A DNA stretch of 64,000 nucleotides from an uncultured virus (IMG/VR IMGVR_UViG_3300027833_000020) (lineage: Duplodnaviria > Heunggongvirae > Uroviricota > Caudoviricetes). The translations under genes and the position numbers were made by a program. Positions 1 through 64,000 of this stretch are shown here, piece after piece; position 1 is the stretch's first letter; the number at the start of each line of letters is the position of its first letter. The notes below the pieces were generated by a model, which did not search any database, had not been told where the DNA came from, and saw only the letters and a list, made by a program, of their open reading frames with translations. The stretch is taken from IMG/VR virus record IMGVR_UViG_3300027833_000020; one strand, 5' to 3'.

Positions 1-144
1 GGCTTGGAGTATCCTGAGATGGAAGACTTAGATGGTTGGCATGTGAATATCCGTTTAATAGGTGATGAAGTTAGAGAAGCTGTAGAAGCACTAAATGTAA
101 CACACGGCGTTACCCCAAGTACACCACGCAGAATTTGGTTATAA
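1..144 (+). CDS. 3' end of a hypothetical phage protein (partial)
   Basis: Frame 1 is open from the window edge: ...DGWHVNIRLIG...VTPSTPRRIWL, stop TAA at 142-144. Confidence 0.6.
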   Translation, partial: GLEYPEMEDLDGWHVNIRLIGDEVREAVEALNVTHGVTPSTPRRIWL

Positions 145-162
145 ACAAATATGTAAAACTAG

Positions 163-191
163 TTGACATTTAGTTAATTCTATGATATAAT
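163..191 (+). promoter_or_regulatory. sigma70-type early promoter
   Basis: TTGACA(163-168)-17 bp-TATAAT(186-191), with extended -10 TG. Confidence 0.85.
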
Positions 192-223
192 TTATATTAA
201 TAGAAACAAATAAGGCTTATATT

Positions 224-892
224 ATGTTTACACACGTTGAGCACGGAATAGTGTTACCATCGTTAACTCGCAAAACTACTGAATCTGGTCGTAGATACTT
301 TACTCCAGAAGGCAACGCATATCCTTCGATCACTACTGTTCTAGGAATACTATCAAAACAGGGTATTATGGAATGGCGTGATCGTATAGGTCACGAGGAA
401 GCAAATAAGATTTCTCGTCAAGCGGCAGGTCGTGGTACAGCAGTTCACAAACTTGCTGAAGATTATATCGATAATAAAGAAGATTGGAAAGGCAAACAAA
501 TGCCATCTAATCTCAATACATTCAACGATCTACGACAAACCATTGATGGTCGTTTAGATAACGTATGGATGCAAGAAGTATTCCTCTATAGCGATAAACT
601 CAAGACTGCTGGTCAAGTTGACTGCATCGCTGAATATGATGGTGTTCTATCTATCATTGATTTCAAAACCTCACGTAAACCAAAGAAAGAAGAATGGATT
701 GAAGGCTACTTCATGCAAGCTTGTTTCTATGCTGCAGCATTTCTTGAGCGAACCGGTATTCCAATCAAACAAGCAGTTATCTTAATTGCTGTTGATGGAC
801 ACGAATCTCAAGTATTTAAGATCAACACTTTCGATTACCTAGAACACTTTCTGTCTGTTAGAAAAAAATACAAGGAGATGAATGGAATATGA
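224..892 (+). CDS. PD-(D/E)XK exonuclease (T4-like phage exonuclease family)
   Basis: YPSITTVL, RGTAVH, E...AGQVDC...IIDFKTS and Q..FYA motifs. Confidence 0.85.
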   Translation: MFTHVEHGIVLPSLTRKTTESGRRYFTPEGNAYPSITTVLGILSKQGIMEWRDRIGHEEANKISRQAAGRGTAVHKLAEDYIDNKEDWKGKQMPSNLNTFNDLRQTIDGRLDNVWMQEVFLYSDKLKTAGQVDCIAEYDGVLSIIDFKTSRKPKKEEWIEGYFMQACFYAAAFLERTGIPIKQAVILIAVDGHESQVFKINTFDYLEHFLSVRKKYKEMNGI

Positions 893-1113
893 ATATTACT
901 AATAAGATTTATTATCAAGATGTGTGCAACATTACGAGTACTCGTACAGATGTATCTGTTGAAGCTGAATGTGATAATGTTAAAGACAAAGTTAGTTTTG
1001 ATGCATACGTTGCTACAAACAAAATTCGAATGAAATGGAATGGCAAAGTTTATGTGGGTAACATGTCTGGTATGGAGTTTACTTCTTCTGGCCCAGAAAT
1101 AGTTCGAAATTAA
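889..1113 (+). CDS. hypothetical protein
   Basis: 74-aa ORF with ATGA overlap to the upstream gene. Confidence 0.7.
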   Translation: MNITNKIYYQDVCNITSTRTDVSVEAECDNVKDKVSFDAYVATNKIRMKWNGKVYVGNMSGMEFTSSGPEIVRN

Positions 1114-1116
1114 CTG

Positions 1117-1145
1117 TTGACATTTACTTCAAGATGATGTATAAT
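1117..1145 (+). promoter_or_regulatory. sigma70-type early promoter (cassette copy)
   Basis: TTGACA(1117-1122)-17 bp-TATAAT(1140-1145). Confidence 0.85.
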
Positions 1146-1175
1146 AGCTCTATAAATTAATCAAAGGATAACACT

Positions 1176-1412
1176 ATGACATACAACATAGAACTCGACA
1201 TCTCATCTGAACCAACTCATTCAGAAGTTTCTCAATTCGCAAAAGATCATGGTTGTACTGCAACTCTAGTACAGGAAAACGGTCCTGCTGGTGGAAATCC
1301 TCTTTATCAATTTCATTCTGACAATTTTAACTACCTCGAAGAATTAGCATCCCAAGTTCTGGGAACTAGTTTTGACGAAGAAGCTATTAAAACAATGGTA
1401 TGGGAGACATAA
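1176..1412 (+). CDS. hypothetical protein
   Basis: AAGGA RBS, directly behind a promoter; GPAGGNP motif. Confidence 0.7.
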   Translation: MTYNIELDISSEPTHSEVSQFAKDHGCTATLVQENGPAGGNPLYQFHSDNFNYLEELASQVLGTSFDEEAIKTMVWET

Positions 1413-1416
1413 AAAA

Positions 1417-1773
1417 ATGTATATAGTCAGAGATCCTTCAGGAACTGCAGTTATCATATGTACTAGAAAAGAAGATACTCAACCTTTTCTAACAGGAAAA
1501 GATAGCGTAGGATACACCTGTGACGAAAAGTATCCAACTACAATGCTACCGTTAGAAGTACACGATTACAAAATGGGTTGGAGAGATGATGCGTGGCTAG
1601 TTACAGCCTGCTCAGATAATAGAGGCAATGGCAAGCTATGGTGCAGAGCTGAGCTTGAACCGTATCAATGGTCTATTCAAACATTCACTGATTCGTACGA
1701 AGATACATACTCTTTTGAAACAGAAGATATGGCTCAGCGCTTCTTTAAGAAATGGGGTAGAAGTGAAAGCTAA
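1417..1773 (+). CDS. hypothetical protein
   Basis: Likely start ATG 1417 (MYIVRD) after GGAG, rather than 1372. Confidence 0.6.
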   Translation: MYIVRDPSGTAVIICTRKEDTQPFLTGKDSVGYTCDEKYPTTMLPLEVHDYKMGWRDDAWLVTACSDNRGNGKLWCRAELEPYQWSIQTFTDSYEDTYSFETEDMAQRFFKKWGRSES

Positions 1774-1936
1774 TATAGCTCTTATTGTTTCATTCTTTTG
1801 TATCGTCTTTATAGCCTCTGTTCAGCGTATCCACAATGGTCATGCTGAAATGGAGGTTGTTTTGCTTTATTTGTTCATATTACCTTTTGTTCTAGTAGCT
1901 TTTGCTGATATAATCTATCGATATAAAAGAAAGTAA
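1763..1936 (+). CDS. small two-TM membrane protein
   Basis: Likely GTG start at 1763; two hydrophobic stretches and a basic C-terminus. Confidence 0.5.
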   Translation: MKANIALIVSFFCIVFIASVQRIHNGHAEMEVVLLYLFILPFVLVAFADIIYRYKRK

Positions 1937-1964
1937 AAAACTTGCAATTAAATGAAAAAAAGGG

Positions 1965-1993
1965 TTGACATTTGTTTCCAGATGATGTATAAT
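1965..1993 (+). promoter_or_regulatory. sigma70-type early promoter (cassette copy)
   Basis: TTGACA(1965-1970)-17 bp-TATAAT(1988-1993). Confidence 0.85.
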
Positions 1994-2023
1994 ATACATA
2001 TAAACAAATTAAGGAACACCACT

Positions 2024-2317
2024 ATGACAACATCATTTATCAAAGACGACTTCACTTGGGACGGTATGTATCTAATGTATCGTGGACGCCACACTAAATC
2101 TGTTAACATGGAAGTGGCTCGTCCTAACTGCCACCCATCTTGGATTGGTAAGCCACAGCCTACATTCATTGCTCGTTTCAAATACGGATATAAGCCTTGG
2201 AAAGCGTGGGTTAACTTCTTGGTAAAAAATGTTACTATCGAGCAGTATATCGAGCTTCAACAAAGCAGTTCTCCAGTTGGCGCAATGGAAGCTCTTGGTT
2301 ATAAGGGGAAGAAATGA
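2024..2317 (+). CDS. hypothetical protein
   Basis: Start ATG 2024 after AAGGAA; the 5' extension in the ORF track runs through the promoter. Confidence 0.7.
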   Translation: MTTSFIKDDFTWDGMYLMYRGRHTKSVNMEVARPNCHPSWIGKPQPTFIARFKYGYKPWKAWVNFLVKNVTIEQYIELQQSSSPVGAMEALGYKGKK

Positions 2318-2362
2318 TTACTAAATGCCTGCAAAAAACTTCAAATTAAATGAAATTAACTG

Positions 2363-2391
2363 TTGACATTCGTTTCAGAATAGTCTATAAT
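2363..2391 (+). promoter_or_regulatory. sigma70-type early promoter (cassette copy)
   Basis: TTGACA(2363-2368)-17 bp-TATAAT(2386-2391). Confidence 0.85.
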
Positions 2392-2423
2392 AGTTTTATA
2401 AATTAAATAAGAAGGAACACATC

Positions 2424-2666
2424 ATGGATCATACATCTTCAAATACTTGGATACCTGCGTTTGACAAAGCTTTTCAGGCAGCAACTGCTTTAAAAGCAAA
2501 TCGTAACGAAGACGGTACAATGAACTGGAACTTCGTTGAATCTGACATCCACATTGATCTTAGTAAAACTGATTTTACTATCCCTTTAGATGCTCTTAAT
2601 GAAGAGTTCGATTTTTCTTGTGAAGAATTTATCTCTAACGCCAATGCAATGAATAAAACTGTTTAA
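2424..2666 (+). CDS. hypothetical protein
   Basis: AAGGAA RBS; NWNFVESD motif. Confidence 0.7.
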   Translation: MDHTSSNTWIPAFDKAFQAATALKANRNEDGTMNWNFVESDIHIDLSKTDFTIPLDALNEEFDFSCEEFISNANAMNKTV

Positions 2667-2683
2667 TGGAAAGGAATTCCACA

Positions 2684-2857
2684 ATGCAAATTACTTATCA
2701 AGACGTAGATCAAAAACTTATCGATCAAGAGTTCGATGGCATGGAAAACGACGGCTCTTCTGAGCCTATGGATGATCTTGATTTTAACTCTACTCAGCCT
2801 GAGTTAAATGCTGCAGATTTCTTGTCTGATTTTAATTGGGCTTTAATCAAAAATTAA
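2684..2857 (+). CDS. small acidic hypothetical protein
   Basis: AAGGAA RBS before ATG 2684; very D/E-rich. Confidence 0.6.
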   Translation: MQITYQDVDQKLIDQEFDGMENDGSSEPMDDLDFNSTQPELNAADFLSDFNWALIKN

Positions 2858-2860
2858 TGG

Positions 2861-2889
2861 TTGACATTTGTTTTTAAATGATGTATAAT
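2861..2889 (+). promoter_or_regulatory. sigma70-type early promoter (cassette copy)
   Basis: TTGACA(2861-2866)-17 bp-TATAAT(2884-2889). Confidence 0.85.
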
Positions 2890-2919
2890 AACTAGATAAA
2901 TAAATCTAAGGAAACAATT

Positions 2920-3138
2920 ATGAATGGTAAAGTTATGAAATATTCTGTGCTAGGTTGGCTACTAATTATTGGCGGCACTGCTTTTGCTGCTAAAGTTTCT
3001 CTCGATATGATGTCGATACCAGATGTTAAAGTAAGTTACTCAACTGATCAATGCATCGGTGTTACAAATTACGCCGAAGGTGACACGTATACTTGTAGCA
3101 ATCTTCCTCCAAAATACAATCACATCTGGGTAAAGTAA
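2920..3138 (+). CDS. small membrane-anchored/secreted protein
   Basis: N-terminal hydrophobic helix, two Cys, AAGGAA RBS. Confidence 0.65.
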   Translation: MNGKVMKYSVLGWLLIIGGTAFAAKVSLDMMSIPDVKVSYSTDQCIGVTNYAEGDTYTCSNLPPKYNHIWVK

Positions 3139-3710
3139 TGAACGTATTCGTCCTATCAGAATGTCCTATCGAATCAGCAGAGATGATGTGTGACAAGCAT
3201 ATTCCAAAAATGATTGTAGAAGCTGCACAAATGTTATCTACTGCTCATCGTATGCTTGACGGCTATATGGAAAAGCGTCCTTCAAAATCTGGCAAGCGCA
3301 TGGTTAAAGCATATCCGCATTCAAACAACAATCTAGATGGTGTTCTGTACAACGCAGTGCATCACTACCACCCTTGTACAGTATGGACTATGGCTACTAG
3401 TGCTAATTATATATGGCACTACGAGCACTTTCTAGCCCTCTGTGCTGAGTTCGAAACTCGCTTTGGTAAACAACATCTAACTTATCAAAAGCTCTCAGAC
3501 GTCCTCAGAAGCCTTCCTTCAAATATACCTAATGAAACTATAACTGAGTTTCCACAAGCTATGAAAGCTTATCCAGAGTGTATGGTAGAAGGCAATCCTG
3601 TGCAAGCATATCGCAATTATTATCACCGCTCTAAGCATTTCGCTAAGTGGGAAAAAGGTCGTCCTGCGCCATCGTGGTGGGAAGGCTATCAAGGAGAACT
3701 AGCAGCATGA
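3138..3710 (+). CDS. pyrimidine-dimer DNA glycosylase / DenV-family-like protein
   Basis: MNVF..., CDKHIPKMIVEAAQMLSTAH, HPCTVW and AYRNYY motifs. Confidence 0.65.
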   Translation: MNVFVLSECPIESAEMMCDKHIPKMIVEAAQMLSTAHRMLDGYMEKRPSKSGKRMVKAYPHSNNNLDGVLYNAVHHYHPCTVWTMATSANYIWHYEHFLALCAEFETRFGKQHLTYQKLSDVLRSLPSNIPNETITEFPQAMKAYPECMVEGNPVQAYRNYYHRSKHFAKWEKGRPAPSWWEGYQGELAA

Positions 3711-3904
3711 GTATGGAATTATGGCTACTCGTAACCGCAATTATTTTTACATTTGTTGGATCAAGAATGTCTAAAAAAATTACTGAAAGCAACACTCATC
3801 TTATTGTAGAAACCACTATTGATCGTCTAATTAAAGATGAATATATTAAAGTTAAATTAGATAAGAATGGCGAGCTGGAGCTTTTAAAGCATTATGAGCA
3901 GTAA
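3707..3904 (+). CDS. small membrane protein
   Basis: Start at 3707 (ATGA overlap); N-terminal TM; TIDRLI..YIK. Confidence 0.6.
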   Translation: MSMELWLLVTAIIFTFVGSRMSKKITESNTHLIVETTIDRLIKDEYIKVKLDKNGELELLKHYEQ

Positions 3905-4262
3905 TAAAACAGAAAAATTCATTATCATCGATCCTAATGATGGCATATTTCTCGGAACTGCAAAGAACGAGGATATGACATTTATGGATAGAGATCCACG
4001 AGATGGCAGACTAGTTGCTCTCTTTTCAACCAATAACATGCTAGATATTACTAAGGCTGTTGGCTTTTTTGATAAGGAAGATGCTGAACAATATTACCGT
4101 GTGTATCTTAAAAGAAGATGTCCAAATGCTTTTATAGCAACAATACAAGACGACACTGAAGGCCCTTTTGCCGATGTCGTAAATATTGTGAAATCTGGCT
4201 ACGGAGAATACGCTTGGGATATGATCGATGCACTTCCAATGGCATCTCAGGTAGATCATTAG
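3894..4262 (+). CDS. hypothetical protein
   Basis: 122-aa ORF overlapping the upstream stop. Confidence 0.65.
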   Translation: MSSNKTEKFIIIDPNDGIFLGTAKNEDMTFMDRDPRDGRLVALFSTNNMLDITKAVGFFDKEDAEQYYRVYLKRRCPNAFIATIQDDTEGPFADVVNIVKSGYGEYAWDMIDALPMASQVDH

Positions 4263-4288
4263 GTTATAAGAACTTCGATTCTTATAAC
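4263..4288. other. perfect stem-loop just upstream of a promoter cassette
   Basis: GTTATAAGAA-cttcga-TTCTTATAAC, 10-bp stem. Confidence 0.7.
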
Positions 4289-4328
4289 TTATCGATATAA
4301 AAAACTTGTAATTAATTGAAATTAACTG

Positions 4329-4357
4329 TTGACATTTGTTTCCAGATGATGTATAAT
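4329..4357 (+). promoter_or_regulatory. sigma70-type early promoter (cassette copy)
   Basis: TTGACA(4329-4334)-17 bp-TATAAT(4352-4357); 4328-4368 is identical to 1964-2004. Confidence 0.85.
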
Positions 4358-4391
4358 ATACATATAAATTAATCAAACAGGAAGAAATATT

Positions 4392-4775
4392 ATGGGTACT
4401 CGAGCAATGATCGGAATCGTTAACGAAAGTGGAACTATTACTGCAAGCTACTGTCACTATGACGGATACCTTGATGGTGTTGGTAAGACTCTAATCGAAT
4501 CTTACAACAACGACGAAAAAGCTATTCAAGTTGCGAGAGGCGGATACCTTTCTTCTCTTGGTGCTGATTACGACGAGTCTAAAGGCTTTGCAGCTAATAC
4601 CGATGTTCCTGAGTTATACAGCAATGCATTAGATTATGCAGAATGCGCTGAAGACGATTGTGGAGCAGAGTACATCTATTTGTGGGATGGAACTGATTGG
4701 CTCTTTAAAGAAGTTTACGGAGCTTACAAAAACGAAGGCTTCGACTTTCTAGAAAATGAACTAAAAGCAGCATAA
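4392..4775 (+). CDS. conserved phage hypothetical protein
   Basis: MGTRAMIG...YCHYDGY...GVG and AEYIYLW motifs typical of a widespread phage family. Confidence 0.75.
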   Translation: MGTRAMIGIVNESGTITASYCHYDGYLDGVGKTLIESYNNDEKAIQVARGGYLSSLGADYDESKGFAANTDVPELYSNALDYAECAEDDCGAEYIYLWDGTDWLFKEVYGAYKNEGFDFLENELKAA

Positions 4776-4787
4776 GGAAACTATATA

Positions 4788-4979
4788 ATGCAAATCGTGA
4801 AAATTAATGAAAAAATGCAAGCTCTATCAGCTGCACAAAATGCTTTTGCTACAATTGAAAGCATTAGACCAAACGCAATACCGCAGGAAACTAAAGTGCT
4901 TATTGCTCAATTGAAAGTAGATCTAATGGACATCCTTGATGCTCAAGAGCCTTCTCCGTCAGCCTTTAAATTAATTTAA
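4788..4979 (+). CDS. hypothetical protein
   Basis: AAGGAA RBS, 63 aa. Confidence 0.6.
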   Translation: MQIVKINEKMQALSAAQNAFATIESIRPNAIPQETKVLIAQLKVDLMDILDAQEPSPSAFKLI

Positions 4980-4998
4980 AATTAAATGAAAAAAAGGG

Positions 4999-5027
4999 TT
5001 GACATTTGTTCTAAGATGATGTATAAT
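4999..5027 (+). promoter_or_regulatory. sigma70-type early promoter (cassette copy)
   Basis: TTGACA(4999-5004)-17 bp-TATAAT(5022-5027). Confidence 0.85.
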
Positions 5028-5063
5028 TACTATACAAACTGAAAAAACTAAGGAAACTATATT

Positions 5064-6020
5064 ATGGCACATGAACTTGAAATGATTAACGGCGAAGCTC
5101 AAATGGCTTATCGCGCAAGCAAGGGTCTACCTTGGCACGGTCTAGGTACTCCGGTATCAGACGATATGACTCCTCGTGAAATGCAAATTGCTGCAGGACT
5201 CGACTGGGAAGTAGAAAAAATCGATACATTGTTTCGTCACAAAGGCGACATGTATCCCACAGGACAACAAGCTTTGGTACGTTCTACCGACAGCAAAGTG
5301 TTGACACATGTAGGTAAAAACTGGAATCCAGTGCAAAACTCAGAAGCTTTTGATTTCTTTACAGATTTCGTAAAAGCAGGTGATATGCAAATGGACACTG
5401 CTGGTTCGTTGAAAGATGGCCAAATTGTTTGGGCGTTAGCTGACGTAAAAGATGGCTTCTCTCTATTCAACGGTGACGAAGTTAAAGGTTACATGCTCTT
5501 TTCTAATCCACACCAATATGGTAAAGCTATCGACATCAAGTTCGTAATGGAACGAGTTGTTTGTAACAATACTTTGGCAGTGGCTCTTAACGAAAAGAAC
5601 CAACCATCTGTTCGAATGAACCACCGCTCAGTCTTTGATGCTAGTAAAGTTAAAGAAATTCTTGGTCTGTCTCACAACAAAGTTGAGAAATTCAAAGAAG
5701 CAGCTGAGTTCTTGGGTTCTAAGCAGTACCAACGTGCTGATCTTGAACGCTTCTTTGGTAAAATCTTTGGTGAGTCTTCTCGTGAAGATAAAGTCTTATC
5801 ACGGACTGCAGAGCAAGCGATGGAATTCGTTGAGAACCAACCTGGTGATCACTTCCGTCCTGGATCGTGGTGGAATGCATATAACGCAGTAACTTATATG
5901 ACTGACCACAAAGTTGGCCGTACTGCAGATGCTCGTATGACTGCAGCATGGTTCGGTAGTAATGCTAAGAAAAAAGTTGATGCACTAGACTTCGCTTTGG
6001 AAATGGCAGACGCTGCTTAA
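5064..6020 (+). CDS. DUF932-family phage/plasmid protein
   Basis: MAHE...PWHGLG, AGLDWEV, PVQN.EAF.F, TAGSL..G, RVVCNNTL and W.AYNAVT motifs. Confidence 0.85.
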   Translation: MAHELEMINGEAQMAYRASKGLPWHGLGTPVSDDMTPREMQIAAGLDWEVEKIDTLFRHKGDMYPTGQQALVRSTDSKVLTHVGKNWNPVQNSEAFDFFTDFVKAGDMQMDTAGSLKDGQIVWALADVKDGFSLFNGDEVKGYMLFSNPHQYGKAIDIKFVMERVVCNNTLAVALNEKNQPSVRMNHRSVFDASKVKEILGLSHNKVEKFKEAAEFLGSKQYQRADLERFFGKIFGESSREDKVLSRTAEQAMEFVENQPGDHFRPGSWWNAYNAVTYMTDHKVGRTADARMTAAWFGSNAKKKVDALDFALEMADAA

Positions 6021-6028
6021 GTCACACA

Positions 6029-6056
6029 GGGGTAGCCACAACGGCTACCCTTTTTT
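6029..6056 (+). terminator. rho-independent terminator
   Basis: GGGTAGCC-acaac-GGCTACCC followed by TTTTTT. Confidence 0.85.
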
Positions 6057-6073
6057 ATTTAAAGGAGAAACAC

Positions 6074-6235
6074 ATGGCTCGAGATGAAAACACGCCTCAG
6101 TCTGAAATAGACGCATGGATTGCTAAGGGTAACAAGATTACTATTCTTAAACCGTTCGCAAAAACCGCGCCAGAAAATATCACTTATATGCATAAGCGCA
6201 AGCCTGCAGATCCAAAGCCTAAAAAGGAGAAGTAA
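6074..6235 (+). CDS. 53-aa protein, SutA RNAP-binding-domain-like (absent from the ORF track)
   Basis: AAGGAG RBS; MARDENTPQSEIDAWIAKGNKITILKP...; stop overlaps the next ATG (TAATG). Confidence 0.65.
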   Translation: MARDENTPQSEIDAWIAKGNKITILKPFAKTAPENITYMHKRKPADPKPKKEK

Positions 6236-6663
6236 TGAAGATCCTGATTTTTGGATTGCCAGGAAGTGGCAAAACTACACTAGCTAAACCGTTGGCTGAT
6301 CTTTTAGGTGGCGTTCATATTAATGCAGACGTAATTAGAACAAGCTATAACGATTGGGACTTCAGTCCTGAAGGTCGTATGCGCCAAGCCAATAGAATGA
6401 AACACCTAAGTGATGGTGTAGTTATGGCTGGTAAAACTGCAGTAACTGATTTTGTATGCCCTACAGCAGCTGCAAGAGAAGCGTTTAATCCTGATTATAC
6501 TATATGGATGGATACTATTTCTCGAGGTCGCTTTGAAGATACAAATGATATGTTTGAAACACCTGAAGATATAGACTATCATGTGTCTGAATGGTTTGAG
6601 GATACGCACCAAAAATTGCTAGAAGTAATCTCAGCATGGATGCAAAGGAACCTTAATGGATGA
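6235..6663 (+). CDS. adenylylsulfate (APS) kinase-like P-loop kinase
   Basis: GLPGSGKTT, NAD.IR, DFS.EGR.RQ, DFVCPT and FE.P motifs. Confidence 0.75.
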   Translation: MKILIFGLPGSGKTTLAKPLADLLGGVHINADVIRTSYNDWDFSPEGRMRQANRMKHLSDGVVMAGKTAVTDFVCPTAAAREAFNPDYTIWMDTISRGRFEDTNDMFETPEDIDYHVSEWFEDTHQKLLEVISAWMQRNLNG

Positions 6664-6874
6664 ATCAGTAGGTAAAATTAGGCATTTGACAAAAGCCGTA
6701 ACTTGGCGTATAATAGCTAGTATAACCACAGCATTAATTGCTTTCTATTTTGGCTTACCGCCAAAGGCAGTAGGTATGGTTTTTGCAGCGGATATAGTGA
6801 TAAAGTTTGTTTTGTACTATGGCCACGAAAGGCTGTGGTATAAGTATATTAGAATTGGATTGAAAGGAAAGTAA
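6656..6874 (+). CDS. DUF2061-like membrane protein
   Basis: RHLTKAVTWRIIAS...K..LYYGHERLW. Confidence 0.8.
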   Translation: MDESVGKIRHLTKAVTWRIIASITTALIAFYFGLPPKAVGMVFAADIVIKFVLYYGHERLWYKYIRIGLKGK

Positions 6875-7296
6875 TGAGTATGGAAGACATGTTTGATTAC
6901 CAGAAGCCCACAGCTCAAATGTTAGGGCGTTGGCAACCTTGGCATACTGGACATACGGCTCTTTTTAAAAGGGCCTTAGAAGTGACTGGTCAGGTCGCTA
7001 TAATGGTGAGAGACGTATATAATATTGACGGCGACGCTGGTGCAGGACGTACAGCAAAACAAACAGATAATCCTTTTGGTGAAATCTCAGTTGTTGAAGC
7101 GATTGAAACCAATTTGGCTAACGAAGGTTATTATAATGGTAAGCAATATATTATTATTTGCGTTCCTAATATTGTGGATATTAGCTATGGTCGAGGTGTT
7201 GGTTATACTTTTACCGAACACGACTTGGGCAAAGATATTCATGAAATCTCGGCAACAAAAATCAGGGCCCAGCTTAGAGAAGATGGGAAACTATAA
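6874..7296 (+). CDS. HxGH nucleotidyltransferase (cytidylyltransferase-like)
   Basis: GRWQPWHTGH, NPF, YGRGVGY and ISATKIR motifs. Confidence 0.8.
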   Translation: MSMEDMFDYQKPTAQMLGRWQPWHTGHTALFKRALEVTGQVAIMVRDVYNIDGDAGAGRTAKQTDNPFGEISVVEAIETNLANEGYYNGKQYIIICVPNIVDISYGRGVGYTFTEHDLGKDIHEISATKIRAQLREDGKL

Positions 7297-7311
7297 AATG
7301 AGGAGTAAAAA

Positions 7312-7599
7312 ATGAGTGATGAAACACTACCAACAATAATTACTGAAAAGAATAGGCAGCAGATACAGTCTGCATTAAAAGAAATGTCTAACTCGATGGT
7401 AAGAATTGAAGCAGAAAAAGACCATATGAAAGCAATTGCTGAGAAAATTCTCGAAGATTGTTTGGTACCAAAGAAAGACTTTAATAAGCTTGCACGTATC
7501 TATCATGCATCTAACTTAGCTCAAGAGGCTGCAAAAAGCGAAGAGTTTATGCAGTTTGCTGAAGCAGTTATGGAACCGTTGCAGCTCGGCAAAGACTAA
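7312..7599 (+). CDS. dsbA: T4 DsbA-like double-stranded DNA-binding protein
   Basis: Helical 95 aa; KKDFNKLARIYH resembles T4 DsbA KMFNRLLALYH. Confidence 0.6.
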   Translation: MSDETLPTIITEKNRQQIQSALKEMSNSMVRIEAEKDHMKAIAEKILEDCLVPKKDFNKLARIYHASNLAQEAAKSEEFMQFAEAVMEPLQLGKD

Positions 7600-7620
7600 T
7601 ATCTTTGTCTGTGATAAATA

Positions 7621-7649
7621 AAGGGGAGGGCAATAGCTCTCCCTTTTTT
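7621..7649 (+). terminator. rho-independent terminator
   Basis: AAGGGGAGGGC-aata-GCTCTCCCTTTTTT. Confidence 0.75.
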
Positions 7650-7657
7650 GTTTAGTT

Positions 7658-8422
7658 ATGGAGATCCTGATGAAAAGCCAGTATGAATATCGTATTCAAT
7701 ACGAACAGCAATATGTTCAAGAAGAAACGATTCCAACTTTAAACACTCCTGAAGATTGTCACAAATATGCTATGTTCGTTAAGGGCAATGAGCATTTTGA
7801 CAATGGGCGCACGTATGTGTTTAAAGATGATTTTGGTAAATACGTATCTACTTTTGTAAGTCAGTATTCTGATATTATAGAAAAGAACTTAGAACCAGGA
7901 GTTAGAGATGCAGTATTAGCCTTACAAGAAAGAGGTTATCTAACGTTTACATCTTGTCAAGGTCATGCGGATTCAAAACATCGATATATTGGTGTAGTAT
8001 TTAATAATCCAGCACAAAAAGGCCAGTTCATACATGAAATGAAAGCCCTTAACTGCGATATTCATTGGTATGATAATACTATTAATTCAGTAGAACGACC
8101 CTGTCAGAACGTACCGTGGTGGGCAGAAGGTGGCATAACTTTACACATAGTCTATGACGATCATAAATTTGATAATGCTTCTCAAATGGAACGACGTGAA
8201 AAGCCATATACAGATGAAGAACTAACTAAGTTTTGGAATATTCAAATGTGGCGTAATTACAAACATTACGAATGTATCGTATTCTCGTTTGGTTACCCAA
8301 TGGTTGAAAAATCATTATGGGAACGAATTCATAAGTACTTCTTTTATAACCAATATAAAGTGACTAGTGCTTATAACGACTTTTGCAACAAAGTCAACAA
8401 ACTCACAGATTACCTCGGATAA
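7658..8422 (+). CDS. hypothetical protein (SCQGH motif)
   Basis: 254-aa ORF between two terminators; start may be 7670. Confidence 0.7.
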   Translation: MEILMKSQYEYRIQYEQQYVQEETIPTLNTPEDCHKYAMFVKGNEHFDNGRTYVFKDDFGKYVSTFVSQYSDIIEKNLEPGVRDAVLALQERGYLTFTSCQGHADSKHRYIGVVFNNPAQKGQFIHEMKALNCDIHWYDNTINSVERPCQNVPWWAEGGITLHIVYDDHKFDNASQMERREKPYTDEELTKFWNIQMWRNYKHYECIVFSFGYPMVEKSLWERIHKYFFYNQYKVTSAYNDFCNKVNKLTDYLG

Positions 8423-8446
8423 AAAAAGGGGCCCCGAAGGACCCCT
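8421..8446 (-). terminator. gene 23 terminator with C(UUCG)G tetraloop
   Basis: Minus strand reads AGGGGTCC-TTCG-GGGCCCC-TTTTTTT. Confidence 0.9.
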
Positions 8447-8506
8447 AAATTCTATTCTAACAATTGGGATAGTTGACCTATCCTTCTTATTATATATCGT
8501 TCAAAC

Positions 8507-9808
8507 TTAGAATAAGTTTGCGATACCCACTCTGCGGTAGTATACGTTAGTATTGGCAGTAAGTGCGCCAGAACCTTGTGCAGCACCTTGTGAATATGGA
8601 TTCGATACCATGCCATAACGGGTTTTAAATCCGATTTTTGGCTGGAAGCTGTTCTCACCAACCGCACGAACCATTTGTAATGGCACGTATGGGCAATAGA
8701 AGATACCTGCATCGAAAGATGAAGAACCTTTATAGCCTACTACGAGGTAGTTAGAACCAGCATATGGATCGATATATACTTTGTAGCGACCGTTAAGTAC
8801 ACCAGCGAAAGTATTACCAGTATCATCTACTGTAAGTGAGTTGCTGTTTAGAGCAGGTGTGTAGTCAAGAACACCAGCCATTTGCAATGCAGAAGCTACG
8901 TCTGAAGAACAAATTACGATGTTACCTTTACCACGTCTTGTGCCTTTAGCAATAGCGTTAGCTTCTTGCTCGATTTGGAACATAAGACCTTTGAACTTCT
9001 CTACTGACCAACGACCGTTTGCATCAACATCTAAGTCGAATGTACCAGCTACTGCAGTTGCAGTTGCGCCAGCTACAGCGTTTGTGTAGATTGTACGAAC
9101 TAATTCACGGTTGATTTCAACTAAGATTTCAGACTGTAAGATGTTCGCTAGTTCTGTTTCAGCATCTAGACCGTGAACGGCTTTAAGATCCTGTGCAAGC
9201 TCAGTAGTGTACTCAGCTTTTAGCGCTCTAGACTTAGCAGCAACAGTTACTTTCTCGATTGAGAAGGCCATTTCTGCGAAGCTTGTTCCGTTACCGTCAC
9301 CAAGAGCTTCAGCTGCTGCTGTGCCCATGCCAGTACCTGTAGTAGGTGAAGCATGTGGTAAGGTTTGTGCGTGTGTACCAGCACCAGAGAAGTCAGTATC
9401 AGCTTCGTTATAGAAAGCTTCGCCGCCGGCTTGGTTAGTGTACGTTGAACGCATTGCGAAGATAAGACCAGTTGGTCCTGTCATCGGCTGAACACCAGCA
9501 ATATCGTATGCCATTAAGTTAGGCATTGCACGACGTACTAATGAGATTAATACTGGGTCATAACCAGCAGTTGGTCCAGCAGCAGTTGAAGCTGAGCTGA
9601 AGCCGCCATCACCTGTTACTGTAGTTTCACTTAGTAAGCCAGTCATAGAAGCGGAGATGTCCCCGGATTCCATTAAAGCCCTTTCGGTGTTTTCAAGAAT
9701 TGTAGCTGTTACGCTTTTCTTGTGATTGTCTGCAATTGGTGAAAAAGAATCGTGCTCAAGAATTGGGCCCCACTTCTCCACAAGCGCTTGATAGTTTGAC
9801 TGTGCCAT
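8507..9808 (-). CDS. gp23: major capsid protein (T4 gp23)
   Basis: KW.PIL, GYDPVLISLVRRAMPNL, GVQPMTGPTG, SRALKAEYT.ELAQDLKAVHGLDAE, YCPYVPL. Confidence 0.98.
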   Translation of the reverse strand: MAQSNYQALVEKWGPILEHDSFSPIADNHKKSVTATILENTERALMESGDISASMTGLLSETTVTGDGGFSSASTAAGPTAGYDPVLISLVRRAMPNLMAYDIAGVQPMTGPTGLIFAMRSTYTNQAGGEAFYNEADTDFSGAGTHAQTLPHASPTTGTGMGTAAAEALGDGNGTSFAEMAFSIEKVTVAAKSRALKAEYTTELAQDLKAVHGLDAETELANILQSEILVEINRELVRTIYTNAVAGATATAVAGTFDLDVDANGRWSVEKFKGLMFQIEQEANAIAKGTRRGKGNIVICSSDVASALQMAGVLDYTPALNSNSLTVDDTGNTFAGVLNGRYKVYIDPYAGSNYLVVGYKGSSSFDAGIFYCPYVPLQMVRAVGENSFQPKIGFKTRYGMVSNPYSQGAAQGSGALTANTNVYYRRVGIANLF

Positions 9809-9848
9809 AATTGTCTATCTCCTTGTTTAAATAAGTTCTATCTGGATC

Positions 9849-9856
9849 TATTTATA
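9849..9856 (-). promoter_or_regulatory. T4-type late promoter
   Basis: TATAAATA on the minus strand upstream of gp23. Confidence 0.8.
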
Positions 9857-9873
9857 TAAATTAATATTTTGGG

Positions 9874-10851
9874 TTATTTTTGTCTTGCGTTTAGAGACTC
9901 AACGAGAGCATTAATTGAAGAGTGTTCGGATGCTGGTTTAGCAACTTTAGTTTCTTCAGTAATGATTTCTTGCTCTTCCTGAACTTCCTCTACTAAAGGA
10001 GCTGCTTTCTTAAAGAAAGACTCTTTTAGAGTTGTTAGATCAGATTGGTATTCCGCAATATCTTGTACGTCGAGTTTCTCAGAAAGAACTTTTAATCTTT
10101 CACGCTGGGTGATAGTCAAGTCTTCAGTCATTTCATCAAATACTCTGTCAGCATTAAGGGCTGCAATCTGCTTTTGCAAATCAACATTTTCGCTGATTTT
10201 TTCATTGGCAGTAGTCTTCAACTCTTCAACTTCTTCTTCAAGCCCAGCAACTACGTCGATAGTTTCATCATCGATTTCAATGTTGTGCTCTTCGAAAAGA
10301 GATTTTAGACCAGTCATCAATGACTCAGCCATTTCAACCTTAACGCCGGTTTCAATAGCAAGTTCGTTTTCTTTCATCCACTCTTCTACAACGTAGTCGA
10401 GATAAGAATCAAGGTTTTCTACGATTTTTTCTACTGCGCCGTCTACTGATTCTTTCATCTCTGTTTCTAGAGCATCAGTTTTTTCCGCAATAATAACATC
10501 AGCTTTTGCAGATGCTGCTTCATGAACAGCCGCTTCAAATACTAGTGTTACTTTCGAAGTAAATTCTTCTGAAAGATCCATGCCTTCAAACATAGCTTGG
10601 ATTGATTCCTCAATCTCAACTACTTCTACCACTGCTTCAGCATCAGCTTCTTCGGCTTCTTCTTTAACAGCACCTTGGCCTGGAGTTAGTTTGTCAACTT
10701 TGTCAGCCGTAGCGTCGACTTTCTTTTTGACATCTGCCTTCTTCTTTTTAATTTCGCCGCCTGCTGGAGTGACGCTATCTGCAACTTCTGCTGCAGGAAC
10801 CCCATCTCCGCCAGATTTTTCAACGAACTTTTCGTCTAATTCATTTGACAT
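9874..10851 (-). CDS. gp22: prohead core scaffold protein (T4 gp22)
   Basis: Acidic coiled coil; LSEEF..K...VFEAAV and LDSYLDYVVEEWM.EN.LAIE; synteny. Confidence 0.93.
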   Translation of the reverse strand: MSNELDEKFVEKSGGDGVPAAEVADSVTPAGGEIKKKKADVKKKVDATADKVDKLTPGQGAVKEEAEEADAEAVVEVVEIEESIQAMFEGMDLSEEFTSKVTLVFEAAVHEAASAKADVIIAEKTDALETEMKESVDGAVEKIVENLDSYLDYVVEEWMKENELAIETGVKVEMAESLMTGLKSLFEEHNIEIDDETIDVVAGLEEEVEELKTTANEKISENVDLQKQIAALNADRVFDEMTEDLTITQRERLKVLSEKLDVQDIAEYQSDLTTLKESFFKKAAPLVEEVQEEQEIITEETKVAKPASEHSSINALVESLNARQK

Positions 10852-10890
10852 ATGTTCTACTCCTTTTAATTGGTTATTCTATATGTTTAC

Positions 10891-10898
10891 TATTTATA
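10891..10898 (-). promoter_or_regulatory. T4-type late promoter
   Basis: TATAAATA upstream of gp22. Confidence 0.75.
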
Positions 10899-10903
10899 AA
10901 AAG

Positions 10904-11596
10904 TTATTTTCTAAGACTTGACACGAACCGCTCGAATAACGCAGCAGCAGTGCTTTCATCAACGCGATGAACAACTCTTCTAACTTCTTTTTCTACTGTC
11001 TCTTGAATCTCTTCAATCACTTGTTCAACAGACACATCCTGAGGAAGCCAATTGCCTGAAGCAATATCAAAGAAATATTCTGCATTTTCCATGATACCAT
11101 TTACGAAACAATTAGGACCAGATGGATCTGTTACAATATCAACAGTAGCTAAATGGAAATCGTTTTGTACTTCCATGATTCCGTCTTTGCTTTGCTTAAC
11201 AGAACCAAGTCCTCTTGTAGACACTCCAATTAGTACGCCTTCGTCCATAAAGGTTTTTACTATGTTGCCCATTGGGGTGCCAAGAATTTTTGCTTTACCA
11301 GTAAAATTAGAACCGTCTTGTTTCATTTCTGTGATAAGATGTGAAACCCTATCGCCATTGATCGAAGGTCCATCGGGGTGACCTAACTCTCCAAGTGCTC
11401 TTTTAGTACTGACAAAATCTTTGTTATAGCGATTCATTTCTTTTTCAAGAACCGCCTTTGGATATATACGGCCATTACGATTCTTAATATCGCCTTGCAT
11501 GAAGATGCCTTCAATGAAGTACGACTTTTCGCCGGTCTCTTCATTAAGATCGGTAATAACATTACATTCTTCTACAACTTCGGTAATAAGTTTCAT
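10904..11596 (-). CDS. gp21: prohead protease (T4 gp21)
   Basis: True start MKLITE at 11596; IEGIFMQ, NRNGRIYP, ALGELGHP, GVSTRGLGS and D.V.DPS. Confidence 0.95.
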   Translation of the reverse strand: MKLITEVVEECNVITDLNEETGEKSYFIEGIFMQGDIKNRNGRIYPKAVLEKEMNRYNKDFVSTKRALGELGHPDGPSINGDRVSHLITEMKQDGSNFTGKAKILGTPMGNIVKTFMDEGVLIGVSTRGLGSVKQSKDGIMEVQNDFHLATVDIVTDPSGPNCFVNGIMENAEYFFDIASGNWLPQDVSVEQVIEEIQETVEKEVRRVVHRVDESTAAALFERFVSSLRK

Positions 11597-11621
11597 TGTG
11601 TGCCTCTGTATTATTCTATTA

Positions 11622-11629
11622 TATTTATA
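11622..11629 (-). promoter_or_regulatory. T4-type late promoter
   Basis: TATAAATA upstream of gp21. Confidence 0.75.
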
Positions 11630-11669
11630 ATTCTTTTTACTATGCTCTAGCGTCATAATAATTCTTGTA

Positions 11670-13430
11670 TTACAACGCTTCTCTAGCAAATCCAAGAATT
11701 TCATCGAATCCAGATTGATCTTTCATAGCAACCATACCGAGTTTTCTACGGTTATTGGGTGATAAGTCTTTAAACATCTGAGTTAATAAGTCAACATCTT
11801 GCTTTTTAAGAACTACTGATTTGCCATCTTTAAGCTTCATCAATCCAACTTTAAACTTAACATTTTCTGCTAGCTCTTTAAGAATAGATTCGTTAGTAAT
11901 GATTTTATCTTGGCCATTATCATCAGTAACTTTTGGCTTTGTTGTTTTCATAACTGTACGCTTTTTTCCATCTACACCAGTTGTAGTTACAGGCTTCATA
12001 AGAGCAGATTGAGTAGTCTCATCTAATTCTTCGTTGTAACCTTTTTTCTTATAACCTAATGTATCTTGTGGCTTTGCGCGACGTTTGCCTTTGTAAGCAC
12101 TACCGCCATCTTCAGAATTTCTACCAGCTTGATAAGCTTTTTTAACAGTAGCATCAGATCCACGCTTAGGTTTGTTAGAACTCATACCACCTGGAGTATT
12201 AAATTGACGTGTGTCTTGCTCACCAGAACGATATGCTTTCTTTAATACTGATTTACGATCAGTACCTGAACCTTTGATTGAACCTTCTTCTAAATCTGCT
12301 TCTTCGTTATATGAAGCTGCAAGTGGCTTTTTCTTTTTTGCTCTTAAAGCTGCTAAGTCTTTACCATCGATATCACCATCTTTGTCGTGATCAATCTCTT
12401 TTTGCTTTGGAGAAAGTGCTTCGTTTTGTCTTTTTAAAACTGCTGCAACTTTTGGATGATCTGAAATACCAGGCTTCATCTTATTCATTGCCTTAACAGC
12501 GCCAGTCATATTGCCGCCTTTATATCTCTTATCAGATGCAATACCAATAGCCATATTAATGTGCTTATCAGAATGAGTTGCATCTTCTTCAAGATCTACT
12601 TCTTCGTTTTTCTTGTTTTGAACATTTTTTAGGCCTTGCTTAAGTCTAGCAACTTCTGCAGCTTTATCTTTTTTAGCAACGGCACTCATAGCTCCACCAA
12701 TGTTCTTCATTGTACTATCATGTTGCTTAGCCATTTGTTTCTTTTTAGCAGCATCTTTTTCTGCTTGGCTTAGACCTATAACGTTACGTCTCATGTCATT
12801 AGCTTTTTTCTTGATGTTATCCATCATGCCTTCATCAAACATACTACCTGCTGGTTTACCACCGGCTTTTTTAACTAGTTTATTAGTCGCTGTAGCAATA
12901 CCCTTTTTGCGCTTAGCACTATTTTGGAAATCGCTAGAGCCATCATCATGAGCTTTTTTGACATATGATCCAAGCTTTGCTGGAGATAATTCGTCAAGTG
13001 ATTCTACTGATTCATCAAACATACTACCTGCTGGTTTACCACCAGCTTTTTTAACTAATTTGTTAGTGGCTGTAGCAATACCTTTTTTACGCTTGGCACT
13101 ATTTTGGAAATCGCTAGAGTCATCATGAGCTTTTTTGACATATGATCCAAGCTTTGCTGGAGATAATTCGTCAAGTGATTCTACTGATTCGTCGAATTCT
13201 TCGAAACCAGTAACATTTGCTGCATAGGCTTTATCGTATGTGTGATCACCTTTATTATCTGCAGGTCTCATAGCTTGTGGCTTCTGAATATCACCAGTAA
13301 ATTGTGTGTCTAGCGCAACTGGATGCGGAATAACTTCATATGTATGCTGATCCTTGAAAGCCTGCTCTTCTTCAGCACCACGTTCTCTAGGCTGAGCAAC
13401 TTCTGAAATGTATTTACTAAAGGACTTCAT
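11670..13430 (-). CDS. large prohead core / internal head protein at the gp67-gp68 position
   Basis: Lies between gp20 and gp21; MKSFSKYISE N-terminus; Lys-rich modules separated by LDE/LEE sites. Confidence 0.7.
   Translation of the reverse strand: MKSFSKYISEVAQPRERGAEEEQAFKDQHTYEVIPHPVALDTQFTGDIQKPQAMRPADNKGDHTYDKAYAANVTGFEEFDESVESLDELSPAKLGSYVKKAHDDSSDFQNSAKRKKGIATATNKLVKKAGGKPAGSMFDESVESLDELSPAKLGSYVKKAHDDGSSDFQNSAKRKKGIATATNKLVKKAGGKPAGSMFDEGMMDNIKKKANDMRRNVIGLSQAEKDAAKKKQMAKQHDSTMKNIGGAMSAVAKKDKAAEVARLKQGLKNVQNKKNEEVDLEEDATHSDKHINMAIGIASDKRYKGGNMTGAVKAMNKMKPGISDHPKVAAVLKRQNEALSPKQKEIDHDKDGDIDGKDLAALRAKKKKPLAASYNEEADLEEGSIKGSGTDRKSVLKKAYRSGEQDTRQFNTPGGMSSNKPKRGSDATVKKAYQAGRNSEDGGSAYKGKRRAKPQDTLGYKKKGYNEELDETTQSALMKPVTTTGVDGKKRTVMKTTKPKVTDDNGQDKIITNESILKELAENVKFKVGLMKLKDGKSVVLKKQDVDLLTQMFKDLSPNNRRKLGMVAMKDQSGFDEILGFAREAL
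12831..13187. repeat. tandem duplication of ~180 bp inside the core protein
   Basis: 12831-13010 (180 bp) and 13011-13187 (177 bp) encode SVESLDELSPAKLGSYVKKAHDD(G)SSDFQ...AGSMFDE twice. Confidence 0.9.
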
Positions 13431-13466
13431 TTGAAATCTCCTAAATTTGTTTTAATTTGATTATAT

Positions 13467-15023
13467 TTATCCATTAAAGGGTTTTGGCTCCTGATCCTGA
13501 TCCTGATCCTGATCATCTTCTGGTTCTTCGTCAGGTGCTGCTTCTATTTCAGCGGCGATTTGTTTTTCCATATCCTTAATTTCGTCATCAGACATACGTA
13601 AAACATTTTTGCGAACCCACTCTTTAGAATAATATGTACCAATGTGTTCATCAACTTCTCTTAAAGTTGTTAATCTTTCACGAGTAATCTCAGCGTCTTT
13701 TAATTCAGTAAAGTAGTTATCCTGAATAAAGTCATATCGTATTTGGTTCTTAATTTCAGCAAACTCTTCGGGTGTCATAATACCTTTAAGAATCAATTGC
13801 TTTTCTAAGATCTGTGTAAACAGAGACGAGAAACGATTTCTTAAACGCTGAATGAATTTACTAAACTTAAGTTCATCACGAGTAATCTCAGAAACACGAC
13901 CAAACGAATACATTGTTTCTGGCTCTAAACGTGATAATGGAACTTTAAGCGATTTGTATAATTTACGTTGAAAATACTGCATGTTAGTATCATCTGTTAA
14001 ACCACCAGCACTACCGCCTGCAATTGTATCAACTTCAGTAGAGCGCTCACCACCACGACGTGGGAACCAAAAGTCTTCAGTCATAGTCATCATTTTACGA
14101 GAATCAGATATTTCACCAGTTGATGAATTATACTGAAGCTTGTTCTTATGACGAACCATCATATCTCTTATATACTGCTCAGCTTTCGATTTAGGTAAGT
14201 TACCAACGTCAATGTAGAACACTCTTCGTTCAGGAGCTCGTGTAAGAGTATAAATGATTGTCGCATCTTCCAACATCCTTAACTGATTAATTGGTTTAAT
14301 AGCAGCATGCAAGTGGCTAAGAACAAGCGCATTATTCTCACTCATTTGACCTGATGTTATACGAGCTATAGAATCTTTAGCGATCTTATAACCTTGAGAA
14401 CCGGATGTTCCTGATCCTTTTTCACTGCCAAAACCATTTTCTGAATACATATAGTACTCAGCTCTTACTCTTTTAACTGGTACGCCTGAATGTTTATCGA
14501 CGTTTTTCTTATCCATTTCACGAATAAGCTTAAGTTTACGAGGATCTACATAACGTAATTCTCGTATACCTTCTTTAATATTGTCGTTATCAATTATGCA
14601 ATGGAAGTTAACTCTGCCATCTACATAAAATTTTGAAAACATATCATAACCGGTATTAGTGAAGTCTAGTAAACTTAGGACTTCTTGAAATTGTTCTGAT
14701 ACTTTTTCTTTAACTTTGCCTGGTAAATCTGTGTCGTCCATAATAATGTCGACTACTTTATCTTCAAGATCTACCGAGATTGCTTCATTAACAATCTCAT
14801 CTACTGCCTGAGTAATTTCAGGATTCATAGCCAAGCCACGATATTTAGTTACAAGTTCGGATTCAGTCTTTGCAGTACCTTCTAAATCTAGAATAGTACT
14901 GTAGAATCCACCCACAGCGTTGCCGACGGTAATAGCACCGTCATCATTTTGTGGTTCAGCGAAGGAGACCGGTGGTACGATCTCCTCGCTTTCCCTGTTT
15001 ATTTCAAATCCAAATAATCTCAA
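13467..15023 (-). CDS. gp20: portal vertex protein (T4 gp20)
   Basis: LFGFEI, YVDGR, RAPERRVFYIDVGNLPK, EDFWFPRRGG and ITRDELKF; TTG start. Confidence 0.97.
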   Translation of the reverse strand: MRLFGFEINRESEEIVPPVSFAEPQNDDGAITVGNAVGGFYSTILDLEGTAKTESELVTKYRGLAMNPEITQAVDEIVNEAISVDLEDKVVDIIMDDTDLPGKVKEKVSEQFQEVLSLLDFTNTGYDMFSKFYVDGRVNFHCIIDNDNIKEGIRELRYVDPRKLKLIREMDKKNVDKHSGVPVKRVRAEYYMYSENGFGSEKGSGTSGSQGYKIAKDSIARITSGQMSENNALVLSHLHAAIKPINQLRMLEDATIIYTLTRAPERRVFYIDVGNLPKSKAEQYIRDMMVRHKNKLQYNSSTGEISDSRKMMTMTEDFWFPRRGGERSTEVDTIAGGSAGGLTDDTNMQYFQRKLYKSLKVPLSRLEPETMYSFGRVSEITRDELKFSKFIQRLRNRFSSLFTQILEKQLILKGIMTPEEFAEIKNQIRYDFIQDNYFTELKDAEITRERLTTLREVDEHIGTYYSKEWVRKNVLRMSDDEIKDMEKQIAAEIEAAPDEEPEDDQDQDQDQEPKPFNG

Positions 15024-15047
15024 TTTGTTTTCCTCATATTATAATAA

Positions 15048-15581
15048 TTATGTAGTCGGTACGCCGGTGTTACCTTCAACTCGCCATAGATCATATTGGA
15101 AAGTAATACTAAATTCTTCAATTGAATCAGTAGCGGACCAATCCATTTGAATGCCATCGATTGCAATAGGGAACATGCCTTCAAAAACATAAGTACGTAA
15201 TGGCGAACCATCTTTACTAAACTGGGTGATTTGCCCGTTAGATTTGTACTGTTGAGGTAAACCTCTTGAGTTTGAATCGTGAGAGTTAATGAAATTCATC
15301 CACTCTTCCATTGCGTTACGAATAGCGAAGTCTTCGTCGTTTATTACAGTTACAGTCCAGTCCGCGAATGTTCTATCTCCAGCATATTTTACCTGGCGTC
15401 CAAAGTAAGGTACAGAGTACTGACCTACTGTGGACTCAGGAATCCCAGCTGCCCGTACCATAAATGGTACTTTAATGTCGGCAGTGGTATTAACCGGATT
15501 GGTGATCTGACATTGGAAGAGTGTAGGACGTGCACCGCCACCGACGAGTTCTGATTTGAACTGGTTGATATTAAATGCCAT
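15048..15581 (-). CDS. gp19: tail tube protein (T4 gp19)
   Basis: GGARP.LF, GR..KYAGDRTF.DW.VT..NDEDF and IEEF..TFQYD. Confidence 0.96.
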   Translation of the reverse strand: MAFNINQFKSELVGGGARPTLFQCQITNPVNTTADIKVPFMVRAAGIPESTVGQYSVPYFGRQVKYAGDRTFADWTVTVINDEDFAIRNAMEEWMNFINSHDSNSRGLPQQYKSNGQITQFSKDGSPLRTYVFEGMFPIAIDGIQMDWSATDSIEEFSITFQYDLWRVEGNTGVPTT

Positions 15582-15608
15582 GTGTCTTTCTCCTTTTTAA
15601 TATATTTA

Positions 15609-17552
15609 TTAAGCTATCTGACCAACAATTTCGTCAAACTCAACGCCGGTTCTAGTTGCTACGAATGTTAATTCAATAACGTTAATAGAACGTGCTGGTT
15701 TAATGAATATGCTTGCACGGAACTTGTTTGCATCTACGATATCGGGTGTATTAACGCTAGAGTCTGAAACAACTCTGTAGTCAATAATTCCACGTCGACC
15801 TTGAATATCCCTAAGGAATGGATCGACTATGTTCTTGAATTGAGTCTGAGTAAAGTCATCATTGAACTCGAACAAGAAACCTTCTGCCGCAGTGGCAATT
15901 GCTTTTTCAACAGAGATAAACAATCTACGAACGTTTAATCTATCAAATGCGCTTGCAAGACCTAGACCTGTTTTATCACCAAATAGTACAATTCCACGAC
16001 CTGCCTGAGACATAACTGGATTAACATCCGCGCTATATAACTGATCACGCTGTGGTTTGCTTGGGTTAAACGCTAGCTTAACGATATTTTTAATGATACC
16101 TTTTCTGTAACCGGCTGGGGATTCCCAAGGATCTACTCTTGCTGAAAGACCTGCCATATCACCGTTTAATGGAGTCCAACGATATGCATCATTGTACTTA
16201 TCATACCTATATTTATAACCACTATCCATGAACCAATAAGAAGAGTTCTGAATTCGGTTACGGTATTCAATAGCATTATCCATCTTAGCTTGAGTTTTTA
16301 CTTCAGTAACTACTGCTTCTTTAGATGGTGAAAGATATGCAACACAATCTCGTCTGTAATCTGAAACATTAGATACAATATAATTTGCTCTAACACCAAG
16401 ATCATCGCCCTTGCCTTGAAGTACGAATGAGATGTCGATTTCGTTTGTATTTTTGAAGGTATCCCAAGCTGCTGCTAGAGCACCAAGTGTTGCAGTTGAT
16501 TCAGTTGTTGCATCTGTACCACCAGTCATAGTTTCGTATGCATTTTTATCTGCAGTGGCTGTACCAATAACGGAAGTATTTGCAACTTTGACCCAAGAGG
16601 ACATATTTTCTATTACAGTTGGGTAATAGTTAGTTGCACCTTGTGGACCTACTGCACCTGCTGTTGTAGAAAGATCTTCGAATACTTCTAGAACTGTACC
16701 TACTGCACCTGAAATTGCACCATCAGTATCAATTACTGCTACGTGGACATTACCTGCCGCTGGAGCTTTACCAAATAGTCTGTTATGTTGCCATTTTTTA
16801 GTAATAGATAGTTTGTTTAATTCAGTTTCAGCAAGTGTATACTTACCGTTTAATACGACTTCAGTTGCTACACCAATAGTTGTAGTTACTGCAGTATTAC
16901 CTGAACCAGTTGTTTCTTCGATGTCAGTTGCTGTAGATGAACTAACTGTTAATTCCTGGAAACCAACACTTGTGTTACCAATGACTAATACGTCACCAGC
17001 AAATAGTTCTGGAATAACGGGAACACCGCTAGCTTGCGCCAATTCATATGTGAATGTAGATGAATTAAATCCAATAGTTTGTGTTACTGAATTATTAGCA
17101 ATACCATTAGCTTCGATACCGCCTACTGCTGCAATATTAGATTGATAAGCACTAGAAGTAGACCAAGAAACTTGAATTGAGTCTCCTAATTTACCTTGAT
17201 ACTTAGCGTCGAAAGCAGCATATATGCTGTCTGCTGTGTTAATGTCGTTGTTAGCATGATATGCGATGGTAGTACCTGATGCTGTTGCTGATCCATCATC
17301 TGCACGTGCCACATATAGGGCATTTGAATATGATAAGTAATCTGCTGCTGTGAAAAATGTTTCATAGTTGTCGTCGGTTGGTGAACCAAAACGATCAACT
17401 AAGTTATTTTCAGAGGTAATTAGAATAGGATCGTTAGTTGGACCCCATTTAAATATGCCAGCCATTGCCGCTGGTGCTGTTGCAACGCCTGGTACTGCCT
17501 GACTCGCATCCACTTCACGAACAATGACGGAAGGACTTACGGAAAAAGCCAT
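15609..17552 (-). CDS. gp18: tail sheath protein (T4 gp18)
   Basis: SP.V.VRE.D, G.FKWGP, YDKYND, LFGDKT, AFDRLNVRRLF and FEFND.FT. Confidence 0.97.
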   Translation of the reverse strand: MAFSVSPSVIVREVDASQAVPGVATAPAAMAGIFKWGPTNDPILITSENNLVDRFGSPTDDNYETFFTAADYLSYSNALYVARADDGSATASGTTIAYHANNDINTADSIYAAFDAKYQGKLGDSIQVSWSTSSAYQSNIAAVGGIEANGIANNSVTQTIGFNSSTFTYELAQASGVPVIPELFAGDVLVIGNTSVGFQELTVSSSTATDIEETTGSGNTAVTTTIGVATEVVLNGKYTLAETELNKLSITKKWQHNRLFGKAPAAGNVHVAVIDTDGAISGAVGTVLEVFEDLSTTAGAVGPQGATNYYPTVIENMSSWVKVANTSVIGTATADKNAYETMTGGTDATTESTATLGALAAAWDTFKNTNEIDISFVLQGKGDDLGVRANYIVSNVSDYRRDCVAYLSPSKEAVVTEVKTQAKMDNAIEYRNRIQNSSYWFMDSGYKYRYDKYNDAYRWTPLNGDMAGLSARVDPWESPAGYRKGIIKNIVKLAFNPSKPQRDQLYSADVNPVMSQAGRGIVLFGDKTGLGLASAFDRLNVRRLFISVEKAIATAAEGFLFEFNDDFTQTQFKNIVDPFLRDIQGRRGIIDYRVVSDSSVNTPDIVDANKFRASIFIKPARSINVIELTFVATRTGVEFDEIVGQIA

Positions 17553-17611
17553 GTTTTTCTCCTTTAATTAATTAGAAACGCGTTTAATTTTTTAATTTAT
17601 ATAACTGTTTC

Positions 17612-17619
17612 TATTTATA
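17612..17619 (-). promoter_or_regulatory. T4-type late promoter
   Basis: TATAAATA upstream of gp18. Confidence 0.75.
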
Positions 17620-17650
17620 AATTACTTGATTTACTATTTAAGGGCATTTT

Positions 17651-19243
17651 TCATAATCTAAGACCGTCGTCGTGTATAAAATCATTGTCTCCATCATCTA
17701 TAAAACCGAACGGTAACATTTCTTCTTCAATTTGCTCTTCTGTTTTTTCTCTGAGTCTTGTTAATGTATTTATGTCTGTCATATCTTTGAAATACGCCTG
17801 ATCTGACATCCAAGCAAATAAAACTAAGTTCATTACTAAATCGTCGTGAAAACCGGATTCTGCTTCATAAGAATTCTTTTTCTTAGAAAATCTACTCAAT
17901 TCTTGTATTGTTTCATAGTCTCGTATAAACAATTGGTTTTGTTCTACAAGCATTTTAAGCATTGAACAACCTGTACCTTTTACAAGTTTAGTTGTTCGTA
18001 TCCCGTTATCTACATTTTTACCAAAGCCACCACTAAGTACTTTTCCACTACGCCCAGAATTCTGTGTGTAAAGTAAATTTTCATATCCAAAATCTAATAA
18101 AAGTACATCGACAACTTGACCACCAATATCATTAATTTCTACTAAGATACCGGCTTCGTTATATAGTTTGCCACACCTGTGTAAAACAGATGCGAAATCG
18201 ATTGGACCAATATAGTTATCTCTAAAGACAGCGACCTGTCTATATGGCATTTCGCTAATATCAAAAATAGTAAAAGTCGAGTAGTCTAAACCTTTACCTC
18301 TTGCAACGTCTGCAGTTATTACATATTGTTTATCTTCTTCAGGTCTTTCATATTGAATAAAACCTTCTCCTGTAACTAAAGGTGTCTCAGGATATAGTTC
18401 TTTTAATTTCCCGCCGCTAATTAATGTACCAGAACTGCCTAAAAATTCACAGCAATATTCTTGGTTAAACTTAGCTTCGTCGTGGTCTAGCGCTTCTATT
18501 GTTTCTTTGCGCCATTTTTCATCTCGGCCAGGAACATCATACCACATTACTTCTTGATATTCATAGCCGTTTGTACCTTCTTTGGCCCCTTTACAGGTTT
18601 TCCAAAAATGGTTTAATCCGTTTGGTGTAGAAGTCATTAAGAGCTTTGTAGATTCACCCGATGAAATTGTTGGATATACTGAAGCGAAGAACTCATCGTA
18701 CCCTTCAATAAATGCAACCTCATCTAGATATAGAAAGTTTACAGACTTACCACGAATAGCGCTTGAAGATGTTGTTCCGGCCAATACCTGACAACCATTT
18801 TCTAGTGCTATGTTACCTTTATTCCACTCCTCGATGCCTTGCTGTAGCCACTTAGGTAGTGCTTCATATGCCAACTTAACTCTAGCCATAACCTCTCTGG
18901 AGGCATCTCCTTTGTTAGCAAGGATAGCTACAGTCTTAAATTCATTAAATAATATGTAGTGTAAGATAACTGCACAAGCGGTAGTTGTTTTACCAGACTG
19001 ACGTGCAGTAAGAACAGCAACACGTCTGTTGTTAAAGATCTTATCACAAATTTCTTTTTGGTAGTCATACATATCAAAAGGTACTAAGCCTCTATCAACA
19101 TGTACGATCTTAATATATTTTCTAGAAAAATAAACAGGATCTTCAGCACACTTCATATATTCCTGAACCAGATCAGGTGTCCATTCGATTTGCTCTTGGA
19201 CCTTTTTAAGGTGCGAGTTACCTAAGTATCCATCACCCATCAA
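17651..19243 (-). CDS. gp17: terminase large subunit (T4 gp17)
   Basis: YLGN, RQSGKTT (Walker A), LYLDEVAF, STPNG.NHF, DVARG.G.DYS and HDDLVM. Confidence 0.97.
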   Translation of the reverse strand: MMGDGYLGNSHLKKVQEQIEWTPDLVQEYMKCAEDPVYFSRKYIKIVHVDRGLVPFDMYDYQKEICDKIFNNRRVAVLTARQSGKTTTACAVILHYILFNEFKTVAILANKGDASREVMARVKLAYEALPKWLQQGIEEWNKGNIALENGCQVLAGTTSSSAIRGKSVNFLYLDEVAFIEGYDEFFASVYPTISSGESTKLLMTSTPNGLNHFWKTCKGAKEGTNGYEYQEVMWYDVPGRDEKWRKETIEALDHDEAKFNQEYCCEFLGSSGTLISGGKLKELYPETPLVTGEGFIQYERPEEDKQYVITADVARGKGLDYSTFTIFDISEMPYRQVAVFRDNYIGPIDFASVLHRCGKLYNEAGILVEINDIGGQVVDVLLLDFGYENLLYTQNSGRSGKVLSGGFGKNVDNGIRTTKLVKGTGCSMLKMLVEQNQLFIRDYETIQELSRFSKKKNSYEAESGFHDDLVMNLVLFAWMSDQAYFKDMTDINTLTRLREKTEEQIEEEMLPFGFIDDGDNDFIHDDGLRL

Positions 19244-19709
19244 TTACACCATCATCTTTAGTACTGTTATCTTTCAGCATCTTGAGTAAATCTGCAGTTG
19301 AGACGATTAAATTATTATTTACAGTATTAGTTTGAGCTGCTTCTTTAGGACCGTTGACTTCTTCTTTAGCAAACTTCTTCTTAGTAGAAATATCAGCAAA
19401 GTCTTTGTTAGCGTCTAGTAACGTTTTCATTAAAGTAGAAACTACTTCAAATGCTCTAGGCTGCTCTGATTGCTTCGCTATCTCTAACATTTCTAACATA
19501 GCTTCTTTACCAGTTTCCATAACTTCTGCAACGTTCTTACGTACCGATTCTATGTCTTGTAGATTTTCATCGTCTTCTTCTGAGACAACAGCAGGTAGCG
19601 CCTTCGCTTCTTCTACAGGAGCAGGAGTGGCCGGTAATTGCTTTTCATCTTCATCTATATCTGCCATAGGTCTTATTCCCAGTGCAGAAGAAATCTTTTC
19701 GTCGCTCAT
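19233..19709 (-). CDS. gp16: terminase small subunit (T4 gp16)
   Basis: A..SE.PRAFEV and NNNL.V.ST.DL.KML; synteny. Confidence 0.9.
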   Translation of the reverse strand: MSDEKISSALGIRPMADIDEDEKQLPATPAPVEEAKALPAVVSEEDDENLQDIESVRKNVAEVMETGKEAMLEMLEIAKQSEQPRAFEVVSTLMKTLLDANKDFADISTKKKFAKEEVNGPKEAAQTNTVNNNLIVSTADLLKMLKDNSTKDDGVIDG

Positions 19710-21796
19710 TATGCATCCTCAAATATTGTAATAATACCCCAGTCTTCATCAAACTCGATTTGTTGGTAAGGAACTGAAGTGGCCGCAGGGCCCGCAATTG
19801 TAATAACCGGTGGTGTTCTATATCCAGAGCCAGTGTTAGTCACATTAATACTTGTTGCTTGTCCACTCGTACCAATTACAATTTCTGCAGTTGCCGTATT
19901 AGCAGTTACAGAACTGATAGCAACATTTGCTGAAGTATAGAACCTTCCTGCATTATTTATGGTGATTGAACTTACCGCTCCGTCAGTTAGAACTGGAGTT
20001 GCAACTGCTTGGAATGAAGCAGGAGTACTGTTTGGAGCAGATATTGTAATTACTGTATTAGCATCATAGTTTGCACCGCTGTTATTCATTATAACACTCA
20101 TTACTTTACCGTTTGTAACTACTAGATTTGCAGAAGCAATATCCTTATCATAGTTACCAGTGTAATCAGTACCTGTTGTTGGTGCTGTAGGTATAACATA
20201 AGATCCTGCTGGTGTCAATCCAGAAATTGTAGAAATAGTAACGTTATCTAAAGCACCTATGAAACTTCTTTCATTTGCAGAACGCTGACCAGCAACAACT
20301 GTTTGCCCACCACCAAGTAAGAATCCTTGTGGTCCTGAAGCTCCAGCGTCTGCGGTACCATTTATTAACCATCTTGCAGTTGCACCAAAATGTTCAACAC
20401 GACAATGATTCCATTGGTTTAAAACAATTTCTTCTGGTGTAGATCTACAAGGAGCGCCGCCTGGAGCATAGTGTAATGCAAGGGTTCCGTCTTCTATTTC
20501 AACTCTCATTTGAGAGCCTTGTATGTGTAAAACAACATTATCATTTGCATGAAACTCTGTTGGATATATCCAGAACTCAATAGCATAACCACTGCCAGCA
20601 GTTACAAAGTTCATTCCAGTTGTGTGGAGTGTTGTTGTATCTGTATAATCATCGTGATATAATGCGTCATCTCCAAACTTAACGTATGGTGATTTAGCCG
20701 GTGGCTCAGCTATAGTGATGCCAGCGGAGCTATAATACGTACCCTGATTGGTTATATCAATGGATGTAATAGACCCACCAGTGAGGTTCTGTGAGGCTAC
20801 AGCATTGGTGACAGGCATATTAGGAGGGGTAATAGTAATACTTGGTAGGGCAGAATAAAAGCCACCACCCTCATTTATTGTATAAGAATCAATAGATGTG
20901 TCAGTAATAACCGGTGTAATTGAGGCATCTAATGTATCTGGTGATCCAACCGTAACTGATATTGCATTGTTAGGATTGTAGTTTTCACCGTCGTCTGTTA
21001 TTGTAATACTATTCACAGATCCATTTAATAATGAAGCTGCAGCAGTTACACCAACACCAGGTTCGTTTAATGGATTACCATTTGAATCTAATCCTGGTTT
21101 AATAATAATTCGATCTTCAGGAGTTGCATTTCCTGCAGTATCAGTTGCTAAATCAACATCAATAAATTTGATTACTTTTGCTTTTTTCTCTGGCCCGAAG
21201 TACCATCCTTTCATAGTGAAAGTCAGTGTGTAAAGAATTGTTTGTCTGGATTCATAATCACCTTCATACAAATCTTCTGTTGTAACACTGTTCAAAATGA
21301 TAGGAATATCGATAGGATCTAAGTCATCAACCATCTTAGCGGTTACAGTCCAATCAGGTGTAAAGAACGGAATAATTTGTTCCATAACTTTAGTAGCGTC
21401 TTCACTATATTTTGTCATAATGTATAATGAAAATTCAATGTTGTAAGGAACTGAAGAATGCACAAAGTTACGAGACGACTCAGTTTCGGCCTTCGCGGTC
21501 TTAACCATTTTATGTGTTGATCCAAGTTTTCTTGCAGGATCATATGCTAAGCTCGTAATTTCAAAAGACATACGTGGTAGACGTATAGCAGTAGCTCTGC
21601 TGTTTAATAGATCAGGATCTTGTTGTACTCTTGAAAGAACTTTTTGGAATGGTGCATAAGACAACGGCACAATCATATCTTGTACTACAGTGCCATCATT
21701 GCTTTTTCTTTGAATCTTAAGCTGATTAAACATTGTACCAAACAGAGCTACGTATCTTCTCGTAGTTTCATTATAAAAATAATTTGCAATAGCCAT
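19709..21796 (-). CDS. gp15: tail terminator / sheath stabiliser (T4 gp15) with a large internal insertion
   Basis: YFY..T.RRYV..FG..FN, VPL.Y.P..K, LPRMSFE and EQI.PFF.P; about 430 extra aa of repeats plus a LamG-like domain. Confidence 0.9.
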   Translation of the reverse strand: MAIANYFYNETTRRYVALFGTMFNQLKIQRKSNDGTVVQDMIVPLSYAPFQKVLSRVQQDPDLLNSRATAIRLPRMSFEITSLAYDPARKLGSTHKMVKTAKAETESSRNFVHSSVPYNIEFSLYIMTKYSEDATKVMEQIIPFFTPDWTVTAKMVDDLDPIDIPIILNSVTTEDLYEGDYESRQTILYTLTFTMKGWYFGPEKKAKVIKFIDVDLATDTAGNATPEDRIIIKPGLDSNGNPLNEPGVGVTAAASLLNGSVNSITITDDGENYNPNNAISVTVGSPDTLDASITPVITDTSIDSYTINEGGGFYSALPSITITPPNMPVTNAVASQNLTGGSITSIDITNQGTYYSSAGITIAEPPAKSPYVKFGDDALYHDDYTDTTTLHTTGMNFVTAGSGYAIEFWIYPTEFHANDNVVLHIQGSQMRVEIEDGTLALHYAPGGAPCRSTPEEIVLNQWNHCRVEHFGATARWLINGTADAGASGPQGFLLGGGQTVVAGQRSANERSFIGALDNVTISTISGLTPAGSYVIPTAPTTGTDYTGNYDKDIASANLVVTNGKVMSVIMNNSGANYDANTVITISAPNSTPASFQAVATPVLTDGAVSSITINNAGRFYTSANVAISSVTANTATAEIVIGTSGQATSINVTNTGSGYRTPPVITIAGPAATSVPYQQIEFDEDWGIITIFEDA

Positions 21797-22479
21797 TAGT
21801 TTGAGTCCTCTATGCTAATGTTTTCACTGAATGGATCAACATCAGAAAAGTCTAATATGTCATCTGCTAACTGTTCGAACTCAAAGTTCTGAGCCATTAC
21901 ATCATTGTTAGCAACATCTTCAAGTGTATTCACATAAGTAGTAGTTGAATTAACATTATCAAAGTAATGATCTATTTCGTATCTGCCAGTGTCGAATCTC
22001 TCGTTAGAGTATTCCATAAGCTCACATTTAATATCATAAACTTGTAACTTACCTGCTTGATAGAATACACTCTCGTGTTCTACATATGTGACTCTATACA
22101 TTTTTTGATTAAGCGGTAACCAAATAATATCGTTTTCTTTTGGCCGTACTTTCTCTTGATCTTTTCTAGTAACATGTCTTTCGAATGTTCTAATAGCAAC
22201 AGTGAATGTAACCTGATCTCGTATTTGTAAACCAAACTTAGATAGGAAATCGCCTTCGCCTTCAAAACCATCTACGTTTTTAACGTATACTTCAAAGCCG
22301 TACATCTCGTTGTATAGAGGTGTATCGTCTTCGTTAAAGATTTTATCAACATTATTAAACACCCCACTAAGGTACTTAATATCAAGACCATAAATTCTAA
22401 TTGATTCAATTACTAAATCATCAATTAAATTTTGCTCATTGAAATTGTCGTAATTTCTAAAGTATGAGTTAGTTGCCAT
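21796..22479 (-). CDS. gp14: neck protein (T4 gp14)
   Basis: EQNL..DL..ESI..YG, GFEG.GD.LSKFGL.IRD, RP.E.D.I..P and DFS..DPF. Confidence 0.95.
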   Translation of the reverse strand: MATNSYFRNYDNFNEQNLIDDLVIESIRIYGLDIKYLSGVFNNVDKIFNEDDTPLYNEMYGFEVYVKNVDGFEGEGDFLSKFGLQIRDQVTFTVAIRTFERHVTRKDQEKVRPKENDIIWLPLNQKMYRVTYVEHESVFYQAGKLQVYDIKCELMEYSNERFDTGRYEIDHYFDNVNSTTTYVNTLEDVANNDVMAQNFEFEQLADDILDFSDVDPFSENISIEDSN

Positions 22480-22482
22480 GAT

Positions 22483-23226
22483 TTATCCAATGAAATTATA
22501 TGTGAGAGGTTGAAGAGACCGAATTGCTTCTTCTTCCATTTTTTCTCTTTCAGCTCTGGCTTCTGATAAAATTTGTTCACCGTTGAAACTTACGCCACCA
22601 ACTAACTGCATGTTTGTAAACTTAGTTAGGTTAAGACCCCATTGCTCGCGTACAAGAACTGCAGCATAGTTTTGTAACCATCTGTCAGTCCAAACATCGG
22701 CATAAGCATCTGCGTCAACAATATCATAAGCTTCGATAATGATGTAACTACCAACTACCCAGCGCTCGTGTCTATTATCAATGAATAATTTATTAACGTG
22801 TTTGTTGTAACGTATTAATGGTTTACCAACAAGCAATTCTTGCATGAATTCGATATGTTGCATAGTCATATAGTAATTAGTCATACTATAACTTGTCATA
22901 TCTTGAATGTTGTTTAGAACAAATTGATATTGAACGTTAAACATTCCGCCACCCATACTGATGGATGTATCGAAGTCAAAGACTTTAGATATGCCTAGCA
23001 ATTGCTGAGGTAAAGTAATATATCCGTTGTCTTTATCTGTTTGTGTAATTTCGTGCTTTAAGTAAACTAACTGGCTGCCGTTGTAGTGATAATCTCTCCA
23101 AAAAGAAATAGCTTCATCTACTCGGTCCTCAACTTGCTCTTCAGAAACATTGATCTCGATAACCGGCGCACCGATTTTTCTTAAGATGTAGTCTTTAAAG
23201 TCTTCTCTTGATTGTGGTTGTGCCAT
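22483..23226 (-). CDS. gp13: neck protein (T4 gp13)
   Basis: P.SR..FK.Y.LRK.GAPVIEINV...Q..DR.D.A and QWG.NL.KF...QL.GGV..NG. Confidence 0.95.
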   Translation of the reverse strand: MAQPQSREDFKDYILRKIGAPVIEINVSEEQVEDRVDEAISFWRDYHYNGSQLVYLKHEITQTDKDNGYITLPQQLLGISKVFDFDTSISMGGGMFNVQYQFVLNNIQDMTSYSMTNYYMTMQHIEFMQELLVGKPLIRYNKHVNKLFIDNRHERWVVGSYIIIEAYDIVDADAYADVWTDRWLQNYAAVLVREQWGLNLTKFTNMQLVGGVSFNGEQILSEARAEREKMEEEAIRSLQPLTYNFIG

Positions 23227-23558
23227 TATGCTAACTCATCTTTAATGATTACTTTAATATAACCTGTGTTTGGAAAGGTTTCGATCTGACCATTATTATA
23301 TTCTATTTGAAATTCTGCGCTGTGGATACCAGTGTTTGCTGTATCTCCCGTCTGCCATTCATATGCTACAATACCTTTAGTCGGACTTTTAATAGTACCA
23401 AGACCATTTGTAACTAATGCAAGACCATTTTCGTCTTTCATATGAAATTTAACTGTAGAAGCATTGGCCATTGACTTAACTCTACCGTTAGAATCTTTTA
23501 GACCTGCCTCAATAGACGGGGCAGTATCATTTTGTTTGATGTAGAATGTAGCCGCCAT
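23226..23558 (-). CDS. BppU-N-like virion structural protein
   Basis: FYIKQNDT.P...G.V.Y.W..GDT...G...AEF.I.Y..G..ETFPN. Confidence 0.7.
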   Translation of the reverse strand: MAATFYIKQNDTAPSIEAGLKDSNGRVKSMANASTVKFHMKDENGLALVTNGLGTIKSPTKGIVAYEWQTGDTANTGIHSAEFQIEYNNGQIETFPNTGYIKVIIKDELA

Positions 23559-23616
23559 TTATTTTCTCCAAGTTTTACTTTTATTTATTAGGTATTTATT
23601 AAAAGTAGAACTGCTT

Positions 23617-24201
23617 CTATATAATCTCTGCTTGTGAGATTCCGTTGTTAATTAATACAAGACCGTTGTGTGGTTGAATAACGTCTGAGTTATTAAAATC
23701 TATTTCATTAAAATTGACGAAATTGCCACCAGTCTCTGAGTATTCTCTTGTTGTTACGTTTAAACCTAAGCCTTCAACACTAAAATTAAATGTGCCTGCG
23801 CTATCACCTAATGAGAAAACATAGATGTGTGTATCAAGATTAAATTCTAATGTGGGATTAAAGTTAACATGCGTTGTTAGATAACCACTTGAGTTAGCGG
23901 TGTAATCGAATAAAACATTATTTGCTACTGAAAGATAACGCTGTACACCAAATTCTACAAAACTGTATGAAGAAAAAGGTATTACTTGTGGAGCTATCTG
24001 GCCGTAAATGGTAGGTGTTTCAATGCCAGCACTAAAGCCAAAGTCAATAGTGATAGGTGAAATTTCACCAACAATTGGCAGACTCCCACTAAAAATAAGG
24101 GAAGTATCAATTAATCCTGAAACTTCCCCCGATAGCGATACGTATCCACCGCCAAAATATTCGAAATCTAATGTTGTACTAACCGCACCATTTGCAGACA
24201 T
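23617..24201 (-). CDS. hypothetical, probable virion protein
   Basis: 194-aa beta-rich ORF in the late block. Confidence 0.6.
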   Translation of the reverse strand: MSANGAVSTTLDFEYFGGGYVSLSGEVSGLIDTSLIFSGSLPIVGEISPITIDFGFSAGIETPTIYGQIAPQVIPFSSYSFVEFGVQRYLSVANNVLFDYTANSSGYLTTHVNFNPTLEFNLDTHIYVFSLGDSAGTFNFSVEGLGLNVTTREYSETGGNFVNFNEIDFNNSDVIQPHNGLVLINNGISQAEII

Positions 24202-24223
24202 GTGGCTTTACCTTACTTTAAAG

Positions 24224-24631
24224 TTAAGCCCCACCAGCTGTAATCGTAAATGTGGTTATGTTGATTTGCTGTCCTGTTGCAATGTTAGTATTGTCTAACT
24301 GCATATCACCACCTGCGCCTGTTGCACTGATAGTACCTTGCATATGACATACTGTACCGTCATTAGTGTGCAATCTGAAATATCCTGCTGTACCTGAATC
24401 ATCAGCAGATAAATCCTGCCAAGTTCCTGATAAAGCAATAGATCCGCCAGCAGCTGTTCCCAACCAATCACTTGGTAAAACCATTGTCGCTAGAACTGAA
24501 CCTGTATTAGCAGTAGCTGCATCGGCAGGTTTAGTACCAGTGTTAATAGTTAAGATAGGGTTAAGTCCTACTTCCGTTTCGATCGCGGCTAATGTAGCGT
24601 TCCGTGATGCTACTGATAACTGAAAAGCCAT
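24224..24631 (-). CDS. probable virion structural protein
   Basis: Ala/Gly/Thr-rich; GTAGYFR...G.D..L.NT.I..GQ motif; late promoter upstream. Confidence 0.65.
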   Translation of the reverse strand: MAFQLSVASRNATLAAIETEVGLNPILTINTGTKPADAATANTGSVLATMVLPSDWLGTAAGGSIALSGTWQDLSADDSGTAGYFRLHTNDGTVCHMQGTISATGAGGDMQLDNTNIATGQQINITTFTITAGGA

Positions 24632-24665
24632 CGTCGTCTCCTTTATTTAATGGTTAATTTATGGA

Positions 24666-24673
24666 TATTTATA
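24666..24673 (-). promoter_or_regulatory. T4-type late promoter
   Basis: TATAAATA. Confidence 0.75.
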
Positions 24674-24682
24674 AAAAAACAG

Positions 24683-24710
24683 TTGACAACCTCTAGAAAC
24701 ATGGTATAAT
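24683..24710 (+). promoter_or_regulatory. orphan sigma70-like promoter facing antisense
   Basis: TTGACA(24683-24688)-16 bp-TATAAT(24705-24710) with extended TG; no plus-strand gene follows. Confidence 0.5.
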
Positions 24711-24744
24711 AGGATTATGTCCTTTATAATAATAAGAAGTTTAA

Positions 24745-25503
24745 TTAATTGTTTCTTCTTTCTATATCTTCTTCAGACAATCTATCTCCCATCCATACTT
24801 CAATTACCTTTACTGGTCTGTCACCAACGTTCGTAGCATGATGCCAAGTCTTTGGTGGAATATCAATACTGTCTCCAGTCGTATATACTTTAGATGTAGA
24901 GTAACCGTTCTGAAATTGTAGATCCATCCGTAATTCGCCATCAACAATATGCCAATGCTCAGACCTAATGTAATGCCTTTGATCAGATAATGATTTATTT
25001 ATATCAATAGATAGTTCTTTTACTTTCCAATGACCATTCTGATCTAAATCTTTATATGTTCCCCACAGTCGTTGTGTTGTGGGCTTGTCCCACTCATTTA
25101 AGATCCATGAAGAACTATTCTTTTTATCTTCACCCCCAACACCGAAAACAAATTCAACATCATCAAATACCATCTCTGGAATATTTTCTTTTGTTCTGTC
25201 TCCGCCATTTGCAAAGATAATGTTACTACTATTAGGAGCTTGTTTCTTTACATATTCAATAGCAGCAATTGCTGTATCGTCATCATCGTTAAATGAGAAC
25301 ACATGTCCTACACAACCAATCTCTTTAATGATTGCCATACGTTCTTCAACAGACATAAATGGTCTACCCTTTTTACGAGTTAACCATTCATCGCTATTAA
25401 CACCTACGAATAAAATAGAACCCAACTCTTTAGCAGCTTTCATATATGCTATGTGACCTGAGTGAAGAGGATCGAATCCTCCTGTAATTACTACCGGTTT
25501 CAT
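24745..25503 (-). CDS. cytidylyl/nucleotidyltransferase (RfaE/TagD-like) fused to a mannose-6-phosphate-isomerase-type cupin
   Basis: TGGFDPLHSGH, GVNSD.WL.RKKG, FANGGDR; then R.WG.Y, LS.QRH..RSEHW and E.DIER; start 25503. Confidence 0.85.
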   Translation of the reverse strand: MKPVVITGGFDPLHSGHIAYMKAAKELGSILFVGVNSDEWLTRKKGRPFMSVEERMAIIKEIGCVGHVFSFNDDDDTAIAAIEYVKKQAPNSSNIIFANGGDRTKENIPEMVFDDVEFVFGVGGEDKKNSSSWILNEWDKPTTQRLWGTYKDLDQNGHWKVKELSIDINKSLSDQRHYIRSEHWHIVDGELRMDLQFQNGYSTSKVYTTGDSIDIPPKTWHHATNVGDRPVKVIEVWMGDRLSEEDIERRNN

Positions 25504-26735
25504 TTTGTTTTCTCCATCATATAATTCCAAGCAAAATTAATTTTATTATCAGACTTCATATTCTGTTTACGACTTGCATGCATTGGATGTACCCACCAAT
25601 CTTCATAATTCTGTGTCGTATCAGTTGAAACATCACTTACAAATAATATATATCCGATTTTACTTAGTACTTTTCTAGATTCTTCTCTAAATTCCTGACC
25701 CCACCATGCAGCATTATGTTGGAACTGAATAATACCAAACTCGTGTTTATTAAACGGAATATTTGCCAAAGCTTCAATAGATGCTTTCTCAGCATTAATT
25801 CTCAAGAAATCTATGTGCTGCTCTAAACACTGTTGTTTAAACATAGCACTGTAATCTGTAGTAGCAGCATCACATAGTGTAACATTACTTTGTCTATGCC
25901 TAGAAAATATCTGGCACATTCTCTCAGAGTTATCTATTGAAATACCTCTCCAGCCAAAATCTTTTTCTAATAACAATGTATTATTAAATAACTCAGGATG
26001 ACCAGATCCTATTTCTACAAATGTGCCTTCGCGCTTACCATCTAATACTGATAATACAAACATATCTTGGAAGTGACGAGAGTAATTAGTTTCAATATCA
26101 TCTATACCATCAAACTTATATTTGTAGTTATCTAATAATGAAGGATCGTATGCTAGTGTACTTGGATATCCGTGTTCTTGCAGTAATAAATCAGCTTCTC
26201 GAAGATCATCTTTTTTAAGTTTACTTTTATATTTTAAATCAAATGCTAAGTTCTTACTAGCATCTCTGCCATCTGTTTTCCATTTAGCACGAGCATATAA
26301 TAAACGTAATGTATTATCGCCTGGATAAGATAAATCATTATCAGGTGAATGATCTTTAATGTTGCTTATGCCAATCTTTGAATACATTAAACATTCGCGC
26401 CAATCATCTCTATCTTGTTTTAATTTTGCAAGAAAGTAATAAGCTTCTGGTCTTTCAGGTAATGTCTCAATAGCAATTTTAAGTAAACCTTCAACACTTT
26501 GATTTCTATTTTCATTTCTTGAGTAAATAAAAGCAGAAAAGATTATACATTTATATTGAAGCCATTTTTCTTCTAATGTTTTTCCTGGCGACATATCAGC
26601 TGCACGTAAGTAAAAACTAAACGCACCAGAACCTTGTTGTAATCTATCATATTCACGAGCAAGCTTATAGATTTTTTCTGAGTTGTCGTAATCTAGGACT
26701 ACATCATTTAATAGTTGCATGTTAAATTTAGTCAT
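25500..26735 (-). CDS. TPR-like domain plus FkbM-like SAM methyltransferase
   Basis: P.RPEAYY TPR-like helices; QDMFVL...G.FVEIGS..NNT.LLE..GW.G.SID; EDWWVHP. Confidence 0.7.
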   Translation of the reverse strand: MTKFNMQLLNDVVLDYDNSEKIYKLAREYDRLQQGSGAFSFYLRAADMSPGKTLEEKWLQYKCIIFSAFIYSRNENRNQSVEGLLKIAIETLPERPEAYYFLAKLKQDRDDWRECLMYSKIGISNIKDHSPDNDLSYPGDNTLRLLYARAKWKTDGRDASKNLAFDLKYKSKLKKDDLREADLLLQEHGYPSTLAYDPSLLDNYKYKFDGIDDIETNYSRHFQDMFVLSVLDGKREGTFVEIGSGHPELFNNTLLLEKDFGWRGISIDNSERMCQIFSRHRQSNVTLCDAATTDYSAMFKQQCLEQHIDFLRINAEKASIEALANIPFNKHEFGIIQFQHNAAWWGQEFREESRKVLSKIGYILFVSDVSTDTTQNYEDWWVHPMHASRKQNMKSDNKINFAWNYMMEKTK

Positions 26736-26737
26736 AA

Positions 26738-27784
26738 TTACCCCTTGTCACTTAAAAAATCTAAAAATACTTTTTGAGGTAATCTCAAAATGAACGTTGC
26801 ATTATCTTGGAAACCATACGATATAAGAATATCACCAGAATCAGGATGTAAAGTCATTCCAGTAACAAATTCGATATTGTAATCAGTATCAGTAACATGA
26901 TCAAAGTAAGTACCCATAAAATGGAAGTTACGTGAAGCATGAACTAGATTCCAATCGTTATCCCATATTAATACTCTATGAGAATAATCTCCATCTTTAC
27001 GACCAAACGGATCTCTTAATAGATTTGTTTCATGCACAAATGCCATTCTTTGATGTTCGTTAATACGAATAACCTGTGATCCACCACGGAAGTCTTTTTG
27101 ATACGGTTTTCTATCTTCTGTAGATTTAAATACTTCTTCTGTTGTACCGTTCTCGATATCGAACTTAACAACTTGAGTAGGATTACACCATTTAACAAAA
27201 TGATAAGGCATATCAACAACAGGCATCCAGTTCTTTTCACAGAAACTAGAATTATCGCCAGGAGCCGGAATAGGATGTCGTGATATTTCTGTCCACTTAC
27301 CGTCTACTAAATCAATGTTACATAATTCCATACGGCCAGTGCCTTTAGAATCATAACAGTCTCTACGTACACCGCAAAGATATAGTTTATCTTCCCAACT
27401 AAACAGACGAGCATCTTCTAAACCGATAAAGTTCCACGTTGGTTTACCAGTATCTAGTGCCATATCTACTCGTTGAGCATTAGCCAAGTTTAGATTATAA
27501 TCAAGCTCACACATAATGTTATGAGTTGATAAAGTTACATCATTTTCTGGGTGAATATAAACAAGCGGTCCCCACTGATGTGGAAACTTTTTACCCTCAC
27601 TGTGATAGAGGATATAATTAATATGCCTGATATTGAGAAGCAGCTTCCCTTGATGAGAGAAGATAGACGGGTTCATGATACCGGTCTCGTTACCGGTAAC
27701 TGATTTTGGTAATAGTACTGGGTGTAGCGACCCGCCTCTTTTCAAAGCCCAAGCCGCTAAGCCACCCATATGCAAATCGTGCAT
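26738..27784 (-). CDS. beta-propeller glycoside hydrolase/phosphorylase-like protein (GH130/GH43-like)
   Basis: NPSI, GLEDARL, EKNW.P, RGG and IEF..G...ISYG.QD motifs. Confidence 0.65.
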   Translation of the reverse strand: MHDLHMGGLAAWALKRGGSLHPVLLPKSVTGNETGIMNPSIFSHQGKLLLNIRHINYILYHSEGKKFPHQWGPLVYIHPENDVTLSTHNIMCELDYNLNLANAQRVDMALDTGKPTWNFIGLEDARLFSWEDKLYLCGVRRDCYDSKGTGRMELCNIDLVDGKWTEISRHPIPAPGDNSSFCEKNWMPVVDMPYHFVKWCNPTQVVKFDIENGTTEEVFKSTEDRKPYQKDFRGGSQVIRINEHQRMAFVHETNLLRDPFGRKDGDYSHRVLIWDNDWNLVHASRNFHFMGTYFDHVTDTDYNIEFVTGMTLHPDSGDILISYGFQDNATFILRLPQKVFLDFLSDKG

Positions 27785-27827
27785 GTCACCTCCATAATAT
27801 AAAAGATTAGTTATTAAGTTTATTTAT

Positions 27828-28157
27828 CTACCAACTAGGGGAGACATTTCGCAATCTTTTCCGTTCAACTTTAGCCAACAATACTGCATCTATTCTAGCA
27901 ATACCCGCTTCTTGTAAAGCATCTGTTAACCATCCGATAACTTGCTCATTAGTTACGTCGTTTAGTGCAACAAAATCTGAAGCTGCAATATTACTTGCAT
28001 CAATAGTTGTATTGCCAACGTAACTAGTTCGTATTCCGTCTGCACCCTGTACTATTCTTTTCCATTTGATATTAACAATCGCATTCTCAAGCAGAACATC
28101 GTCTGCATTAAGTTGGTCAGTTAATCCAAGCTTGGCAATTTTCCAAGAATAATTCAT
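27828..28157 (-). CDS. small fibre-associated hypothetical protein
   Basis: Y.W.I..L...N....FV...D.T...VIGW...PSW; paralogous to the neighbouring gene. Confidence 0.7.
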   Translation of the reverse strand: MNYSWKIAKLGLTDQLNADDVLLENAIVNIKWKRIVQGADGIRTSYVGNTTIDASNIAASDFVALNDVTNEQVIGWLTDALQEAGIARIDAVLLAKVERKRLRNVSPSW

Positions 28158-28171
28158 GATAGATTCCTTTA

Positions 28172-28555
28172 TTAAGGCGCTGGGTCAGCGGAAGGATCTG
28201 GTGTAACATCTTCTGCCCAAGGCATAGTAGCGTCTGTGATATTTGCTTCGTCAAGTTGACGTTGTAACTGACCTACGATGTGAGCTTTGTATCCTGGATC
28301 AGCTTCGACTACTGCTGTAATCCAACCAATCACTGTTGATTCTTCTAAGCTTTCAAATGCTGTAAACGATCCTGCAGGAACATTAGCTGCTGTAAACGGT
28401 GTTGCACCCGCCCAGTCAGTTGTGTTGCCGTCATCGTCTGTTCCTACGACTTTCCAAAAAGTTTGGCAAACCGCGTTAGACAATGTTACGCCTTCTGCAT
28501 TTACTTCATCTTTTACTTTAAGATTAGTAACTGAGTATTCTAGTGTAAGAGCCAT
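28172..28555 (-). CDS. small fibre-associated hypothetical protein
   Basis: NAV.QT.W...G.D..G....GATPF...F..F..L.E..VIGW...MPW. Confidence 0.7.
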   Translation of the reverse strand: MALTLEYSVTNLKVKDEVNAEGVTLSNAVCQTFWKVVGTDDDGNTTDWAGATPFTAANVPAGSFTAFESLEESTVIGWITAVVEADPGYKAHIVGQLQRQLDEANITDATMPWAEDVTPDPSADPAP

Positions 28556-28592
28556 TTTTTATCTCCAATTGTTATAACTATATTAGTTAGGT

Positions 28593-28627
28593 TATTTATA
28601 AGTTTATGTTTCTTATTTCTATTTATA
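28593..28627 (-). promoter_or_regulatory. two T4-type late promoter motifs
   Basis: TATAAATA at 28593-28600 and 28620-28627. Confidence 0.65.
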
Positions 28628-28630
28628 TGT

Positions 28631-29191
28631 TTAGTTTCTATGCAGATAAAGATCTACAGGTATACATATACGCATCCGTGAGAAATAAGGGTTAACATGA
28701 TGATATGTAAAGCTTGGAAATATTAAATAGTCTCCAGTCTTTGGCATATGTTTGTGTTGACTAAACATAGGATCAAACCAATCATCATATCCGCGGTTTG
28801 CGTTTGATCTAGGATCTGAAAAAACAATATCTCCGCCAGAATTTTGATCTGCTGCCATTGCATAAAATACTGCAGATAAATGCGCACCTGAATGATTATG
28901 AATAGTCATATTATAATCTTCACCGTGGCCAGTAATCCAGCCTTTCATAGTATAACCATTCCAGTCTGAAATTTGTTTACCTACAGTGTGCATCAAATAT
29001 TTATCAAAAGCTTTATATGCAAGCTCTCTAAATTGTGCTAACTCTTTAGAATCGTTTTCAAAAATATTAAATCCGTTTAATTCACCTTGCAGGTTATTCA
29101 TATCCAGATTTGTAAGAATATAATTAACCAGATCTAAGCTATCAAAGTTTCCTTCGCCAACCACTGTTGGCCATAAGTCTTTAAATTCCAT
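28631..29191 (-). CDS. putative 2OG-Fe(II) oxygenase (TIGR02466-like)
   Basis: Start MEFKDLWPT at 29191; HNH....SAVFY, G.I.F.DPR and G..LIFPS...H.V.P...R. Confidence 0.8.
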   Translation of the reverse strand: MEFKDLWPTVVGEGNFDSLDLVNYILTNLDMNNLQGELNGFNIFENDSKELAQFRELAYKAFDKYLMHTVGKQISDWNGYTMKGWITGHGEDYNMTIHNHSGAHLSAVFYAMAADQNSGGDIVFSDPRSNANRGYDDWFDPMFSQHKHMPKTGDYLIFPSFTYHHVNPYFSRMRICIPVDLYLHRN

Positions 29192-29222
29192 AATATAACC
29201 TTCCATAATGTACTTGTATATG

Positions 29223-29272
29223 TATTTATAACGAAAATAAAGGTGTACATTTTCAACGTTGTGTGGTATTAT
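29223..29272. promoter_or_regulatory. divergent promoter pair: late TATAAATA (-) and sigma70-like (+)
   Basis: TATAAATA on minus at 29223-29230; TGTACA(29244-29249)-17 bp-TATTAT(29267-29272) with extended TG on plus. Confidence 0.55.
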
Positions 29273-29306
29273 ATATAATATAAAGGATGAAGTTAGGAAC
29301 ATTTAT

Positions 29307-29762
29307 ATGATATTTGAGAATTTTGAGAACTGGTTATTAACAACAGACTGCTTTGAAAATCATGATGTATCTCATATTGATGTAAATGGAAACCAACACT
29401 ACATCAAGCACTCAGAATATATGGCTTATCTCGGTGAGATGACTGTATTGATTGCAAATAAAGCCACTATAAAAGTAGAGCAAGTAGAACAGTGGTACGG
29501 TTATACAGATAGAACAGCGCATGCATTTTATAATGCTGCAAATGGTCCATCATTCGATACTCACACAGATCCTATAGATGTTTTAATAGAGTGTTTAGAT
29601 GGTAAGAAGACTCTAGAAATAGATGGCGAAACAGTTGTATTACAGCCGCAGGATAAAGTTCTTATTCCTGCAAATACTGCTCACAGGGCACTTAACTATG
29701 AAAAGGCATTGATGATCTCATATGGCATTAGCGACACAGAAACACTTACTCGTATACGTTAA
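29307..29762 (+). CDS. JmjC/cupin 2OG oxygenase-like protein
   Basis: Start ATG 29307 after AGGA; PSFDTHTDP.DV (HxD), GKK and IPANT.HRA. Confidence 0.75.
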   Translation: MIFENFENWLLTTDCFENHDVSHIDVNGNQHYIKHSEYMAYLGEMTVLIANKATIKVEQVEQWYGYTDRTAHAFYNAANGPSFDTHTDPIDVLIECLDGKKTLEIDGETVVLQPQDKVLIPANTAHRALNYEKALMISYGISDTETLTRIR

Positions 29763-30810
29763 AACCACTGAAACTTGTAATCTAAATTGCTCACATTGTT
29801 TTACTTCCGGATCTAAAGGACGTAAGATATATTTTGATGCGTTTAAGACAGCAAACTGGTGTAACGAATTAGATACGGCTGATAACCAGATTCATTTTGA
29901 ATATCACGGTGGCGAACCTATGCTTGCCCCTATGAAAGATATTATGGAATTCTATAATATTACAAAGAATCAGTGGGGTGATCGCTGCACACACGGTATT
30001 ACATCAAACCTTGTTTTTAAACTTAAACCAGAACATATAGAATTCTTTAAACTGTTAGATGGTGGATTTATAGGTACATCGTGGGATCCTAATATACGAT
30101 TTGCGAATGAAAAGCAAAGAACATTATGGGAAAACAATGTTAAAGCATTAACTTCACAGGGTTTTCAAATTAAATGTTTTATATCTGTATCTGTTGATGT
30201 AATAAAAATGCAGCCAAAGGAAATTGCTGACTACATGCATTCGTTAGGTATTGCTGAAATATCATATGAGAGATTAACTCATAACGGTAATGCTACAATT
30301 AACTTAGATATATTCCCGCACAATCGAGATTTAAATGATTGGTGGGTGTTAATGCATGAAACCACTCAAGGACATCCTGTTGCAAACGGATTTTTAAATA
30401 CTATTTACGATAAGTTTGATCACGGTGAAATGTTCAGTGGTACATTCTGTAGAGATTGTGAACAAAAGTTACATACAATTAACGCTGATGGTACTGTTGC
30501 TGGTTGTCCTAATGCTGCAACAACTGATTGGTATGGCACTATTGATATGCCAGCAAAAACAGTAAGATCATCACCAAAACGTGCAGAAATTATCTCGTGT
30601 GAATTGCATGATAGAGATCCACGTTGTTACAAATGTCCAGTGTTTCTGTATTGTAATTCCGATTGCCACCAGTTAGAATGGATAGATGATGTATGCCCAG
30701 CACCTAAACAATTAATGATGACGTTGGCAATGGAAAAGGGTTGGTTAGAATCTGATCAATATGAAATTGAAAGCACAAGCAATAATATACCTGTTAAAAT
30801 GGTGATGTAA
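29722..30810 (+). CDS. radical SAM / SPASM protein (1)
   Basis: CNLNCSHC, HGGEP; C-terminal C..C, GCP and CYKC.....C...C cysteines. Confidence 0.92.
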   Translation: MALATQKHLLVYVKTTETCNLNCSHCFTSGSKGRKIYFDAFKTANWCNELDTADNQIHFEYHGGEPMLAPMKDIMEFYNITKNQWGDRCTHGITSNLVFKLKPEHIEFFKLLDGGFIGTSWDPNIRFANEKQRTLWENNVKALTSQGFQIKCFISVSVDVIKMQPKEIADYMHSLGIAEISYERLTHNGNATINLDIFPHNRDLNDWWVLMHETTQGHPVANGFLNTIYDKFDHGEMFSGTFCRDCEQKLHTINADGTVAGCPNAATTDWYGTIDMPAKTVRSSPKRAEIISCELHDRDPRCYKCPVFLYCNSDCHQLEWIDDVCPAPKQLMMTLAMEKGWLESDQYEIESTSNNIPVKMVM

Positions 30811-31862
30811 TGGATTTGATAATTAAGCCAACCGAGGCGTGTAATTTTAAATGCACGTTCTGCTCAAGCACGTCTATTGATCCGGATAAAGCCGGTCTAT
30901 TAGATTTAAATTATATCTATGATTTCTTAAAAAGATTTCCAGATACAAATACGATCATTGTAAATGGTGGTGATCCTTTAATGTTATCTCCACAATATTA
31001 CTGGGATCTTATTGCACATATGGATGAACACAATTATCCCGCGAGTATTAGCTTTACAAGTAACCTTTGGCCATTCCTTGTTAAACCAGAGAAGTGGATA
31101 GATCTATTTAATCATGATAGACTTGGTGTTACAACATCATTTCAATATGGTGGTGGTAGATTAAAAGGTGACTTTACTAACTTCTCTGAAAAAGATTTTT
31201 GGCTTGTATCAGATAAGATGTTAGAACTATGTGGTTATAGACCTGATTTTATTTCTGTTATTCTAGAAGAAAACCTTGATACTGCAATTGATAATGTATT
31301 ACTTGCAAAGAAGATGGGTGTTAACTGTAAATTAAATTATGCAATGGCATCTGGTGTTCAAGGTACTACATTACAACTCAGTAAAATATATGAAGTATAT
31401 GTAAAGATCTGGGAAATGGGTTTGGCTGAGTGGGAATGGAACACTACTCAAATGATGAAAAGATTACAAGGTGGTGCTACAACATGTCCACAGAATAGAA
31501 ATTGTGATGATGGTATTCGTGCACTTAATCCAGGAGGCGACTACTATAGTTGTGGTGCTTTTGGTGATGATATGGATTATCCTATTGACTTTGAAAAAGA
31601 AATGGCGGGTGACTTCTTTAGACCTGTAAGTTCTGATCCAACTATACAAACAATGAAGATGGCTTGCTATACTTGTCCTATGTTTGAAATATGTAATGGT
31701 TGTAGAAAAACAGTACGTGATATGAAACGAGAAGGAACTGTAGAAGAACATTGTAAACGAATGAAAGGTCTTGCACCTCGTATTTTAGAATCTAATGGAA
31801 TGAGTGCAGATTCCGTAACACCATATGTTAATGAGGGAATAGATGTTCTCTGTATCGATTAA
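30810..31862 (+). CDS. radical SAM / SPASM protein (2)
   Basis: IKPT..CNFKCTFC, GGDP; CP....C, YSC and CYTC.....C..C. Confidence 0.92.
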   Translation: MDLIIKPTEACNFKCTFCSSTSIDPDKAGLLDLNYIYDFLKRFPDTNTIIVNGGDPLMLSPQYYWDLIAHMDEHNYPASISFTSNLWPFLVKPEKWIDLFNHDRLGVTTSFQYGGGRLKGDFTNFSEKDFWLVSDKMLELCGYRPDFISVILEENLDTAIDNVLLAKKMGVNCKLNYAMASGVQGTTLQLSKIYEVYVKIWEMGLAEWEWNTTQMMKRLQGGATTCPQNRNCDDGIRALNPGGDYYSCGAFGDDMDYPIDFEKEMAGDFFRPVSSDPTIQTMKMACYTCPMFEICNGCRKTVRDMKREGTVEEHCKRMKGLAPRILESNGMSADSVTPYVNEGIDVLCID

Positions 31863-32757
31863 TCCTACATACTTTTGTAATTTTAACTGCGACTTCTGTT
31901 ATTTAAGTAAAGAACAGTTACGTGATAGAACAACTACAAAGATTGATGTTATTATGGATAGGTTAGCTGAGATTGATATTCCTATATCTCACGTTGATTT
32001 GTATGGGGGTGAGATTGGTTTATTACAAGATGATTATTTAAATGAACTGATAGATAGAATACATTCCACATACGACACAACAATTTCTATTATTACAAAT
32101 CTATCTGCTGTTCGTGATGTATTCCTTAGAGACGACATCGAATTATCTGTGTCATATGATTTTGATGCACGAGAGAAACAACAAATAGTTTTAACTAATA
32201 TGATGATGCTTACAAGACCATTTTCGGTGTTGACATTAGCTTCGGAAAAGGTTATAAATACAAATGTCGACTTCATGATTTCTACGTTTAACGCATTAAG
32301 TAATTTAAAATGTGTTGAGATTAAACCTTTTAGTTCTACTACTCATAGGAATCAAAGAGTTACAGACTTAGAGTTTGAAAACTTTATTAAAGAATGGATT
32401 GATAATCCACAAGAAAAGAAATGGCAATTTTTAAATCAAGATAAGATAGAAGATTGTTTAGACGGAAAATACAATGCATTTTCTGATGATCATGTTTATA
32501 TAACACCAAGCGGTAACTTTGGCGTACTAGATTTTGATCTATTAGGTAACGAGCATTTTACAGAGCTTACTTCTTTTGATAAGTATAAGGAGTGGACTAA
32601 GAGAGAAAAAACGGCCGGTGTTTCGGATATTTGTAAGAACTGCAAATATTTCGGTGGCTGTTTAACAGAGCACTATAAATACGTGGAGAATTTAAATAAT
32701 GGTTGTAATGGATATAAGGGGTTATTAGACTGGTATGATGAAGGATTGGAAAGCTAG
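31843..32757 (+). CDS. radical SAM protein (3) with C-terminal Cys cluster
   Basis: CNFNCDFC, YGGE; CKNC.....C...C. Confidence 0.9.
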   Translation: MFSVSINPTYFCNFNCDFCYLSKEQLRDRTTTKIDVIMDRLAEIDIPISHVDLYGGEIGLLQDDYLNELIDRIHSTYDTTISIITNLSAVRDVFLRDDIELSVSYDFDAREKQQIVLTNMMMLTRPFSVLTLASEKVINTNVDFMISTFNALSNLKCVEIKPFSSTTHRNQRVTDLEFENFIKEWIDNPQEKKWQFLNQDKIEDCLDGKYNAFSDDHVYITPSGNFGVLDFDLLGNEHFTELTSFDKYKEWTKREKTAGVSDICKNCKYFGGCLTEHYKYVENLNNGCNGYKGLLDWYDEGLES

Positions 32758-33133
32758 ACAAGCCGCGTTTCACCACGCAAATAAAAAATATAAAGACGAT
32801 CTAAACGACGAAGAGATTGTTCATTCGGATGATATTGTTGATGATGTACTAATGCATTTTGCTCAGTATGTCGATGAATGGATTTATCCAGCAAAATCAT
32901 ATGTAGTAGGTATATGCTATGCTAAATGGTTAGAGCAAGACTTTGGCGAAGATTTTTATGAGGTATTAAACGATCCTGATCTATTGTTTGGGAACGATCC
33001 ATACTTTGTACCTTACTCTGAAGATGAAAACGTTTATGACGCTATTCTAAAAGAGTTAGACTTTAACGAAGACCTTGGTATGGTACCGGATATTTACGAG
33101 TATTATCGAGAGGAAATGTTCTTTGGTACCTAA
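32735..33133 (+). CDS. acidic hypothetical protein inside the radical SAM operon
   Basis: 132 aa, overlaps both neighbours; WIYPAKSY and NDPYF.PY. Confidence 0.75.
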   Translation: MMKDWKARQAAFHHANKKYKDDLNDEEIVHSDDIVDDVLMHFAQYVDEWIYPAKSYVVGICYAKWLEQDFGEDFYEVLNDPDLLFGNDPYFVPYSEDENVYDAILKELDFNEDLGMVPDIYEYYREEMFFGT

Positions 33134-34295
33134 GTTTCCAAACGGCTCGTTGATACCAACTAGGATGATATCTACTGATAGGCAGCAGAATAATGGGTTG
33201 GCAGAAGCTGCTAATCCTGCCGCTGATGCTATGACTAAGATATTACTTGAGACTAAGCGACCAGACATTGCTGAAATTGAGATGACGTTATTTGAAAATT
33301 GTCATCTCAATTGCTCTTTCTGTCACCACGATAAGAAGTCGCATGTTGGTTTATCTCGAGCAGAAATATTCTCTAAGATCCCACTGGTTGAAGAACACGT
33401 TATTAAGATGAAAAACCGTGCAGACGTTATTCAGATTAATATGCTAGGTGGAGAGTTATTTCAAGATAGAATATCAGAATGGGCTTACGATGTTTACTAT
33501 GATTTTATGGTAGAGATTAAAAAGATCTATGATGAGCATAAACAAAATATTAAAGTAGTTTGGGTAACATCGTTTCAATTTGTTAAACGTGATAGAGTAC
33601 AGAAACTTCTCGATGATTTAAATGCTATTGATATTCCATCATATATTATTTGCTCATATGATTTCGATGGTAGACCTACTAAAGGACCATATGCTAAGAA
33701 CATAGAATACTTTGCTGATTATATTACATCAATTAATATGGTTGCAACTGTTCCTTCTGTTGAAAGATTTATGGCAGACGATGATGAGTATTTTCATTAT
33801 CTATATGAAAAGTTTGATAACTTTTACTTTGATGATTATATTCCAGATAAAGGTTTTAGTCATTTAATACCAAGTGATAGTTTATATCTCGAGTTTTTAA
33901 AGTTTGTTTATCACAATTATCCAGACATCAATCCTATTAAGGATCTGATAAATAACGATAAGAACCATATGCATTGCTTAGCTCTGAATAAGGTTACTAT
34001 ATTTCCAGACAATAGCACATCTAATTGTCGTTGGGATAGATATACACCCGAAGATTTCAATACACCGTTACATCGAAAAGATAATGCTTCAATGATGCAA
34101 GCTTATATGGATGAGAACGGTTGTTTATCTTGTAAGTGGTGGGATAAGTGTGGCTTTAGATGTTACACGCAGTGGGACTGGAAAACACGTGAACGTGACT
34201 TACCAGATTGTATTATGAGATTGTGGTTCAATTATATGGACAAGACACCACAAAATTTGATAACAGGATTTAATTATGATGAAACGAAAAAATAG
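33123..34295 (+). CDS. radical SAM / SPASM-like protein (4)
   Basis: CHLNCSFC, LGGE; HC, NC and CLSC.....C...C; start uncertain (TTG 33123 after GAGG; track gives 33075). Confidence 0.88.
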   Translation: MVPKFPNGSLIPTRMISTDRQQNNGLAEAANPAADAMTKILLETKRPDIAEIEMTLFENCHLNCSFCHHDKKSHVGLSRAEIFSKIPLVEEHVIKMKNRADVIQINMLGGELFQDRISEWAYDVYYDFMVEIKKIYDEHKQNIKVVWVTSFQFVKRDRVQKLLDDLNAIDIPSYIICSYDFDGRPTKGPYAKNIEYFADYITSINMVATVPSVERFMADDDEYFHYLYEKFDNFYFDDYIPDKGFSHLIPSDSLYLEFLKFVYHNYPDINPIKDLINNDKNHMHCLALNKVTIFPDNSTSNCRWDRYTPEDFNTPLHRKDNASMMQAYMDENGCLSCKWWDKCGFRCYTQWDWKTRERDLPDCIMRLWFNYMDKTPQNLITGFNYDETKK

Positions 34296-34992
34296 ACTTG
34301 ATTTTTATACAACGCATGATACTCTTATTGAAATGCAACCTATAAAACAAGGAACTAAACCGCCGGGATGGTGGAAGTCTATTAAGAATTCTTATGACCA
34401 ATTTAGATCTAGAGTTGGTGTAACTGTACCAACACCTACGATTAAGACTTGTCCTGGTGTCGTAGATTACATGCGCAAGCCAATCACATTAAAGTTATGG
34501 TCAGATGTTATTTTTAAAGTAAAAGCAAATGGTGATGTTGAAGCTATTGAGCCGATCCATAATGCAGGAATAATAGATGGTGCTATGCATCATTCCGAGC
34601 AATATGGTGATACATTATATCCGGGCAGAACAGTATTTAAATTGCACGGTCCTTGGGCAGTCAAAGCAAACTTTCCAGGCGAATATATGATAACAGAATG
34701 TCATTATAACGAAGACTTACGTAAGCATGGTATATTAATATCACCTGGAATTTCAAATTTTAATCTTCAGCACACATTAAATGCATTCCTTGTGTTCCCT
34801 ATTAAAGATGAAGATTACACTGTCACGTTAAAATATGGGACACCTATTATGTCTTTATATCCAATGCATGATAGGAAGTTTGAAGTTAAGATGCATAAAA
34901 CAGATCGTAAAGGTTTTAGTGATATACAATCAGTATTTCCGTCAACCTTTATTGGCAGATATTACACCGGGAAACACGCACTCAAGGATTGA
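34276..34992 (+). CDS. hypothetical beta-barrel protein often found with phage oxygenase clusters
   Basis: P.WWK, TIKTCPG..DY, K...PW, PG and GTP...L.P motifs. Confidence 0.65.
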   Translation: MMKRKNRLDFYTTHDTLIEMQPIKQGTKPPGWWKSIKNSYDQFRSRVGVTVPTPTIKTCPGVVDYMRKPITLKLWSDVIFKVKANGDVEAIEPIHNAGIIDGAMHHSEQYGDTLYPGRTVFKLHGPWAVKANFPGEYMITECHYNEDLRKHGILISPGISNFNLQHTLNAFLVFPIKDEDYTVTLKYGTPIMSLYPMHDRKFEVKMHKTDRKGFSDIQSVFPSTFIGRYYTGKHALKD

Positions 34993-35970
34993 ATGATGTT
35001 CCATATAAGAGAGCACGCCTTTATCAATACACGTCATCATATTAGGACAACCTGAACAGTTATCTGTTTGTGCTGAATAAGTAAGTTGTTTCATGAATTG
35101 ATTTTCTTTTGTACCAGTCCAAGATTCAATGTCGTTCTCATCTTTGACTTCAAATTCTTCTGTACCAATTAAAGCTGTATCATATATAAACGGAGTCCAA
35201 AAGAATCTCTCATTACAATATGTATAGTTTAATTCTAATGAACCACCTTGTGCTTTATCAACAATAGTTTTAGGATATAAGTCATCACTAAAATCATATG
35301 ATTTCCATTTATTAATTAAATGTTTTTGTAAAGATGATTTTGGTGCACGAAAGAATGAAGGATTTAATTGTAATATAGTATCAAAGCGTTCATCAGCAAC
35401 CTTTGCCATATCTACAACCATATCATTATAAAGATCGTTGTTACCCATATTGTGAACCATATAATAATTTAGATCGTCTTTAAAGTAGTTTAATAAATCT
35501 AATTTATCTTCTATGGCTGTCCAGTTAACAGGTGGTACTAAAGCAATATTACAATCATACATAAAGCCAGGCGCTTTTGGAATACTATTTAATAAATCAA
35601 TTACCTCATAGCTTATATGATTTAATGTAGTTACGAATTGAATAGTAGTTACTTTACTTAAACATTCTCTGAATACTTCATCCTTTAATAGATCAAGGAT
35701 ATTGTTATTGCCGAATAAATCAGTTGGACCAATATTAATGGTTGACACACGGTAGCCATTAGTATTAAATAGATCTATAGCATTATGCAATCTTTCAAAG
35801 CTACCAATGTTAGTTCCTTTTTTATTTACAAAGCAACCGGGACAGCGGAATTCGCAGCCTGCAAGTACTTCACAATTAAATTGAACTTTAATTTCGTGCC
35901 CTTCATTAAACGATAAGTTAAAATCTTTATCGGCTTGGGCAGCAGCTTTGTTGTTAGTAACTATTCCCAC
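34942..35970 (-). CDS. divergent radical SAM protein (5), GPTD type
   Basis: EVLAGCEFRCPGCFV, IGPTDLF; CSGC.....C...C; likely GTG start at 35970 after GAGG. Confidence 0.85.
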   Translation of the reverse strand: MGIVTNNKAAAQADKDFNLSFNEGHEIKVQFNCEVLAGCEFRCPGCFVNKKGTNIGSFERLHNAIDLFNTNGYRVSTINIGPTDLFGNNNILDLLKDEVFRECLSKVTTIQFVTTLNHISYEVIDLLNSIPKAPGFMYDCNIALVPPVNWTAIEDKLDLLNYFKDDLNYYMVHNMGNNDLYNDMVVDMAKVADERFDTILQLNPSFFRAPKSSLQKHLINKWKSYDFSDDLYPKTIVDKAQGGSLELNYTYCNERFFWTPFIYDTALIGTEEFEVKDENDIESWTGTKENQFMKQLTYSAQTDNCSGCPNMMTCIDKGVLSYMEHHSILECVFPGVISANKG

Positions 35971-37093
35971 TATAAACCTCATCATCATATAAACTGATTA
36001 CATCTTTGTTTAAGATGCATTCTTTTCTTCCATCAAACACGGTATCCATTATCATAGGAACCATTCTGTTTGCACATATATTTAAATACTTACAAGAACC
36101 ACATTCTTTATCAGAACTATTTTCTATTTGGCTATTGACAACCTCGTTCTTTTTGTTTAAAATAGAATCAACAAGTGAACCATTAACTGGTACTTTAAAA
36201 TCATCTATGTGTATTTGTGCGTTCTCATATATGAATGGCGACATATACATATCACCTTGATATAAACTTACTACAGAATAATGGAAAGCCTTGTGAGAAA
36301 CATCTCCTTGTAGGAAATGAAATTTGTTTTTAAATCTATTTTGATCTACCGACAAACGAGTAAGCATATCATTCCATTCAAATAACTTATCACCATGCTT
36401 TGCACTATGATTAAATGAACGTACAACTGACGGTAATACTTCGATTACTGTTTGGTATTTGGTTCTTACAAAGTCAATCGCTGCAAATAGAATTTCTTCA
36501 ACACCTTGAACAATATTAGTAGCCATACTAATTTCAAAGTTTAAAGAACTATTTTTAAATGTTTCTATTCGTCTGTCGAGTGCTTCCATATAGATTATGT
36601 CAGTCATTAATCTATTTAAATCTAAAGCGATCTGAACATCCCAAGCTTCTACTGCTTTACCTAGTGGTGAGTTCTCAATAGCTTTAATCTTGCTATCAAT
36701 ATCTTCTTCTGATAATGAACCAAGGATAGAACAGTTATGCTGAACATTTCTATTATCTTCAGGCATCATTAAAATTGCATCTGCAAGTCTTGGGTTATTA
36801 ATAATTTCTTCTAGATTCTCAGCACCATAGAAATCAGTTGGTCCGATTACAATATCATCTAATACGATATCGGTTCTATCTTTTAATTCATATGCAAGTG
36901 AATGAAATAGATTAATTGATTTTGGATTCCAATTGCCTCTACGTTTAACAAAACATCCAGGACACATATAAGAACAACCTTCAAGTATTTCTAAATTAAC
37001 TTGTATCTTGTAAGTACCCATCGAAGAAATAGCACTAAACTCTTCGAGCTTTTTGCCATCAATTACAATGCTTTTCCATTCATCATTTAACAT
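35954..37093 (-). CDS. divergent radical SAM protein (6), GPTD type
   Basis: EILEGCSYMCPGCFV, IGPTDFY; CGSC.....C...C. Confidence 0.85.
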   Translation of the reverse strand: MLNDEWKSIVIDGKKLEEFSAISSMGTYKIQVNLEILEGCSYMCPGCFVKRRGNWNPKSINLFHSLAYELKDRTDIVLDDIVIGPTDFYGAENLEEIINNPRLADAILMMPEDNRNVQHNCSILGSLSEEDIDSKIKAIENSPLGKAVEAWDVQIALDLNRLMTDIIYMEALDRRIETFKNSSLNFEISMATNIVQGVEEILFAAIDFVRTKYQTVIEVLPSVVRSFNHSAKHGDKLFEWNDMLTRLSVDQNRFKNKFHFLQGDVSHKAFHYSVVSLYQGDMYMSPFIYENAQIHIDDFKVPVNGSLVDSILNKKNEVVNSQIENSSDKECGSCKYLNICANRMVPMIMDTVFDGRKECILNKDVISLYDDEVYSGNSY

Positions 37094-38240
37094 AAGAAAT
37101 ATCTTTTATCCTATCTAATCTTTCGTCGCCGTCTTCTGTTACAAGAAACTTTTTCCTATAACCTTTCTTATCAGCGTCTACAGAATACCCATCCCAGTCA
37201 TACATCTCTTGGGCAGGAGCGTTATAGTTATGTATATTATTTATCATGTTTTCTTTGGGTGCAATACATCTATCAACACCAAGATAATCTCTTAACAAAA
37301 TAATTTTACGATTATAGCACGAGAAAAACATAGGACAGCTTTCACATTCAGTATTCTTTGCTCTATCTATTTGCGATTCAGTAATAGTTACAGCATCTTC
37401 AAACGTTTGAACTTTAAACATATCATGATAGATAGCCATATTTTCATACATAAACGGGCTTAAATACCACTCGCCTCTTTTGTAATTTAAAACAGTGTAA
37501 TTCATTCCTGCATGAGAATGATCCACCATTATATTATTCAACGTTGAATCTCTAGTCAATACATTAAAGTAGTCATTAAACTTATCTAATGTTTCTAATA
37601 TAATATTTGCTCTGTGAGATCTTGAAACAGATGGAATAAAATCTAATATAGTATCGAATGTTTTTACAGCATGCTCGTGTAAGGCAGCATAATCTAATCC
37701 ATAATCTTTAATATTTACAACAAACGTATATGTTATTTCATGCTTTATATGTTCATCTAAATATCTTAACTTGTTTTGCATGTCTGCCATATAATCTATT
37801 GACATAAACTTATGAGGATTGGTTGCAATACCGATCTCAATTTCTGTATCTAGATTAATATTATCTTTTAAGAATTCACAAAACCTTGGAATATCACCAT
37901 CAATTAATGTAGATACGAATGCTAAGATAGGAGAGTTTTCGTTTACAATATCAACTAGGTGTGGCATTACTTCATAGAAGTTTTCTGATGCTAAAAAGTC
38001 AGTTGGACCAATGAGCATTTCATCTACGAGTATTCCTTTGTCTGTAATGTTTCTTATAAATTCCTTAGCTGAATCTAGTTGATGTACATCAGATGCATTC
38101 CCGCGGCGGTGAACAAAGCATCCAGGACACTTGTGGTGACATCCATCTAGTACATCCAACTGTATCTTAACGGCGCTGACGGGCTTCGTTTGGGTCTCTG
38201 TCGTCAGTTCGTAATAAAGATTGTTCTTAATTATTGGCAT
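37083..38240 (-). CDS. divergent radical SAM protein (7), GPTD type
   Basis: DVLDGCHHKCPGCFV, IGPTDFL; CESC.....C...C. Confidence 0.85.
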   Translation of the reverse strand: MPIIKNNLYYELTTETQTKPVSAVKIQLDVLDGCHHKCPGCFVHRRGNASDVHQLDSAKEFIRNITDKGILVDEMLIGPTDFLASENFYEVMPHLVDIVNENSPILAFVSTLIDGDIPRFCEFLKDNINLDTEIEIGIATNPHKFMSIDYMADMQNKLRYLDEHIKHEITYTFVVNIKDYGLDYAALHEHAVKTFDTILDFIPSVSRSHRANIILETLDKFNDYFNVLTRDSTLNNIMVDHSHAGMNYTVLNYKRGEWYLSPFMYENMAIYHDMFKVQTFEDAVTITESQIDRAKNTECESCPMFFSCYNRKIILLRDYLGVDRCIAPKENMINNIHNYNAPAQEMYDWDGYSVDADKKGYRKKFLVTEDGDERLDRIKDISYVK

Positions 38241-39267
38241 GATGCATGTACTCCTTTAAAGCAACACAGCCTTTAATCTTTCTTGATCTCATATACATAT
38301 GAACATTACGCTCGGCACAACTCATTAAGAATTCACACGTATTACAATCGTCAGTAGTTTTTGCGTACTCTAAATTTTCATGTAGTGTAGGTTCATCTAT
38401 TTTTGATTCAAACTCTGGTGTTCTTTGTATAATAGCATCGTATAAAAATGGATTAACATATATCTTTCCATTATAAAAACTATAGTTCTGACAACCATAT
38501 CCATTAAAACTAGAATCAAAGAATGTATACAAGTTACGCCATTTAGAATCTATATTTTGATTTAATAGATCTTCTCTAAACATTTTTAAATGCTTATCAA
38601 CCTTGCCTCTTACATTTCTATCTGTAAGGAACGACGGAGTAATTACAATCGGTGCATTAAAGTCATCGAATACTTTTTGACATAAATCGTTATAAGATAT
38701 TTTATCAAAGATTCCTTCATACCAATTCACTCTTAATTGAACTGAACCTTCTTCAAACAGTGCAAGCTTTTTGTACCAATCGATCATACGAATATCTTTA
38801 TTAATATATTGATTAATATCTAAAACAATTTTAAAATCGATATCAGGTGTTCTATCAATACCTTCGTATAAGCTCCAGATCTTTTCGAGCTTTTCTTTTA
38901 TTACTTCAATAGGTTGATTAAGTGTTGTGAGAAACCCAATGGCAGATATACCATATAAGTCTTTCATAGCAGGATGTTCCATGATCTCGTCAAAGTTCTC
39001 TGCATCAAATATGTCAGTAGGACCCACGACAATTTCATCCGGATAATAACTACTTTCAAGCAGTGTATTATAGAGTGTAGTTAAATGATCTGAATTTGTA
39101 AGGTTCTTACGGGGAATAAAACAGCCAGGACACATCTGACTACATCCATGAAGTATGTCTAAATTAATTTCTGTTCTAAGGAAATCATTATTAATTGGAC
39201 TTTTATTTTCTTCATAGTTGTAATAGCCAGCATGAGTTTTATTCAGATGGACTATCATCGCCTTCAT
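38227..39267 (-). CDS. divergent radical SAM protein (8), GPTD type
   Basis: DILHGCSQMCPGCFI, VGPTDIF; CNTC.....C...C; start may be 39258. Confidence 0.85.
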   Translation of the reverse strand: MKAMIVHLNKTHAGYYNYEENKSPINNDFLRTEINLDILHGCSQMCPGCFIPRKNLTNSDHLTTLYNTLLESSYYPDEIVVGPTDIFDAENFDEIMEHPAMKDLYGISAIGFLTTLNQPIEVIKEKLEKIWSLYEGIDRTPDIDFKIVLDINQYINKDIRMIDWYKKLALFEEGSVQLRVNWYEGIFDKISYNDLCQKVFDDFNAPIVITPSFLTDRNVRGKVDKHLKMFREDLLNQNIDSKWRNLYTFFDSSFNGYGCQNYSFYNGKIYVNPFLYDAIIQRTPEFESKIDEPTLHENLEYAKTTDDCNTCEFLMSCAERNVHMYMRSRKIKGCVALKEYMHHANN

Positions 39268-40069
39268 CTACCGCCTTATCTGCTACAACCTCTTCTACAA
39301 TCTGCTCTGGAGTTTTCTCTACCATTTTCTCGTGGCTAATAATAAATCCTGGAGGCATAATATTTAGAATGTTATTAGTAATATTAGATTGTGTGAAAAG
39401 AAAGAATAAATCTTTTCCAAAGAACGCTGGCTTGTCATTATAGACTTGCTTATTGTATTCTTGTTTAAATCCTATCATGTGGCATACAAGTAAAAATCCA
39501 TCCCAGCCATCGATAATTAGTTTAGCGATATTAGGACCAATATTAGATGGTACGTCAATTACTTTTATTTCTTCCACAGCCTCGGCTACTTCTACTTCTA
39601 ACATTTTTGTTTCGTCAGGTAGATTATTATAGAATGTACATAGTACAAAAGGAATTACTTGAGCAATTGTATCTGCTAATTCGTTTACCAATTTAGTATG
39701 TTTATCAATAAAGTTAAACATCTCTTCTTTTGGCCACATATTAAAAAGCTCTTCTTCCAGATGATTTATATCATGTCCGAATCTTAACTTTAATAACATT
39801 ACAACAAATCTTGTTAACAATCCAGCATCAATCATAAAGTCTGATTTAATGTAAGCTAACATCAGCTCTTCATCGACGTGAGAAAATGTTGTTTTAAAAT
39901 TAGTATTGGCTAAGTAAATAACAATATGCTCAGCCGAAAGCTTTTCTTTAGACTCTAGGTAATTTACCCACAATACGTAATCATCTTCTGCTTCCTTAAG
40001 CTTGTAAATCTCTACAAGATCTTGCGGAGCAAGTGGAAGTTTATATGCTTTTTTTTCATTGTCACTCAT
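39239..40069 (-). CDS. hypothetical protein in the radical SAM operon
   Basis: 276 aa, helical and acidic, overlaps the downstream gene. Confidence 0.75.
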   Translation of the reverse strand: MSDNEKKAYKLPLAPQDLVEIYKLKEAEDDYVLWVNYLESKEKLSAEHIVIYLANTNFKTTFSHVDEELMLAYIKSDFMIDAGLLTRFVVMLLKLRFGHDINHLEEELFNMWPKEEMFNFIDKHTKLVNELADTIAQVIPFVLCTFYNNLPDETKMLEVEVAEAVEEIKVIDVPSNIGPNIAKLIIDGWDGFLLVCHMIGFKQEYNKQVYNDKPAFFGKDLFFLFTQSNITNNILNIMPPGFIISHEKMVEKTPEQIVEEVVADKAVDEGDDSPSE

Positions 40070-40086
40070 ATTATAAGTACCTTCAA

Positions 40087-41193
40087 TTATATTAATGGAT
40101 ATTTGTGGATAAGGTAAGGAATTCTGTTTTGTCTCTTAGAGAAAAACTGTACATCTGTATTAATTAATCTTAAATCATCTGTAATAGTTTCACTACTAAA
40201 GTTTCTTTCCAATACCTTTTGAACAATTGGAAACACGTTATTGATCTCTGTATAAAGATCCATGTATTCCCAACCATCCGGCTGTGACGCTTTATCTGTA
40301 TGCACCTGAATAAACGCTGCGTTATCTTTAACTTTATCCCACAACTCTTTAAGTTTATAGAATGCTAACTGATAGTTACCTGCATTTGCTGCATTAACAT
40401 ATACATCTCTGAAGAACTCTTTTTTGTTAGTAGCCCAACCATTTGCTTCAGTAGCGTTTGCATTCATATAATCAATTACTGACATGATATATGCTGAATA
40501 GTGGCGACGTGAAGTAAAGTGTTCCATAACATCTTGAGCCATAACAGAAGAATGAATTGTGAATTTTTCTACGAGTAGATTTGATACACCTGTGCAAGGG
40601 TAGTTATCATTTAAGTAGAATAATAAATCGTAACTAAAGTTCTTACCATTTTGATATACTAAATCAAATCTTGGTGTTTCAGCATTTGCTAATGTGGCAG
40701 CACATGTTGTGCCTGCGTTTGTCATAACTTCGGAGTCACTCATTAAAGTAATTATACTATCAGTTTCTATAACAGCTTGAATAAAGTTACAAGTAATTAC
40801 GTCAATATCAACAGCAGGGTCAGCATCTGCATAAAATCCAGAAGCTAACAACAGGCCAGAGATATAACGACAATATACACTAAGCATATCTGTTTCGTCA
40901 TAAAAAGCAATGATTCTTTTATCACTGTTTTGTATATAAGTTGAATTGGCAATATCATCAAAATATTCAAAAGATATTAAGTCTGTAACGCCAGTTCTTA
41001 CAGCTTCTGCTAATAGAATAATTTGGCCTTCAATAAGCTGAGCACCTTCTTCTCGGTTTGGATGCACAACTACAATAGGTCTTGGCTCTTGTGTATGGTA
41101 AAACGAATTTAATTCGCCTACTATTGTTTCAATATTTTGAGTATTTGTAATATACTTTTTGTTATTTAGATAATATAAACTTTGCCCGATCAT
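40087..41193 (-). CDS. hypothetical protein in the radical SAM operon
   Basis: 368 aa; ATGA-coupled to radical SAM (9). Confidence 0.75.
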   Translation of the reverse strand: MIGQSLYYLNNKKYITNTQNIETIVGELNSFYHTQEPRPIVVVHPNREEGAQLIEGQIILLAEAVRTGVTDLISFEYFDDIANSTYIQNSDKRIIAFYDETDMLSVYCRYISGLLLASGFYADADPAVDIDVITCNFIQAVIETDSIITLMSDSEVMTNAGTTCAATLANAETPRFDLVYQNGKNFSYDLLFYLNDNYPCTGVSNLLVEKFTIHSSVMAQDVMEHFTSRRHYSAYIMSVIDYMNANATEANGWATNKKEFFRDVYVNAANAGNYQLAFYKLKELWDKVKDNAAFIQVHTDKASQPDGWEYMDLYTEINNVFPIVQKVLERNFSSETITDDLRLINTDVQFFSKRQNRIPYLIHKYPLI

Positions 41194-42365
41194 GAAGCTT
41201 CTCCTAATTTTTTAGTTGCATCATCATTCCAGGTCCAATCATATGGATTATAATGATTTAATACATCTTTGTTCAATACACAACCATCAATTTTTAATGT
41301 TTCTTGAGCTTCGAATACCAGTCTGCTTGCACAAGCAATTTTGTATTGGCAGGTTGAACAATCTTTTACCTTACTCGACCTATTTATACCTTTAGCAATA
41401 AGTTGGTTTTTTCTATCAAGGATTTCCTCGAATGTTAAACCAGTAACATCTAGATTCTTATTCTTTAAGAAGAATGCTTGCTCATGCAACATAACATTTA
41501 GGTGTGTAGTTGGACCATTTTCGCCTGGAACGATAGTGATACCAACAAAGTTAATAGAATTACAATATAGGTGAGCCATCGACATTACTGTTTCGTTAGC
41601 ATTGCCTTCGTCAATTACTCTTCCCAAGAATTCGTTCCAACCAAATAGGTTTTTACGCTGAACTAATTCATTGTGTGCTCTTGAGAATGCAGGATTCATT
41701 TCAACAATAGTTTCATAATCCTGTACTGAGCGTTTAATAATTTTATTATATGTTTCTTTATCTATTGATTTACCAACAACATTAGATGCTTGTAATGTCC
41801 AAGACCAATCCATTTGTTTTGGTGTGTTCTCTTTAAAGAACTTTACTTTTCTCATTACTTCTTCGTAATAAAGAATGTCGTTTAACATCTGATCTACTCT
41901 ACCAATTGGCATAATAAATTCAATAATCATTTCACGACGGAATTTATCTTCGTCATCAAGGATATTAAATATCTCTTGTACTCTTTCCATTGTTGCTACA
42001 TCGAATTTTGCAGGTGCAGCAATACGCGCATTAGTATGTTCGCGCATAATTTCTTGTACAGTTTTGTTGTTTAAAACCGATTCGGTATTTTTAGCAGTAA
42101 AGAAGTCAGTTGGCCCAATAACAAATTCTCTAAGATTAAGACCTGTTCTTAAAACACCATCTGTTAATTCTTTTGCTCTATCAATAATTTGTTGATTCAT
42201 AGCAGGATCAATATTCTTATCAACGAAACAACCTAGACAAGCTTGTTCACATCCTGATAATACTTCCATTTGAATTAACACATCAAATTTAGTTGCATCA
42301 CCTGGCGATAAACTTTCTGGGCCTGAATACCGCATTTGTTTACAGTATGATTTTTGCATTGACAT
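41190..42365 (-). CDS. divergent radical SAM protein (9), GPTD type
   Basis: EVLSGCEQACLGCFV, IGPTDFF; CSTC.....C...C; TAATG-coupled to the upstream small protein. Confidence 0.85.
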   Translation of the reverse strand: MSMQKSYCKQMRYSGPESLSPGDATKFDVLIQMEVLSGCEQACLGCFVDKNIDPAMNQQIIDRAKELTDGVLRTGLNLREFVIGPTDFFTAKNTESVLNNKTVQEIMREHTNARIAAPAKFDVATMERVQEIFNILDDEDKFRREMIIEFIMPIGRVDQMLNDILYYEEVMRKVKFFKENTPKQMDWSWTLQASNVVGKSIDKETYNKIIKRSVQDYETIVEMNPAFSRAHNELVQRKNLFGWNEFLGRVIDEGNANETVMSMAHLYCNSINFVGITIVPGENGPTTHLNVMLHEQAFFLKNKNLDVTGLTFEEILDRKNQLIAKGINRSSKVKDCSTCQYKIACASRLVFEAQETLKIDGCVLNKDVLNHYNPYDWTWNDDATKKLGEAS

Positions 42366-42748
42366 TAGCGTCGTCCTCTCGATGAATGGCAGCTACTATG
42401 GCAGCTGGCGTGACAGTAATAAGCATTGATTGTTCTGTTTGACAACCTACCTTCTATCACGTCTACTGTTCTTCTTGTTAAATCTTCTAATGTATCTACA
42501 ATATCAATTGGATACATAACATTACCTGTATTAATTGTGCCATCTACATAGTTATTATATGTATTGTTATTCGCATTAACATATTCAAACCTGTGATAAT
42601 ACCATTGTCCTCTAGAATAACTGGTTTGTCCGGCGTCAGCTCGTACATACGCGTTTACATAAATTCCTACAGTCTTATCAAATGTACGGAGTTGTCCGCC
42701 GCCATAAGATTGAACCCACGAGTTCACATCTGCTCTTGTCATAACCAT
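42365..42748 (-). CDS. candidate radical-SAM substrate / fibre-tip protein B with (CHxS)3 C-terminus
   Basis: 127 aa ending SNRTINAYYCHASCHSSCHSSRGRR. Confidence 0.75.
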   Translation of the reverse strand: MVMTRADVNSWVQSYGGGQLRTFDKTVGIYVNAYVRADAGQTSYSRGQWYYHRFEYVNANNNTYNNYVDGTINTGNVMYPIDIVDTLEDLTRRTVDVIEGRLSNRTINAYYCHASCHSSCHSSRGRR

Positions 42749-43125
42749 TAGCGTCTACCTCTTGATGAGTGACATGATGAGTGACAACTAGCGTGACAGT
42801 AATAAGCGTTGATAGTTCTGTTTGAAATTCTACCTTCTATCAAGTCTACTGTTCTTCTAACAATACTTGAGATAGAATTCTGTACATCACTAGATCTAAT
42901 AAGCTGGCCCGTGTAAAGACTACTATCTAGATAATTGCTGTATACACTATTTGAAGCATTTACATATTCATATCGCGTATAATGCCACTGGCCACGTGAG
43001 TAACTTGCAACCCCCGTACCACGAACATAACTGTTGATATAGTAGCCAACTGTTTTATCAAAAGTACGGAGCTGTCTACCACAATATGATTGTGTACTTG
43101 AATTTAATGATGCATATGTTGCCAT
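42748..43125 (-). CDS. candidate radical-SAM substrate / fibre-tip protein A with (CHxS)3 C-terminus
   Basis: 125 aa, paralog of B with identical last 25 aa; ATG 1 nt after the tail fibre stop. Confidence 0.75.
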   Translation of the reverse strand: MATYASLNSSTQSYCGRQLRTFDKTVGYYINSYVRGTGVASYSRGQWHYTRYEYVNASNSVYSNYLDSSLYTGQLIRSSDVQNSISSIVRRTVDLIEGRISNRTINAYYCHASCHSSCHSSRGRR

Positions 43126-43126
43126 A

Positions 43127-46100
43127 TTATACTTTCACCTCTACTTCTCCATTTTCAGAATCGCTAAGCGCAATTCCTATAATCTCATAACTATTTATAC
43201 CACTTGTACCGTAGTCCACACCTTTAGCTTTTCCGTCGACATCTGGGATAACCCATTGGCCTTTCTTAACCGGTTGACTTACTAGACATGGAATACGTCC
43301 TTTAAGAGCAATAAATGGGTTCATTTTAGCTTTCGTAGAAGTACTTCCTGGCTCAATACCCATATCGTTCATTTGAACAGCTGGGTTAGTAGAGATAACA
43401 CCTAATAAAGGCATTCCTGGCTGCCATAAAGTAGCTTCAGAATCACCGTCAAGGTTAACACCGAGAACAGTTGCATTCTCATAGATTGCATCAGCAGTAT
43501 ATCTTTCCGCCAAATCCGCCCATCTTGCTGACGTTGCTGTACCGACATATAGACCGTTGTTATCAACATAAGATCTATCTGAACCATTTCTTCTGAACTG
43601 ACAAATACGGTTTGAGTTACCACCTGCTTCGATATAGAAACGGTTTGAGTGATATTCAATTTTACCAGCATCGTTACCAATGTTACCAGTCCAAGATTCG
43701 TTACCAGATTCAATGAATCTTAGAGATGGTGAGTAACCATCTTGGTGACGTGTTTGGAACTGCCATTGACCAGCAGCGTTAAGATCACCAGACCAAGTTC
43801 TGTCACCATACATCCAACGACACATTGTACCGTTATACGCTGCTCTAAGTTGTAGAGACATAGATGAACCGTTATTGTTACCAGTGATAGCCCAATACTG
43901 ACCTTGGTATGAATACGAATGCGAACCAGTTGCTGTGTTGTACATACCTTCTCGAGCATTATCATTACGGAACCAATTACGAGCATAAATCTCAGTAGCG
44001 CGTAAATCACCATTAAGGTTAGTACCTGATGATGGATCACAATAGAAACCAGTGTTATTAGAATCAATAAAGCTACTAGCGTATATTGCAGCACCGTTAC
44101 CGTTGTTAACACCTAGTACTGGAATTGTTCTCCAAGCTCTGAATCCACCCCAAGTAGAACGGAATCGTAAGTTCTCAATTGGTCCACCAACCATCTGCCA
44201 ACCGTAACGGCTTGAGCCATTTGAATAGTGATATGATTGAACACCAACCCAGTGAGACGTACCCGATGGTTGGTTGGCTGGATTAGACCACGAATCGATG
44301 AAACCAGAACCCCAGTTAGCAACCGAGCCGGTCATGTCCTGAGTTCCCCAACCCATTGCACCAGTCCAATAGTTAGTATCACTAGTAATACGTGGTCTTG
44401 CCATATAGTATTCAGCAGACGATCTAGTCTGACCTGATAGTGCCATATGCGCTTTAGTACGAGAACTTACACCTTCAAATCGTGTTGAGTTAATCGATGC
44501 ACCGTCGAAGTAATAACCAGTGTTATTAGTATCGTAAAAGATTGGAGCACGGTGGCTATTTGTAGATGTGCTAATACCGTTTGTCCACATTCCAGAACCA
44601 GCAGCAAACGTAGTACTACCGTTTTGCATTAATAGAAGCTGGTGGTTTAATCCAGTTTTAGACTGAATGTTATTGCTTGCGCCACCATAACCTGGATTAT
44701 AAGACCAAGCTAAACCATATAAGTTACCAGCTGCACCAGAAGTATCTGAACCATTTGCAGGTAAGTTATAAGAAGTACCCATTGACCAAACGTGCTGGTA
44801 ACGAGATGCACTATAAACACCGTAAACACCGTGACCGTAATTAGTTGCAACCCAAGCTTTTTGAGTAGCCATTTTAGATTCAGCGTTAATGTTAACAGTA
44901 TATAAGTTAGAAGTACCGTTAGGATTTATATAGTAACCAGAGTTATTTCTATCATACATGACAGGCGCGTAGAAGTTATGGTGTGAATCTACTTTAGAGT
45001 TAGTAGTTTGTAACGCCCAACCATCATCTTGCGATAGAATACCTACTTCATTACTATTATTTGCATAGAATGCGCCACGTCTGTTATTACCAGAAGTGTG
45101 CATATCAATTCTAGAAGTATTTGAAGTTGAATAAGCTCTCCAAGCATTATTTGCAGTTGAGTACCAATGCATTGCAGTAGCAGTGTTATATAGACCACGA
45201 CTGCTTGTATCGTTACGGAACCAACCATCGTTATATACTTCACCTCTAATGTCAAGTGAATTCATTATAGAGGTAGATGCAAAGTCACCATAATAAGTAG
45301 TGCTATTTGAATCGTAATAACGAGGAGCTCTTACATCACCTTGGAAGTAACCAATCTGTGCTCGCATACTTTCATAGCCAGTACCAGGATTGTTTCTAAT
45401 CTGGATCTCACCATTTGTTTGAAGCATAATCTGCGATGCAACTCGTCCACCCCAGTGGAAACCAATTCTTGGTGCTGTTTGCTCATTAGCTGCACCAGTC
45501 CCCGCATAATTAAGTTCTCTAACTTCAAGAGCAGCATAGTCATATCTTGCATTAGCATCAACTGCAGCAACTTTAAGATGCTTGATTCTAGAGTTACTAT
45601 TTGGATCTAATCTATATGTAGTATCGTCAGAATCATAAAAGATACTCGCGTAGAAAGAAGAATTAGCTCCACCGCCTGGATTAGCGTTGTATATTGCAAG
45701 ATCAGAATATGCTGAATACGCAGTACCAGAGTTCCAAGACTGTTGATATAGACGCATTCCACGTCCACCAGTTTTCTTGAACATAAGAAGGTTATCTGAT
45801 CCACCAGAAGCATCTGTGTAAGATCTAAGGTGCAAGTAATCAGCGTATGGTGATGAGTTGTTATTGTTCCAAGATGTGAAACCGAACTTTAACTGTCCAG
45901 ACGTATCATCATTTGGTTCAATGCTTCTGTTATCTCTTGATGTTAATGAACCGGAATAACCAGTAACACCTGGTGTGTTAATTACACCAAGTGTTGTTAA
46001 ATCACGGAATCTTGAAGTTCCATTTGGATTTGCATAGAATCCAGTATCATTTGAGTCATAGTAGATTGGAGCACGCATTTGGTTATTTGCTTCGAAGTAA

Positions 46101-49100
46101 CCATTTTGAGTACGAGCTTGTTGACCACCGTTATAATAAAGAATGGTACGAGCATTACGCTCCATATAGATTGACCATTCATTTTCAATACCAGTTCTGA
46201 AACCCCAATGAGAATCATCATCAAAGTAAATTCTACCACATGCTGTACTGTTACTATCACGGAAAATAATTTCGCCATTATCAGAGTTGTTAGAACGAAT
46301 ACTTAAAGTGTTACTATCGTCGTCGTAAATATCCCAACCATCATTAAGGCTGTACGTATTAGCATTAATAACGTTCATTCTAGATGTAGAAGCGAAGTTA
46401 CCGTAGTAAGTAGTATCATTTGAATCGTAGAAGATAGGAGATCTGGAACTTGCGTTAGCATAACTGATACCAGAAACTGTAATGTTACCAGACATCGCCC
46501 AGTTACCAGAAGAATCTGTCCAGTTAGTATCAGTTACAAATCTTAATCTATCAGGGTTTGTACCTTCAGACATTCTAATCATTTGACGACCACCAGCAAC
46601 AAGCTGCATGTCATCAGCGGCTGGGAATCTTAGGTAAGTATCAGTATCGCCGTTGTGTCTAAAGTAATCATTAACACGTACTTCGTTAAGTATAGATGTT
46701 GACGCTGGGTCTAAGTAATAAGCAACATTATCTTTATCACGGAATCTTGTAGCATCCATATAACGACCAGCAATAGCATCGCCTGATGTGTTAAGTGTTA
46801 ATCTTCTTGTACCAGCACCAGTGCCGGAAGTAAATTGTAAATTACCACCTGCATTTGTTTGGTTATCTGGTGATTCATAAATCTGCCACGAGTTGCCATT
46901 ATTCCATTTAATACCTTCGCTTGCGCCTGGATCATTAAACGTTAGGTTATTTAGATTCGTAATAGAACCGTTAGTCCAATCCCAAGTACCAACAACTTTA
47001 CCACCAGAAGCTGGGTTCATAAAGTATGCAGTATTATCGCGATCACGGAAGTTGCTTGCATCAACTACATTTAATTTAGATGTTGAAGCTGGATCTAAAT
47101 AGTAGTTTGCGTCATTTGAATCATAATAGATTGGTGAGAAAACTGCTTCATCTGTACGTATTCTTGAAGGAACTTTTGTTCGCATTAAGATAGGTGGAGT
47201 AAACTCACGAAGAGCTCCACCTGTGCTGTAGTTCATTAGAACACGCATTCTTACATATCTACATGCTTGCCCGTCTGAACCGCTATAAGCAGTATGTGTT
47301 GTTGGTATAGTACTGTAACCTGAGAATTTCTGCCAAGAAGTACTTGTTACGTTATTACCGCCACCAACAAAATATGTTGTACCAGTATTACCAGCGATTG
47401 GTTTCTTGTCTTTATCAAATCTTTCAATACCGTAATAGAATAATCCACCAGATCCTGAAATTCTTTTAACATACATTTCACCGTAAACTTCTTCGCCAGG
47501 TTCTACTTCAATCATATCTGAATAGAAGTTACGATAAGCTGCAGTTCTTAATACGTATGATGATGGAGCTGGAGAATCAGTAGATTTAACATATTCTCCT
47601 GTAGTACCGGTAGGAGCAATTTCGTTACCTTGCAACGCTTGGATTGCTCTCTTTTCCCAGTACTTAGCACCATCGAATAATTTAAGTTCTGTTTTACCAA
47701 CACCGTATGCGGGGTTTAACGATATGTTTTCGTTACCAGCATTCAGGTTATAGTTTGATGCAGCCATCTCACCAGTAATAAGCATATTACCAGCTTCGTC
47801 TAAGTTTAACTTATCGCCTAATCCATTGAAGTGTATAATGAATGCGTCTTTAGAACCAGTTTGGTTAAAGTTATAATTATCATGTACCAACCAAGGGTAG
47901 TTAGCACCAGCACCACTGTTTCTTAGGCCAGTTAAATATCTTTGAGCAGAATAGACTTCTAAAGGATATGTTGAATTATTATTAATAGGTCCATTGCCGG
48001 CTTTAACAGATTTTAATCTAGATTGTCCAGCCATCTCAGCATAGAAATTAGTATTATCTGAATCATAGAAAATCTTAGAACGCATGCTTACTGGAGCATA
48101 ACCATATCCATTCTCTGCACCAATCTGATGTACACCGTTTGAATATAATCTTGTAAAGTTATTATCTTGTGCGTAAAGCGACCATTCATTACGGGTATCG
48201 TTGTAAAGACCCATATTAGTAGCGCCGTTAGACATGAAGACCCAATCATCTCTGATTGCATAACCTGCCCAACCACCAGTATCACCTTCAACTTTAATTG
48301 TGCCGTAGTTACCAGATGGTGAATCAATATATCTTCCAGATACATCCATTTGGTATTGATTAGCTCTTACAACATTCATTATAGATGTTGAAGCAAAATC
48401 ACCGTAGTAAGCAGTGTTATTTGAATCATAGAATCTTGGTGCTCTAAAGTCACCACGAGCTTCTACATATCCACCACTTCTAGGACCACGCATTGCCCAA
48501 TTGCCGTTGACACTGTTATCATGTCCAATTAGTCCCCAAGTACCATTTGATAAACCGTTTAGAGTTACTGGCTGACCACTAGCACTAGTTACTTGAGTGG
48601 ATCCACCTTGATATGCAAGTGACATACCATATCGATCCATTGCAGCAGTTGTTGAATTATGTTCTGCGAAGAATATGCGAGCTGAACCTTCACCACTAGA
48701 ATCGGCATTACCTTCGATAGATAAGTAACGACCTTTTACTCCGTTAGTACCTGGAGCACCAAAAGTAATTCCATTCATTCGTGATGTGCTAGCAGGATCT
48801 GTATAATAGAAACTATCGTTGCTGTCGTAATAACGTGGTGCGTAAACATTAACACTAAAGTCTGCTGAGTTAGCATCTACATTAAAACGTTCTGTGCCAT
48901 TTGTAAATAGTTTAAAGTTATTGTTACCTGCAAAGCCAAAGTAAGCATCTACATTACCGTTATGTCTAATCCAATCATCAATGTTAATATCATTCATTAC
49001 TGACGTGCCAGCAAAGTCACCGTAGTAAGTAGGTGTATTAGAATCGTAATAAGCTGGTGCATAAACATTTTGTGCAAAGTTAGCAGAATCGTTATCGATG

Positions 49101-52100
49101 TTTACACGTTGTGCGCCACCGGTAAAGATTTTAACTGTATCATTAGCACTAAATCCGATATATGTATTTGTATCACCACGATGACGAATATAATCATCAA
49201 TATCAATGGTGTTTAATTGAGAATCACCGGCTGGATCTAAGTAATAATTAGCATCTGAACCGTCGTAGAAACGAGCGCCTGTAATATTACCAGTTGTATA
49301 GATAGCTTTGTTATTACGTACTTTTATAGTAGCAGTATCATCCATATAGAAACCGCCACCTTGACCAAAGCCAAGATCGTTATTTTTAAAATAACTTGAA
49401 GTTCCATTACCAAGTACGATTGCATCGTTGTCACCAGCAAGTGATACTGAACCAGATACATGTAATTTGTTATTTTCTATTGTACCTATAGCAGGAGTAG
49501 CATCTGAAACTGCGTATGTTGTAGAATCGTTATTAACAATTACGTCGCCTGATGAGAGTACAGCAAACTTACCGCTTGCGCTCTCGTCGTATACAACAAA
49601 ATTGTTATCAGTAACTAAGTATGCATTACCTGATGCATCACCAGCAAATCTAAAGTCTGTACTAGTATCGCCGAAGTCCATAAGTCTGTTAGTAGCAGCA
49701 AACGGGTTATTACCCATTGTGGCTTCTTGTCTAACACTTAGTGGTGAGGTTGGATTTAAAAGACCAACACCTACATAACCACCATTCGGGTTTAAGGCAA
49801 GTTCAAAATTAGCATTGTCTGACTCACGACCAGATTGCATTGCAACTGAATAATTACCAACTGATGATAATGAAGCAATGTGTAGATGAACATCAGATCC
49901 ACCAACTTTAAGTGCTGAGTCACTTAGGTCTGCAAGACTATCTGGACGAGTTAAACTATTACCGATATATCCACGGCCTGTAGCAGTTATGCTGCCGGTT
50001 ATATTTGTATTTTGATTAAGACTAATAAGAGAACTAGCAAAGTTTGCACGTTTACCACCAGCAGTCCATACACCAAACTGATCAGCAGCATCAAAACCAA
50101 CATAAGTGTTTGTGTCACCGGTGTGTGTAAGATAATCGTCTGTGTAGAATCTTGGAGCATATACATTCTGAGTAAAATCAGCTGAGTCAACATCAATGTT
50201 TACTTGTTTAACGTTATTAGCCCAGATACCGAAAGCATTGTTAGTATTAAAACCAAAGTAAGCAGTATTATTACCATTATGTTTAATGTAATCATCAATA
50301 CCGATATTGCCCATTACTGAGGATCCAGCAGGATCTACGAGATAAGTATTATTGCCACTATCGATTAATCTTGGAGCATAAACATCAACACTAAAGTCTG
50401 CACTGTCGTTATCAATATTTAATCTTTGAACTGCATTGGTCCATACACGGAATGTATCATTAGCACCAAAGCCAAAGTAAGTGTTTGTATCACCACGGTG
50501 TCTAATGAAATCATCAATATCAATGGTGTTTAATTGTGAATCACCATTTGGATGTAAGTAATAAGCAGTGTTTGTTGAATCGTAGAAGATTGGAGCTCTA
50601 AATGAACCCGGCGCTTCAACGTAAGTTGTATAGACATTTAATTCGTTATTACCGCCTGCTGAGAAAGCAATTCTATCAGCAGCACCTCTATACATACCTG
50701 TATTAGGATCGGAAGTAAACGAGAAAGAAGGTAATGCGGCTGTACCGTTACCTGTAAGCATTTGACCAGCAGCTTTTATCGATACACCAGTATTATTAAA
50801 ATCTGCGTAATATGTTTCGTCGTCGTAATCATAATAGATAGGAGCATATGCACCAGATGTAAATACACCGAACGCTGCTGTTATTGTATTACTACCAGCA
50901 TTAATTGGTCTGTTAAAGTTAAATCTATTTAAGCCAATACCAGATGAAACAATTTCAAAGTTTACACTATGATCTGTTCCGTCTGATTCATCTTGATAAT
51001 ATCTTATGTAGCCTTGACCATCAGTAACATTAACATTGAATCTTTCGTTAACATTACGACCGATATTTACATCGTTAGTAGTTGCACCACTATAGAAGTT
51101 AGCAGAATGTAATTCAGATAAACCTGCCGGATCGATAAACTTAGTATTATCAGCAGCATCTAGCATTCTAGGAGCAATAAGATCAACCGATGATGTTACT
51201 GCAGTATTTGATACTACAAGTCTGTCTGCGCTAGCAGTGGCAAACTTAATCGTGCTGGGTTCGAATGCAACAGCCGTTCCAACATCGTCATTATGAATAA
51301 TAGCATTATCAATTCCGATAGTTTGCATTTTTGAAAGTGAAGCCGGATTTACATAATAAGTATTATCGTTTCTATCAATTAACCTATCAGCAATTATATC
51401 ACCAACATATTGGAAAGATGTGGCAGACATTAAACCAAGCTGACTACCCGCGATATCAAATCCAATTTGGCTATCTGCTGGGAAGTCTATTAGAGTAGTT
51501 ACATCGCCATCACGACGTAAAGCACCTGCAAGATCAATATTATTAAGTGTTGATATACCTGATGGAATAACCTCATAGGTATTATCATTAATATCAATAA
51601 ACTTTTGTGCGTAAATATCATCTGTTACTTGAACATCACCAGAGGCGTCTACTTTAAATGCGTAATTAAATGATGTGTTTAAGAAACCAATTTCGCCAAC
51701 TGTAGAAGCAAGAGTACCGTTGTTTCCGGCACCATCCATATATAAGAATGCTGTTCCGTTACCGTCGCCAACTGTTAAGTTACCTTCGACTGTAATATTA
51801 CCTGATGCTACATCGTCAGCATCAGATCTTAAGAATTGAGAAGCTTCTAAACCATCTACTGTGTCAGCGTCAAAGTTATTGCCTGAACCTTCGTCAGCAG
51901 TTGTAATAATGCGACCTAAGTCTACACCATCTGAAATAAGTTTAAACCAATCGGCTGTTTCATCCCACTGTAAAGAAGATGCATTCTCATCACCACGAAG
52001 AACTTCCCAGCCAGCATTCTCTGTTGGAGCACCGGTTGTAAAATTACTATTAAGTGTAAGAAGATTATCAGCAAATAAGATTGTTTCAGACTGAACTTCA

Positions 52101-52675
52101 GTACGTGTACCTTGAACTGTAAGATTACCAGTGATAATATAATCACCGTCCATCGTATCATTTTGATCTGAGCGAACAAAAGATAGAGAATCAAGTCCGT
52201 CTATTAAGTCAGCGTCAAGACCAGATCCTGCACCGTCATTACCAGCATTCCAGAATACGCTACCGTTATATGTTGGTTCTCTCTTAAAGTCAATACCAAG
52301 AGAGCTGAACGACATGTCAACTGTATTGTCGTAGAGTATTTCTAAACCAACTGTATTATCGTATAATTTTAAACCATTATTCTGACCGGTATTAATAATA
52401 CGATAATCACCAAATGTATCATTGATGATTTTAATTGATTGAGATGTTCCTGCAAATTCAGCAATTTCGGCAGAAGGTCCGCCGGAGTTTTCTACTTTTA
52501 AGGAAGGTGTTGCTTGTACGGCTTGGGTTATCTCAGCTTTACCTGTAAGTTTTGATGAACCCGTGACCTGGAGTCTATCTGCTCCGGTGTCTGTAGAAGA
52601 TCCTATTACAACATTTTCTTCTGTTTGCAGACCATTCTTGACTATAAATTTTTTATCGTTGGCCATTCGGTTCAC
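43127..52675 (-). CDS. giant long tail fibre with C-terminal autocleaving chaperone (peptidase G2-like)
   Basis: 3182 aa; LDADL.DG.D motifs, about 20 AP.(F/Y)YDS.....Y..P...S repeats; ADLAERY...GVIST.P...IAL.GR.P...V.KG..IIG.AL tail; start may be 52666. Confidence 0.85.
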   Translation of the reverse strand: MNRMANDKKFIVKNGLQTEENVVIGSSTDTGADRLQVTGSSKLTGKAEITQAVQATPSLKVENSGGPSAEIAEFAGTSQSIKIINDTFGDYRIINTGQNNGLKLYDNTVGLEILYDNTVDMSFSSLGIDFKREPTYNGSVFWNAGNDGAGSGLDADLIDGLDSLSFVRSDQNDTMDGDYIITGNLTVQGTRTEVQSETILFADNLLTLNSNFTTGAPTENAGWEVLRGDENASSLQWDETADWFKLISDGVDLGRIITTADEGSGNNFDADTVDGLEASQFLRSDADDVASGNITVEGNLTVGDGNGTAFLYMDGAGNNGTLASTVGEIGFLNTSFNYAFKVDASGDVQVTDDIYAQKFIDINDNTYEVIPSGISTLNNIDLAGALRRDGDVTTLIDFPADSQIGFDIAGSQLGLMSATSFQYVGDIIADRLIDRNDNTYYVNPASLSKMQTIGIDNAIIHNDDVGTAVAFEPSTIKFATASADRLVVSNTAVTSSVDLIAPRMLDAADNTKFIDPAGLSELHSANFYSGATTNDVNIGRNVNERFNVNVTDGQGYIRYYQDESDGTDHSVNFEIVSSGIGLNRFNFNRPINAGSNTITAAFGVFTSGAYAPIYYDYDDETYYADFNNTGVSIKAAGQMLTGNGTAALPSFSFTSDPNTGMYRGAADRIAFSAGGNNELNVYTTYVEAPGSFRAPIFYDSTNTAYYLHPNGDSQLNTIDIDDFIRHRGDTNTYFGFGANDTFRVWTNAVQRLNIDNDSADFSVDVYAPRLIDSGNNTYLVDPAGSSVMGNIGIDDYIKHNGNNTAYFGFNTNNAFGIWANNVKQVNIDVDSADFTQNVYAPRFYTDDYLTHTGDTNTYVGFDAADQFGVWTAGGKRANFASSLISLNQNTNITGSITATGRGYIGNSLTRPDSLADLSDSALKVGGSDVHLHIASLSSVGNYSVAMQSGRESDNANFELALNPNGGYVGVGLLNPTSPLSVRQEATMGNNPFAATNRLMDFGDTSTDFRFAGDASGNAYLVTDNNFVVYDESASGKFAVLSSGDVIVNNDSTTYAVSDATPAIGTIENNKLHVSGSVSLAGDNDAIVLGNGTSSYFKNNDLGFGQGGGFYMDDTATIKVRNNKAIYTTGNITGARFYDGSDANYYLDPAGDSQLNTIDIDDYIRHRGDTNTYIGFSANDTVKIFTGGAQRVNIDNDSANFAQNVYAPAYYDSNTPTYYGDFAGTSVMNDINIDDWIRHNGNVDAYFGFAGNNNFKLFTNGTERFNVDANSADFSVNVYAPRYYDSNDSFYYTDPASTSRMNGITFGAPGTNGVKGRYLSIEGNADSSGEGSARIFFAEHNSTTAAMDRYGMSLAYQGGSTQVTSASGQPVTLNGLSNGTWGLIGHDNSVNGNWAMRGPRSGGYVEARGDFRAPRFYDSNNTAYYGDFASTSIMNVVRANQYQMDVSGRYIDSPSGNYGTIKVEGDTGGWAGYAIRDDWVFMSNGATNMGLYNDTRNEWSLYAQDNNFTRLYSNGVHQIGAENGYGYAPVSMRSKIFYDSDNTNFYAEMAGQSRLKSVKAGNGPINNNSTYPLEVYSAQRYLTGLRNSGAGANYPWLVHDNYNFNQTGSKDAFIIHFNGLGDKLNLDEAGNMLITGEMAASNYNLNAGNENISLNPAYGVGKTELKLFDGAKYWEKRAIQALQGNEIAPTGTTGEYVKSTDSPAPSSYVLRTAAYRNFYSDMIEVEPGEEVYGEMYVKRISGSGGLFYYGIERFDKDKKPIAGNTGTTYFVGGGNNVTSTSWQKFSGYSTIPTTHTAYSGSDGQACRYVRMRVLMNYSTGGALREFTPPILMRTKVPSRIRTDEAVFSPIYYDSNDANYYLDPASTSKLNVVDASNFRDRDNTAYFMNPASGGKVVGTWDWTNGSITNLNNLTFNDPGASEGIKWNNGNSWQIYESPDNQTNAGGNLQFTSGTGAGTRRLTLNTSGDAIAGRYMDATRFRDKDNVAYYLDPASTSILNEVRVNDYFRHNGDTDTYLRFPAADDMQLVAGGRQMIRMSEGTNPDRLRFVTDTNWTDSSGNWAMSGNITVSGISYANASSRSPIFYDSNDTTYYGNFASTSRMNVINANTYSLNDGWDIYDDDSNTLSIRSNNSDNGEIIFRDSNSTACGRIYFDDDSHWGFRTGIENEWSIYMERNARTILYYNGGQQARTQNGYFEANNQMRAPIYYDSNDTGFYANPNGTSRFRDLTTLGVINTPGVTGYSGSLTSRDNRSIEPNDDTSGQLKFGFTSWNNNNSSPYADYLHLRSYTDASGGSDNLLMFKKTGGRGMRLYQQSWNSGTAYSAYSDLAIYNANPGGGANSSFYASIFYDSDDTTYRLDPNSNSRIKHLKVAAVDANARYDYAALEVRELNYAGTGAANEQTAPRIGFHWGGRVASQIMLQTNGEIQIRNNPGTGYESMRAQIGYFQGDVRAPRYYDSNSTTYYGDFASTSIMNSLDIRGEVYNDGWFRNDTSSRGLYNTATAMHWYSTANNAWRAYSTSNTSRIDMHTSGNNRRGAFYANNSNEVGILSQDDGWALQTTNSKVDSHHNFYAPVMYDRNNSGYYINPNGTSNLYTVNINAESKMATQKAWVATNYGHGVYGVYSASRYQHVWSMGTSYNLPANGSDTSGAAGNLYGLAWSYNPGYGGASNNIQSKTGLNHQLLLMQNGSTTFAAGSGMWTNGISTSTNSHRAPIFYDTNNTGYYFDGASINSTRFEGVSSRTKAHMALSGQTRSSAEYYMARPRITSDTNYWTGAMGWGTQDMTGSVANWGSGFIDSWSNPANQPSGTSHWVGVQSYHYSNGSSRYGWQMVGGPIENLRFRSTWGGFRAWRTIPVLGVNNGNGAAIYASSFIDSNNTGFYCDPSSGTNLNGDLRATEIYARNWFRNDNAREGMYNTATGSHSYSYQGQYWAITGNNNGSSMSLQLRAAYNGTMCRWMYGDRTWSGDLNAAGQWQFQTRHQDGYSPSLRFIESGNESWTGNIGNDAGKIEYHSNRFYIEAGGNSNRICQFRRNGSDRSYVDNNGLYVGTATSARWADLAERYTADAIYENATVLGVNLDGDSEATLWQPGMPLLGVISTNPAVQMNDMGIEPGSTSTKAKMNPFIALKGRIPCLVSQPVKKGQWVIPDVDGKAKGVDYGTSGINSYEIIGIALSDSENGEVEVKV

Positions 52676-52713
52676 TCTCCCCAGTTAGGCTTTTAAACAT
52701 GTGTGATTTACTA

Positions 52714-52721
52714 TATTTATA
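52714..52721 (-). promoter_or_regulatory. T4-type late promoter
   Basis: TATAAATA upstream of the giant fibre gene. Confidence 0.75.
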
Positions 52722-52728
52722 TATAAAG

Positions 52729-54966
52729 TTAATCGTCTAGCAAAGTTGCTATTGTATTAAATACGGTTGATCCAGAACTTCCTGGAGTTACCCTTAGTTC
52801 TAAATTTGATCCTGATATAGCAACATCAAACGTTGCCAATTCAGTTCCTGTATATACAACACCATATTCTGTAGCAACAGCAGTCGTGCCATTATGAGTA
52901 ACAAGTAGTTTTGTCATATGACGATTTGAACCTTGGGTTGCAGTAACTAGTACTTCGCTTGCTGCAAAATCAGCATGAGCAAAGGAAAGAAGAGCAACTT
53001 CTGTGGTAGCAGCTGTTGTTAATTTAAATGATTTTGTTCTTGATTCTGTTTGGATAATATCTGCGTTAACTGTTAAGTTGCCAGACATTGTATCGCCAGT
53101 AACATCTACAAAGTTAGCATCAGCTTCTGTTTCTGTGTAATAACGATTATCTAATTGACCAGCATCTAATTCTGTTTCAGTATAGTATCTGTTGTCTAAT
53201 TGGCCAGCATCTAATTCTGTTTCGGTGTAATATCTGTTATCTAATTGACCAGCATCTAATTCTGTTTCAGTATAATAGAAATCATCGAAGTGTGTAGTTA
53301 CTGTACTTTGCACATGGCCAAATGTATCAAAAGTTAAGCCAGTAATTGCTCGACCTGACGCCAAAGAAACATCTACAACTGATGATGTGTCTGCGTGATT
53401 AAGTGTAATTGATGTATTAGCAAAATCATTTAAGTTGAAATTACCAGAACCGGTTAAACCGTTAGAACCTGATATTTGAACTAAACCATTACCGATTTGT
53501 GCTGCAGAATTCGAAGCAGCCGTTGCTAAGATGTCTGATTTATGCGAACCATCTAATAAGTCAGCATCAAGTCCAGATCCGTCACCATCAACAGTTTTAA
53601 TCGCAGTTAATATTTCGGCAGCAGTTTGATCTGCGGTAGCACTAGCTTCAATTAAATCTAGTTTATCACCATCAACGGAAAGATCTCTACCGTCTACAGT
53701 TCCTGCAGTTGTAATATCGCCTGTTGTGATATCACTAAATACATTTAATAAAGCATTATAATTTGTAGTACTTGTACTAAGAACTAATGTGTTATTTGCA
53801 GAATACCATTGAAAATCATCGACACCAGATACTGCAGCTGTTCCTGCCGCGGTTAATCGACCATCTTCGTCAACGGTAAACGTTGGGATTGCAGTAGATG
53901 AACCATATGATCCTGCAGTTACAGCAGTATTAGCCAGCTCTGTAGTAAAAGAAATATTACCGTCTGTAGCTGAGCCTGTACCTGTTACTTTACCAGTAAG
54001 TGTTACTTCTGTTTCTGTTTTAACATGAAATAATGAACCATCGCCAGTTTCTAAAGTAATTGTATTATTAGCAGTTGTATACGAGAAATCCTCAACACCA
54101 GATACTGAGGATGTTGTAACAGACGTTAAACGACCATCTTCATCAACTGTAATTACTGGAACAGCAGTTGCTGAACCATAACTACCAGCAGTTACACCAG
54201 TGTTGGCTAACTCAGTAGTAAGTGTCATTACACCAGTATTCGAAGAAGCCGTACCTGTAACTTTACCTGTTAGTGTAAGATCTAAACCATCTTCTAATAA
54301 ATCTAATTTAGCACCATCAACCGCAATATCACGGCCATCTACTCTTCCGCCAACAATTATATTGTTTGTTACTTCTAGAGCGTCGAACTCATTTATAATC
54401 GTATGATAGAATGAACCATCGGCTGTTCCGATAGTAAACGTTGTGTTTGCAGGAGTCCAAGTAGTTGTGTCGACACCGGCTACAGATACGTCAGCAGCTG
54501 CAGTTAATCGACCATCTTCATCGACAGTAAATGTAGGAATTAAAGAAGATGAACCGTATGAACCGGCTGTTACTGCAGTGTTTGCAAGTTCTGTTTGAAC
54601 TGTCATTACACCAGTATTTGAAAAAGCTGTGCCTGTTACTTTACCTTCTAGCGTAAAATCTAAGGTGGCCGGAGGTACGTTAGTAAAGTTATTATAGTCT
54701 AGGTAGAAGCTACCTTCTTCACCATCTAATAGGTCTGAGTCAAGCCCAGATGTTGCACCATCAACGGTTTTAATAAGAGTAAGAATTGCAGAAGGATCAA
54801 GATCTGCGGATATATCAACAATAGATTCTGTGTTTGATGTAGCGTCATATTTCTTAAAATATAACTTACCATCTTGTGTGTTAATTGCTACTTCACCCAG
54901 TGCTAACTGTGCTACTGTAGGAATATTTCCCGCAACCGAACTACGGCGTAATTTAATTGTTGACAT
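52729..54966 (-). CDS. tail-fibre-like structural protein
   Basis: IKLRRS...P....L..GE.AIN..DGKLY N-terminus; three LANT.VTAGSYGS....P..TVDEDGRLT repeats; LDADLLDG. Confidence 0.8.
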   Translation of the reverse strand: MSTIKLRRSSVAGNIPTVAQLALGEVAINTQDGKLYFKKYDATSNTESIVDISADLDPSAILTLIKTVDGATSGLDSDLLDGEEGSFYLDYNNFTNVPPATLDFTLEGKVTGTAFSNTGVMTVQTELANTAVTAGSYGSSSLIPTFTVDEDGRLTAAADVSVAGVDTTTWTPANTTFTIGTADGSFYHTIINEFDALEVTNNIIVGGRVDGRDIAVDGAKLDLLEDGLDLTLTGKVTGTASSNTGVMTLTTELANTGVTAGSYGSATAVPVITVDEDGRLTSVTTSSVSGVEDFSYTTANNTITLETGDGSLFHVKTETEVTLTGKVTGTGSATDGNISFTTELANTAVTAGSYGSSTAIPTFTVDEDGRLTAAGTAAVSGVDDFQWYSANNTLVLSTSTTNYNALLNVFSDITTGDITTAGTVDGRDLSVDGDKLDLIEASATADQTAAEILTAIKTVDGDGSGLDADLLDGSHKSDILATAASNSAAQIGNGLVQISGSNGLTGSGNFNLNDFANTSITLNHADTSSVVDVSLASGRAITGLTFDTFGHVQSTVTTHFDDFYYTETELDAGQLDNRYYTETELDAGQLDNRYYTETELDAGQLDNRYYTETEADANFVDVTGDTMSGNLTVNADIIQTESRTKSFKLTTAATTEVALLSFAHADFAASEVLVTATQGSNRHMTKLLVTHNGTTAVATEYGVVYTGTELATFDVAISGSNLELRVTPGSSGSTVFNTIATLLDD
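53126..53277. repeat. 45-bp tandem coding repeat
   Basis: (YYTETELDAGQLDNR)x3 plus YYTETE. Confidence 0.9.
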
Positions 54967-55031
54967 ATCTATGTCCCTTTGTTATAATAGCTATATAGCT
55001 CTTTAATAATACTAAGTTGTTTTAATTAAAA

Positions 55032-58000
55032 TTAAAACGTTCCACCATCTAATTCATTAACAGCGATTGAGATATTGTTATCTGATACAGTAGTATCAAC
55101 TCCATCTACACCTGCTATTGTAATTGTTTCACCCAATGTAACAACATCATTAGAACCATTATCAGCAGCAAAGCTAATATTCGGATTAGTAACCGAGAAT
55201 GTAGTTCCAGTTAATGTTAATGCTTCACCAGCAGAGTATGTACCCGCACCAGAGAATTGATAAAATGTAACAGCGTCGGTATCTAATACGAATGTTTCAG
55301 TATCAGCTACCTGAGCAACCCAACCAGTACCGTTATTTACAGTACCATCGGTTATAAATTGGAAAGCACCTGGAATTTCAGATGTTTCATTAAAATATTC
55401 ACCTCGAGTAAGAACCCAAGGAGTATTAGCATCACCAATAGTTGTAAGTTCATAAGAACCATTTTCTGATGCAGTTGTTTGATCTTTAACAAGTACCTTA
55501 TCACCGATGTTCCAGTCTGTAACACCATCAAGAGTAAACGCGCTTGTAGCACCAGCAGCATCGGTAAGAGTTCCTAAACTATAAGTTGCTACTAGATCTG
55601 CAACAGTAGCCGCCAATGCAGCTGGGATAATTCTTAAACCTTGTGCAACACTATCAACATATGATTTAGTAGCAGCATCTTGTAAACTTACAGGATCGGC
55701 CACATTCGTAATAAGATTATTATTTACATCTAGATTGCCAGTAGGATCTAAAATAATATCCCCAGCAGCCGTAGAAATAGTACTACTTATTACTGATATG
55801 TTACCAGCAACAAGATTGTCTTCAACTTGTAACGCTTTAAGGAGCGAGTCTGTACCGCCTGGATGTAAGAAGTATGAAGTAGAATCAACGTCAACAAACT
55901 TCTCTGCTCTAACGTCTTTAGCAACTACCCAGTCACCAGTTGCTTTATCTGAATATGAAGCGTAATTAAAAGTATTATTAAGGAAACCAATTTTACCTTG
56001 GCTTGCATAAAAATGTGAGAAACTACCTGGCCCATCTCGCATTTTAATTTCAGCGAATGTTGAACCATATCCGAATTCAACTTTATTAAGTCTAGAAATT
56101 CCATTAGGATCTACATAAAATTGATTATCATTCTCATCTACAAATCTTGGTGCAATAATATCTTCTGTAGATGTACCACCAGATGTTGTAATGTATCTTG
56201 TATTAAGTTCTGTATAATCAAGTTCAATAGCAGAGTTAGAACTTGGTCCGGCAGTATGAGTAACAATGATACCAGTATTTGCGCCGTCACTTGTTACATG
56301 TGAGATATAATCTGCTGTAATATTTGCAGTAACTGTAGTATTAGTTAATCTTGAAACAGTAGATTGACCACTAAGATCTCCATCCAACACAATATTAAAG
56401 TCGTTAGCATAGATATGTATAACATCGTTAGGGTCATCGTTAACTACTGATACACCTTCATGTGTACCATCTGTAAACATAAGACCGATAATATCACGAG
56501 ATGTTTCTGTAAAGTTTGGAATCGCGTTAGCTTGTAATTCCAATGGAATTTCTGTAGCAAAATCAATACGACCATCTTCAGTAATACGAATACGAGGAGT
56601 AAATCCATCAGTACCGTACATACCTTCAGATCCAACCATTGGAGCATCAAGACCAAATTTCAATACGTTATTTGCTGTATCGAGTTCTATTAATTCAAGA
56701 CCACGACCTAGATCTAAAGTTGGACTTGCAAGTAAGTTAACACCGTCTGCGTAAGTGTTAGCTTGATCTATAATTGTTAAACCAGACGAGAACTGTGTAT
56801 CTAAGTAACCAAGGTTAACAGCGTCAGTTGGATTTACAGGATTAGGAAGACCTGTTAACACATTACTATTAACGTCGATGTTACCAACAGGATCTATAAC
56901 TAAATTGTTAGTTGCAGTCAATTTACCATTGACAAACATATCACCTGTGTTATAATTAATTATCAGTTTATCAAGATTAGAACCGAATGTTAAATCACCA
57001 GTTGCACCAATTTGCATTCTTTGAATAGCATCAGTGTAAAAATCTAATTCGTTGTTATTTGCACCAGCCGATGTTTCAGCGATGATAAAAGTATTCTTAT
57101 CTAAGTCAATAACCGATCCAGCAAGACCTGCCCAGATACTACCGTCGTATCCTTCAAATCTACCTTCTTCTGTATTAAATCGTAACATACCTGCAGGACC
57201 AACTGGTCTCAATGCAGTATTTGCTGAAGGGAACTTAACTGCTCCAGTTCCATCCATATTAATAACACCGTCAGAACTTGCAACTGTGTCTACGTGGATT
57301 TTGTGCCAGTTCTTAGATGCAGAACCTAATGAATAAATTCTATCTTGATCTGGTATAATATGAGAAGTAACGTCTGCAGCAAATGCTACTGTATCTGAAT
57401 CTTGATCACCAATTGTAAGATTACCAGCAATACCAACATCACCAGTAAAGTCTACTCTTGTATCACCGAATGTTGCAGATAATGTACCACCTGCAAAAAC
57501 TTGTATTTGATCGTTATCAGATCCAGGACTCGTCTCTGCAACAATTTTAGTATCTTGATCGACATCAATAACACCACCAAGACCAGACCAAGCAATACCA
57601 TCGTATCCTTCGAATTGGCCATCAGTAGAGTTAAATCGTACCATACCTTGTGCGGCAGTTGGTCGATCACTTGATTCACCAGTTGGTAAGGTTAATGCAC
57701 CATCACCATTAATTGTAAGAACATCACCGGTTCCCGTAGGAGTAATTGCTGTAAGAGGTAAAGTACTATCAACATTAAATTGTGTGCCATTAAGCGTTAA
57801 ACCGTTTCCAGCAGTAAATGTACCTTCACCTTGGAATTGAGTCCAATTAATATTATCATCATTAATATTAAAAGATGAAGCATCTTCTACAGTTATAACC
57901 CAGCCTGTTTGGCCATTTTGTGTACCGTCAGTAACGAATTCGTACGAACCAGGAATCTCTGAATCTTCGTTCGACCAAACTGTTCTTTGGAATACCCAAG

Positions 58001-58922
58001 CAGTATTTGCACTACCTTGTTGAACAAGATCGTATGAACCGTTTTGAGTAGCATCTGTTTGATCTTTAACAACTAGGTTATCACCAACATCCCAAGTAGT
58101 AATATCGTCGATATAAAGAATATTTACTGGATCAATGGTAAGTGTGTCTGAGTATGTAGTATTGCCGCTGGCAAATGTAGCTCCAAGATCACTTGTAGTA
58201 GCACCAAGTGCTGATGGTCGCACTACAAGACCTTTTACAATATTATCTACATATCTTTTATTAGTAGCATCAGAGGGAAGAATAGGATCATCAAACACCT
58301 TAATGGTTGTTACTACACGACCTAATTCAAATTCTAAATATCTTTTGTTAACTACATCTAATGTGTCAACAGGATCTTCAACATTAATAACTCGGTGTGT
58401 ACCGATATTAACTACAGCATCTGACAATGCTAAGTTTAGATTAAGATCTCCAGGCGCAGATATCGTATTAGCAGAAATACTAAATTCACCTATCTCTGCA
58501 AGAGTTAGATCTCTTAATTCTGAAGTTGTTCCACCTAGTGTAACTTCTGTACTACCAAGTGTAATATTTTTAGAACCAATAACATTACTATCGAGTATAA
58601 AGTTATTAGCGTTTAAACCTGAGGTTGTAAACGAAGTAGCGTGACCAAATTGATCAAACGTAGCGTTGTGTACAAATTGTAAATTACCGTTAACAGTATT
58701 TGCAATAGAACTTGTATTTGAATGGGATATAACTAGATTTGCGGATTCAACATCACTTTCTGGAGTAATGATAATACCTTGGCCGCCGTCTATGGCGCGA
58801 ACATATTCACCAACTGTATCTATTCCTAGTGCAATAGAATCAGGAACGATGACCGGTCTTTTCTCGCCTGCTGCTACTAGACGAATGTTTCTAGTTTGAC
58901 CAACTTTAACTTTTACGGTCAC
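55032..58922 (-). CDS. large fibre-like virion structural protein
   Basis: 1296 aa; DA..K.YVD repeats, G..RFN...G.FEGYDG..W x2, VKDQT....NGSY x2, ends LDGGTF. Confidence 0.8.
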   Translation of the reverse strand: MTVKVKVGQTRNIRLVAAGEKRPVIVPDSIALGIDTVGEYVRAIDGGQGIIITPESDVESANLVISHSNTSSIANTVNGNLQFVHNATFDQFGHATSFTTSGLNANNFILDSNVIGSKNITLGSTEVTLGGTTSELRDLTLAEIGEFSISANTISAPGDLNLNLALSDAVVNIGTHRVINVEDPVDTLDVVNKRYLEFELGRVVTTIKVFDDPILPSDATNKRYVDNIVKGLVVRPSALGATTSDLGATFASGNTTYSDTLTIDPVNILYIDDITTWDVGDNLVVKDQTDATQNGSYDLVQQGSANTAWVFQRTVWSNEDSEIPGSYEFVTDGTQNGQTGWVITVEDASSFNINDDNINWTQFQGEGTFTAGNGLTLNGTQFNVDSTLPLTAITPTGTGDVLTINGDGALTLPTGESSDRPTAAQGMVRFNSTDGQFEGYDGIAWSGLGGVIDVDQDTKIVAETSPGSDNDQIQVFAGGTLSATFGDTRVDFTGDVGIAGNLTIGDQDSDTVAFAADVTSHIIPDQDRIYSLGSASKNWHKIHVDTVASSDGVINMDGTGAVKFPSANTALRPVGPAGMLRFNTEEGRFEGYDGSIWAGLAGSVIDLDKNTFIIAETSAGANNNELDFYTDAIQRMQIGATGDLTFGSNLDKLIINYNTGDMFVNGKLTATNNLVIDPVGNIDVNSNVLTGLPNPVNPTDAVNLGYLDTQFSSGLTIIDQANTYADGVNLLASPTLDLGRGLELIELDTANNVLKFGLDAPMVGSEGMYGTDGFTPRIRITEDGRIDFATEIPLELQANAIPNFTETSRDIIGLMFTDGTHEGVSVVNDDPNDVIHIYANDFNIVLDGDLSGQSTVSRLTNTTVTANITADYISHVTSDGANTGIIVTHTAGPSSNSAIELDYTELNTRYITTSGGTSTEDIIAPRFVDENDNQFYVDPNGISRLNKVEFGYGSTFAEIKMRDGPGSFSHFYASQGKIGFLNNTFNYASYSDKATGDWVVAKDVRAEKFVDVDSTSYFLHPGGTDSLLKALQVEDNLVAGNISVISSTISTAAGDIILDPTGNLDVNNNLITNVADPVSLQDAATKSYVDSVAQGLRIIPAALAATVADLVATYSLGTLTDAAGATSAFTLDGVTDWNIGDKVLVKDQTTASENGSYELTTIGDANTPWVLTRGEYFNETSEIPGAFQFITDGTVNNGTGWVAQVADTETFVLDTDAVTFYQFSGAGTYSAGEALTLTGTTFSVTNPNISFAADNGSNDVVTLGETITIAGVDGVDTTVSDNNISIAVNELDGGTF

Positions 58923-58924
58923 AC

Positions 58925-59251
58925 TTATACCTCCGTAATTGTTGATATGACTGTTGCTAGTCCATCAACGATTTTTGACAATTCCCCGGTTGGTTTTTTC
59001 ATAATAACGTCGTATTGATATTTTCCTGGTTTTAGCTGTGCAGTTATATCTGCATCGATTACTAAAGTAATATCATTACTATTTTTTTCAAATTCAAACT
59101 CAGCGGCTCTTTTTGAAGAGTACAGTTTTCTTATATCCCCATAGAAAGAATAATTTGAGATCGGTAAATCTAGATCGTCATCATCGAACAATTCGACGGT
59201 TAATCTAAAATCTGTACCTTGATCTATGTAGATGTTTAGTTGAGAACTCAT
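58925..59251 (-). CDS. small virion structural protein (BppU-like)
   Basis: N.YIDQGTDF, IRK.YSS, T..LKPG.Y.YDV and ..V.G.A.V....T. Confidence 0.7.
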   Translation of the reverse strand: MSSQLNIYIDQGTDFRLTVELFDDDDLDLPISNYSFYGDIRKLYSSKRAAEFEFEKNSNDITLVIDADITAQLKPGKYQYDVIMKKPTGELSKIVDGLATVISTITEV

Positions 59252-59285
59252 TATGTTATATCTCTTTTATTAAACCATTTTTCTT

Positions 59286-59293
59286 TATTTATA
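59286..59293 (-). promoter_or_regulatory. T4-type late promoter
   Basis: TATAAATA. Confidence 0.7.
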
Positions 59294-59316
59294 ATAGAGC
59301 GACCACAGGTTAAGCT

Positions 59317-59341
59317 AAAAAGGAGGCACTAGGCCCCCTTT
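59317..59341 (-). terminator. rho-independent terminator after the collagen-like gene
   Basis: Minus strand reads GGGGGC-ctagt-GCCTCC-TTTTT. Confidence 0.7.
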
Positions 59342-59362
59342 AAAGTGTAAGTATAAATTCTA

Positions 59363-62300
59363 TTAACCTTTAAGATCGTTAACTTCGTCTTTAAGTTCTT
59401 TAATCGCTTCTACTATGAGGGCAGTAATGTTACCATAAGCAACACTCTTAATTCCTTCATCATTCTCTGATACAACTTCTGGTAATACTTTTTCAACTTC
59501 TTGAGCAATGAAACCAGCCTTTCTAACTCCAGGTCTTGATTTCATTTCAAAGTAAACACCCCGTAAATCACAGACTTTTTCAAGAGCAGTATCAATTGAT
59601 ACTATATTATCTTTCAGTCTTTCGTCTGAGTTGGCATTCACATCACCAGTTGCAGTAAAGTCACCAGTTGTTTGATCGAATGTAAATATATCAACACTAC
59701 TGTCATTCGTGAATCTAATCTTAGTCATATTAGATGTTGAACCTTTTACTAGTAATGCACTAGTAGCAGCGTTGTATACTAATGACGTATAAGGAGAACT
59801 AACAATACTACCTAAGCCTATTACAACATCGTCTGGTACGTGTAGAGAACCTTGGTTGCCTTCAATACCAGAGGCGGTTAGTGTACCAACAACAGTAAGA
59901 TTACCTTCAACTTGAATATTTTCTACTGTTAATTCATCTACATCATTAGTATAGAAGAAGTTAGATTCACCGTTTGGATTCGGACCTGTTGTACCCATAA
60001 TTGGTCTAGACGGATTACCACCTTCGAACATAGCCATGAATACAGGAGTATCTTGTAATCCAGTATCGTGAATGTTTTGTAAGTTGTTAACTCCACCTTC
60101 AGGACCAAATCCTTGTGCACCTTGAGTACCTTGGAAACCTCTTTCACCTTGGAAACCTTGAGCAGCTTGTGTACCTTGAATACCCTGCGTACCTTGTCCT
60201 GGGAAACCCTGAACACCGAGATCGCCTTGGAAACCTTGATGTCCTTGTAAACCTTGATTACCAACTCCTGGAGGACCTTGGAAACCGAAGTCACCTTGGA
60301 AACCTTGAGCACCTTGATTACCGTCGTTACCTAATCCACCGTCGATACCTTGGAAACCTTGAATACCTAAGAAGCCTTGAACACCCTGTGAACCGCCTTC
60401 GCCTAGATCACCGACTAAACCTTGCATCCCTTGGAAACCATAGAAGCCTTGAACACCTGTATCACCGACACCGGCTGAACCTTGGAAACCTTGAATACCT
60501 TGATTGCCTTCACCTCCAAGTCCTTGGAAGCCTTGAGCACCGTCGTCGCCATCGATACCTTGCACACCTTGTACACCAGCGTCACCAACACCTTCGTTTC
60601 CTTGAAGACCTTGAATACCCTCGTCACCTGTAGTACCTTGAATTGATTGTGGACCTTGGATACCCTGAAGACCAAATCCTGCTGGACCATCGTTTCCTTG
60701 GACACCTTGATGCCCTTGTAAAGCATCACCTTGTATACCTTGGAAACCTTGTATACCAGTTGCGCCAACACCTGCAAAACCTTGCGAGCCGTCGAATCCC
60801 TGAACACCTTGAATTTCCATACCTTGGAAACCTTGGATACCTTGTGATCCTTGGAAACCTTCATCACCGTCAGCACCAGCAACACCTTGCATGCCTTGTG
60901 GGCCTTGAACACCTTGTGAACCTTGAGTACCATCTCCGCCAACAAATCCTGATTGTCCTTGGAAGCCTTGAGTTCCTTGCAATCCTTGCGTGCCTTGAGT
61001 ACCAGCTTCGCCTGGTCCACCTTGAAGACCTTGTGATCCTTGGAAACCGTCAAAGCCTTGGAAACCTTGAGTACCGCTTGGACCAACATCACCTGTTCTA
61101 GCGAATGTAATAATAATATCTGCATCATTAGCAAAATTTGATACTGAACCACTTACAAAAGCTGCATCAATATCAAAGTAACCTGAAGTTTCAGTTAAAC
61201 CAGATATAGTGAAGATCAAAAAGTTTTCTGGAGCACTTTTTTCTGATACTTTAAAGTGACCCTTGATAGGGCTTGTTGAATCATCGACTGTTCTAAGGAA
61301 CGGCTGAATATCTACAAAGTTATCATCTCTATCATCGATGAACATTTTGGATACTGAGCCCATTGTGCCATTGTTGAATTTTAAATAACCTGGAGTAGGA
61401 TCAGTTGCTGAAGTATCAGTAGAATAAGTATAATCGAATGTTACACCACCAAATCCACCAGTACCACCTTGTAAACCACCTGTACCTTGTAAACCATAGA
61501 ATCCTTGAACACCCTGCGGGCCAATAGGACCTGGGAAGCCTTGAACACCTAAGTCACCTTGTATACCAAAGATACCTTGAACACCTTGAGTACCAGCTCC
61601 AGTTTCACCTTGTAAACCTTGGATTGATTGTGTACCCTGAACACCTTGTAAACCTTGAATACCTTGTAAACCAATATCACCAGCTCTTGTAAAAGTAAAG
61701 ATAATATCAGTGTTGTTTGTAAAATACGTAGCGTCAGCATTAGTAGATTTTGTTAGATACGTAATATTAAAATTGTAATATGCAGCATTTTCTGTTAAAC
61801 CAGTTAAGCTATATAATAAGAATTCTGCTGGATCTGAGATTGATACAATTTTAATGTAACCTTTAACTGCAGAACCACCATCATCTAAACTTCTTAGATA
61901 AGCGTCAATATTTGAACCGTTAGTTTCGGTATCAGATATACGCATGATTGAAGCTAATGTAACATCAGCGTTGTTAAATTTAATTAATCCACTTGCAGGA
62001 CCTGTAGGCGTAACATCTGGAGTATAGTCATATTCGAATGATGCTCCACCGTATGCACCAGCAATACCCTGTGCTCCTTGAGTACCTTGGAATCCTTGAA
62101 TACCCTGAACACCTTGTGCTCCTTGAGTACCTTGGAATCCTAAGAAACCTTGAACACCTTGTGAACCGGTTATACCTTGGATACCAGCATCACCGCGTGG
62201 AACAAAGTTAATTAATGTTTTAGGACCGTGGCCACCACCGATTACATCAGTAGCCCAACTTGTGCTTGTTACACCGTATTGGCCAACATAAGTAATATCG

Positions 62301-64000
62301 AACCAACCAAAAGTTTTACCACTGCCGTCCCAAGTAAAGTTTGAGAATTCGTATACAACCTGATGGTGTCCTGCAGGACCAGTGCCATCATCGAAACTTT
62401 CGATTACAATAAGACCTTTACTAGCTCCAGGAATTGCAGCTAACCAATCAAACGTTTCATCAATATCGTTAGTGTAGTTATCTAAAGGAACGTCGTCAAG
62501 CGTTAAGATTGTAGCAGTTGTAATATCGTTTGTATTAAGTTTCCAACCGCTTGTGCCTGGATCAGTAGATGCTGTAATATTACTTACAAAGTTCCACTCG
62601 TGAGTTAAACCACCGTAGTGACCTACTGCACCTTGAATGCCTTGAATGCCCTGATGGCCTTGTGTTCCTTGGAATCCTTGTGTACCAACGTCGCCTTGTA
62701 AACCCTGAAAGCCTTGGAAACCTTGTGTGCCCTGATGTCCTTGCGTTCCTTGCATCCCTTGAGCACCTTGTGTGCCCTGATGTCCTTGAGTACCTTGTGC
62801 GCCTTGGAAACCTTGATCGCCTTGTAAGCCCTGTACACCTTGAGTTCCTTGCATCCCTTGAATGCCGGTAAAGCCTTGAATACCTTGTGCAGCTTGTGCA
62901 CCTTGAATGCCTTGAACACCCTGTAAGCCTTGTACACCTTGAGTTCCTTGCGGGCCCTGTAGCCCTTGAGTTCCTTGAATACCTTGATCACCGGCTAAGC
63001 TGAATGCAACGAGAGTCGGAAGCTGTTGAGTAACACCAGCAGTTGGAGTATTTAATTGAACAAAATCACTCTTAATACCATCGCCTGATAAGAAAGTAAC
63101 ATCTAATTCCCAATAACCAGTTCTATCAGTTGCTCCCTGAATTTGGAAGATCATATAATTTGACGGGTTATTACGAAGAGTAACTTTCATAATACCTTTA
63201 TTTGTAGTACCAACTGCTGCTATTGCAGTAAAGAGACCTTCTAAGTTTACACTATAGAAAGCTTCGTCATCGATCCATATTTTTGTAACTGCGCTGAAAT
63301 TATCGGTTGGATTAGCAGCACCGTTCATGATCATATCGCCTGCGCCTGGATCGGCTTCTACAATACCATCGTCTATTCTATATTCTACTACGTGACCAGC
63401 ATCATCTCCACTAAATCCTTGGAAACCTGTATCACCTTGAATGCCTTGAATGCCTTGCATACCTTGGATTGACTGCGGTCCTTGAGTACCTTGGATACCA
63501 AAGTCGCCTTGGATACCTTGGACACCTTGCACTCCTTGTGGTCCCTGTGTCCCTTGCATGCCCTGTACACCCTGCAAGCCTTGAATACCTGTAGTACCCT
63601 GCGGCCCTTGAAAACCTTGGAAACCACGATAACCACGTGAACCCTGAATACCATCTGGACCTCTTTCGCCCTGTGCACCAGTGTCACCTTGTAAACCTGT
63701 AAAACCTTGTACGCCTCGGAATGAACCAACATTAACCCACGTTGTTCCATCATAAACCCAAAGCTCGTCATCAGCTTCATCTATAACTGCTTGACCTACA
63801 GTAGCTGATGCGAAAGCAGTATTTAATGTTGCTTGTGGATCTCCACCTGCGTCAACATCTGCAACTGACCCAATAACATCAAAACCAGGACCGTATGTGC
63901 CTTGCAGACCTTGAATTCCGCCGTCACCTTGTAATCCTTCTGTTCCTTGTATCCCTTGACCAACCGCGTTCCAAGCGGTACCGTTTGAAACATAAATTAA
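59363..64000 (-). CDS. collagen-like (Gly-X-Gln) fibre protein with C-terminal peptidase S74 chaperone (5'-partial)
   Basis: Frame stays open beyond 63577 to the window edge (LIYVSNGTAWNAVGQGIQG...); long GxQ tracts; SDERLK.NI...G.IAQEVE...PE.V C-terminus. Confidence 0.9.
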   Translation of the reverse strand, partial: LIYVSNGTAWNAVGQGIQGTEGLQGDGGIQGLQGTYGPGFDVIGSVADVDAGGDPQATLNTAFASATVGQAVIDEADDELWVYDGTTWVNVGSFRGVQGFTGLQGDTGAQGERGPDGIQGSRGYRGFQGFQGPQGTTGIQGLQGVQGMQGTQGPQGVQGVQGIQGDFGIQGTQGPQSIQGMQGIQGIQGDTGFQGFSGDDAGHVVEYRIDDGIVEADPGAGDMIMNGAANPTDNFSAVTKIWIDDEAFYSVNLEGLFTAIAAVGTTNKGIMKVTLRNNPSNYMIFQIQGATDRTGYWELDVTFLSGDGIKSDFVQLNTPTAGVTQQLPTLVAFSLAGDQGIQGTQGLQGPQGTQGVQGLQGVQGIQGAQAAQGIQGFTGIQGMQGTQGVQGLQGDQGFQGAQGTQGHQGTQGAQGMQGTQGHQGTQGFQGFQGLQGDVGTQGFQGTQGHQGIQGIQGAVGHYGGLTHEWNFVSNITASTDPGTSGWKLNTNDITTATILTLDDVPLDNYTNDIDETFDWLAAIPGASKGLIVIESFDDGTGPAGHHQVVYEFSNFTWDGSGKTFGWFDITYVGQYGVTSTSWATDVIGGGHGPKTLINFVPRGDAGIQGITGSQGVQGFLGFQGTQGAQGVQGIQGFQGTQGAQGIAGAYGGASFEYDYTPDVTPTGPASGLIKFNNADVTLASIMRISDTETNGSNIDAYLRSLDDGGSAVKGYIKIVSISDPAEFLLYSLTGLTENAAYYNFNITYLTKSTNADATYFTNNTDIIFTFTRAGDIGLQGIQGLQGVQGTQSIQGLQGETGAGTQGVQGIFGIQGDLGVQGFPGPIGPQGVQGFYGLQGTGGLQGGTGGFGGVTFDYTYSTDTSATDPTPGYLKFNNGTMGSVSKMFIDDRDDNFVDIQPFLRTVDDSTSPIKGHFKVSEKSAPENFLIFTISGLTETSGYFDIDAAFVSGSVSNFANDADIIITFARTGDVGPSGTQGFQGFDGFQGSQGLQGGPGEAGTQGTQGLQGTQGFQGQSGFVGGDGTQGSQGVQGPQGMQGVAGADGDEGFQGSQGIQGFQGMEIQGVQGFDGSQGFAGVGATGIQGFQGIQGDALQGHQGVQGNDGPAGFGLQGIQGPQSIQGTTGDEGIQGLQGNEGVGDAGVQGVQGIDGDDGAQGFQGLGGEGNQGIQGFQGSAGVGDTGVQGFYGFQGMQGLVGDLGEGGSQGVQGFLGIQGFQGIDGGLGNDGNQGAQGFQGDFGFQGPPGVGNQGLQGHQGFQGDLGVQGFPGQGTQGIQGTQAAQGFQGERGFQGTQGAQGFGPEGGVNNLQNIHDTGLQDTPVFMAMFEGGNPSRPIMGTTGPNPNGESNFFYTNDVDELTVENIQVEGNLTVVGTLTASGIEGNQGSLHVPDDVVIGLGSIVSSPYTSLVYNAATSALLVKGSTSNMTKIRFTNDSSVDIFTFDQTTGDFTATGDVNANSDERLKDNIVSIDTALEKVCDLRGVYFEMKSRPGVRKAGFIAQEVEKVLPEVVSENDEGIKSVAYGNITALIVEAIKELKDEVNDLKG

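What the first reader, a model, noticed from the sequence alone, without database searches (positions are those of the whole stretch)
28631..43125. Phage-encoded RiPP-like maturation system: nine radical-SAM enzymes, oxygenases and two (CHxS)3 substrate proteins attached to the tail fibre locus
Seen: about 14.5 kb within the virion module holds nine CxxxCxxC proteins with C-terminal auxiliary Cys clusters, a JmjC-like cupin, a 2OG-Fe(II) oxygenase, four unknown proteins and two small paralogs ending YYCHASCHSSCHSSRGRR. Known: radical SAM/SPASM enzymes beside short Cys/His/Ser-repeat proteins are the hallmark of peptide maturases (sactipeptide/ranthipeptide thioethers, triceptide cyclophanes, the bacterial His-Xaa-Ser HxsA/B/C system). 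Inferred: the phage builds a heavily cross-linked C-terminal peptide on fibre-associated proteins. No ABC exporter or leader peptidase is visible, which favours a virion-displayed product over a secreted antibiotic. I know of no characterised phage system of this kind, but I could not search the literature.
Basis: partly seen in the sequence, partly recalled or inferred. Interest (0 to 1): 0.95.

Follow-up and report, generated by a model that had tools for sequence, protein, structure and literature searches.

The report
Phage radical-SAM cluster for Cys-His-tailed protein
A T4-like phage carries, next to its giant tail fibre, two small proteins with a near-invariant Cys-His-Ser/Arg tail and up to nine radical-SAM-type enzymes that probably modify that tail chemically, a widespread but uncharacterised way of tailoring a virus-particle protein.

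Summary
All 17 genes lie at the stated coordinates, and both small paralogs end in CHASCHSSCHSSRGRR followed by a stop codon.

The link between this tail and the enzymes is strong.
- All 80 viral loci that were found by the tail motif alone and have flanking DNA carry radical SAM homologs. The median is 4, and the nearest lies within 2.5 kb.
- In the reverse direction, 17 of 20 long contigs chosen through one enzyme carry the tail. The 3 misses are cut too short on the relevant side.
- A profile of the N-domain without its tail finds 18 full-length relatives. Sixteen end in the tail and 2 break off inside it.

The same system occurs in cultured jumbo phages (RSL2, RSF1, pPa_SNUABM_DT01, Atu_ph07, Phosso) and on chromosomal contigs of Bdellovibrionota.

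In Atu_ph07 the tailed protein gp170 was detected in particle preparations. It peaks in the top gel band, far above its 31.9 kDa. The neighbouring enzymes were not detected.

The modification itself has not been shown, and its chemistry is unknown. Five of the nine enzymes are only probable radical SAM proteins. I found no paper that describes the system. This scan has reported the same system before on other DNA.

The parts
43127..52675 (-). Giant tail-fibre-like protein (3182 aa), directly upstream of and co-directional with the tailed proteins. Only its last ~180 aa (about 43127-43670) are conserved among fibres next to this system.
   Evidence: ORF. PHROG tail-fibre families match the last 249 aa. 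Of 63 loci with a fibre hit, 62 reach the last 130 aa. The same C-terminal domain also occurs in PA5oct and CP220-like phages with no tail-motif or multi-radical-SAM cluster annotated in the 24-30 kb examined. TATAAATA lies at 52714-52721(-), ~39 bp upstream.
42748..43125 (-). CHS1, 125 aa. It has a folded N-domain of no recognised fold and the tail CHASCHSSCHSSRGRR-stop (tail codons 42751-42798).
   Evidence: AF2 model with pLDDT 80.9. No fold match. phrog_35144, unknown function. TATAAATA at 43192-43199(-), 67 bp upstream.
42365..42748 (-). CHS2, 127 aa, a paralog of CHS1 with the same tail (tail codons 42368-42415).
   Evidence: Compared with CHS1, the last 22 codons show 0 non-synonymous and 13 synonymous differences. 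The 105 columns before them are only 55% identical.
41190..42365 (-). B5, 391 aa, a probable divergent radical SAM/SPASM-like protein (CEQACLGC; CX2CX5C...C).
   Evidence: B-family alignment invariants. In 20 of 22 loci with two or more tailed genes.
40087..41193 (-). u368, an acidic unknown protein (pI 4.7) conserved in the expanded form of the cluster.
   Evidence: No Pfam, NCBIfam or PHROG hit. No Atlas lead. Homologs in 21 of 80 loci.
39239..40069 (-). u276, an acidic unknown protein (pI 4.6) conserved in the expanded form.
   Evidence: No family hit. No Atlas hit. Homologs in 21 of 80 loci.
38227..39267 (-). B4, 346 aa, probable radical SAM/SPASM-like protein (CSQMCPGC).
   Evidence: Weak phrog_1802 hit on the C-terminal part.
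37083..38240 (-). B3, 385 aa, probable radical SAM protein (CHHKCPGC).
   Evidence: Pfam Radical_SAM at 26.2 bits, below the 29.5 cut-off. 22-23% identical to RSL2 gp071 and relatives. hhalign against the A1 family gives E 4.4e-4, probability 33%.
35954..37093 (-). B2, 379 aa, probable radical SAM/SPASM-like protein (CSYMCPGC).
   Evidence: SPASM TIGR04085 at 18.4 bits, below the cut-off of 27.
34942..35988 (-). B1, 348 aa, probable radical SAM/SPASM-like protein (CEFRCPGC).
   Evidence: phrog_31457, unknown function.
34276..34992 (+). u238, a basic unknown protein (phrog_7084).
   Evidence: Homologs in 10 of 80 loci.
33075..34295 (+). A4, a radical SAM/SPASM enzyme (CHLNCSFC; CX2CX5CX3C). The listed TTG start is probably too far upstream.
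   Evidence: phrog_1802 at 3e-23. Homologs in 67 of 80 loci.
32735..33133 (+). u132, an acidic 132-aa protein (pI 4.1) that always follows A3 and overlaps its end by 23 nt. It is the system's near-universal non-enzyme partner.
   Evidence: phrog_20737 at 7e-43, unknown function. Homologs in 53 of 80 loci and in Bdellovibrionota loci. AF2 model with pLDDT 91. No fold match.
31843..32757 (+). A3, a radical SAM enzyme (CNFNCDFC; CX2CX5C).
   Evidence: Pfam Radical_SAM at 33.3 bits. Homologs in 55 of 80 loci.
30810..31862 (+). A2, a radical SAM/SPASM enzyme (CNFKCTFC; CX2CX5CX2C). It is the most conserved member, 57-60% identical to cultured jumbo phage proteins.
   Evidence: Pfam at 36.2 bits. 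tblastn gives 15 of 50,697 phage records. Family alignment has mean column identity 64%.
29722..30810 (+). A1, a radical SAM/SPASM enzyme (CNLNCSHC; canonical CX2CX5CX3C). In the common form of the cluster it abuts the tailed gene.
   Evidence: The family profile is closest to CteB (5wgg, 3.3e-8) and aligns over its full length with anaerobic sulfatase maturase (4k37, 1.7e-6).
29259..29762 (+). Cupin / JmjC-like oxygenase. The listed TTG start is probably too far upstream.
   Evidence: Cupin_2 at 30.1 bits and JmjC_2 at 22.8 bits. Homologs in 48 of 80 loci.
28631..29302 (-). 2OG-Fe(II) oxygenase (2OG-FeII_Oxy_5). The listed start is probably too far upstream, since TATAAATA lies at 29223-29230(-).
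   Evidence: Pfam at 47.4 bits. phrog_81. Homologs in 31 of 80 loci. Promoter-like site.

Best explanation
This is a phage-encoded maturation system for a protein, not a short peptide. CHS1 and CHS2 are late-expressed proteins of the fibre module. Each has a folded N-domain and a 16-residue tail, (C-H-x-S)2-C-H-x-x-R-G-R-R-COOH. The core enzymes are four different radical SAM/SPASM enzymes (A1-A4), a JmjC-like cupin and a 2OG oxygenase, working together with the acidic protein u132. They covalently modify the Cys/His/Ser residues of that tail in the infected cell. This phage also carries a second set of five divergent radical-SAM-like proteins (B1-B5, with u276 and u368), and that set goes with having two short tailed paralogs. 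The matured protein is then built into or onto the particle, probably at or near the long fibres. The enzymes stay behind in the cell.

Shown: the anatomy; the tight two-way co-occurrence; purifying selection on the tail; the presence of a homolog in Atu_ph07 particle preparations.

Inferred: that the tail is the substrate; that it becomes covalently modified; which chemistry is used; where in the particle the protein sits; what it does there. Candidate chemistries are Cys thioethers, Cys-to-formylglycine conversion, or a His/Ser change of the HXS type. Candidate roles are a rigid cationic or metal-binding adhesion element, or a covalent staple.
For: 1. A motif-only scan of viral contigs found at least 121 loci.
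- All 80 with flanking DNA carry homologs of the window's radical SAM proteins. The median is 4, the maximum 8, and the nearest lies within 2512 bp. All four A families are present in 44 of the 80.
- For comparison, the A2 family occurs in only 15 of 50,697 cultured phage records.

2. In the reverse direction, 17 of 20 contigs longer than 40 kb that were chosen through an A2 homolog carry the tail plus a stop codon. In the 3 misses the contig ends 0.15 to 7.8 kb beyond A2. The window's own A2-to-tail distance is about 10.5 kb.

3. All 158 motif ORFs stop right after RGRR, although the pattern asked for no stop codon. Ser at the fourth place of repeats 1 and 2 is found in 149 of 150 distinct tails, although the pattern also allowed Thr, Cys, Trp and Arg.

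4. A non-circular test used a profile of N-domains with the tail cut off, searched against 1.84 billion representatives. It found 26 proteins, 18 of which cover the domain to its end.
- 16 end in (CHxx)3RGRR.
- 2 break off inside the tail.
- None lacks the tail.

5. Between CHS1 and CHS2, the last 22 codons have 0 non-synonymous and 13 synonymous differences. The rest of the protein is 55% identical.

6. The A1 family profile is nearest to peptide- and protein-modifying SPASM enzymes. These are CteB at 3.3e-8 and anaerobic sulfatase maturase over its full length at 1.7e-6. NCBIfam lists DarE, DynA, PapB and HxsB/C-type maturases as the best, though weak, hits.

7. Atu_ph07 gp170 is the tailed homolog. 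It has 296 aa, ends CHSSCHASCHNSRSRR, and has a computed mass of 31.89 kDa, the same as in Table S5.
- It was detected in particles with 8 peptides and 35% coverage, in bands 1-9, most abundant in band 1.
- By my hand count, 43 proteins in that table weigh 25-40 kDa. Only 3 peak in band 1, and gp170 is the only one of those with more than 2 peptides.
- The adjacent radical SAM proteins (gp165, gp168, gp171) and gp172 are not in the table.

8. The number of tailed genes tracks the enzyme set. B5 is present in 20 of 22 loci with two or more tailed genes, against 4 of 58 with one.
Against: - No modification has been observed in any homolog. The Atu_ph07 table gives no peptide-level data for the tail.
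- That preparation was PEG-purified. It also contains non-structural proteins such as terminase, RecA-like protein, ssDNA-binding protein and ribonucleotide reductase. Detection alone therefore does not prove a structural role.
- RSL2 gp068, the tailed homolog, is annotated only as 'hypothetical protein', while its neighbour gp065 is 'virion structural protein'.
- The short (125-127 aa) form found in this window has no proteomic evidence of its own.
- The B group has no significant match to solved radical SAM enzymes (best E 0.083) and only a weak profile match to the A1 family (probability 33%).
- No RiPP recognition element was found, and the u132 model matches no known fold.
- Three Cys plus three His could simply bind metal without being modified.
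- The fibre's conserved C-terminal domain also occurs in phages without the system. Fibre adjacency may therefore be positional only.
Confidence: 0.62

Rival explanations
1. The tail is a classical RiPP core. The N-domain acts as a long leader. After modification the 16-residue peptide, or a small molecule built on it, is cut off and released as an antibiotic, signal or cofactor.
For: The core sits at the C-terminus next to SPASM-type enzymes, as in many RiPP precursors. The best NCBIfam hits are RiPP maturases. The conserved C-terminal position recalls scaffold peptides such as those of mycofactocin and PQQ (recalled, not tested).
Against: No peptidase or exporter family occurs among the 17 proteins. 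The N-domain is a confidently folded domain (pLDDT 80.9) of 110-290 aa, which is unlike a leader. The Atu_ph07 homolog is found in particles at or above full size. The genes lie inside the structural module. Four unknown proteins could still hide a protease.
Confidence: 0.12
2. The Cys/His tail is not a substrate. It is a metal or iron-sulfur binding site. The small protein could serve the enzymes as a cluster donor, reductant or scaffold, or it could bind metal ions along a fibre axis. The enzymes would then act on something else, such as the fibre, a nucleotide or a surface sugar.
For: The tail has three Cys and three His at a fixed spacing. Of 121 full-length proteins, 89 have no other Cys. 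His-based metal sites in the T4 fibre tip are a known precedent (recalled, not tested). A3 and other enzymes have weak viperin, MoaA and QueE-like hits in the radical SAM core. Sugar-nucleotide genes lie nearby at 24745-25530.
Against: Those hits cover only the generic N-terminal core. A1 aligns over its full length with protein-modifying SPASM enzymes. A helper of the enzymes should not be in the particle when the enzymes are absent from it. The near-invariant Ser and the RGRR ending are not needed for metal binding. Metal binding does not explain why gp170 peaks in the top gel band after boiling in SDS.
Confidence: 0.18
3. The system is a counter-defence or mimic of the bacterial HXS defence system, in which the HxS-repeat effector HxsA is matured by the radical SAM enzymes HxsB and HxsC.
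For: The H-x-S triplets lie inside C-H-x-S, next to basic residues, as in HxsA (PMC13128918, abstract and section 9 read). There are weak HxsB and HxsC hits.
Against: HxsB scores 30.5 bits against a cut-off of 370, and HxsC 24.6 against 267.9. These are no better than other SPASM families. No HxsA or HxsD model hit appears. PADLOC gives only weak viperin-core hits. The genes lie in the structural module, not among early genes. The system also occurs on chromosomal contigs of predatory bacteria.
Confidence: 0.04

Closest known systems
HXS anti-phage system (HxsA effector matured by radical SAM enzymes HxsB/HxsC with HxsD; Li et al. 2026, PMC13128918; abstract and section 9 read)
   Same: Several radical SAM enzymes plus a small accessory protein mature a folded protein that carries tandem H-x-S triplets flanked by basic residues. 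The product is a functional protein, not a released peptide.
   Different: Here the repeat is C-H-x-S, three times, at the extreme C-terminus and ending in RGRR. HxsA has five HxS repeats, a signal peptide and a peptidoglycan-binding domain. This system has four to nine enzymes plus oxygenases instead of two enzymes. The enzyme families do not reach the HxsB or HxsC cut-offs, and no HxsA or HxsD hit appears. The system is phage-borne and lies in the fibre module.
Anaerobic sulfatase-maturating enzyme acting on sulfatases (Cys/Ser to formylglycine in a C/S-x-P/A-x-R motif)
   Same: A SPASM radical SAM enzyme modifies a Cys in a short motif of a full-size protein. The A1 family aligns over its full length with anSME (4k37, E 1.7e-6). 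The last repeat, C-H-x-S-R, has the Cys-to-Arg spacing of the sulfatase motif (the motif is recalled).
   Different: The substrate has no sulfatase domain. The third place holds G, S or T, not P or A. The score is far below the family cut-off (24.4 bits against 349). Several further enzymes are present.
Sactipeptide/ranthipeptide maturases (CteB, PapB) and other SPASM RiPP cyclases (DarE, DynA, triceptide enzymes)
   Same: These enzymes act on Cys-rich C-terminal cores encoded next to SPASM enzymes. CteB is the best solved match of the A1 family (5wgg, 3.3e-8). DarE, DynA and PapB are among the best NCBIfam hits.
   Different: All hits lie far below the family cut-offs. No fused or separate recognition element was found, and no protease or exporter. 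The 'leader' is a folded domain of 110-290 aa. The product appears to stay on a particle protein.
T4-type fibre accessory genes encoded just after the long fibre gene (gp38-type adhesin/chaperone) and His-bound metal ions in the gp37 tip (recalled, not tested)
   Same: Small genes lie directly downstream of, and co-directional with, a long fibre gene in a T4-like phage. They carry a periodic metal-ligand-type motif.
   Different: There is no sequence or fold similarity. T4 has no maturation enzymes of this kind.

Membership tests
Radical SAM superfamily (PF04055) | CX3CX2C cluster motif near the N-terminus | tested here: met
   All nine proteins have it, at residues 11-76. It is invariant in the B-family alignment of 36 sequences.
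Radical SAM superfamily (PF04055) | Score above Pfam's gathering cut-off (29.5 bits) | tested here: inconclusive
   Met for A2 (36.2) and A3 (33.3). Below the cut-off for A1 (19.9), A4 (19.6) and B3 (26.2). No hit for B1, B2, B4 or B5. B family against A1 family by hhalign gives E 4.4e-4, probability 33%.
SPASM/twitch subfamily (TIGR04085) | C-terminal CX2CX5CX3C auxiliary-cluster motif and a domain score of at least 27 bits | tested here: inconclusive
   The motif is canonical in A1 and A4, reads CX2CX5CX2C in A2, and reads CX2CX5C plus a later Cys in A3 and B1-B5. Domain scores are 23.5 (A1), 18.7 (A2) and 18.4 (B2), all below the cut-off.
His-Xaa-Ser (HXS) system | HxsB (TIGR03978) and HxsC (TIGR03977) maturases above their cut-offs | tested here: not met
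   Best scores are 30.5 bits against 370 and 24.6 bits against 267.9.
His-Xaa-Ser (HXS) system | HxsA-type substrate and HxsD partner | tested here: not met
   No NCBIfam family at E up to 0.01 for CHS1, CHS2 or u132. H-x-S triplets are present, but inside C-H-x-S, three times, at the C-terminus. No peptidoglycan-binding domain in Pfam.
RiPP pathway | Precursor gene next to its maturase(s), with a conserved core | tested here: met
   80 of 80 loci, nearest enzyme within 2512 bp. Tail conservation.
RiPP pathway | Leader removal by a protease and export of a small product | tested here: not met
   No peptidase or transporter family among the 17 proteins. The Atu_ph07 homolog is seen at or above full size in particles. 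Four unknown proteins remain untested.
RiPP pathway | RiPP recognition element (PqqD-like), fused or separate | tested here: inconclusive
   No Pfam or NCBIfam hit. A1-A3 begin directly with the cluster motif. The u132 model gives only weak winged-helix-type rows, best Z 3.6.
Anaerobic sulfatase maturation | anSME equivalog score and a sulfatase substrate with C/S-x-P/A-x-R | tested here: not met
   24.4 bits (A1) and 34 bits (A2) against a cut-off of 349. The substrates have no sulfatase domain.
Virion structural protein | Detected in purified particles | not testable with these tools
   Only indirect evidence. The homolog Atu_ph07 gp170 was detected with 8 peptides and 35% coverage in PEG-purified particles (PMC6102473, Table S5). 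There are no data for the window's own short form.

The most novel reading that the evidence does not exclude
The enzymes turn the Cys/His/Ser tail into a reactive or cross-linked group, for example formylglycine or thioether/His-Ser bridges. This group covalently staples the small protein to itself or to the giant fibre. That would be the first radical-SAM-installed covalent link in a virus particle. The same chemistry is shared with the fibre-like prey-recognition proteins of predatory Bdellovibrionota, so it would be a common maturation step of cell-gripping organelles in phages and bacterial predators.
Probability: 0.2. Interest if true: 0.92.

Novelty: new variant of a known kind. Interest (0 to 1): 0.8.

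Why it matters
Post-translational chemistry of phage particles is almost unexplored. This conserved set of four to nine radical-SAM-type enzymes plus oxygenases appears devoted to one 16-residue tail of a particle-associated protein. It is spread over marine T4-like phages, soil jumbo phages of plant-associated bacteria, and predatory bacteria.

If the reading is right:
- It adds enzymatic tailoring of structural proteins to phage biology.
- It offers several enzyme families with no assigned reaction and a defined, short, easily expressed substrate.
- It may explain an unknown step in host or prey recognition.

It is directly testable, because cultured carriers exist (Atu_ph07, pPa_SNUABM_DT01, Phosso).

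Tried and rejected
- DNA search of the whole cluster, and tblastn of CHS1, against cultured phages: no match. The homologs in cultured phages were found only through enzyme A2 and by motif.
- Fold of the CHS1 N-domain: no convincing match. Foldseek against PDB gives best E 0.23, BFVD best E 0.067, and VIA-align wide best Z 5.4, rmsd 3.6 over 62 residues.
- Fold of u132: Foldseek best E 1.1 and VIA-align best Z 3.6. I had hoped for a PqqD-like recognition element. The result is inconclusive.
- Complex prediction of A3 with u132, a conserved overlapping gene pair: no answer, scores 0.00 and 0.00, controls not run. This is evidence neither way.
- ESM Atlas for u368 and u276: no usable lead.
- PADLOC: only weak viperin-core hits.
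- RP31 supplement (PMC5468394, file 3): this phage has a different radical SAM set, and I could not place a tailed gene in it. I dropped this line.
- A2 matches in relatives looked too long, which suggested an intron or insertion. The extra length was the adjacent A3 paralog joined to the match, so I rejected the idea.
- Fibre C-terminal domain as a system-specific docking site: rejected as exclusive, because it also occurs in PA5oct and CP220-like phages without the cluster nearby.
- Whole-genome searches: no genome is held for this window.
- TATAAATA count: 16 sites against 9.7 expected, and 4 of 100 shuffles reach 16. This is not significant overall. Only the positions in front of structural genes are suggestive.

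Full report
**What is there**

On the minus strand a 3182-aa fibre gene (43127-52675) is followed without gaps by:
- two paralogs of 125 and 127 aa (42748-43125 and 42365-42748; CHS1 and CHS2);
- a CxxxCxxC protein (B5);
- two unknown acidic proteins (u368, u276);
- four more CxxxCxxC proteins (B4 to B1, ending at 34942).

Converging on this from the plus strand are a cupin, four CxxxCxxC proteins (A1, A2, A3, A4), the 132-aa protein u132 between A3 and A4, and the 238-aa protein u238. A 2OG oxygenase lies divergently at 28631-29302. Both paralogs end YYCHASCHSSCHSSRGRR followed by a stop.

The degenerate DNA pattern for the tail occurs twice in the window and in none of 100 shuffles.

The rest of the window is a T4-like structural region. 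It holds the major capsid protein, portal, sheath, tube, terminase, neck, prohead protease and scaffold, and beyond the cluster three more giant fibre-like proteins.

**How sure is the enzyme call**

All nine enzymes have CX3CX2C near the N-terminus and a C-terminal CX2CX5C motif. This motif is extended to the canonical SPASM CX2CX5CX3C in A1 and A4.

Pfam Radical_SAM passes its cut-off only for A2 and A3. A1, A4 and B3 score below it, and B1, B2, B4 and B5 have no hit.

A 36-sequence alignment of the B family keeps seven Cys invariant, namely CX3CX2C plus CX2CX5C...C, together with a GPTD motif. The B-family profile finds nothing among solved structures (best E 0.083). It matches the A1 family only weakly (hhalign E 4.4e-4, probability 33%). 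I therefore count four clear and five probable radical SAM proteins.

The A1 family profile is closest to the thioether-forming CteB (3.3e-8). It aligns end to end with anaerobic sulfatase maturase (1.7e-6). NCBIfam lists DarE, DynA, PapB, HxsB/C and similar maturases, all far below their cut-offs.

The hits to viperin, MoaA and QueE cover only the generic N-terminal core.

**Does the tail go with the enzymes**

Eighty of them have flanking DNA.

All 80 carry homologs of the window's radical SAM proteins. The median is 4, the maximum 8, and the nearest is at most 2512 bp from the tailed gene. Counts out of 80:

| Feature | Loci |
|---|---|
| A4 | 67 |
| Fibre C-terminus | 63 |
| A1 | 62 |
| A2 | 57 |
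| A3 | 55 |
| u132 | 53 |
| Cupin | 48 |
| All four A families | 44 |
| 2OG oxygenase | 31 |

For scale, A2 homologs occur in only 15 of 50,697 cultured phage records.

In the reverse direction, I took 20 contigs longer than 40 kb that were chosen only for encoding an A2 homolog. Of these, 17 carry the tail plus a stop codon. In the three misses the contig ends 0.15, 3.7 and 7.8 kb beyond A2, which is less than the window's own distance of about 10.5 kb.

**Two layouts**

Two layouts exist.
- The common one is fibre, cupin, A1, tailed gene (170-310 aa), A4, A2, A3, u132, 2OG.
- The expanded one, as in this window, is fibre, two short tailed genes (124-140 aa), B5, u368, u276, B4 to B1, facing the A set.

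B5 is present in 20 of 22 loci with two or more tailed genes, but in only 4 of 58 with one.

**Conservation of the tail**

All 158 motif ORFs stop directly after RGRR, although the pattern did not ask for a stop.

Among 150 distinct tails, Ser holds the fourth place of repeats 1 and 2 in 149. The pattern also allowed Thr, Cys, Trp and Arg there. The free positions are also narrow: G, S or T at -6, and Ser at -5 in 137 of 150. There are three repeats in 148 tails and four in 2.

The Cys, His and Arg positions were fixed by the pattern, so I added a non-circular test. A profile of 38 N-domains with the tail cut off was run against 1.84 billion representative proteins. It found 26 proteins, of which 18 cover the domain to its end.
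- 16 end in (CHxx)3RGRR.
- The other two break off inside the tail (CHTSCH..., CHASCHSSCH...), which looks like frame errors.
- None lacks the tail.
- In this unbiased set, Asn replaces Ser at the fourth place of repeat 2 in 4 of the 16.

Within the window, the last 22 codons of CHS1 and CHS2 differ at 13 codons, all synonymously. The preceding 105 columns are 55% identical. The peptide itself is therefore under selection, and recent gene conversion does not explain the identity.

**Cultured relatives and other hosts**

A2 is 57-60% identical to proteins of Ralstonia phages RSL2 and RSF1 and their relatives, Burkholderia phages FLC6, FLC8 and S13, Pseudomonas phage pPa_SNUABM_DT01, Agrobacterium phage Atu_ph07 and Sinorhizobium phage Phosso.

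I examined five of these: RSL2, DT01, Atu_ph07, Phosso, and RSF1 through a viral-contig locus of identical length. In all five, a gene right after the A1 homolog ends in the tail. Atu_ph07 and Phosso have RSRR instead of RGRR.

The papers on these phages only list 'radical SAM', 'cupin' and '2OG' annotations (PMC5468394 and PMC11898562, passages read). The large jumbo-phage survey PMC7824862 has no occurrence of 'radical'.

A scan of one genome per prokaryotic species found 27 loci. Those with enough flanking DNA again hold A-family enzymes and u132. Sixteen of them are titled as Bdellovibrionota, including contigs of 1.29 Mb, 382 kb and 299 kb. On two of these the cluster is flanked by housekeeping genes and by a protein with the Peptidase_S74 fibre-chaperone domain. 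So the system is not confined to phages. It also accompanies fibre-like proteins in bacterial predators. The other records look like phage contigs binned into MAGs.

**Is the tailed protein in the particle**

Attai et al. 2018 (PMC6102473; main-text passages and supplementary Table S5 read in full) list gp170 among proteins identified by ESI-MS/MS in Atu_ph07 particles. The entry gives 31.89 kDa, 8 unique peptides, 35.16% coverage, bands 1-9, most abundant in band 1.

The tailed ORF of Atu_ph07 has 296 aa and a computed mass of 31.89 kDa, so the identification is secure.

Band 1 otherwise holds proteins of 75-139 kDa. By my hand count, 43 proteins in the table weigh 25-40 kDa. Three of them peak in band 1: gp170, gp321 (2 peptides) and gp616 (1 peptide). 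Most of the rest peak in bands 5-8.

The adjacent radical SAM proteins gp165, gp168 and gp171, and gp172, gp169, gp166 and gp167, are not listed. The giant gp180 is not listed either.

This fits a particle protein that is part of a species stable to SDS and heat, or covalently linked, while the enzymes stay in the cell. There are caveats. The preparation was PEG-purified and also contains some replication and packaging proteins. No peptide-level data for the tail are given. RefSeq calls RSL2 gp068 only 'hypothetical protein'. The short form found in this window has no proteomics of its own.

**Other parts**

- The CHS1 N-domain folds confidently (pLDDT 80.9) into helix, long beta hairpin and helix, with a low-confidence tail. 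It matches no known fold.
- u132 is acidic (pI 4.1) and overlaps the end of A3. It folds very confidently (pLDDT 91) but matches nothing.
- Only the last ~180 aa of the fibre are shared among fibres next to the system (62 of 63). That domain also occurs in PA5oct, in a particle protein there, and in Campylobacter CP220-like phages without the cluster nearby. It is therefore not a dedicated docking module.
- T4-type late-promoter-like TATAAATA sites stand ~39 bp before the fibre gene and 67 bp before CHS1. The consensus is recalled, and the overall count is not significant.

**Most likely mechanism**

The tail is the substrate of a multi-enzyme maturation. A1 to A4 are four different families, not copies of one. 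They are conserved together from marine T4-like phages to soil jumbo phages and predators. Each therefore probably performs a distinct step on the Cys, His and Ser side chains. The JmjC-like cupin and the 2OG oxygenase probably add hydroxylations. u132 is probably a non-catalytic partner.

The chemistry is open. Candidates are:
- Cys thioethers, as made by CteB and PapB;
- Cys to formylglycine, as made by sulfatase maturase, since the last repeat C-H-x-S-R has the Cys-to-Arg spacing of the sulfatase motif (recalled);
- a His/Ser change like the +8 Da mark on SHRSS in HxsA (PMC13128918, section 9).

The matured protein then joins the particle near the fibres.

I give this reading 0.62. The rivals are a released RiPP at 0.12, an unmodified metal-binding tail whose enzymes act elsewhere at 0.18, and an HXS-related counter-defence at 0.04.

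**Comparison and novelty**

The system works like radical-SAM maturation of a protein, as in HXS or sulfatase maturation. It is a member of none of these families, because the HxsB, HxsC and anSME cut-offs are missed by an order of magnitude and there are no HxsA or HxsD hits. PHROGs hold the parts as families of unknown function (phrog_35144, 20737, 31457, 7084).

Five full-text searches found no description of the system or of the motif. Subscription-only papers, such as the original RSL2/RSF1 description, could not be searched.

This scan has reported the same system before on other DNA (e1-5763756, e1-5388878, e1-5707887, e1-5738499). I re-tested their main claims here. This window adds one more instance of the expanded two-substrate, nine-enzyme form. 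The session also adds the reverse co-occurrence test, the tail-less profile test, the synonymous-difference test and the gel-band statistic.

Noticed in passing
window 59363-64000 (-): A further giant fibre-like ORF, at least 1404 aa and open at the window end. It has nine stretches of collagen triple-helix repeats and a C-terminal Peptidase_S74 intramolecular chaperone domain.
   Followed up: no
window 19709-21796 (-): A T4 gp15-like tail sheath stabiliser fused to a concanavalin-A-like lectin (Laminin_G_3) domain. At 695 aa it is far longer than the 245-position gp15 profile (T4-gp15_tss), which matches only residues 6-225.
   Followed up: no
window 24745-25530 (-) and 25500-27784 (-): A cytidylyltransferase/mannose-6-phosphate-isomerase fusion lies inside the structural module. 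It is followed by two unknown proteins (411 and 348 aa) and two DUF7936 paralogs (27828-28555). This block travels together with the 2OG-cupin-A1 end of the cluster in five viral loci: L006, L021, L022, L053, L074.
   Followed up: partly
window 28631-29302 (-) / 29259-29762 (+): The mechanical ORF starts of the 2OG oxygenase and the cupin overlap head to head. A TATAAATA site at 29223-29230(-) and internal ATGs suggest that both real starts lie further in, leaving a short divergent promoter region.
   Followed up: no
L052 and L066 (same 151-kb viral contig; G011): One phage carries both layouts. It has an expanded cluster with two short tailed genes and, 18 kb away, a second fibre with A1, a long tailed gene, A4 and A3. 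That makes three tail motifs in one contig.
   Followed up: partly
L143 17180-18916 (+), Halobacteriovoraceae MAG contig: A B12-binding radical SAM protein (579 aa) and extra 2OG oxygenases sit at the end of the predator's version of the cluster. A clostripain-like peptidase and a transglutaminase-elicitor-like protein lie a few kb upstream.
   Followed up: no
L142 846-1433 and L146 120-764 (Bacteriovoracia MAG contigs): Tails with four CHxS repeats instead of three.
   Followed up: no
PMC6102473 Table S5 (Atu_ph07): The 4449-aa 'T4-like phage structural protein' gp180, which lies next to the cluster, is not in the list of proteins detected in particles, although its neighbours gp176, gp177 and gp181 are.
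   Followed up: no

What the first reader, a model, noticed from the sequence alone, without database searches (positions are those of the whole stretch)
42365..43125. Two paralogs share an invariant 25-aa core despite heavy synonymous divergence
Seen: the N-terminal ~100 aa of the two proteins are clearly diverged, while the last 25 aa (SNRTINAYYCHASCHSSCHSSRGRR; 42368-42442 and 42751-42825) are identical. By hand comparison 13 of these codons differ synonymously, including two Ser AGY-to-TCA switches (TGC CAT AGT AGC TGC CAT versus TGT CAC TCA TCA TGT CAC). The identity therefore reflects protein-level selection rather than recent duplication or gene conversion. The motif gives three H-x-S units (the aromatic-X-X spacing of triceptide cyclophanes and Hxs repeats), each preceded by Cys (a possible thioether donor), then a cationic RGRR tail. 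An alternative is a Cys/His metal site in an oligomeric fibre tip.
Basis: partly seen in the sequence, partly recalled or inferred. Interest (0 to 1): 0.85.

Follow-up and report, generated by a model that had tools for sequence, protein, structure and literature searches.

The report
Radical-SAM-linked tail on phage proteins
Two small genes behind a giant tail fibre of a T4-like phage end in the same 16-residue Cys-His-x-Ser tail, which is nearly unchanged in very different phages and predatory bacteria and sits beside the same radical-SAM enzymes, so it is most likely a chemically modified part of a virus-particle protein that has not been described.

Summary
In detail: the last 25 residues are identical and 13 codons differ. 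The conserved unit is shorter, the terminal 16 residues (CHxS)x3-RGRR-stop. It ends 123 of 135 distant representatives of 58-541 aa. The 9 residues before it vary, and some relatives show gene conversion. All 70 distinct viral loci found by the motif alone carry a related radical-SAM gene. Three of the enzyme families each hit the same 12 cultured phages, and all 12 carry the tail. A chaperone-ended fibre gene is usually upstream. Bdellovibrionota genomes carry the cassette, several beside pilin-like/S74 fibre genes. The Atu_ph07 homologue gp170 is in the published virion proteome; at 32 kDa it peaks in the top gel band. Best reading: an undescribed phage cassette covalently matures this tail on a folded, fibre-associated virion protein. 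The chemistry is inferred, not shown. It works like HXS, triceptide and QhpD/CrpC systems but fails their membership tests. This scan had already noted the same system in other genomes.

The parts
42748..43125 (-). Tail protein A, 125 aa: folded body (helix, long beta-hairpin, helix) plus the terminal 16-residue tail
   Evidence: AF2 mean pLDDT 88.6; weak match to phrog_35144, unknown function
42365..42748 (-). Tail protein B, 127 aa: paralog of A; the A-then-B pair recurs throughout this phage clade
   Evidence: 33 of the 34 best-matching viral loci L001-L034 hold both genes, the other starts 105 bp before the gene
42751..42798 (-). 16-residue tail (CHxS)x3-RGRR of protein A, directly before the stop codon
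42368..42415 (-). 16-residue tail of protein B
43127..52675 (-). 3182-aa tail-fibre-like protein ending in a Peptidase_G2-type intramolecular-chaperone domain; it ends 2 bp before gene A
   Evidence: 18 of 21 aligned C-terminal domains match PF11962, the window's own copy does not on its own; the window copy matches phrog_19602 tail fibre, E 2e-7; weak PDB hits to phage tailspike/appendage chaperone domains
41190..42365 (-). Accessory radical-SAM-like protein, family rB (CxxxCxGC, GPTD in place of GGE), copy 1 of 5
   Evidence: the five copies are 21-29% identical to each other
40087..41193 (-). 368-aa unknown protein H40, found with the short A/B-type tail proteins
   Evidence: no family hit; gene maps
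39239..40069 (-). 276-aa unknown protein H39, a core partner whose family usually follows the tail gene
   Evidence: family present in 76 of 80 motif-found viral loci; no family hit
34942..39267 (-). Four further rB radical-SAM-like genes (38227-39267, 37083-38240, 35954-37093, 34942-35988)
34276..34992 (+). 238-aa unknown protein OX34, accessory
   Evidence: phrog_7084, unknown function; gene maps
33075..34295 (+). Core radical-SAM enzyme rC
   Evidence: CxxxCxxC and GGE; phrog_1802; in 35 of 35 full-flank loci
32735..33133 (+). Core 132-aa helical protein S32, possible substrate-delivery partner
   Evidence: phrog_20737; in 30 of 35 full-flank loci; AF2 pLDDT 93.7
31843..32757 (+). Core radical-SAM enzyme rD
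   Evidence: PF04055 above cut-off; in 34 of 35 full-flank loci
30810..31862 (+). Core radical-SAM enzyme rE with SPASM-like C-terminal cysteines
   Evidence: PF04055 above cut-off; invariant auxiliary cysteines; in 32 of 35 full-flank loci
29722..30810 (+). Core radical-SAM enzyme rF with SPASM-like C-terminal cysteines; in most single-gene loci it directly precedes the tail gene
   Evidence: in 32 of 35 full-flank loci
29259..29762 (+). Cupin/JmjC-like oxygenase
   Evidence: PF07883 above cut-off; in 29 of 35 full-flank loci
28631..29302 (-). 2OG-Fe(II) oxygenase
   Evidence: PF13759 above cut-off; family in 22 of 35 full-flank loci

Best explanation
The two genes encode small folded proteins that are built into the virion, probably on or beside the fibre encoded just upstream. 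Their terminal (CHxS)x3-RGRR is the substrate of a dedicated cassette: four core radical-SAM enzymes, two partner proteins, a cupin and a 2OG oxygenase, here with five extra rB paralogs. The most likely chemistry is H-abstraction at the beta-carbon of each Ser followed by a cross-link to the His ring two residues back and/or the Cys sulfur three residues back, possibly with hydroxylation. The modified tail stays on the protein and acts as a rigid, possibly covalent, anchor or metal-binding tip in the host-recognition apparatus. Shown: sequence, conservation, gene linkage, predicted fold, and a homologue in a virion (published data). Inferred: that the enzymes act on the tail, the bond type, the site on the fibre, and the function.
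For: Tail: ends 123 of 135 cluster representatives whose bodies range from 58 to 541 aa. The Ser positions accept Ser, Asn and Ala, while the x positions accept Gly, Thr, Gln and others; this fits beta-carbon radical chemistry as in His-x-x cyclophanes (own knowledge). Linkage: of 80 motif-found viral loci with flanks, 70 are distinct; 70 of 70 carry a cassette radical-SAM gene, 66 within 1.5 kb; in 35 full-flank loci rC, rD, rE and rF occur 35, 34, 32 and 32 times. Reverse: among 50,697 phage records rF, rE and rC each hit the same 15 records, 12 phages; all 12 carry the tail gene. All nine radical-SAM-like genes in the window keep CxxxCxxC. Fibre link: a chaperone-ended gene lies in 45 of 58 loci with at least 4 kb upstream. 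14 of 25 GTDB matches are labelled Bdellovibrionota, and 5 of 5 neighbouring fibre genes tested there carry Peptidase_S74. Virion: Atu_ph07 gp170 has 8 peptides and 35% coverage, whereas gp164-169, 171 and 172 are not listed (PMC6102473 Table S5); at 31.9 kDa it peaks in band 1, the largest upward shift (6.3 bands) of 69 proteins fitted. Precedents for radical-SAM modification of proteins: HxsA (PMC13128918) and CrpA/QhpC (PMC13692751).
Against: No modification, mass shift or enzyme-substrate contact was observed; linkage cannot name the substrate. The 12 cultured phages are only about three independent lineages, nine being RSL2-like. In the IMG/VR reverse test only 19 of 80 rE loci reached a tail gene; in 61 the cassette ran to the edge of the fetched DNA, so they are uninformative, and none was a closed cassette without the tail. 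The virion evidence is one distant homologue that shares only the tail and a similar end architecture. The gel shift could come from disulfides, since the listed loading buffer has no reductant and the tail holds the only three Cys of gp170; that would mean free thiols. Two proteins of similar mass with 1-2 peptides (gp321, gp616) also peak in band 1 and were left out by my 4-peptide filter. 13 of 58 loci lack the chaperone-ended gene nearby, among them the RSL2-like phages. rD, rE and rF have no room for a fused N-terminal RRE.
Confidence: 0.66

Rival explanations
1. The tail is an unmodified Cys/His metal site (Zn, Fe, Cu or an Fe-S cluster) in an oligomeric virion protein. The neighbouring enzymes modify something else in the host-recognition region, or the protein serves them as a metal carrier.
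For: C and H are invariant at i, i+4, i+8, and AF2 places residues 112-119 in a helix, which would line them up. A homologue is in the virion and runs as a large species. Some loci add a B12-type radical-SAM enzyme or a glycosyltransferase-like gene, so the cassette may have other targets.
Against: A simple metal site does not explain why four radical-SAM families and the tail are always found together, nor the invariant Ser, RGRR and stop position. The large species survived SDS, 8 mM EDTA and 95 C. There is no HxH motif as in T4-type fibre tips (own knowledge).
Confidence: 0.13
2. The proteins are true RiPP precursors with a long structured leader. The modified 16-mer is cut off and acts as a diffusible product (metallophore, antibiotic or counter-defence signal) during infection.
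For: Variable N-terminus with invariant C-terminal core, several tailoring enzymes, and cupin/2OG oxygenases form a RiPP-like layout. Long structured leaders exist in proteusins (PMC10858898, search listing only).
Against: No protease or transporter was found among the cassette proteins scanned. The homologue is in purified particles with 35% coverage and as a large species, not a clipped leader. The body is under constraint and split into two stable paralog types. The gene sits next to fibre genes.
Confidence: 0.12
3. The tail is modified, but the protein works inside or on the infected cell rather than in adsorption, for example as a packaged or surface-displayed HxsA-like blocker of superinfecting phage DNA, or a counter to HXS defence.
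For: HxsA is a radical-SAM-matured protein with basic HxS repeats that blocks DNA entry (PMC13128918 sections 9 and 11). The tail is His/Arg-rich. The cassette lies in the host-recognition island, which also holds glycosyltransferases thought to alter the host surface (PMC7029224 passages). Bacterial copies exist.
Against: No signal peptide or peptidoglycan-binding domain is evident. Bacterial copies are concentrated in predators and several lie beside fibre genes. The linkage to chaperone-ended fibres is tight.
Confidence: 0.09

Closest known systems
HXS anti-phage system (HxsA, radical-SAM HxsB/HxsC, HxsD; TIGR03977/03978; Li et al. 2026, PMC13128918; abstract and sections 9 and 11 read)
   Same: A protein-sized substrate with His-x-Ser units and basic residues, matured by more than one radical-SAM enzyme plus a small partner; the modified motif stays on the protein (+8 Da on SHRSS).
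   Different: [quoted passage not shown] Here the units are Cys-led with period 4, at the extreme C-terminus, with four core enzymes that score far below the HxsB/HxsC cut-offs, and the system is phage-borne and fibre-linked.
Protein thioether systems QhpD/QhpC and CrpC/CrpA (Dieter et al. 2026, PMC13692751; abstract and passages read)
   Same: A SPASM radical-SAM enzyme acts on Cys motifs of a folded protein, not a short peptide.
   Different: One RRE-dependent enzyme, not four plus oxygenases; no His-x-Ser array; cellular proteins; the paper does not mention phage (0 occurrences).
Triceptide cyclophane synthases (GrrM/OscB, XyeB, FxsB, YhhB, AmcB; chemistry from own knowledge)
   Same: Aromatic-x-x motif, here His-x-Ser/Asn/Ala three times; the best NCBIfam neighbours of rD, rE and rF include these maturases.
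   Different: Scores are about 35 bits or less against cut-offs of 310-450. The substrate is a folded virion-type protein with invariant Cys, and no peptidase or exporter was found.
Radical-SAM gene cassettes in marine T4-like phage genomes (PMC5332604; PMC7029224; passages read)
   Same: Many radical-SAM genes in T4-like genomes (12 in one), and cassettes of them inside the host-recognition cluster next to tail fibres, the position seen here.
   Different: The passages treat them as Fe-S-related auxiliary genes or variable cassettes; they name no substrate, motif or pathway.

Membership tests
HXS / His-Xaa-Ser system | Tandem His-Xaa-Ser repeats without a leading Cys (period 3, recalled) | tested here: not met
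   Units are C-H-x-S with period 4; no HxsA model hit for either protein at E 0.1 or for 32 further tail proteins at E 0.05
HXS / His-Xaa-Ser system | HxsB and HxsC orthologues | tested here: not met
   Best scores 30.5 bits against a cut-off of 370 (TIGR03978) and 24.6 against 267.9 (TIGR03977)
HXS / His-Xaa-Ser system | Exported effector with a peptidoglycan-binding domain | tested here: not met
   No relevant Pfam domain in either protein; no hydrophobic N-terminus in the translations
Triceptides (three-residue cyclophanes) | Aromatic-x-x motif in the core | tested here: met
   His-x-Ser three times; the third position varies only among Ser, Asn and Ala apart from rare single cases
Triceptides (three-residue cyclophanes) | A cyclophane synthase of a known clade | tested here: not met
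   GrrM/OscB 34.9 against 310; AmcB 28.6 against 425; YhhB 22.5 against 445; FxsB 19.8 against 370; XyeB 15.4 against 450
Triceptides (three-residue cyclophanes) | His-to-beta-carbon cross-link in the product | not testable with these tools
   Needs MS/MS and NMR
Ranthipeptide/sactipeptide and Cys-Xaa-Xaa-Xaa repeat systems | Cys every fourth residue in the core | tested here: met
   C110, C114 and C118 invariant in alignment A1
Ranthipeptide/sactipeptide and Cys-Xaa-Xaa-Xaa repeat systems | Match to curated precursor or maturase models | tested here: not met
   Only TIGR04065 at 13.8 bits against 26 for protein B; PapB 26.4 against 340; CcpM 21.8 against 500
Ranthipeptide/sactipeptide and Cys-Xaa-Xaa-Xaa repeat systems | RRE domain, fused or stand-alone | tested here: inconclusive
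   CxxxCxxC starts at residue 11-19 in rD, rE and rF, so no N-terminal RRE; the S32 model gives only Z 3.5 or lower; H39 was not folded
QhpD/CrpC-type protein thioether installation | Folded protein substrate beside a SPASM-type radical-SAM enzyme | tested here: met
   AF2 pLDDT 88.6; auxiliary cysteines in rE and rF and sub-cut-off TIGR04085 hits
QhpD/CrpC-type protein thioether installation | Cys-to-carbon thioether in the product | not testable with these tools
   Needs alkylation and MS/MS
T4 gp37/gp12-type metal-binding fibre tip | HxH motifs (recalled) | tested here: not met
   His residues are four apart and no HxH occurs in the tail
T4 gp37/gp12-type metal-binding fibre tip | Intertwined trimer with axial metal ions | not testable with these tools
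   Needs SEC-MALS, ICP-MS or a structure

The most novel reading that the evidence does not exclude
Phages and predatory bacteria share a radical-SAM pathway that turns a universal 16-residue C-terminal tag into a covalent joint or a built-in cofactor. It lets very different bodies (58-541 aa) be fixed to prey-recognition fibres. That would be enzyme-made radical cross-linking of a virion component with new Cys-His-Ser chemistry, and the detergent- and heat-resistant high-mass form of Atu_ph07 gp170 would be its product.
Probability: 0.3. Interest if true: 0.93.

Novelty: new variant of a known kind. Interest (0 to 1): 0.78.

Why it matters
If true, large phages of unrelated groups (T4-like, phiKZ-like) run a RiPP-like radical-SAM pathway on a structural protein of their own particle, and bacterial predators use the same pathway beside their adhesin fibres. 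It would give a substrate to phage radical-SAM clusters that papers have listed as auxiliary genes without function. It would also offer four to five uncharacterised enzyme families acting on one 16-residue tag, a likely source of new cross-linking chemistry. It is directly testable because a cultured phage with a published proteome (Atu_ph07) carries the whole core cassette.

Tried and rejected
Homotrimer plus zinc prediction gave no answer (median score 0.05, mark 0.42); it is no evidence either way. Fold searches with the protein A model found nothing clear: no Foldseek hit at E 0.001 in PDB or BFVD, best VIA Z 5.9 to generic helical bundles. The S32 model gave best Z 3.5. The PDB sequence search with A1 gave no significant hit. 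ESM Atlas gave no usable hit for protein A or H39. tblastn of protein A found no cultured phage; the low-complexity filter cuts the tail (matches stop at residue 170 of 186), which may be why the family was overlooked. rE found no plasmid match at 1e-20. The first reverse scan, with rF, gave only 9 close loci, none reaching a tail gene within the flank. The Bdellovibrionota NDxAD protein matches the fibre chaperone domain only weakly (hhalign probability 30%, E 5e-4), so that homology is a lead. A profile of the RSL2-069-like partner showed no overlap with H40. P0144 (1283 aa) is a spurious repeat hit. RP12/RP31 radical-SAM genes (PMC5468394 passage) were not hit by rC, rE or rF, so I did not use that proteome; its supplements were listed, not read. 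The RSL2/RSF1 proteome paper is not held and could confirm or weaken the virion claim. No whole genome is held for the window. Literature: eight searches and term searches in the jumbo-phage review PMC7824862 showed no description of this motif or cassette. I saw only the listed hits (25 of 1,146, none relevant); most subscription papers and bioRxiv supplements are not searchable. Rejected: artefact or chance (real coupled ORFs, purifying selection, hundreds of homologues) and very recent duplication (56% body identity, 11 of 16 tail codons differ).
Full report
1. Observation. Two coupled minus-strand genes, 42748-43125 (A, 125 aa) and 42365-42748 (B, 127 aa), end in the same 25 residues. 13 of the 25 codons differ, with two TCA/AGY serine switches. 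The N-terminal parts are 56% identical (56 of 100), so they are diverged but clearly homologous.

2. What is conserved. A word-indexed search gave 160 homologues, of which 120 were listed. In these the last 16 residues are fixed except at three x positions: C, H, S12 and RGRR are kept in 118-120 of 120. The nine residues before them are kept in only 47-102 of 120, and the exact 25-mer occurs in 18. A profile search of 1.84 billion representatives gave 135 hits; 123 end in the tail directly before the stop, on bodies of 58 to 541 aa, and 78 of those 123 have no other Cys. Distant hits were found largely through the tail, so their invariance is partly circular; the close set is not. Within the two-gene clade pN/pS is 0.20 (A, 25 genes) and 0.12 (B, 24 genes) for the tail, 0.58 and 0.64 for the nine-residue linker, and 0.50 and 0.44 for the body; pS is saturated, so these are rough. 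Selection is therefore real, but conversion also occurs. Two of 24 distinct pairs have 0 or 1 synonymous difference in the tail. In the window a 22-codon block upstream of the repeats has only 3 differences in 20 identical codons (P 0.002, block chosen after the fact), while 11 of the next 13 differ.

3. The proteins. AF2 with 77 sequences gives a confident fold (pLDDT 88.6, pTM 0.72): helix 4-19, a long beta-hairpin, helix 78-99 and a helix over the tail. No known fold, solved relative or curated family matched. The only useful family hit is phrog_35144, unknown function.

4. Surroundings. The window is a T4-like phage; its major capsid protein is 65% identical to that of Sinorhizobium phage phiN3. 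Gene A starts 2 bp after a 3182-aa fibre-like gene whose C-terminal domain family is Peptidase_G2 (18 of 21 members). Downstream lie nine radical-SAM-like genes, all with CxxxCxxC: five divergent rB paralogs and four others (rC, rD, rE, rF). With them are two unknown partners (H39, S32), H40, a cupin and a 2OG oxygenase. This is the position of the host-recognition cluster in which PMC7029224 noted radical-SAM cassettes without assigning a function (passages); PMC5332604 noted 12 such genes in one T4-like genome (passages).

5. Linkage. 80 came with flanks; the 41 without were not counted. After removing duplicates, 70 of 70 hold a cassette radical-SAM gene, 66 within 1.5 kb. In the 35 loci with full flanks rC, rD, rE and rF occur 35, 34, 32 and 32 times; three of the four incomplete ones are two-gene loci, where these genes lie more than 10 kb away as in the window. 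The H39 family is in 76 of 80. The usual order is fibre, cupin, rF, tail gene, H39, rC, rE, rD, S32, 2OG. A chaperone-ended gene is present in 45 of 58 loci with at least 4 kb upstream. In reverse, rF, rE and rC each hit the same 15 of 50,697 phage records. These are 12 phages: nine RSL2-like, Atu_ph07, Phosso and pPa_SNUABM_DT01. All 12 carry the tail gene, but they stand for about three lineages. In IMG/VR the best 80 of 337 rE loci gave 19 with the tail, 61 cut at the edge, and none closed without it.

6. Cellular copies. The pattern hit 25 stretches in GTDB genomes, 14 labelled Bdellovibrionota (13 genomes), one on a 1.29-Mb contig. Several others have the phage gene order and are probably mis-binned phage contigs (inference). 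Two stretches at contig ends (L180, L181) show no enzyme. All five neighbouring fibre genes tested, from four Bdellovibrionota loci and one Flavobacteriaceae-labelled locus, carry Peptidase_S74; two also match the pilin N-methyl motif, one of them below cut-off. The cassette thus lies beside chaperone-ended fibres in both phages and predators.

7. Virion evidence. In the Atu_ph07 proteome (PMC6102473; passages and supplement parts 2 and 3 read) the tail protein gp170 has 8 unique peptides and 35% coverage, and the cassette proteins gp164-169, 171 and 172 are not listed. It is 31.9 kDa but most abundant in band 1. In a fit of band against mass for the 69 part-3 rows with at least four peptides it is 6.3 bands above expectation, the next being 2.3; the other 26 proteins of 25-40 kDa peak in bands 4-13. 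Rows gp20-56 were not fitted; their 29-37 kDa proteins peak in bands 5-11. Two low-peptide proteins, gp321 and gp616, also peak in band 1. The listed buffer has SDS and EDTA but no reductant, so disulfides through the tail Cys could explain the shift, as could an enzyme-made cross-link or an intertwined oligomer.

8. Mechanism. Shown: the tail, its selection, the two-way linkage, the fibre context, and one homologue in particles. Inferred: the enzymes act on the tail. The Ser positions accept Asn and Ala, while the x positions accept Gly and larger residues. That suits H-abstraction at a beta-carbon, with the His two back or the Cys three back as partner (own knowledge of triceptide and ranthipeptide chemistry). 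Four enzymes plus oxygenases suggest several steps. The fixed RGRR and stop suggest a recognition handle. I put 0.66 on covalent maturation of a virion protein, 0.13 on an unmodified metal site, 0.12 on a released peptide and 0.09 on an intracellular HxsA-like role.

9. Comparison. It works like HXS (PMC13128918; abstract and sections 9 and 11) and like CrpC/CrpA or QhpD/QhpC (PMC13692751; abstract and passages), where radical-SAM enzymes modify a protein. It is not a member of HXS, the triceptides or the curated Cys-repeat systems: the repeat period differs from HXS and all enzyme scores are far below cut-off. Eight paper searches and the jumbo-phage review showed no description, within the limits of the library. 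The RSL2/RSF1 proteome paper could not be read.

10. Earlier notes. This scan had reported the same system in other genomes. I reached the linkage, virion and HXS evidence before seeing them. One note led me to the Crp paper. They are unchecked AI notes and are not counted as support.

11. Verdict. A real feature and part of an undescribed, widely shared cassette. A new variant of a known kind (radical-SAM maturation of a protein), in a new setting and probably with new chemistry. Interest 0.78. The boldest reading, an enzyme-made covalent joint on prey-recognition fibres, has probability about 0.3 and interest 0.93.

Noticed in passing
window 29259-34992 versus 34942-43125: The two halves of the cassette converge head to head here. 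In L008, L010, L022 and L025 all genes lie on one strand with only two rB copies, so an inversion and an rB expansion separate sub-clades.
   Followed up: partly
L178, L182, L188, L191, L193 (genome contigs): A small protein with a twin-arginine-like N-terminus lies near the cassette in 5 bacterial loci, and an NDxAD protein in 7. The tail proteins show no evident signal peptide, so co-export is possible.
   Followed up: partly
L188:17180-18919: Some bacterial cassettes add a B12-binding radical-SAM enzyme, which suggests an extra methylation step.
   Followed up: partly
L002 and L008, tail codons: The tails of the two paralogs are almost or fully identical in DNA (1 and 0 synonymous differences in 16 codons), which points to recent gene conversion. 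Across 24 pairs, within-genome tails are more alike (15.3 of 16) than between genomes (14.0).
   Followed up: yes
L048:9359-10063; L070:8747-10051; L110; L178:9407-10631: Tail variants: a duplicated array (L048), four units (L070), and independent two-gene arrangements (L110, L178).
   Followed up: no
L050:11534-13357 (Atu_ph07 gp176): The chaperone-ended protein upstream of the cassette is also in the virion; at 66 kDa it peaks in band 4 with 50-55 kDa proteins, as expected if the C-terminal domain is cleaved.
   Followed up: partly
L189:1-3092: Several genes upstream have N-termini that look like those of tail proteins; this contig in a Bacilli MAG looks like a large phage.
   Followed up: no
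window 59363-64000: A collagen-like G-x-Q repeat protein of at least 1545 aa that ends in an S74-like motif (label by eye).
   Followed up: no
window 11670-13430: A 586-aa protein between the portal-like and prohead-protease-like genes with a near-perfect internal tandem repeat of about 60 aa.
   Followed up: no
window 24745-27784: Three genes between the cassette and the neck genes look like nucleotidyltransferase/cupin and glycan-modifying enzymes (by eye; no Pfam hit above cut-off for the two scanned), as in the host-recognition island described in PMC7029224.
   Followed up: no
window 52729-54966: A fibre-like protein with four tandem 15-aa repeats near its C-terminus.
   Followed up: no
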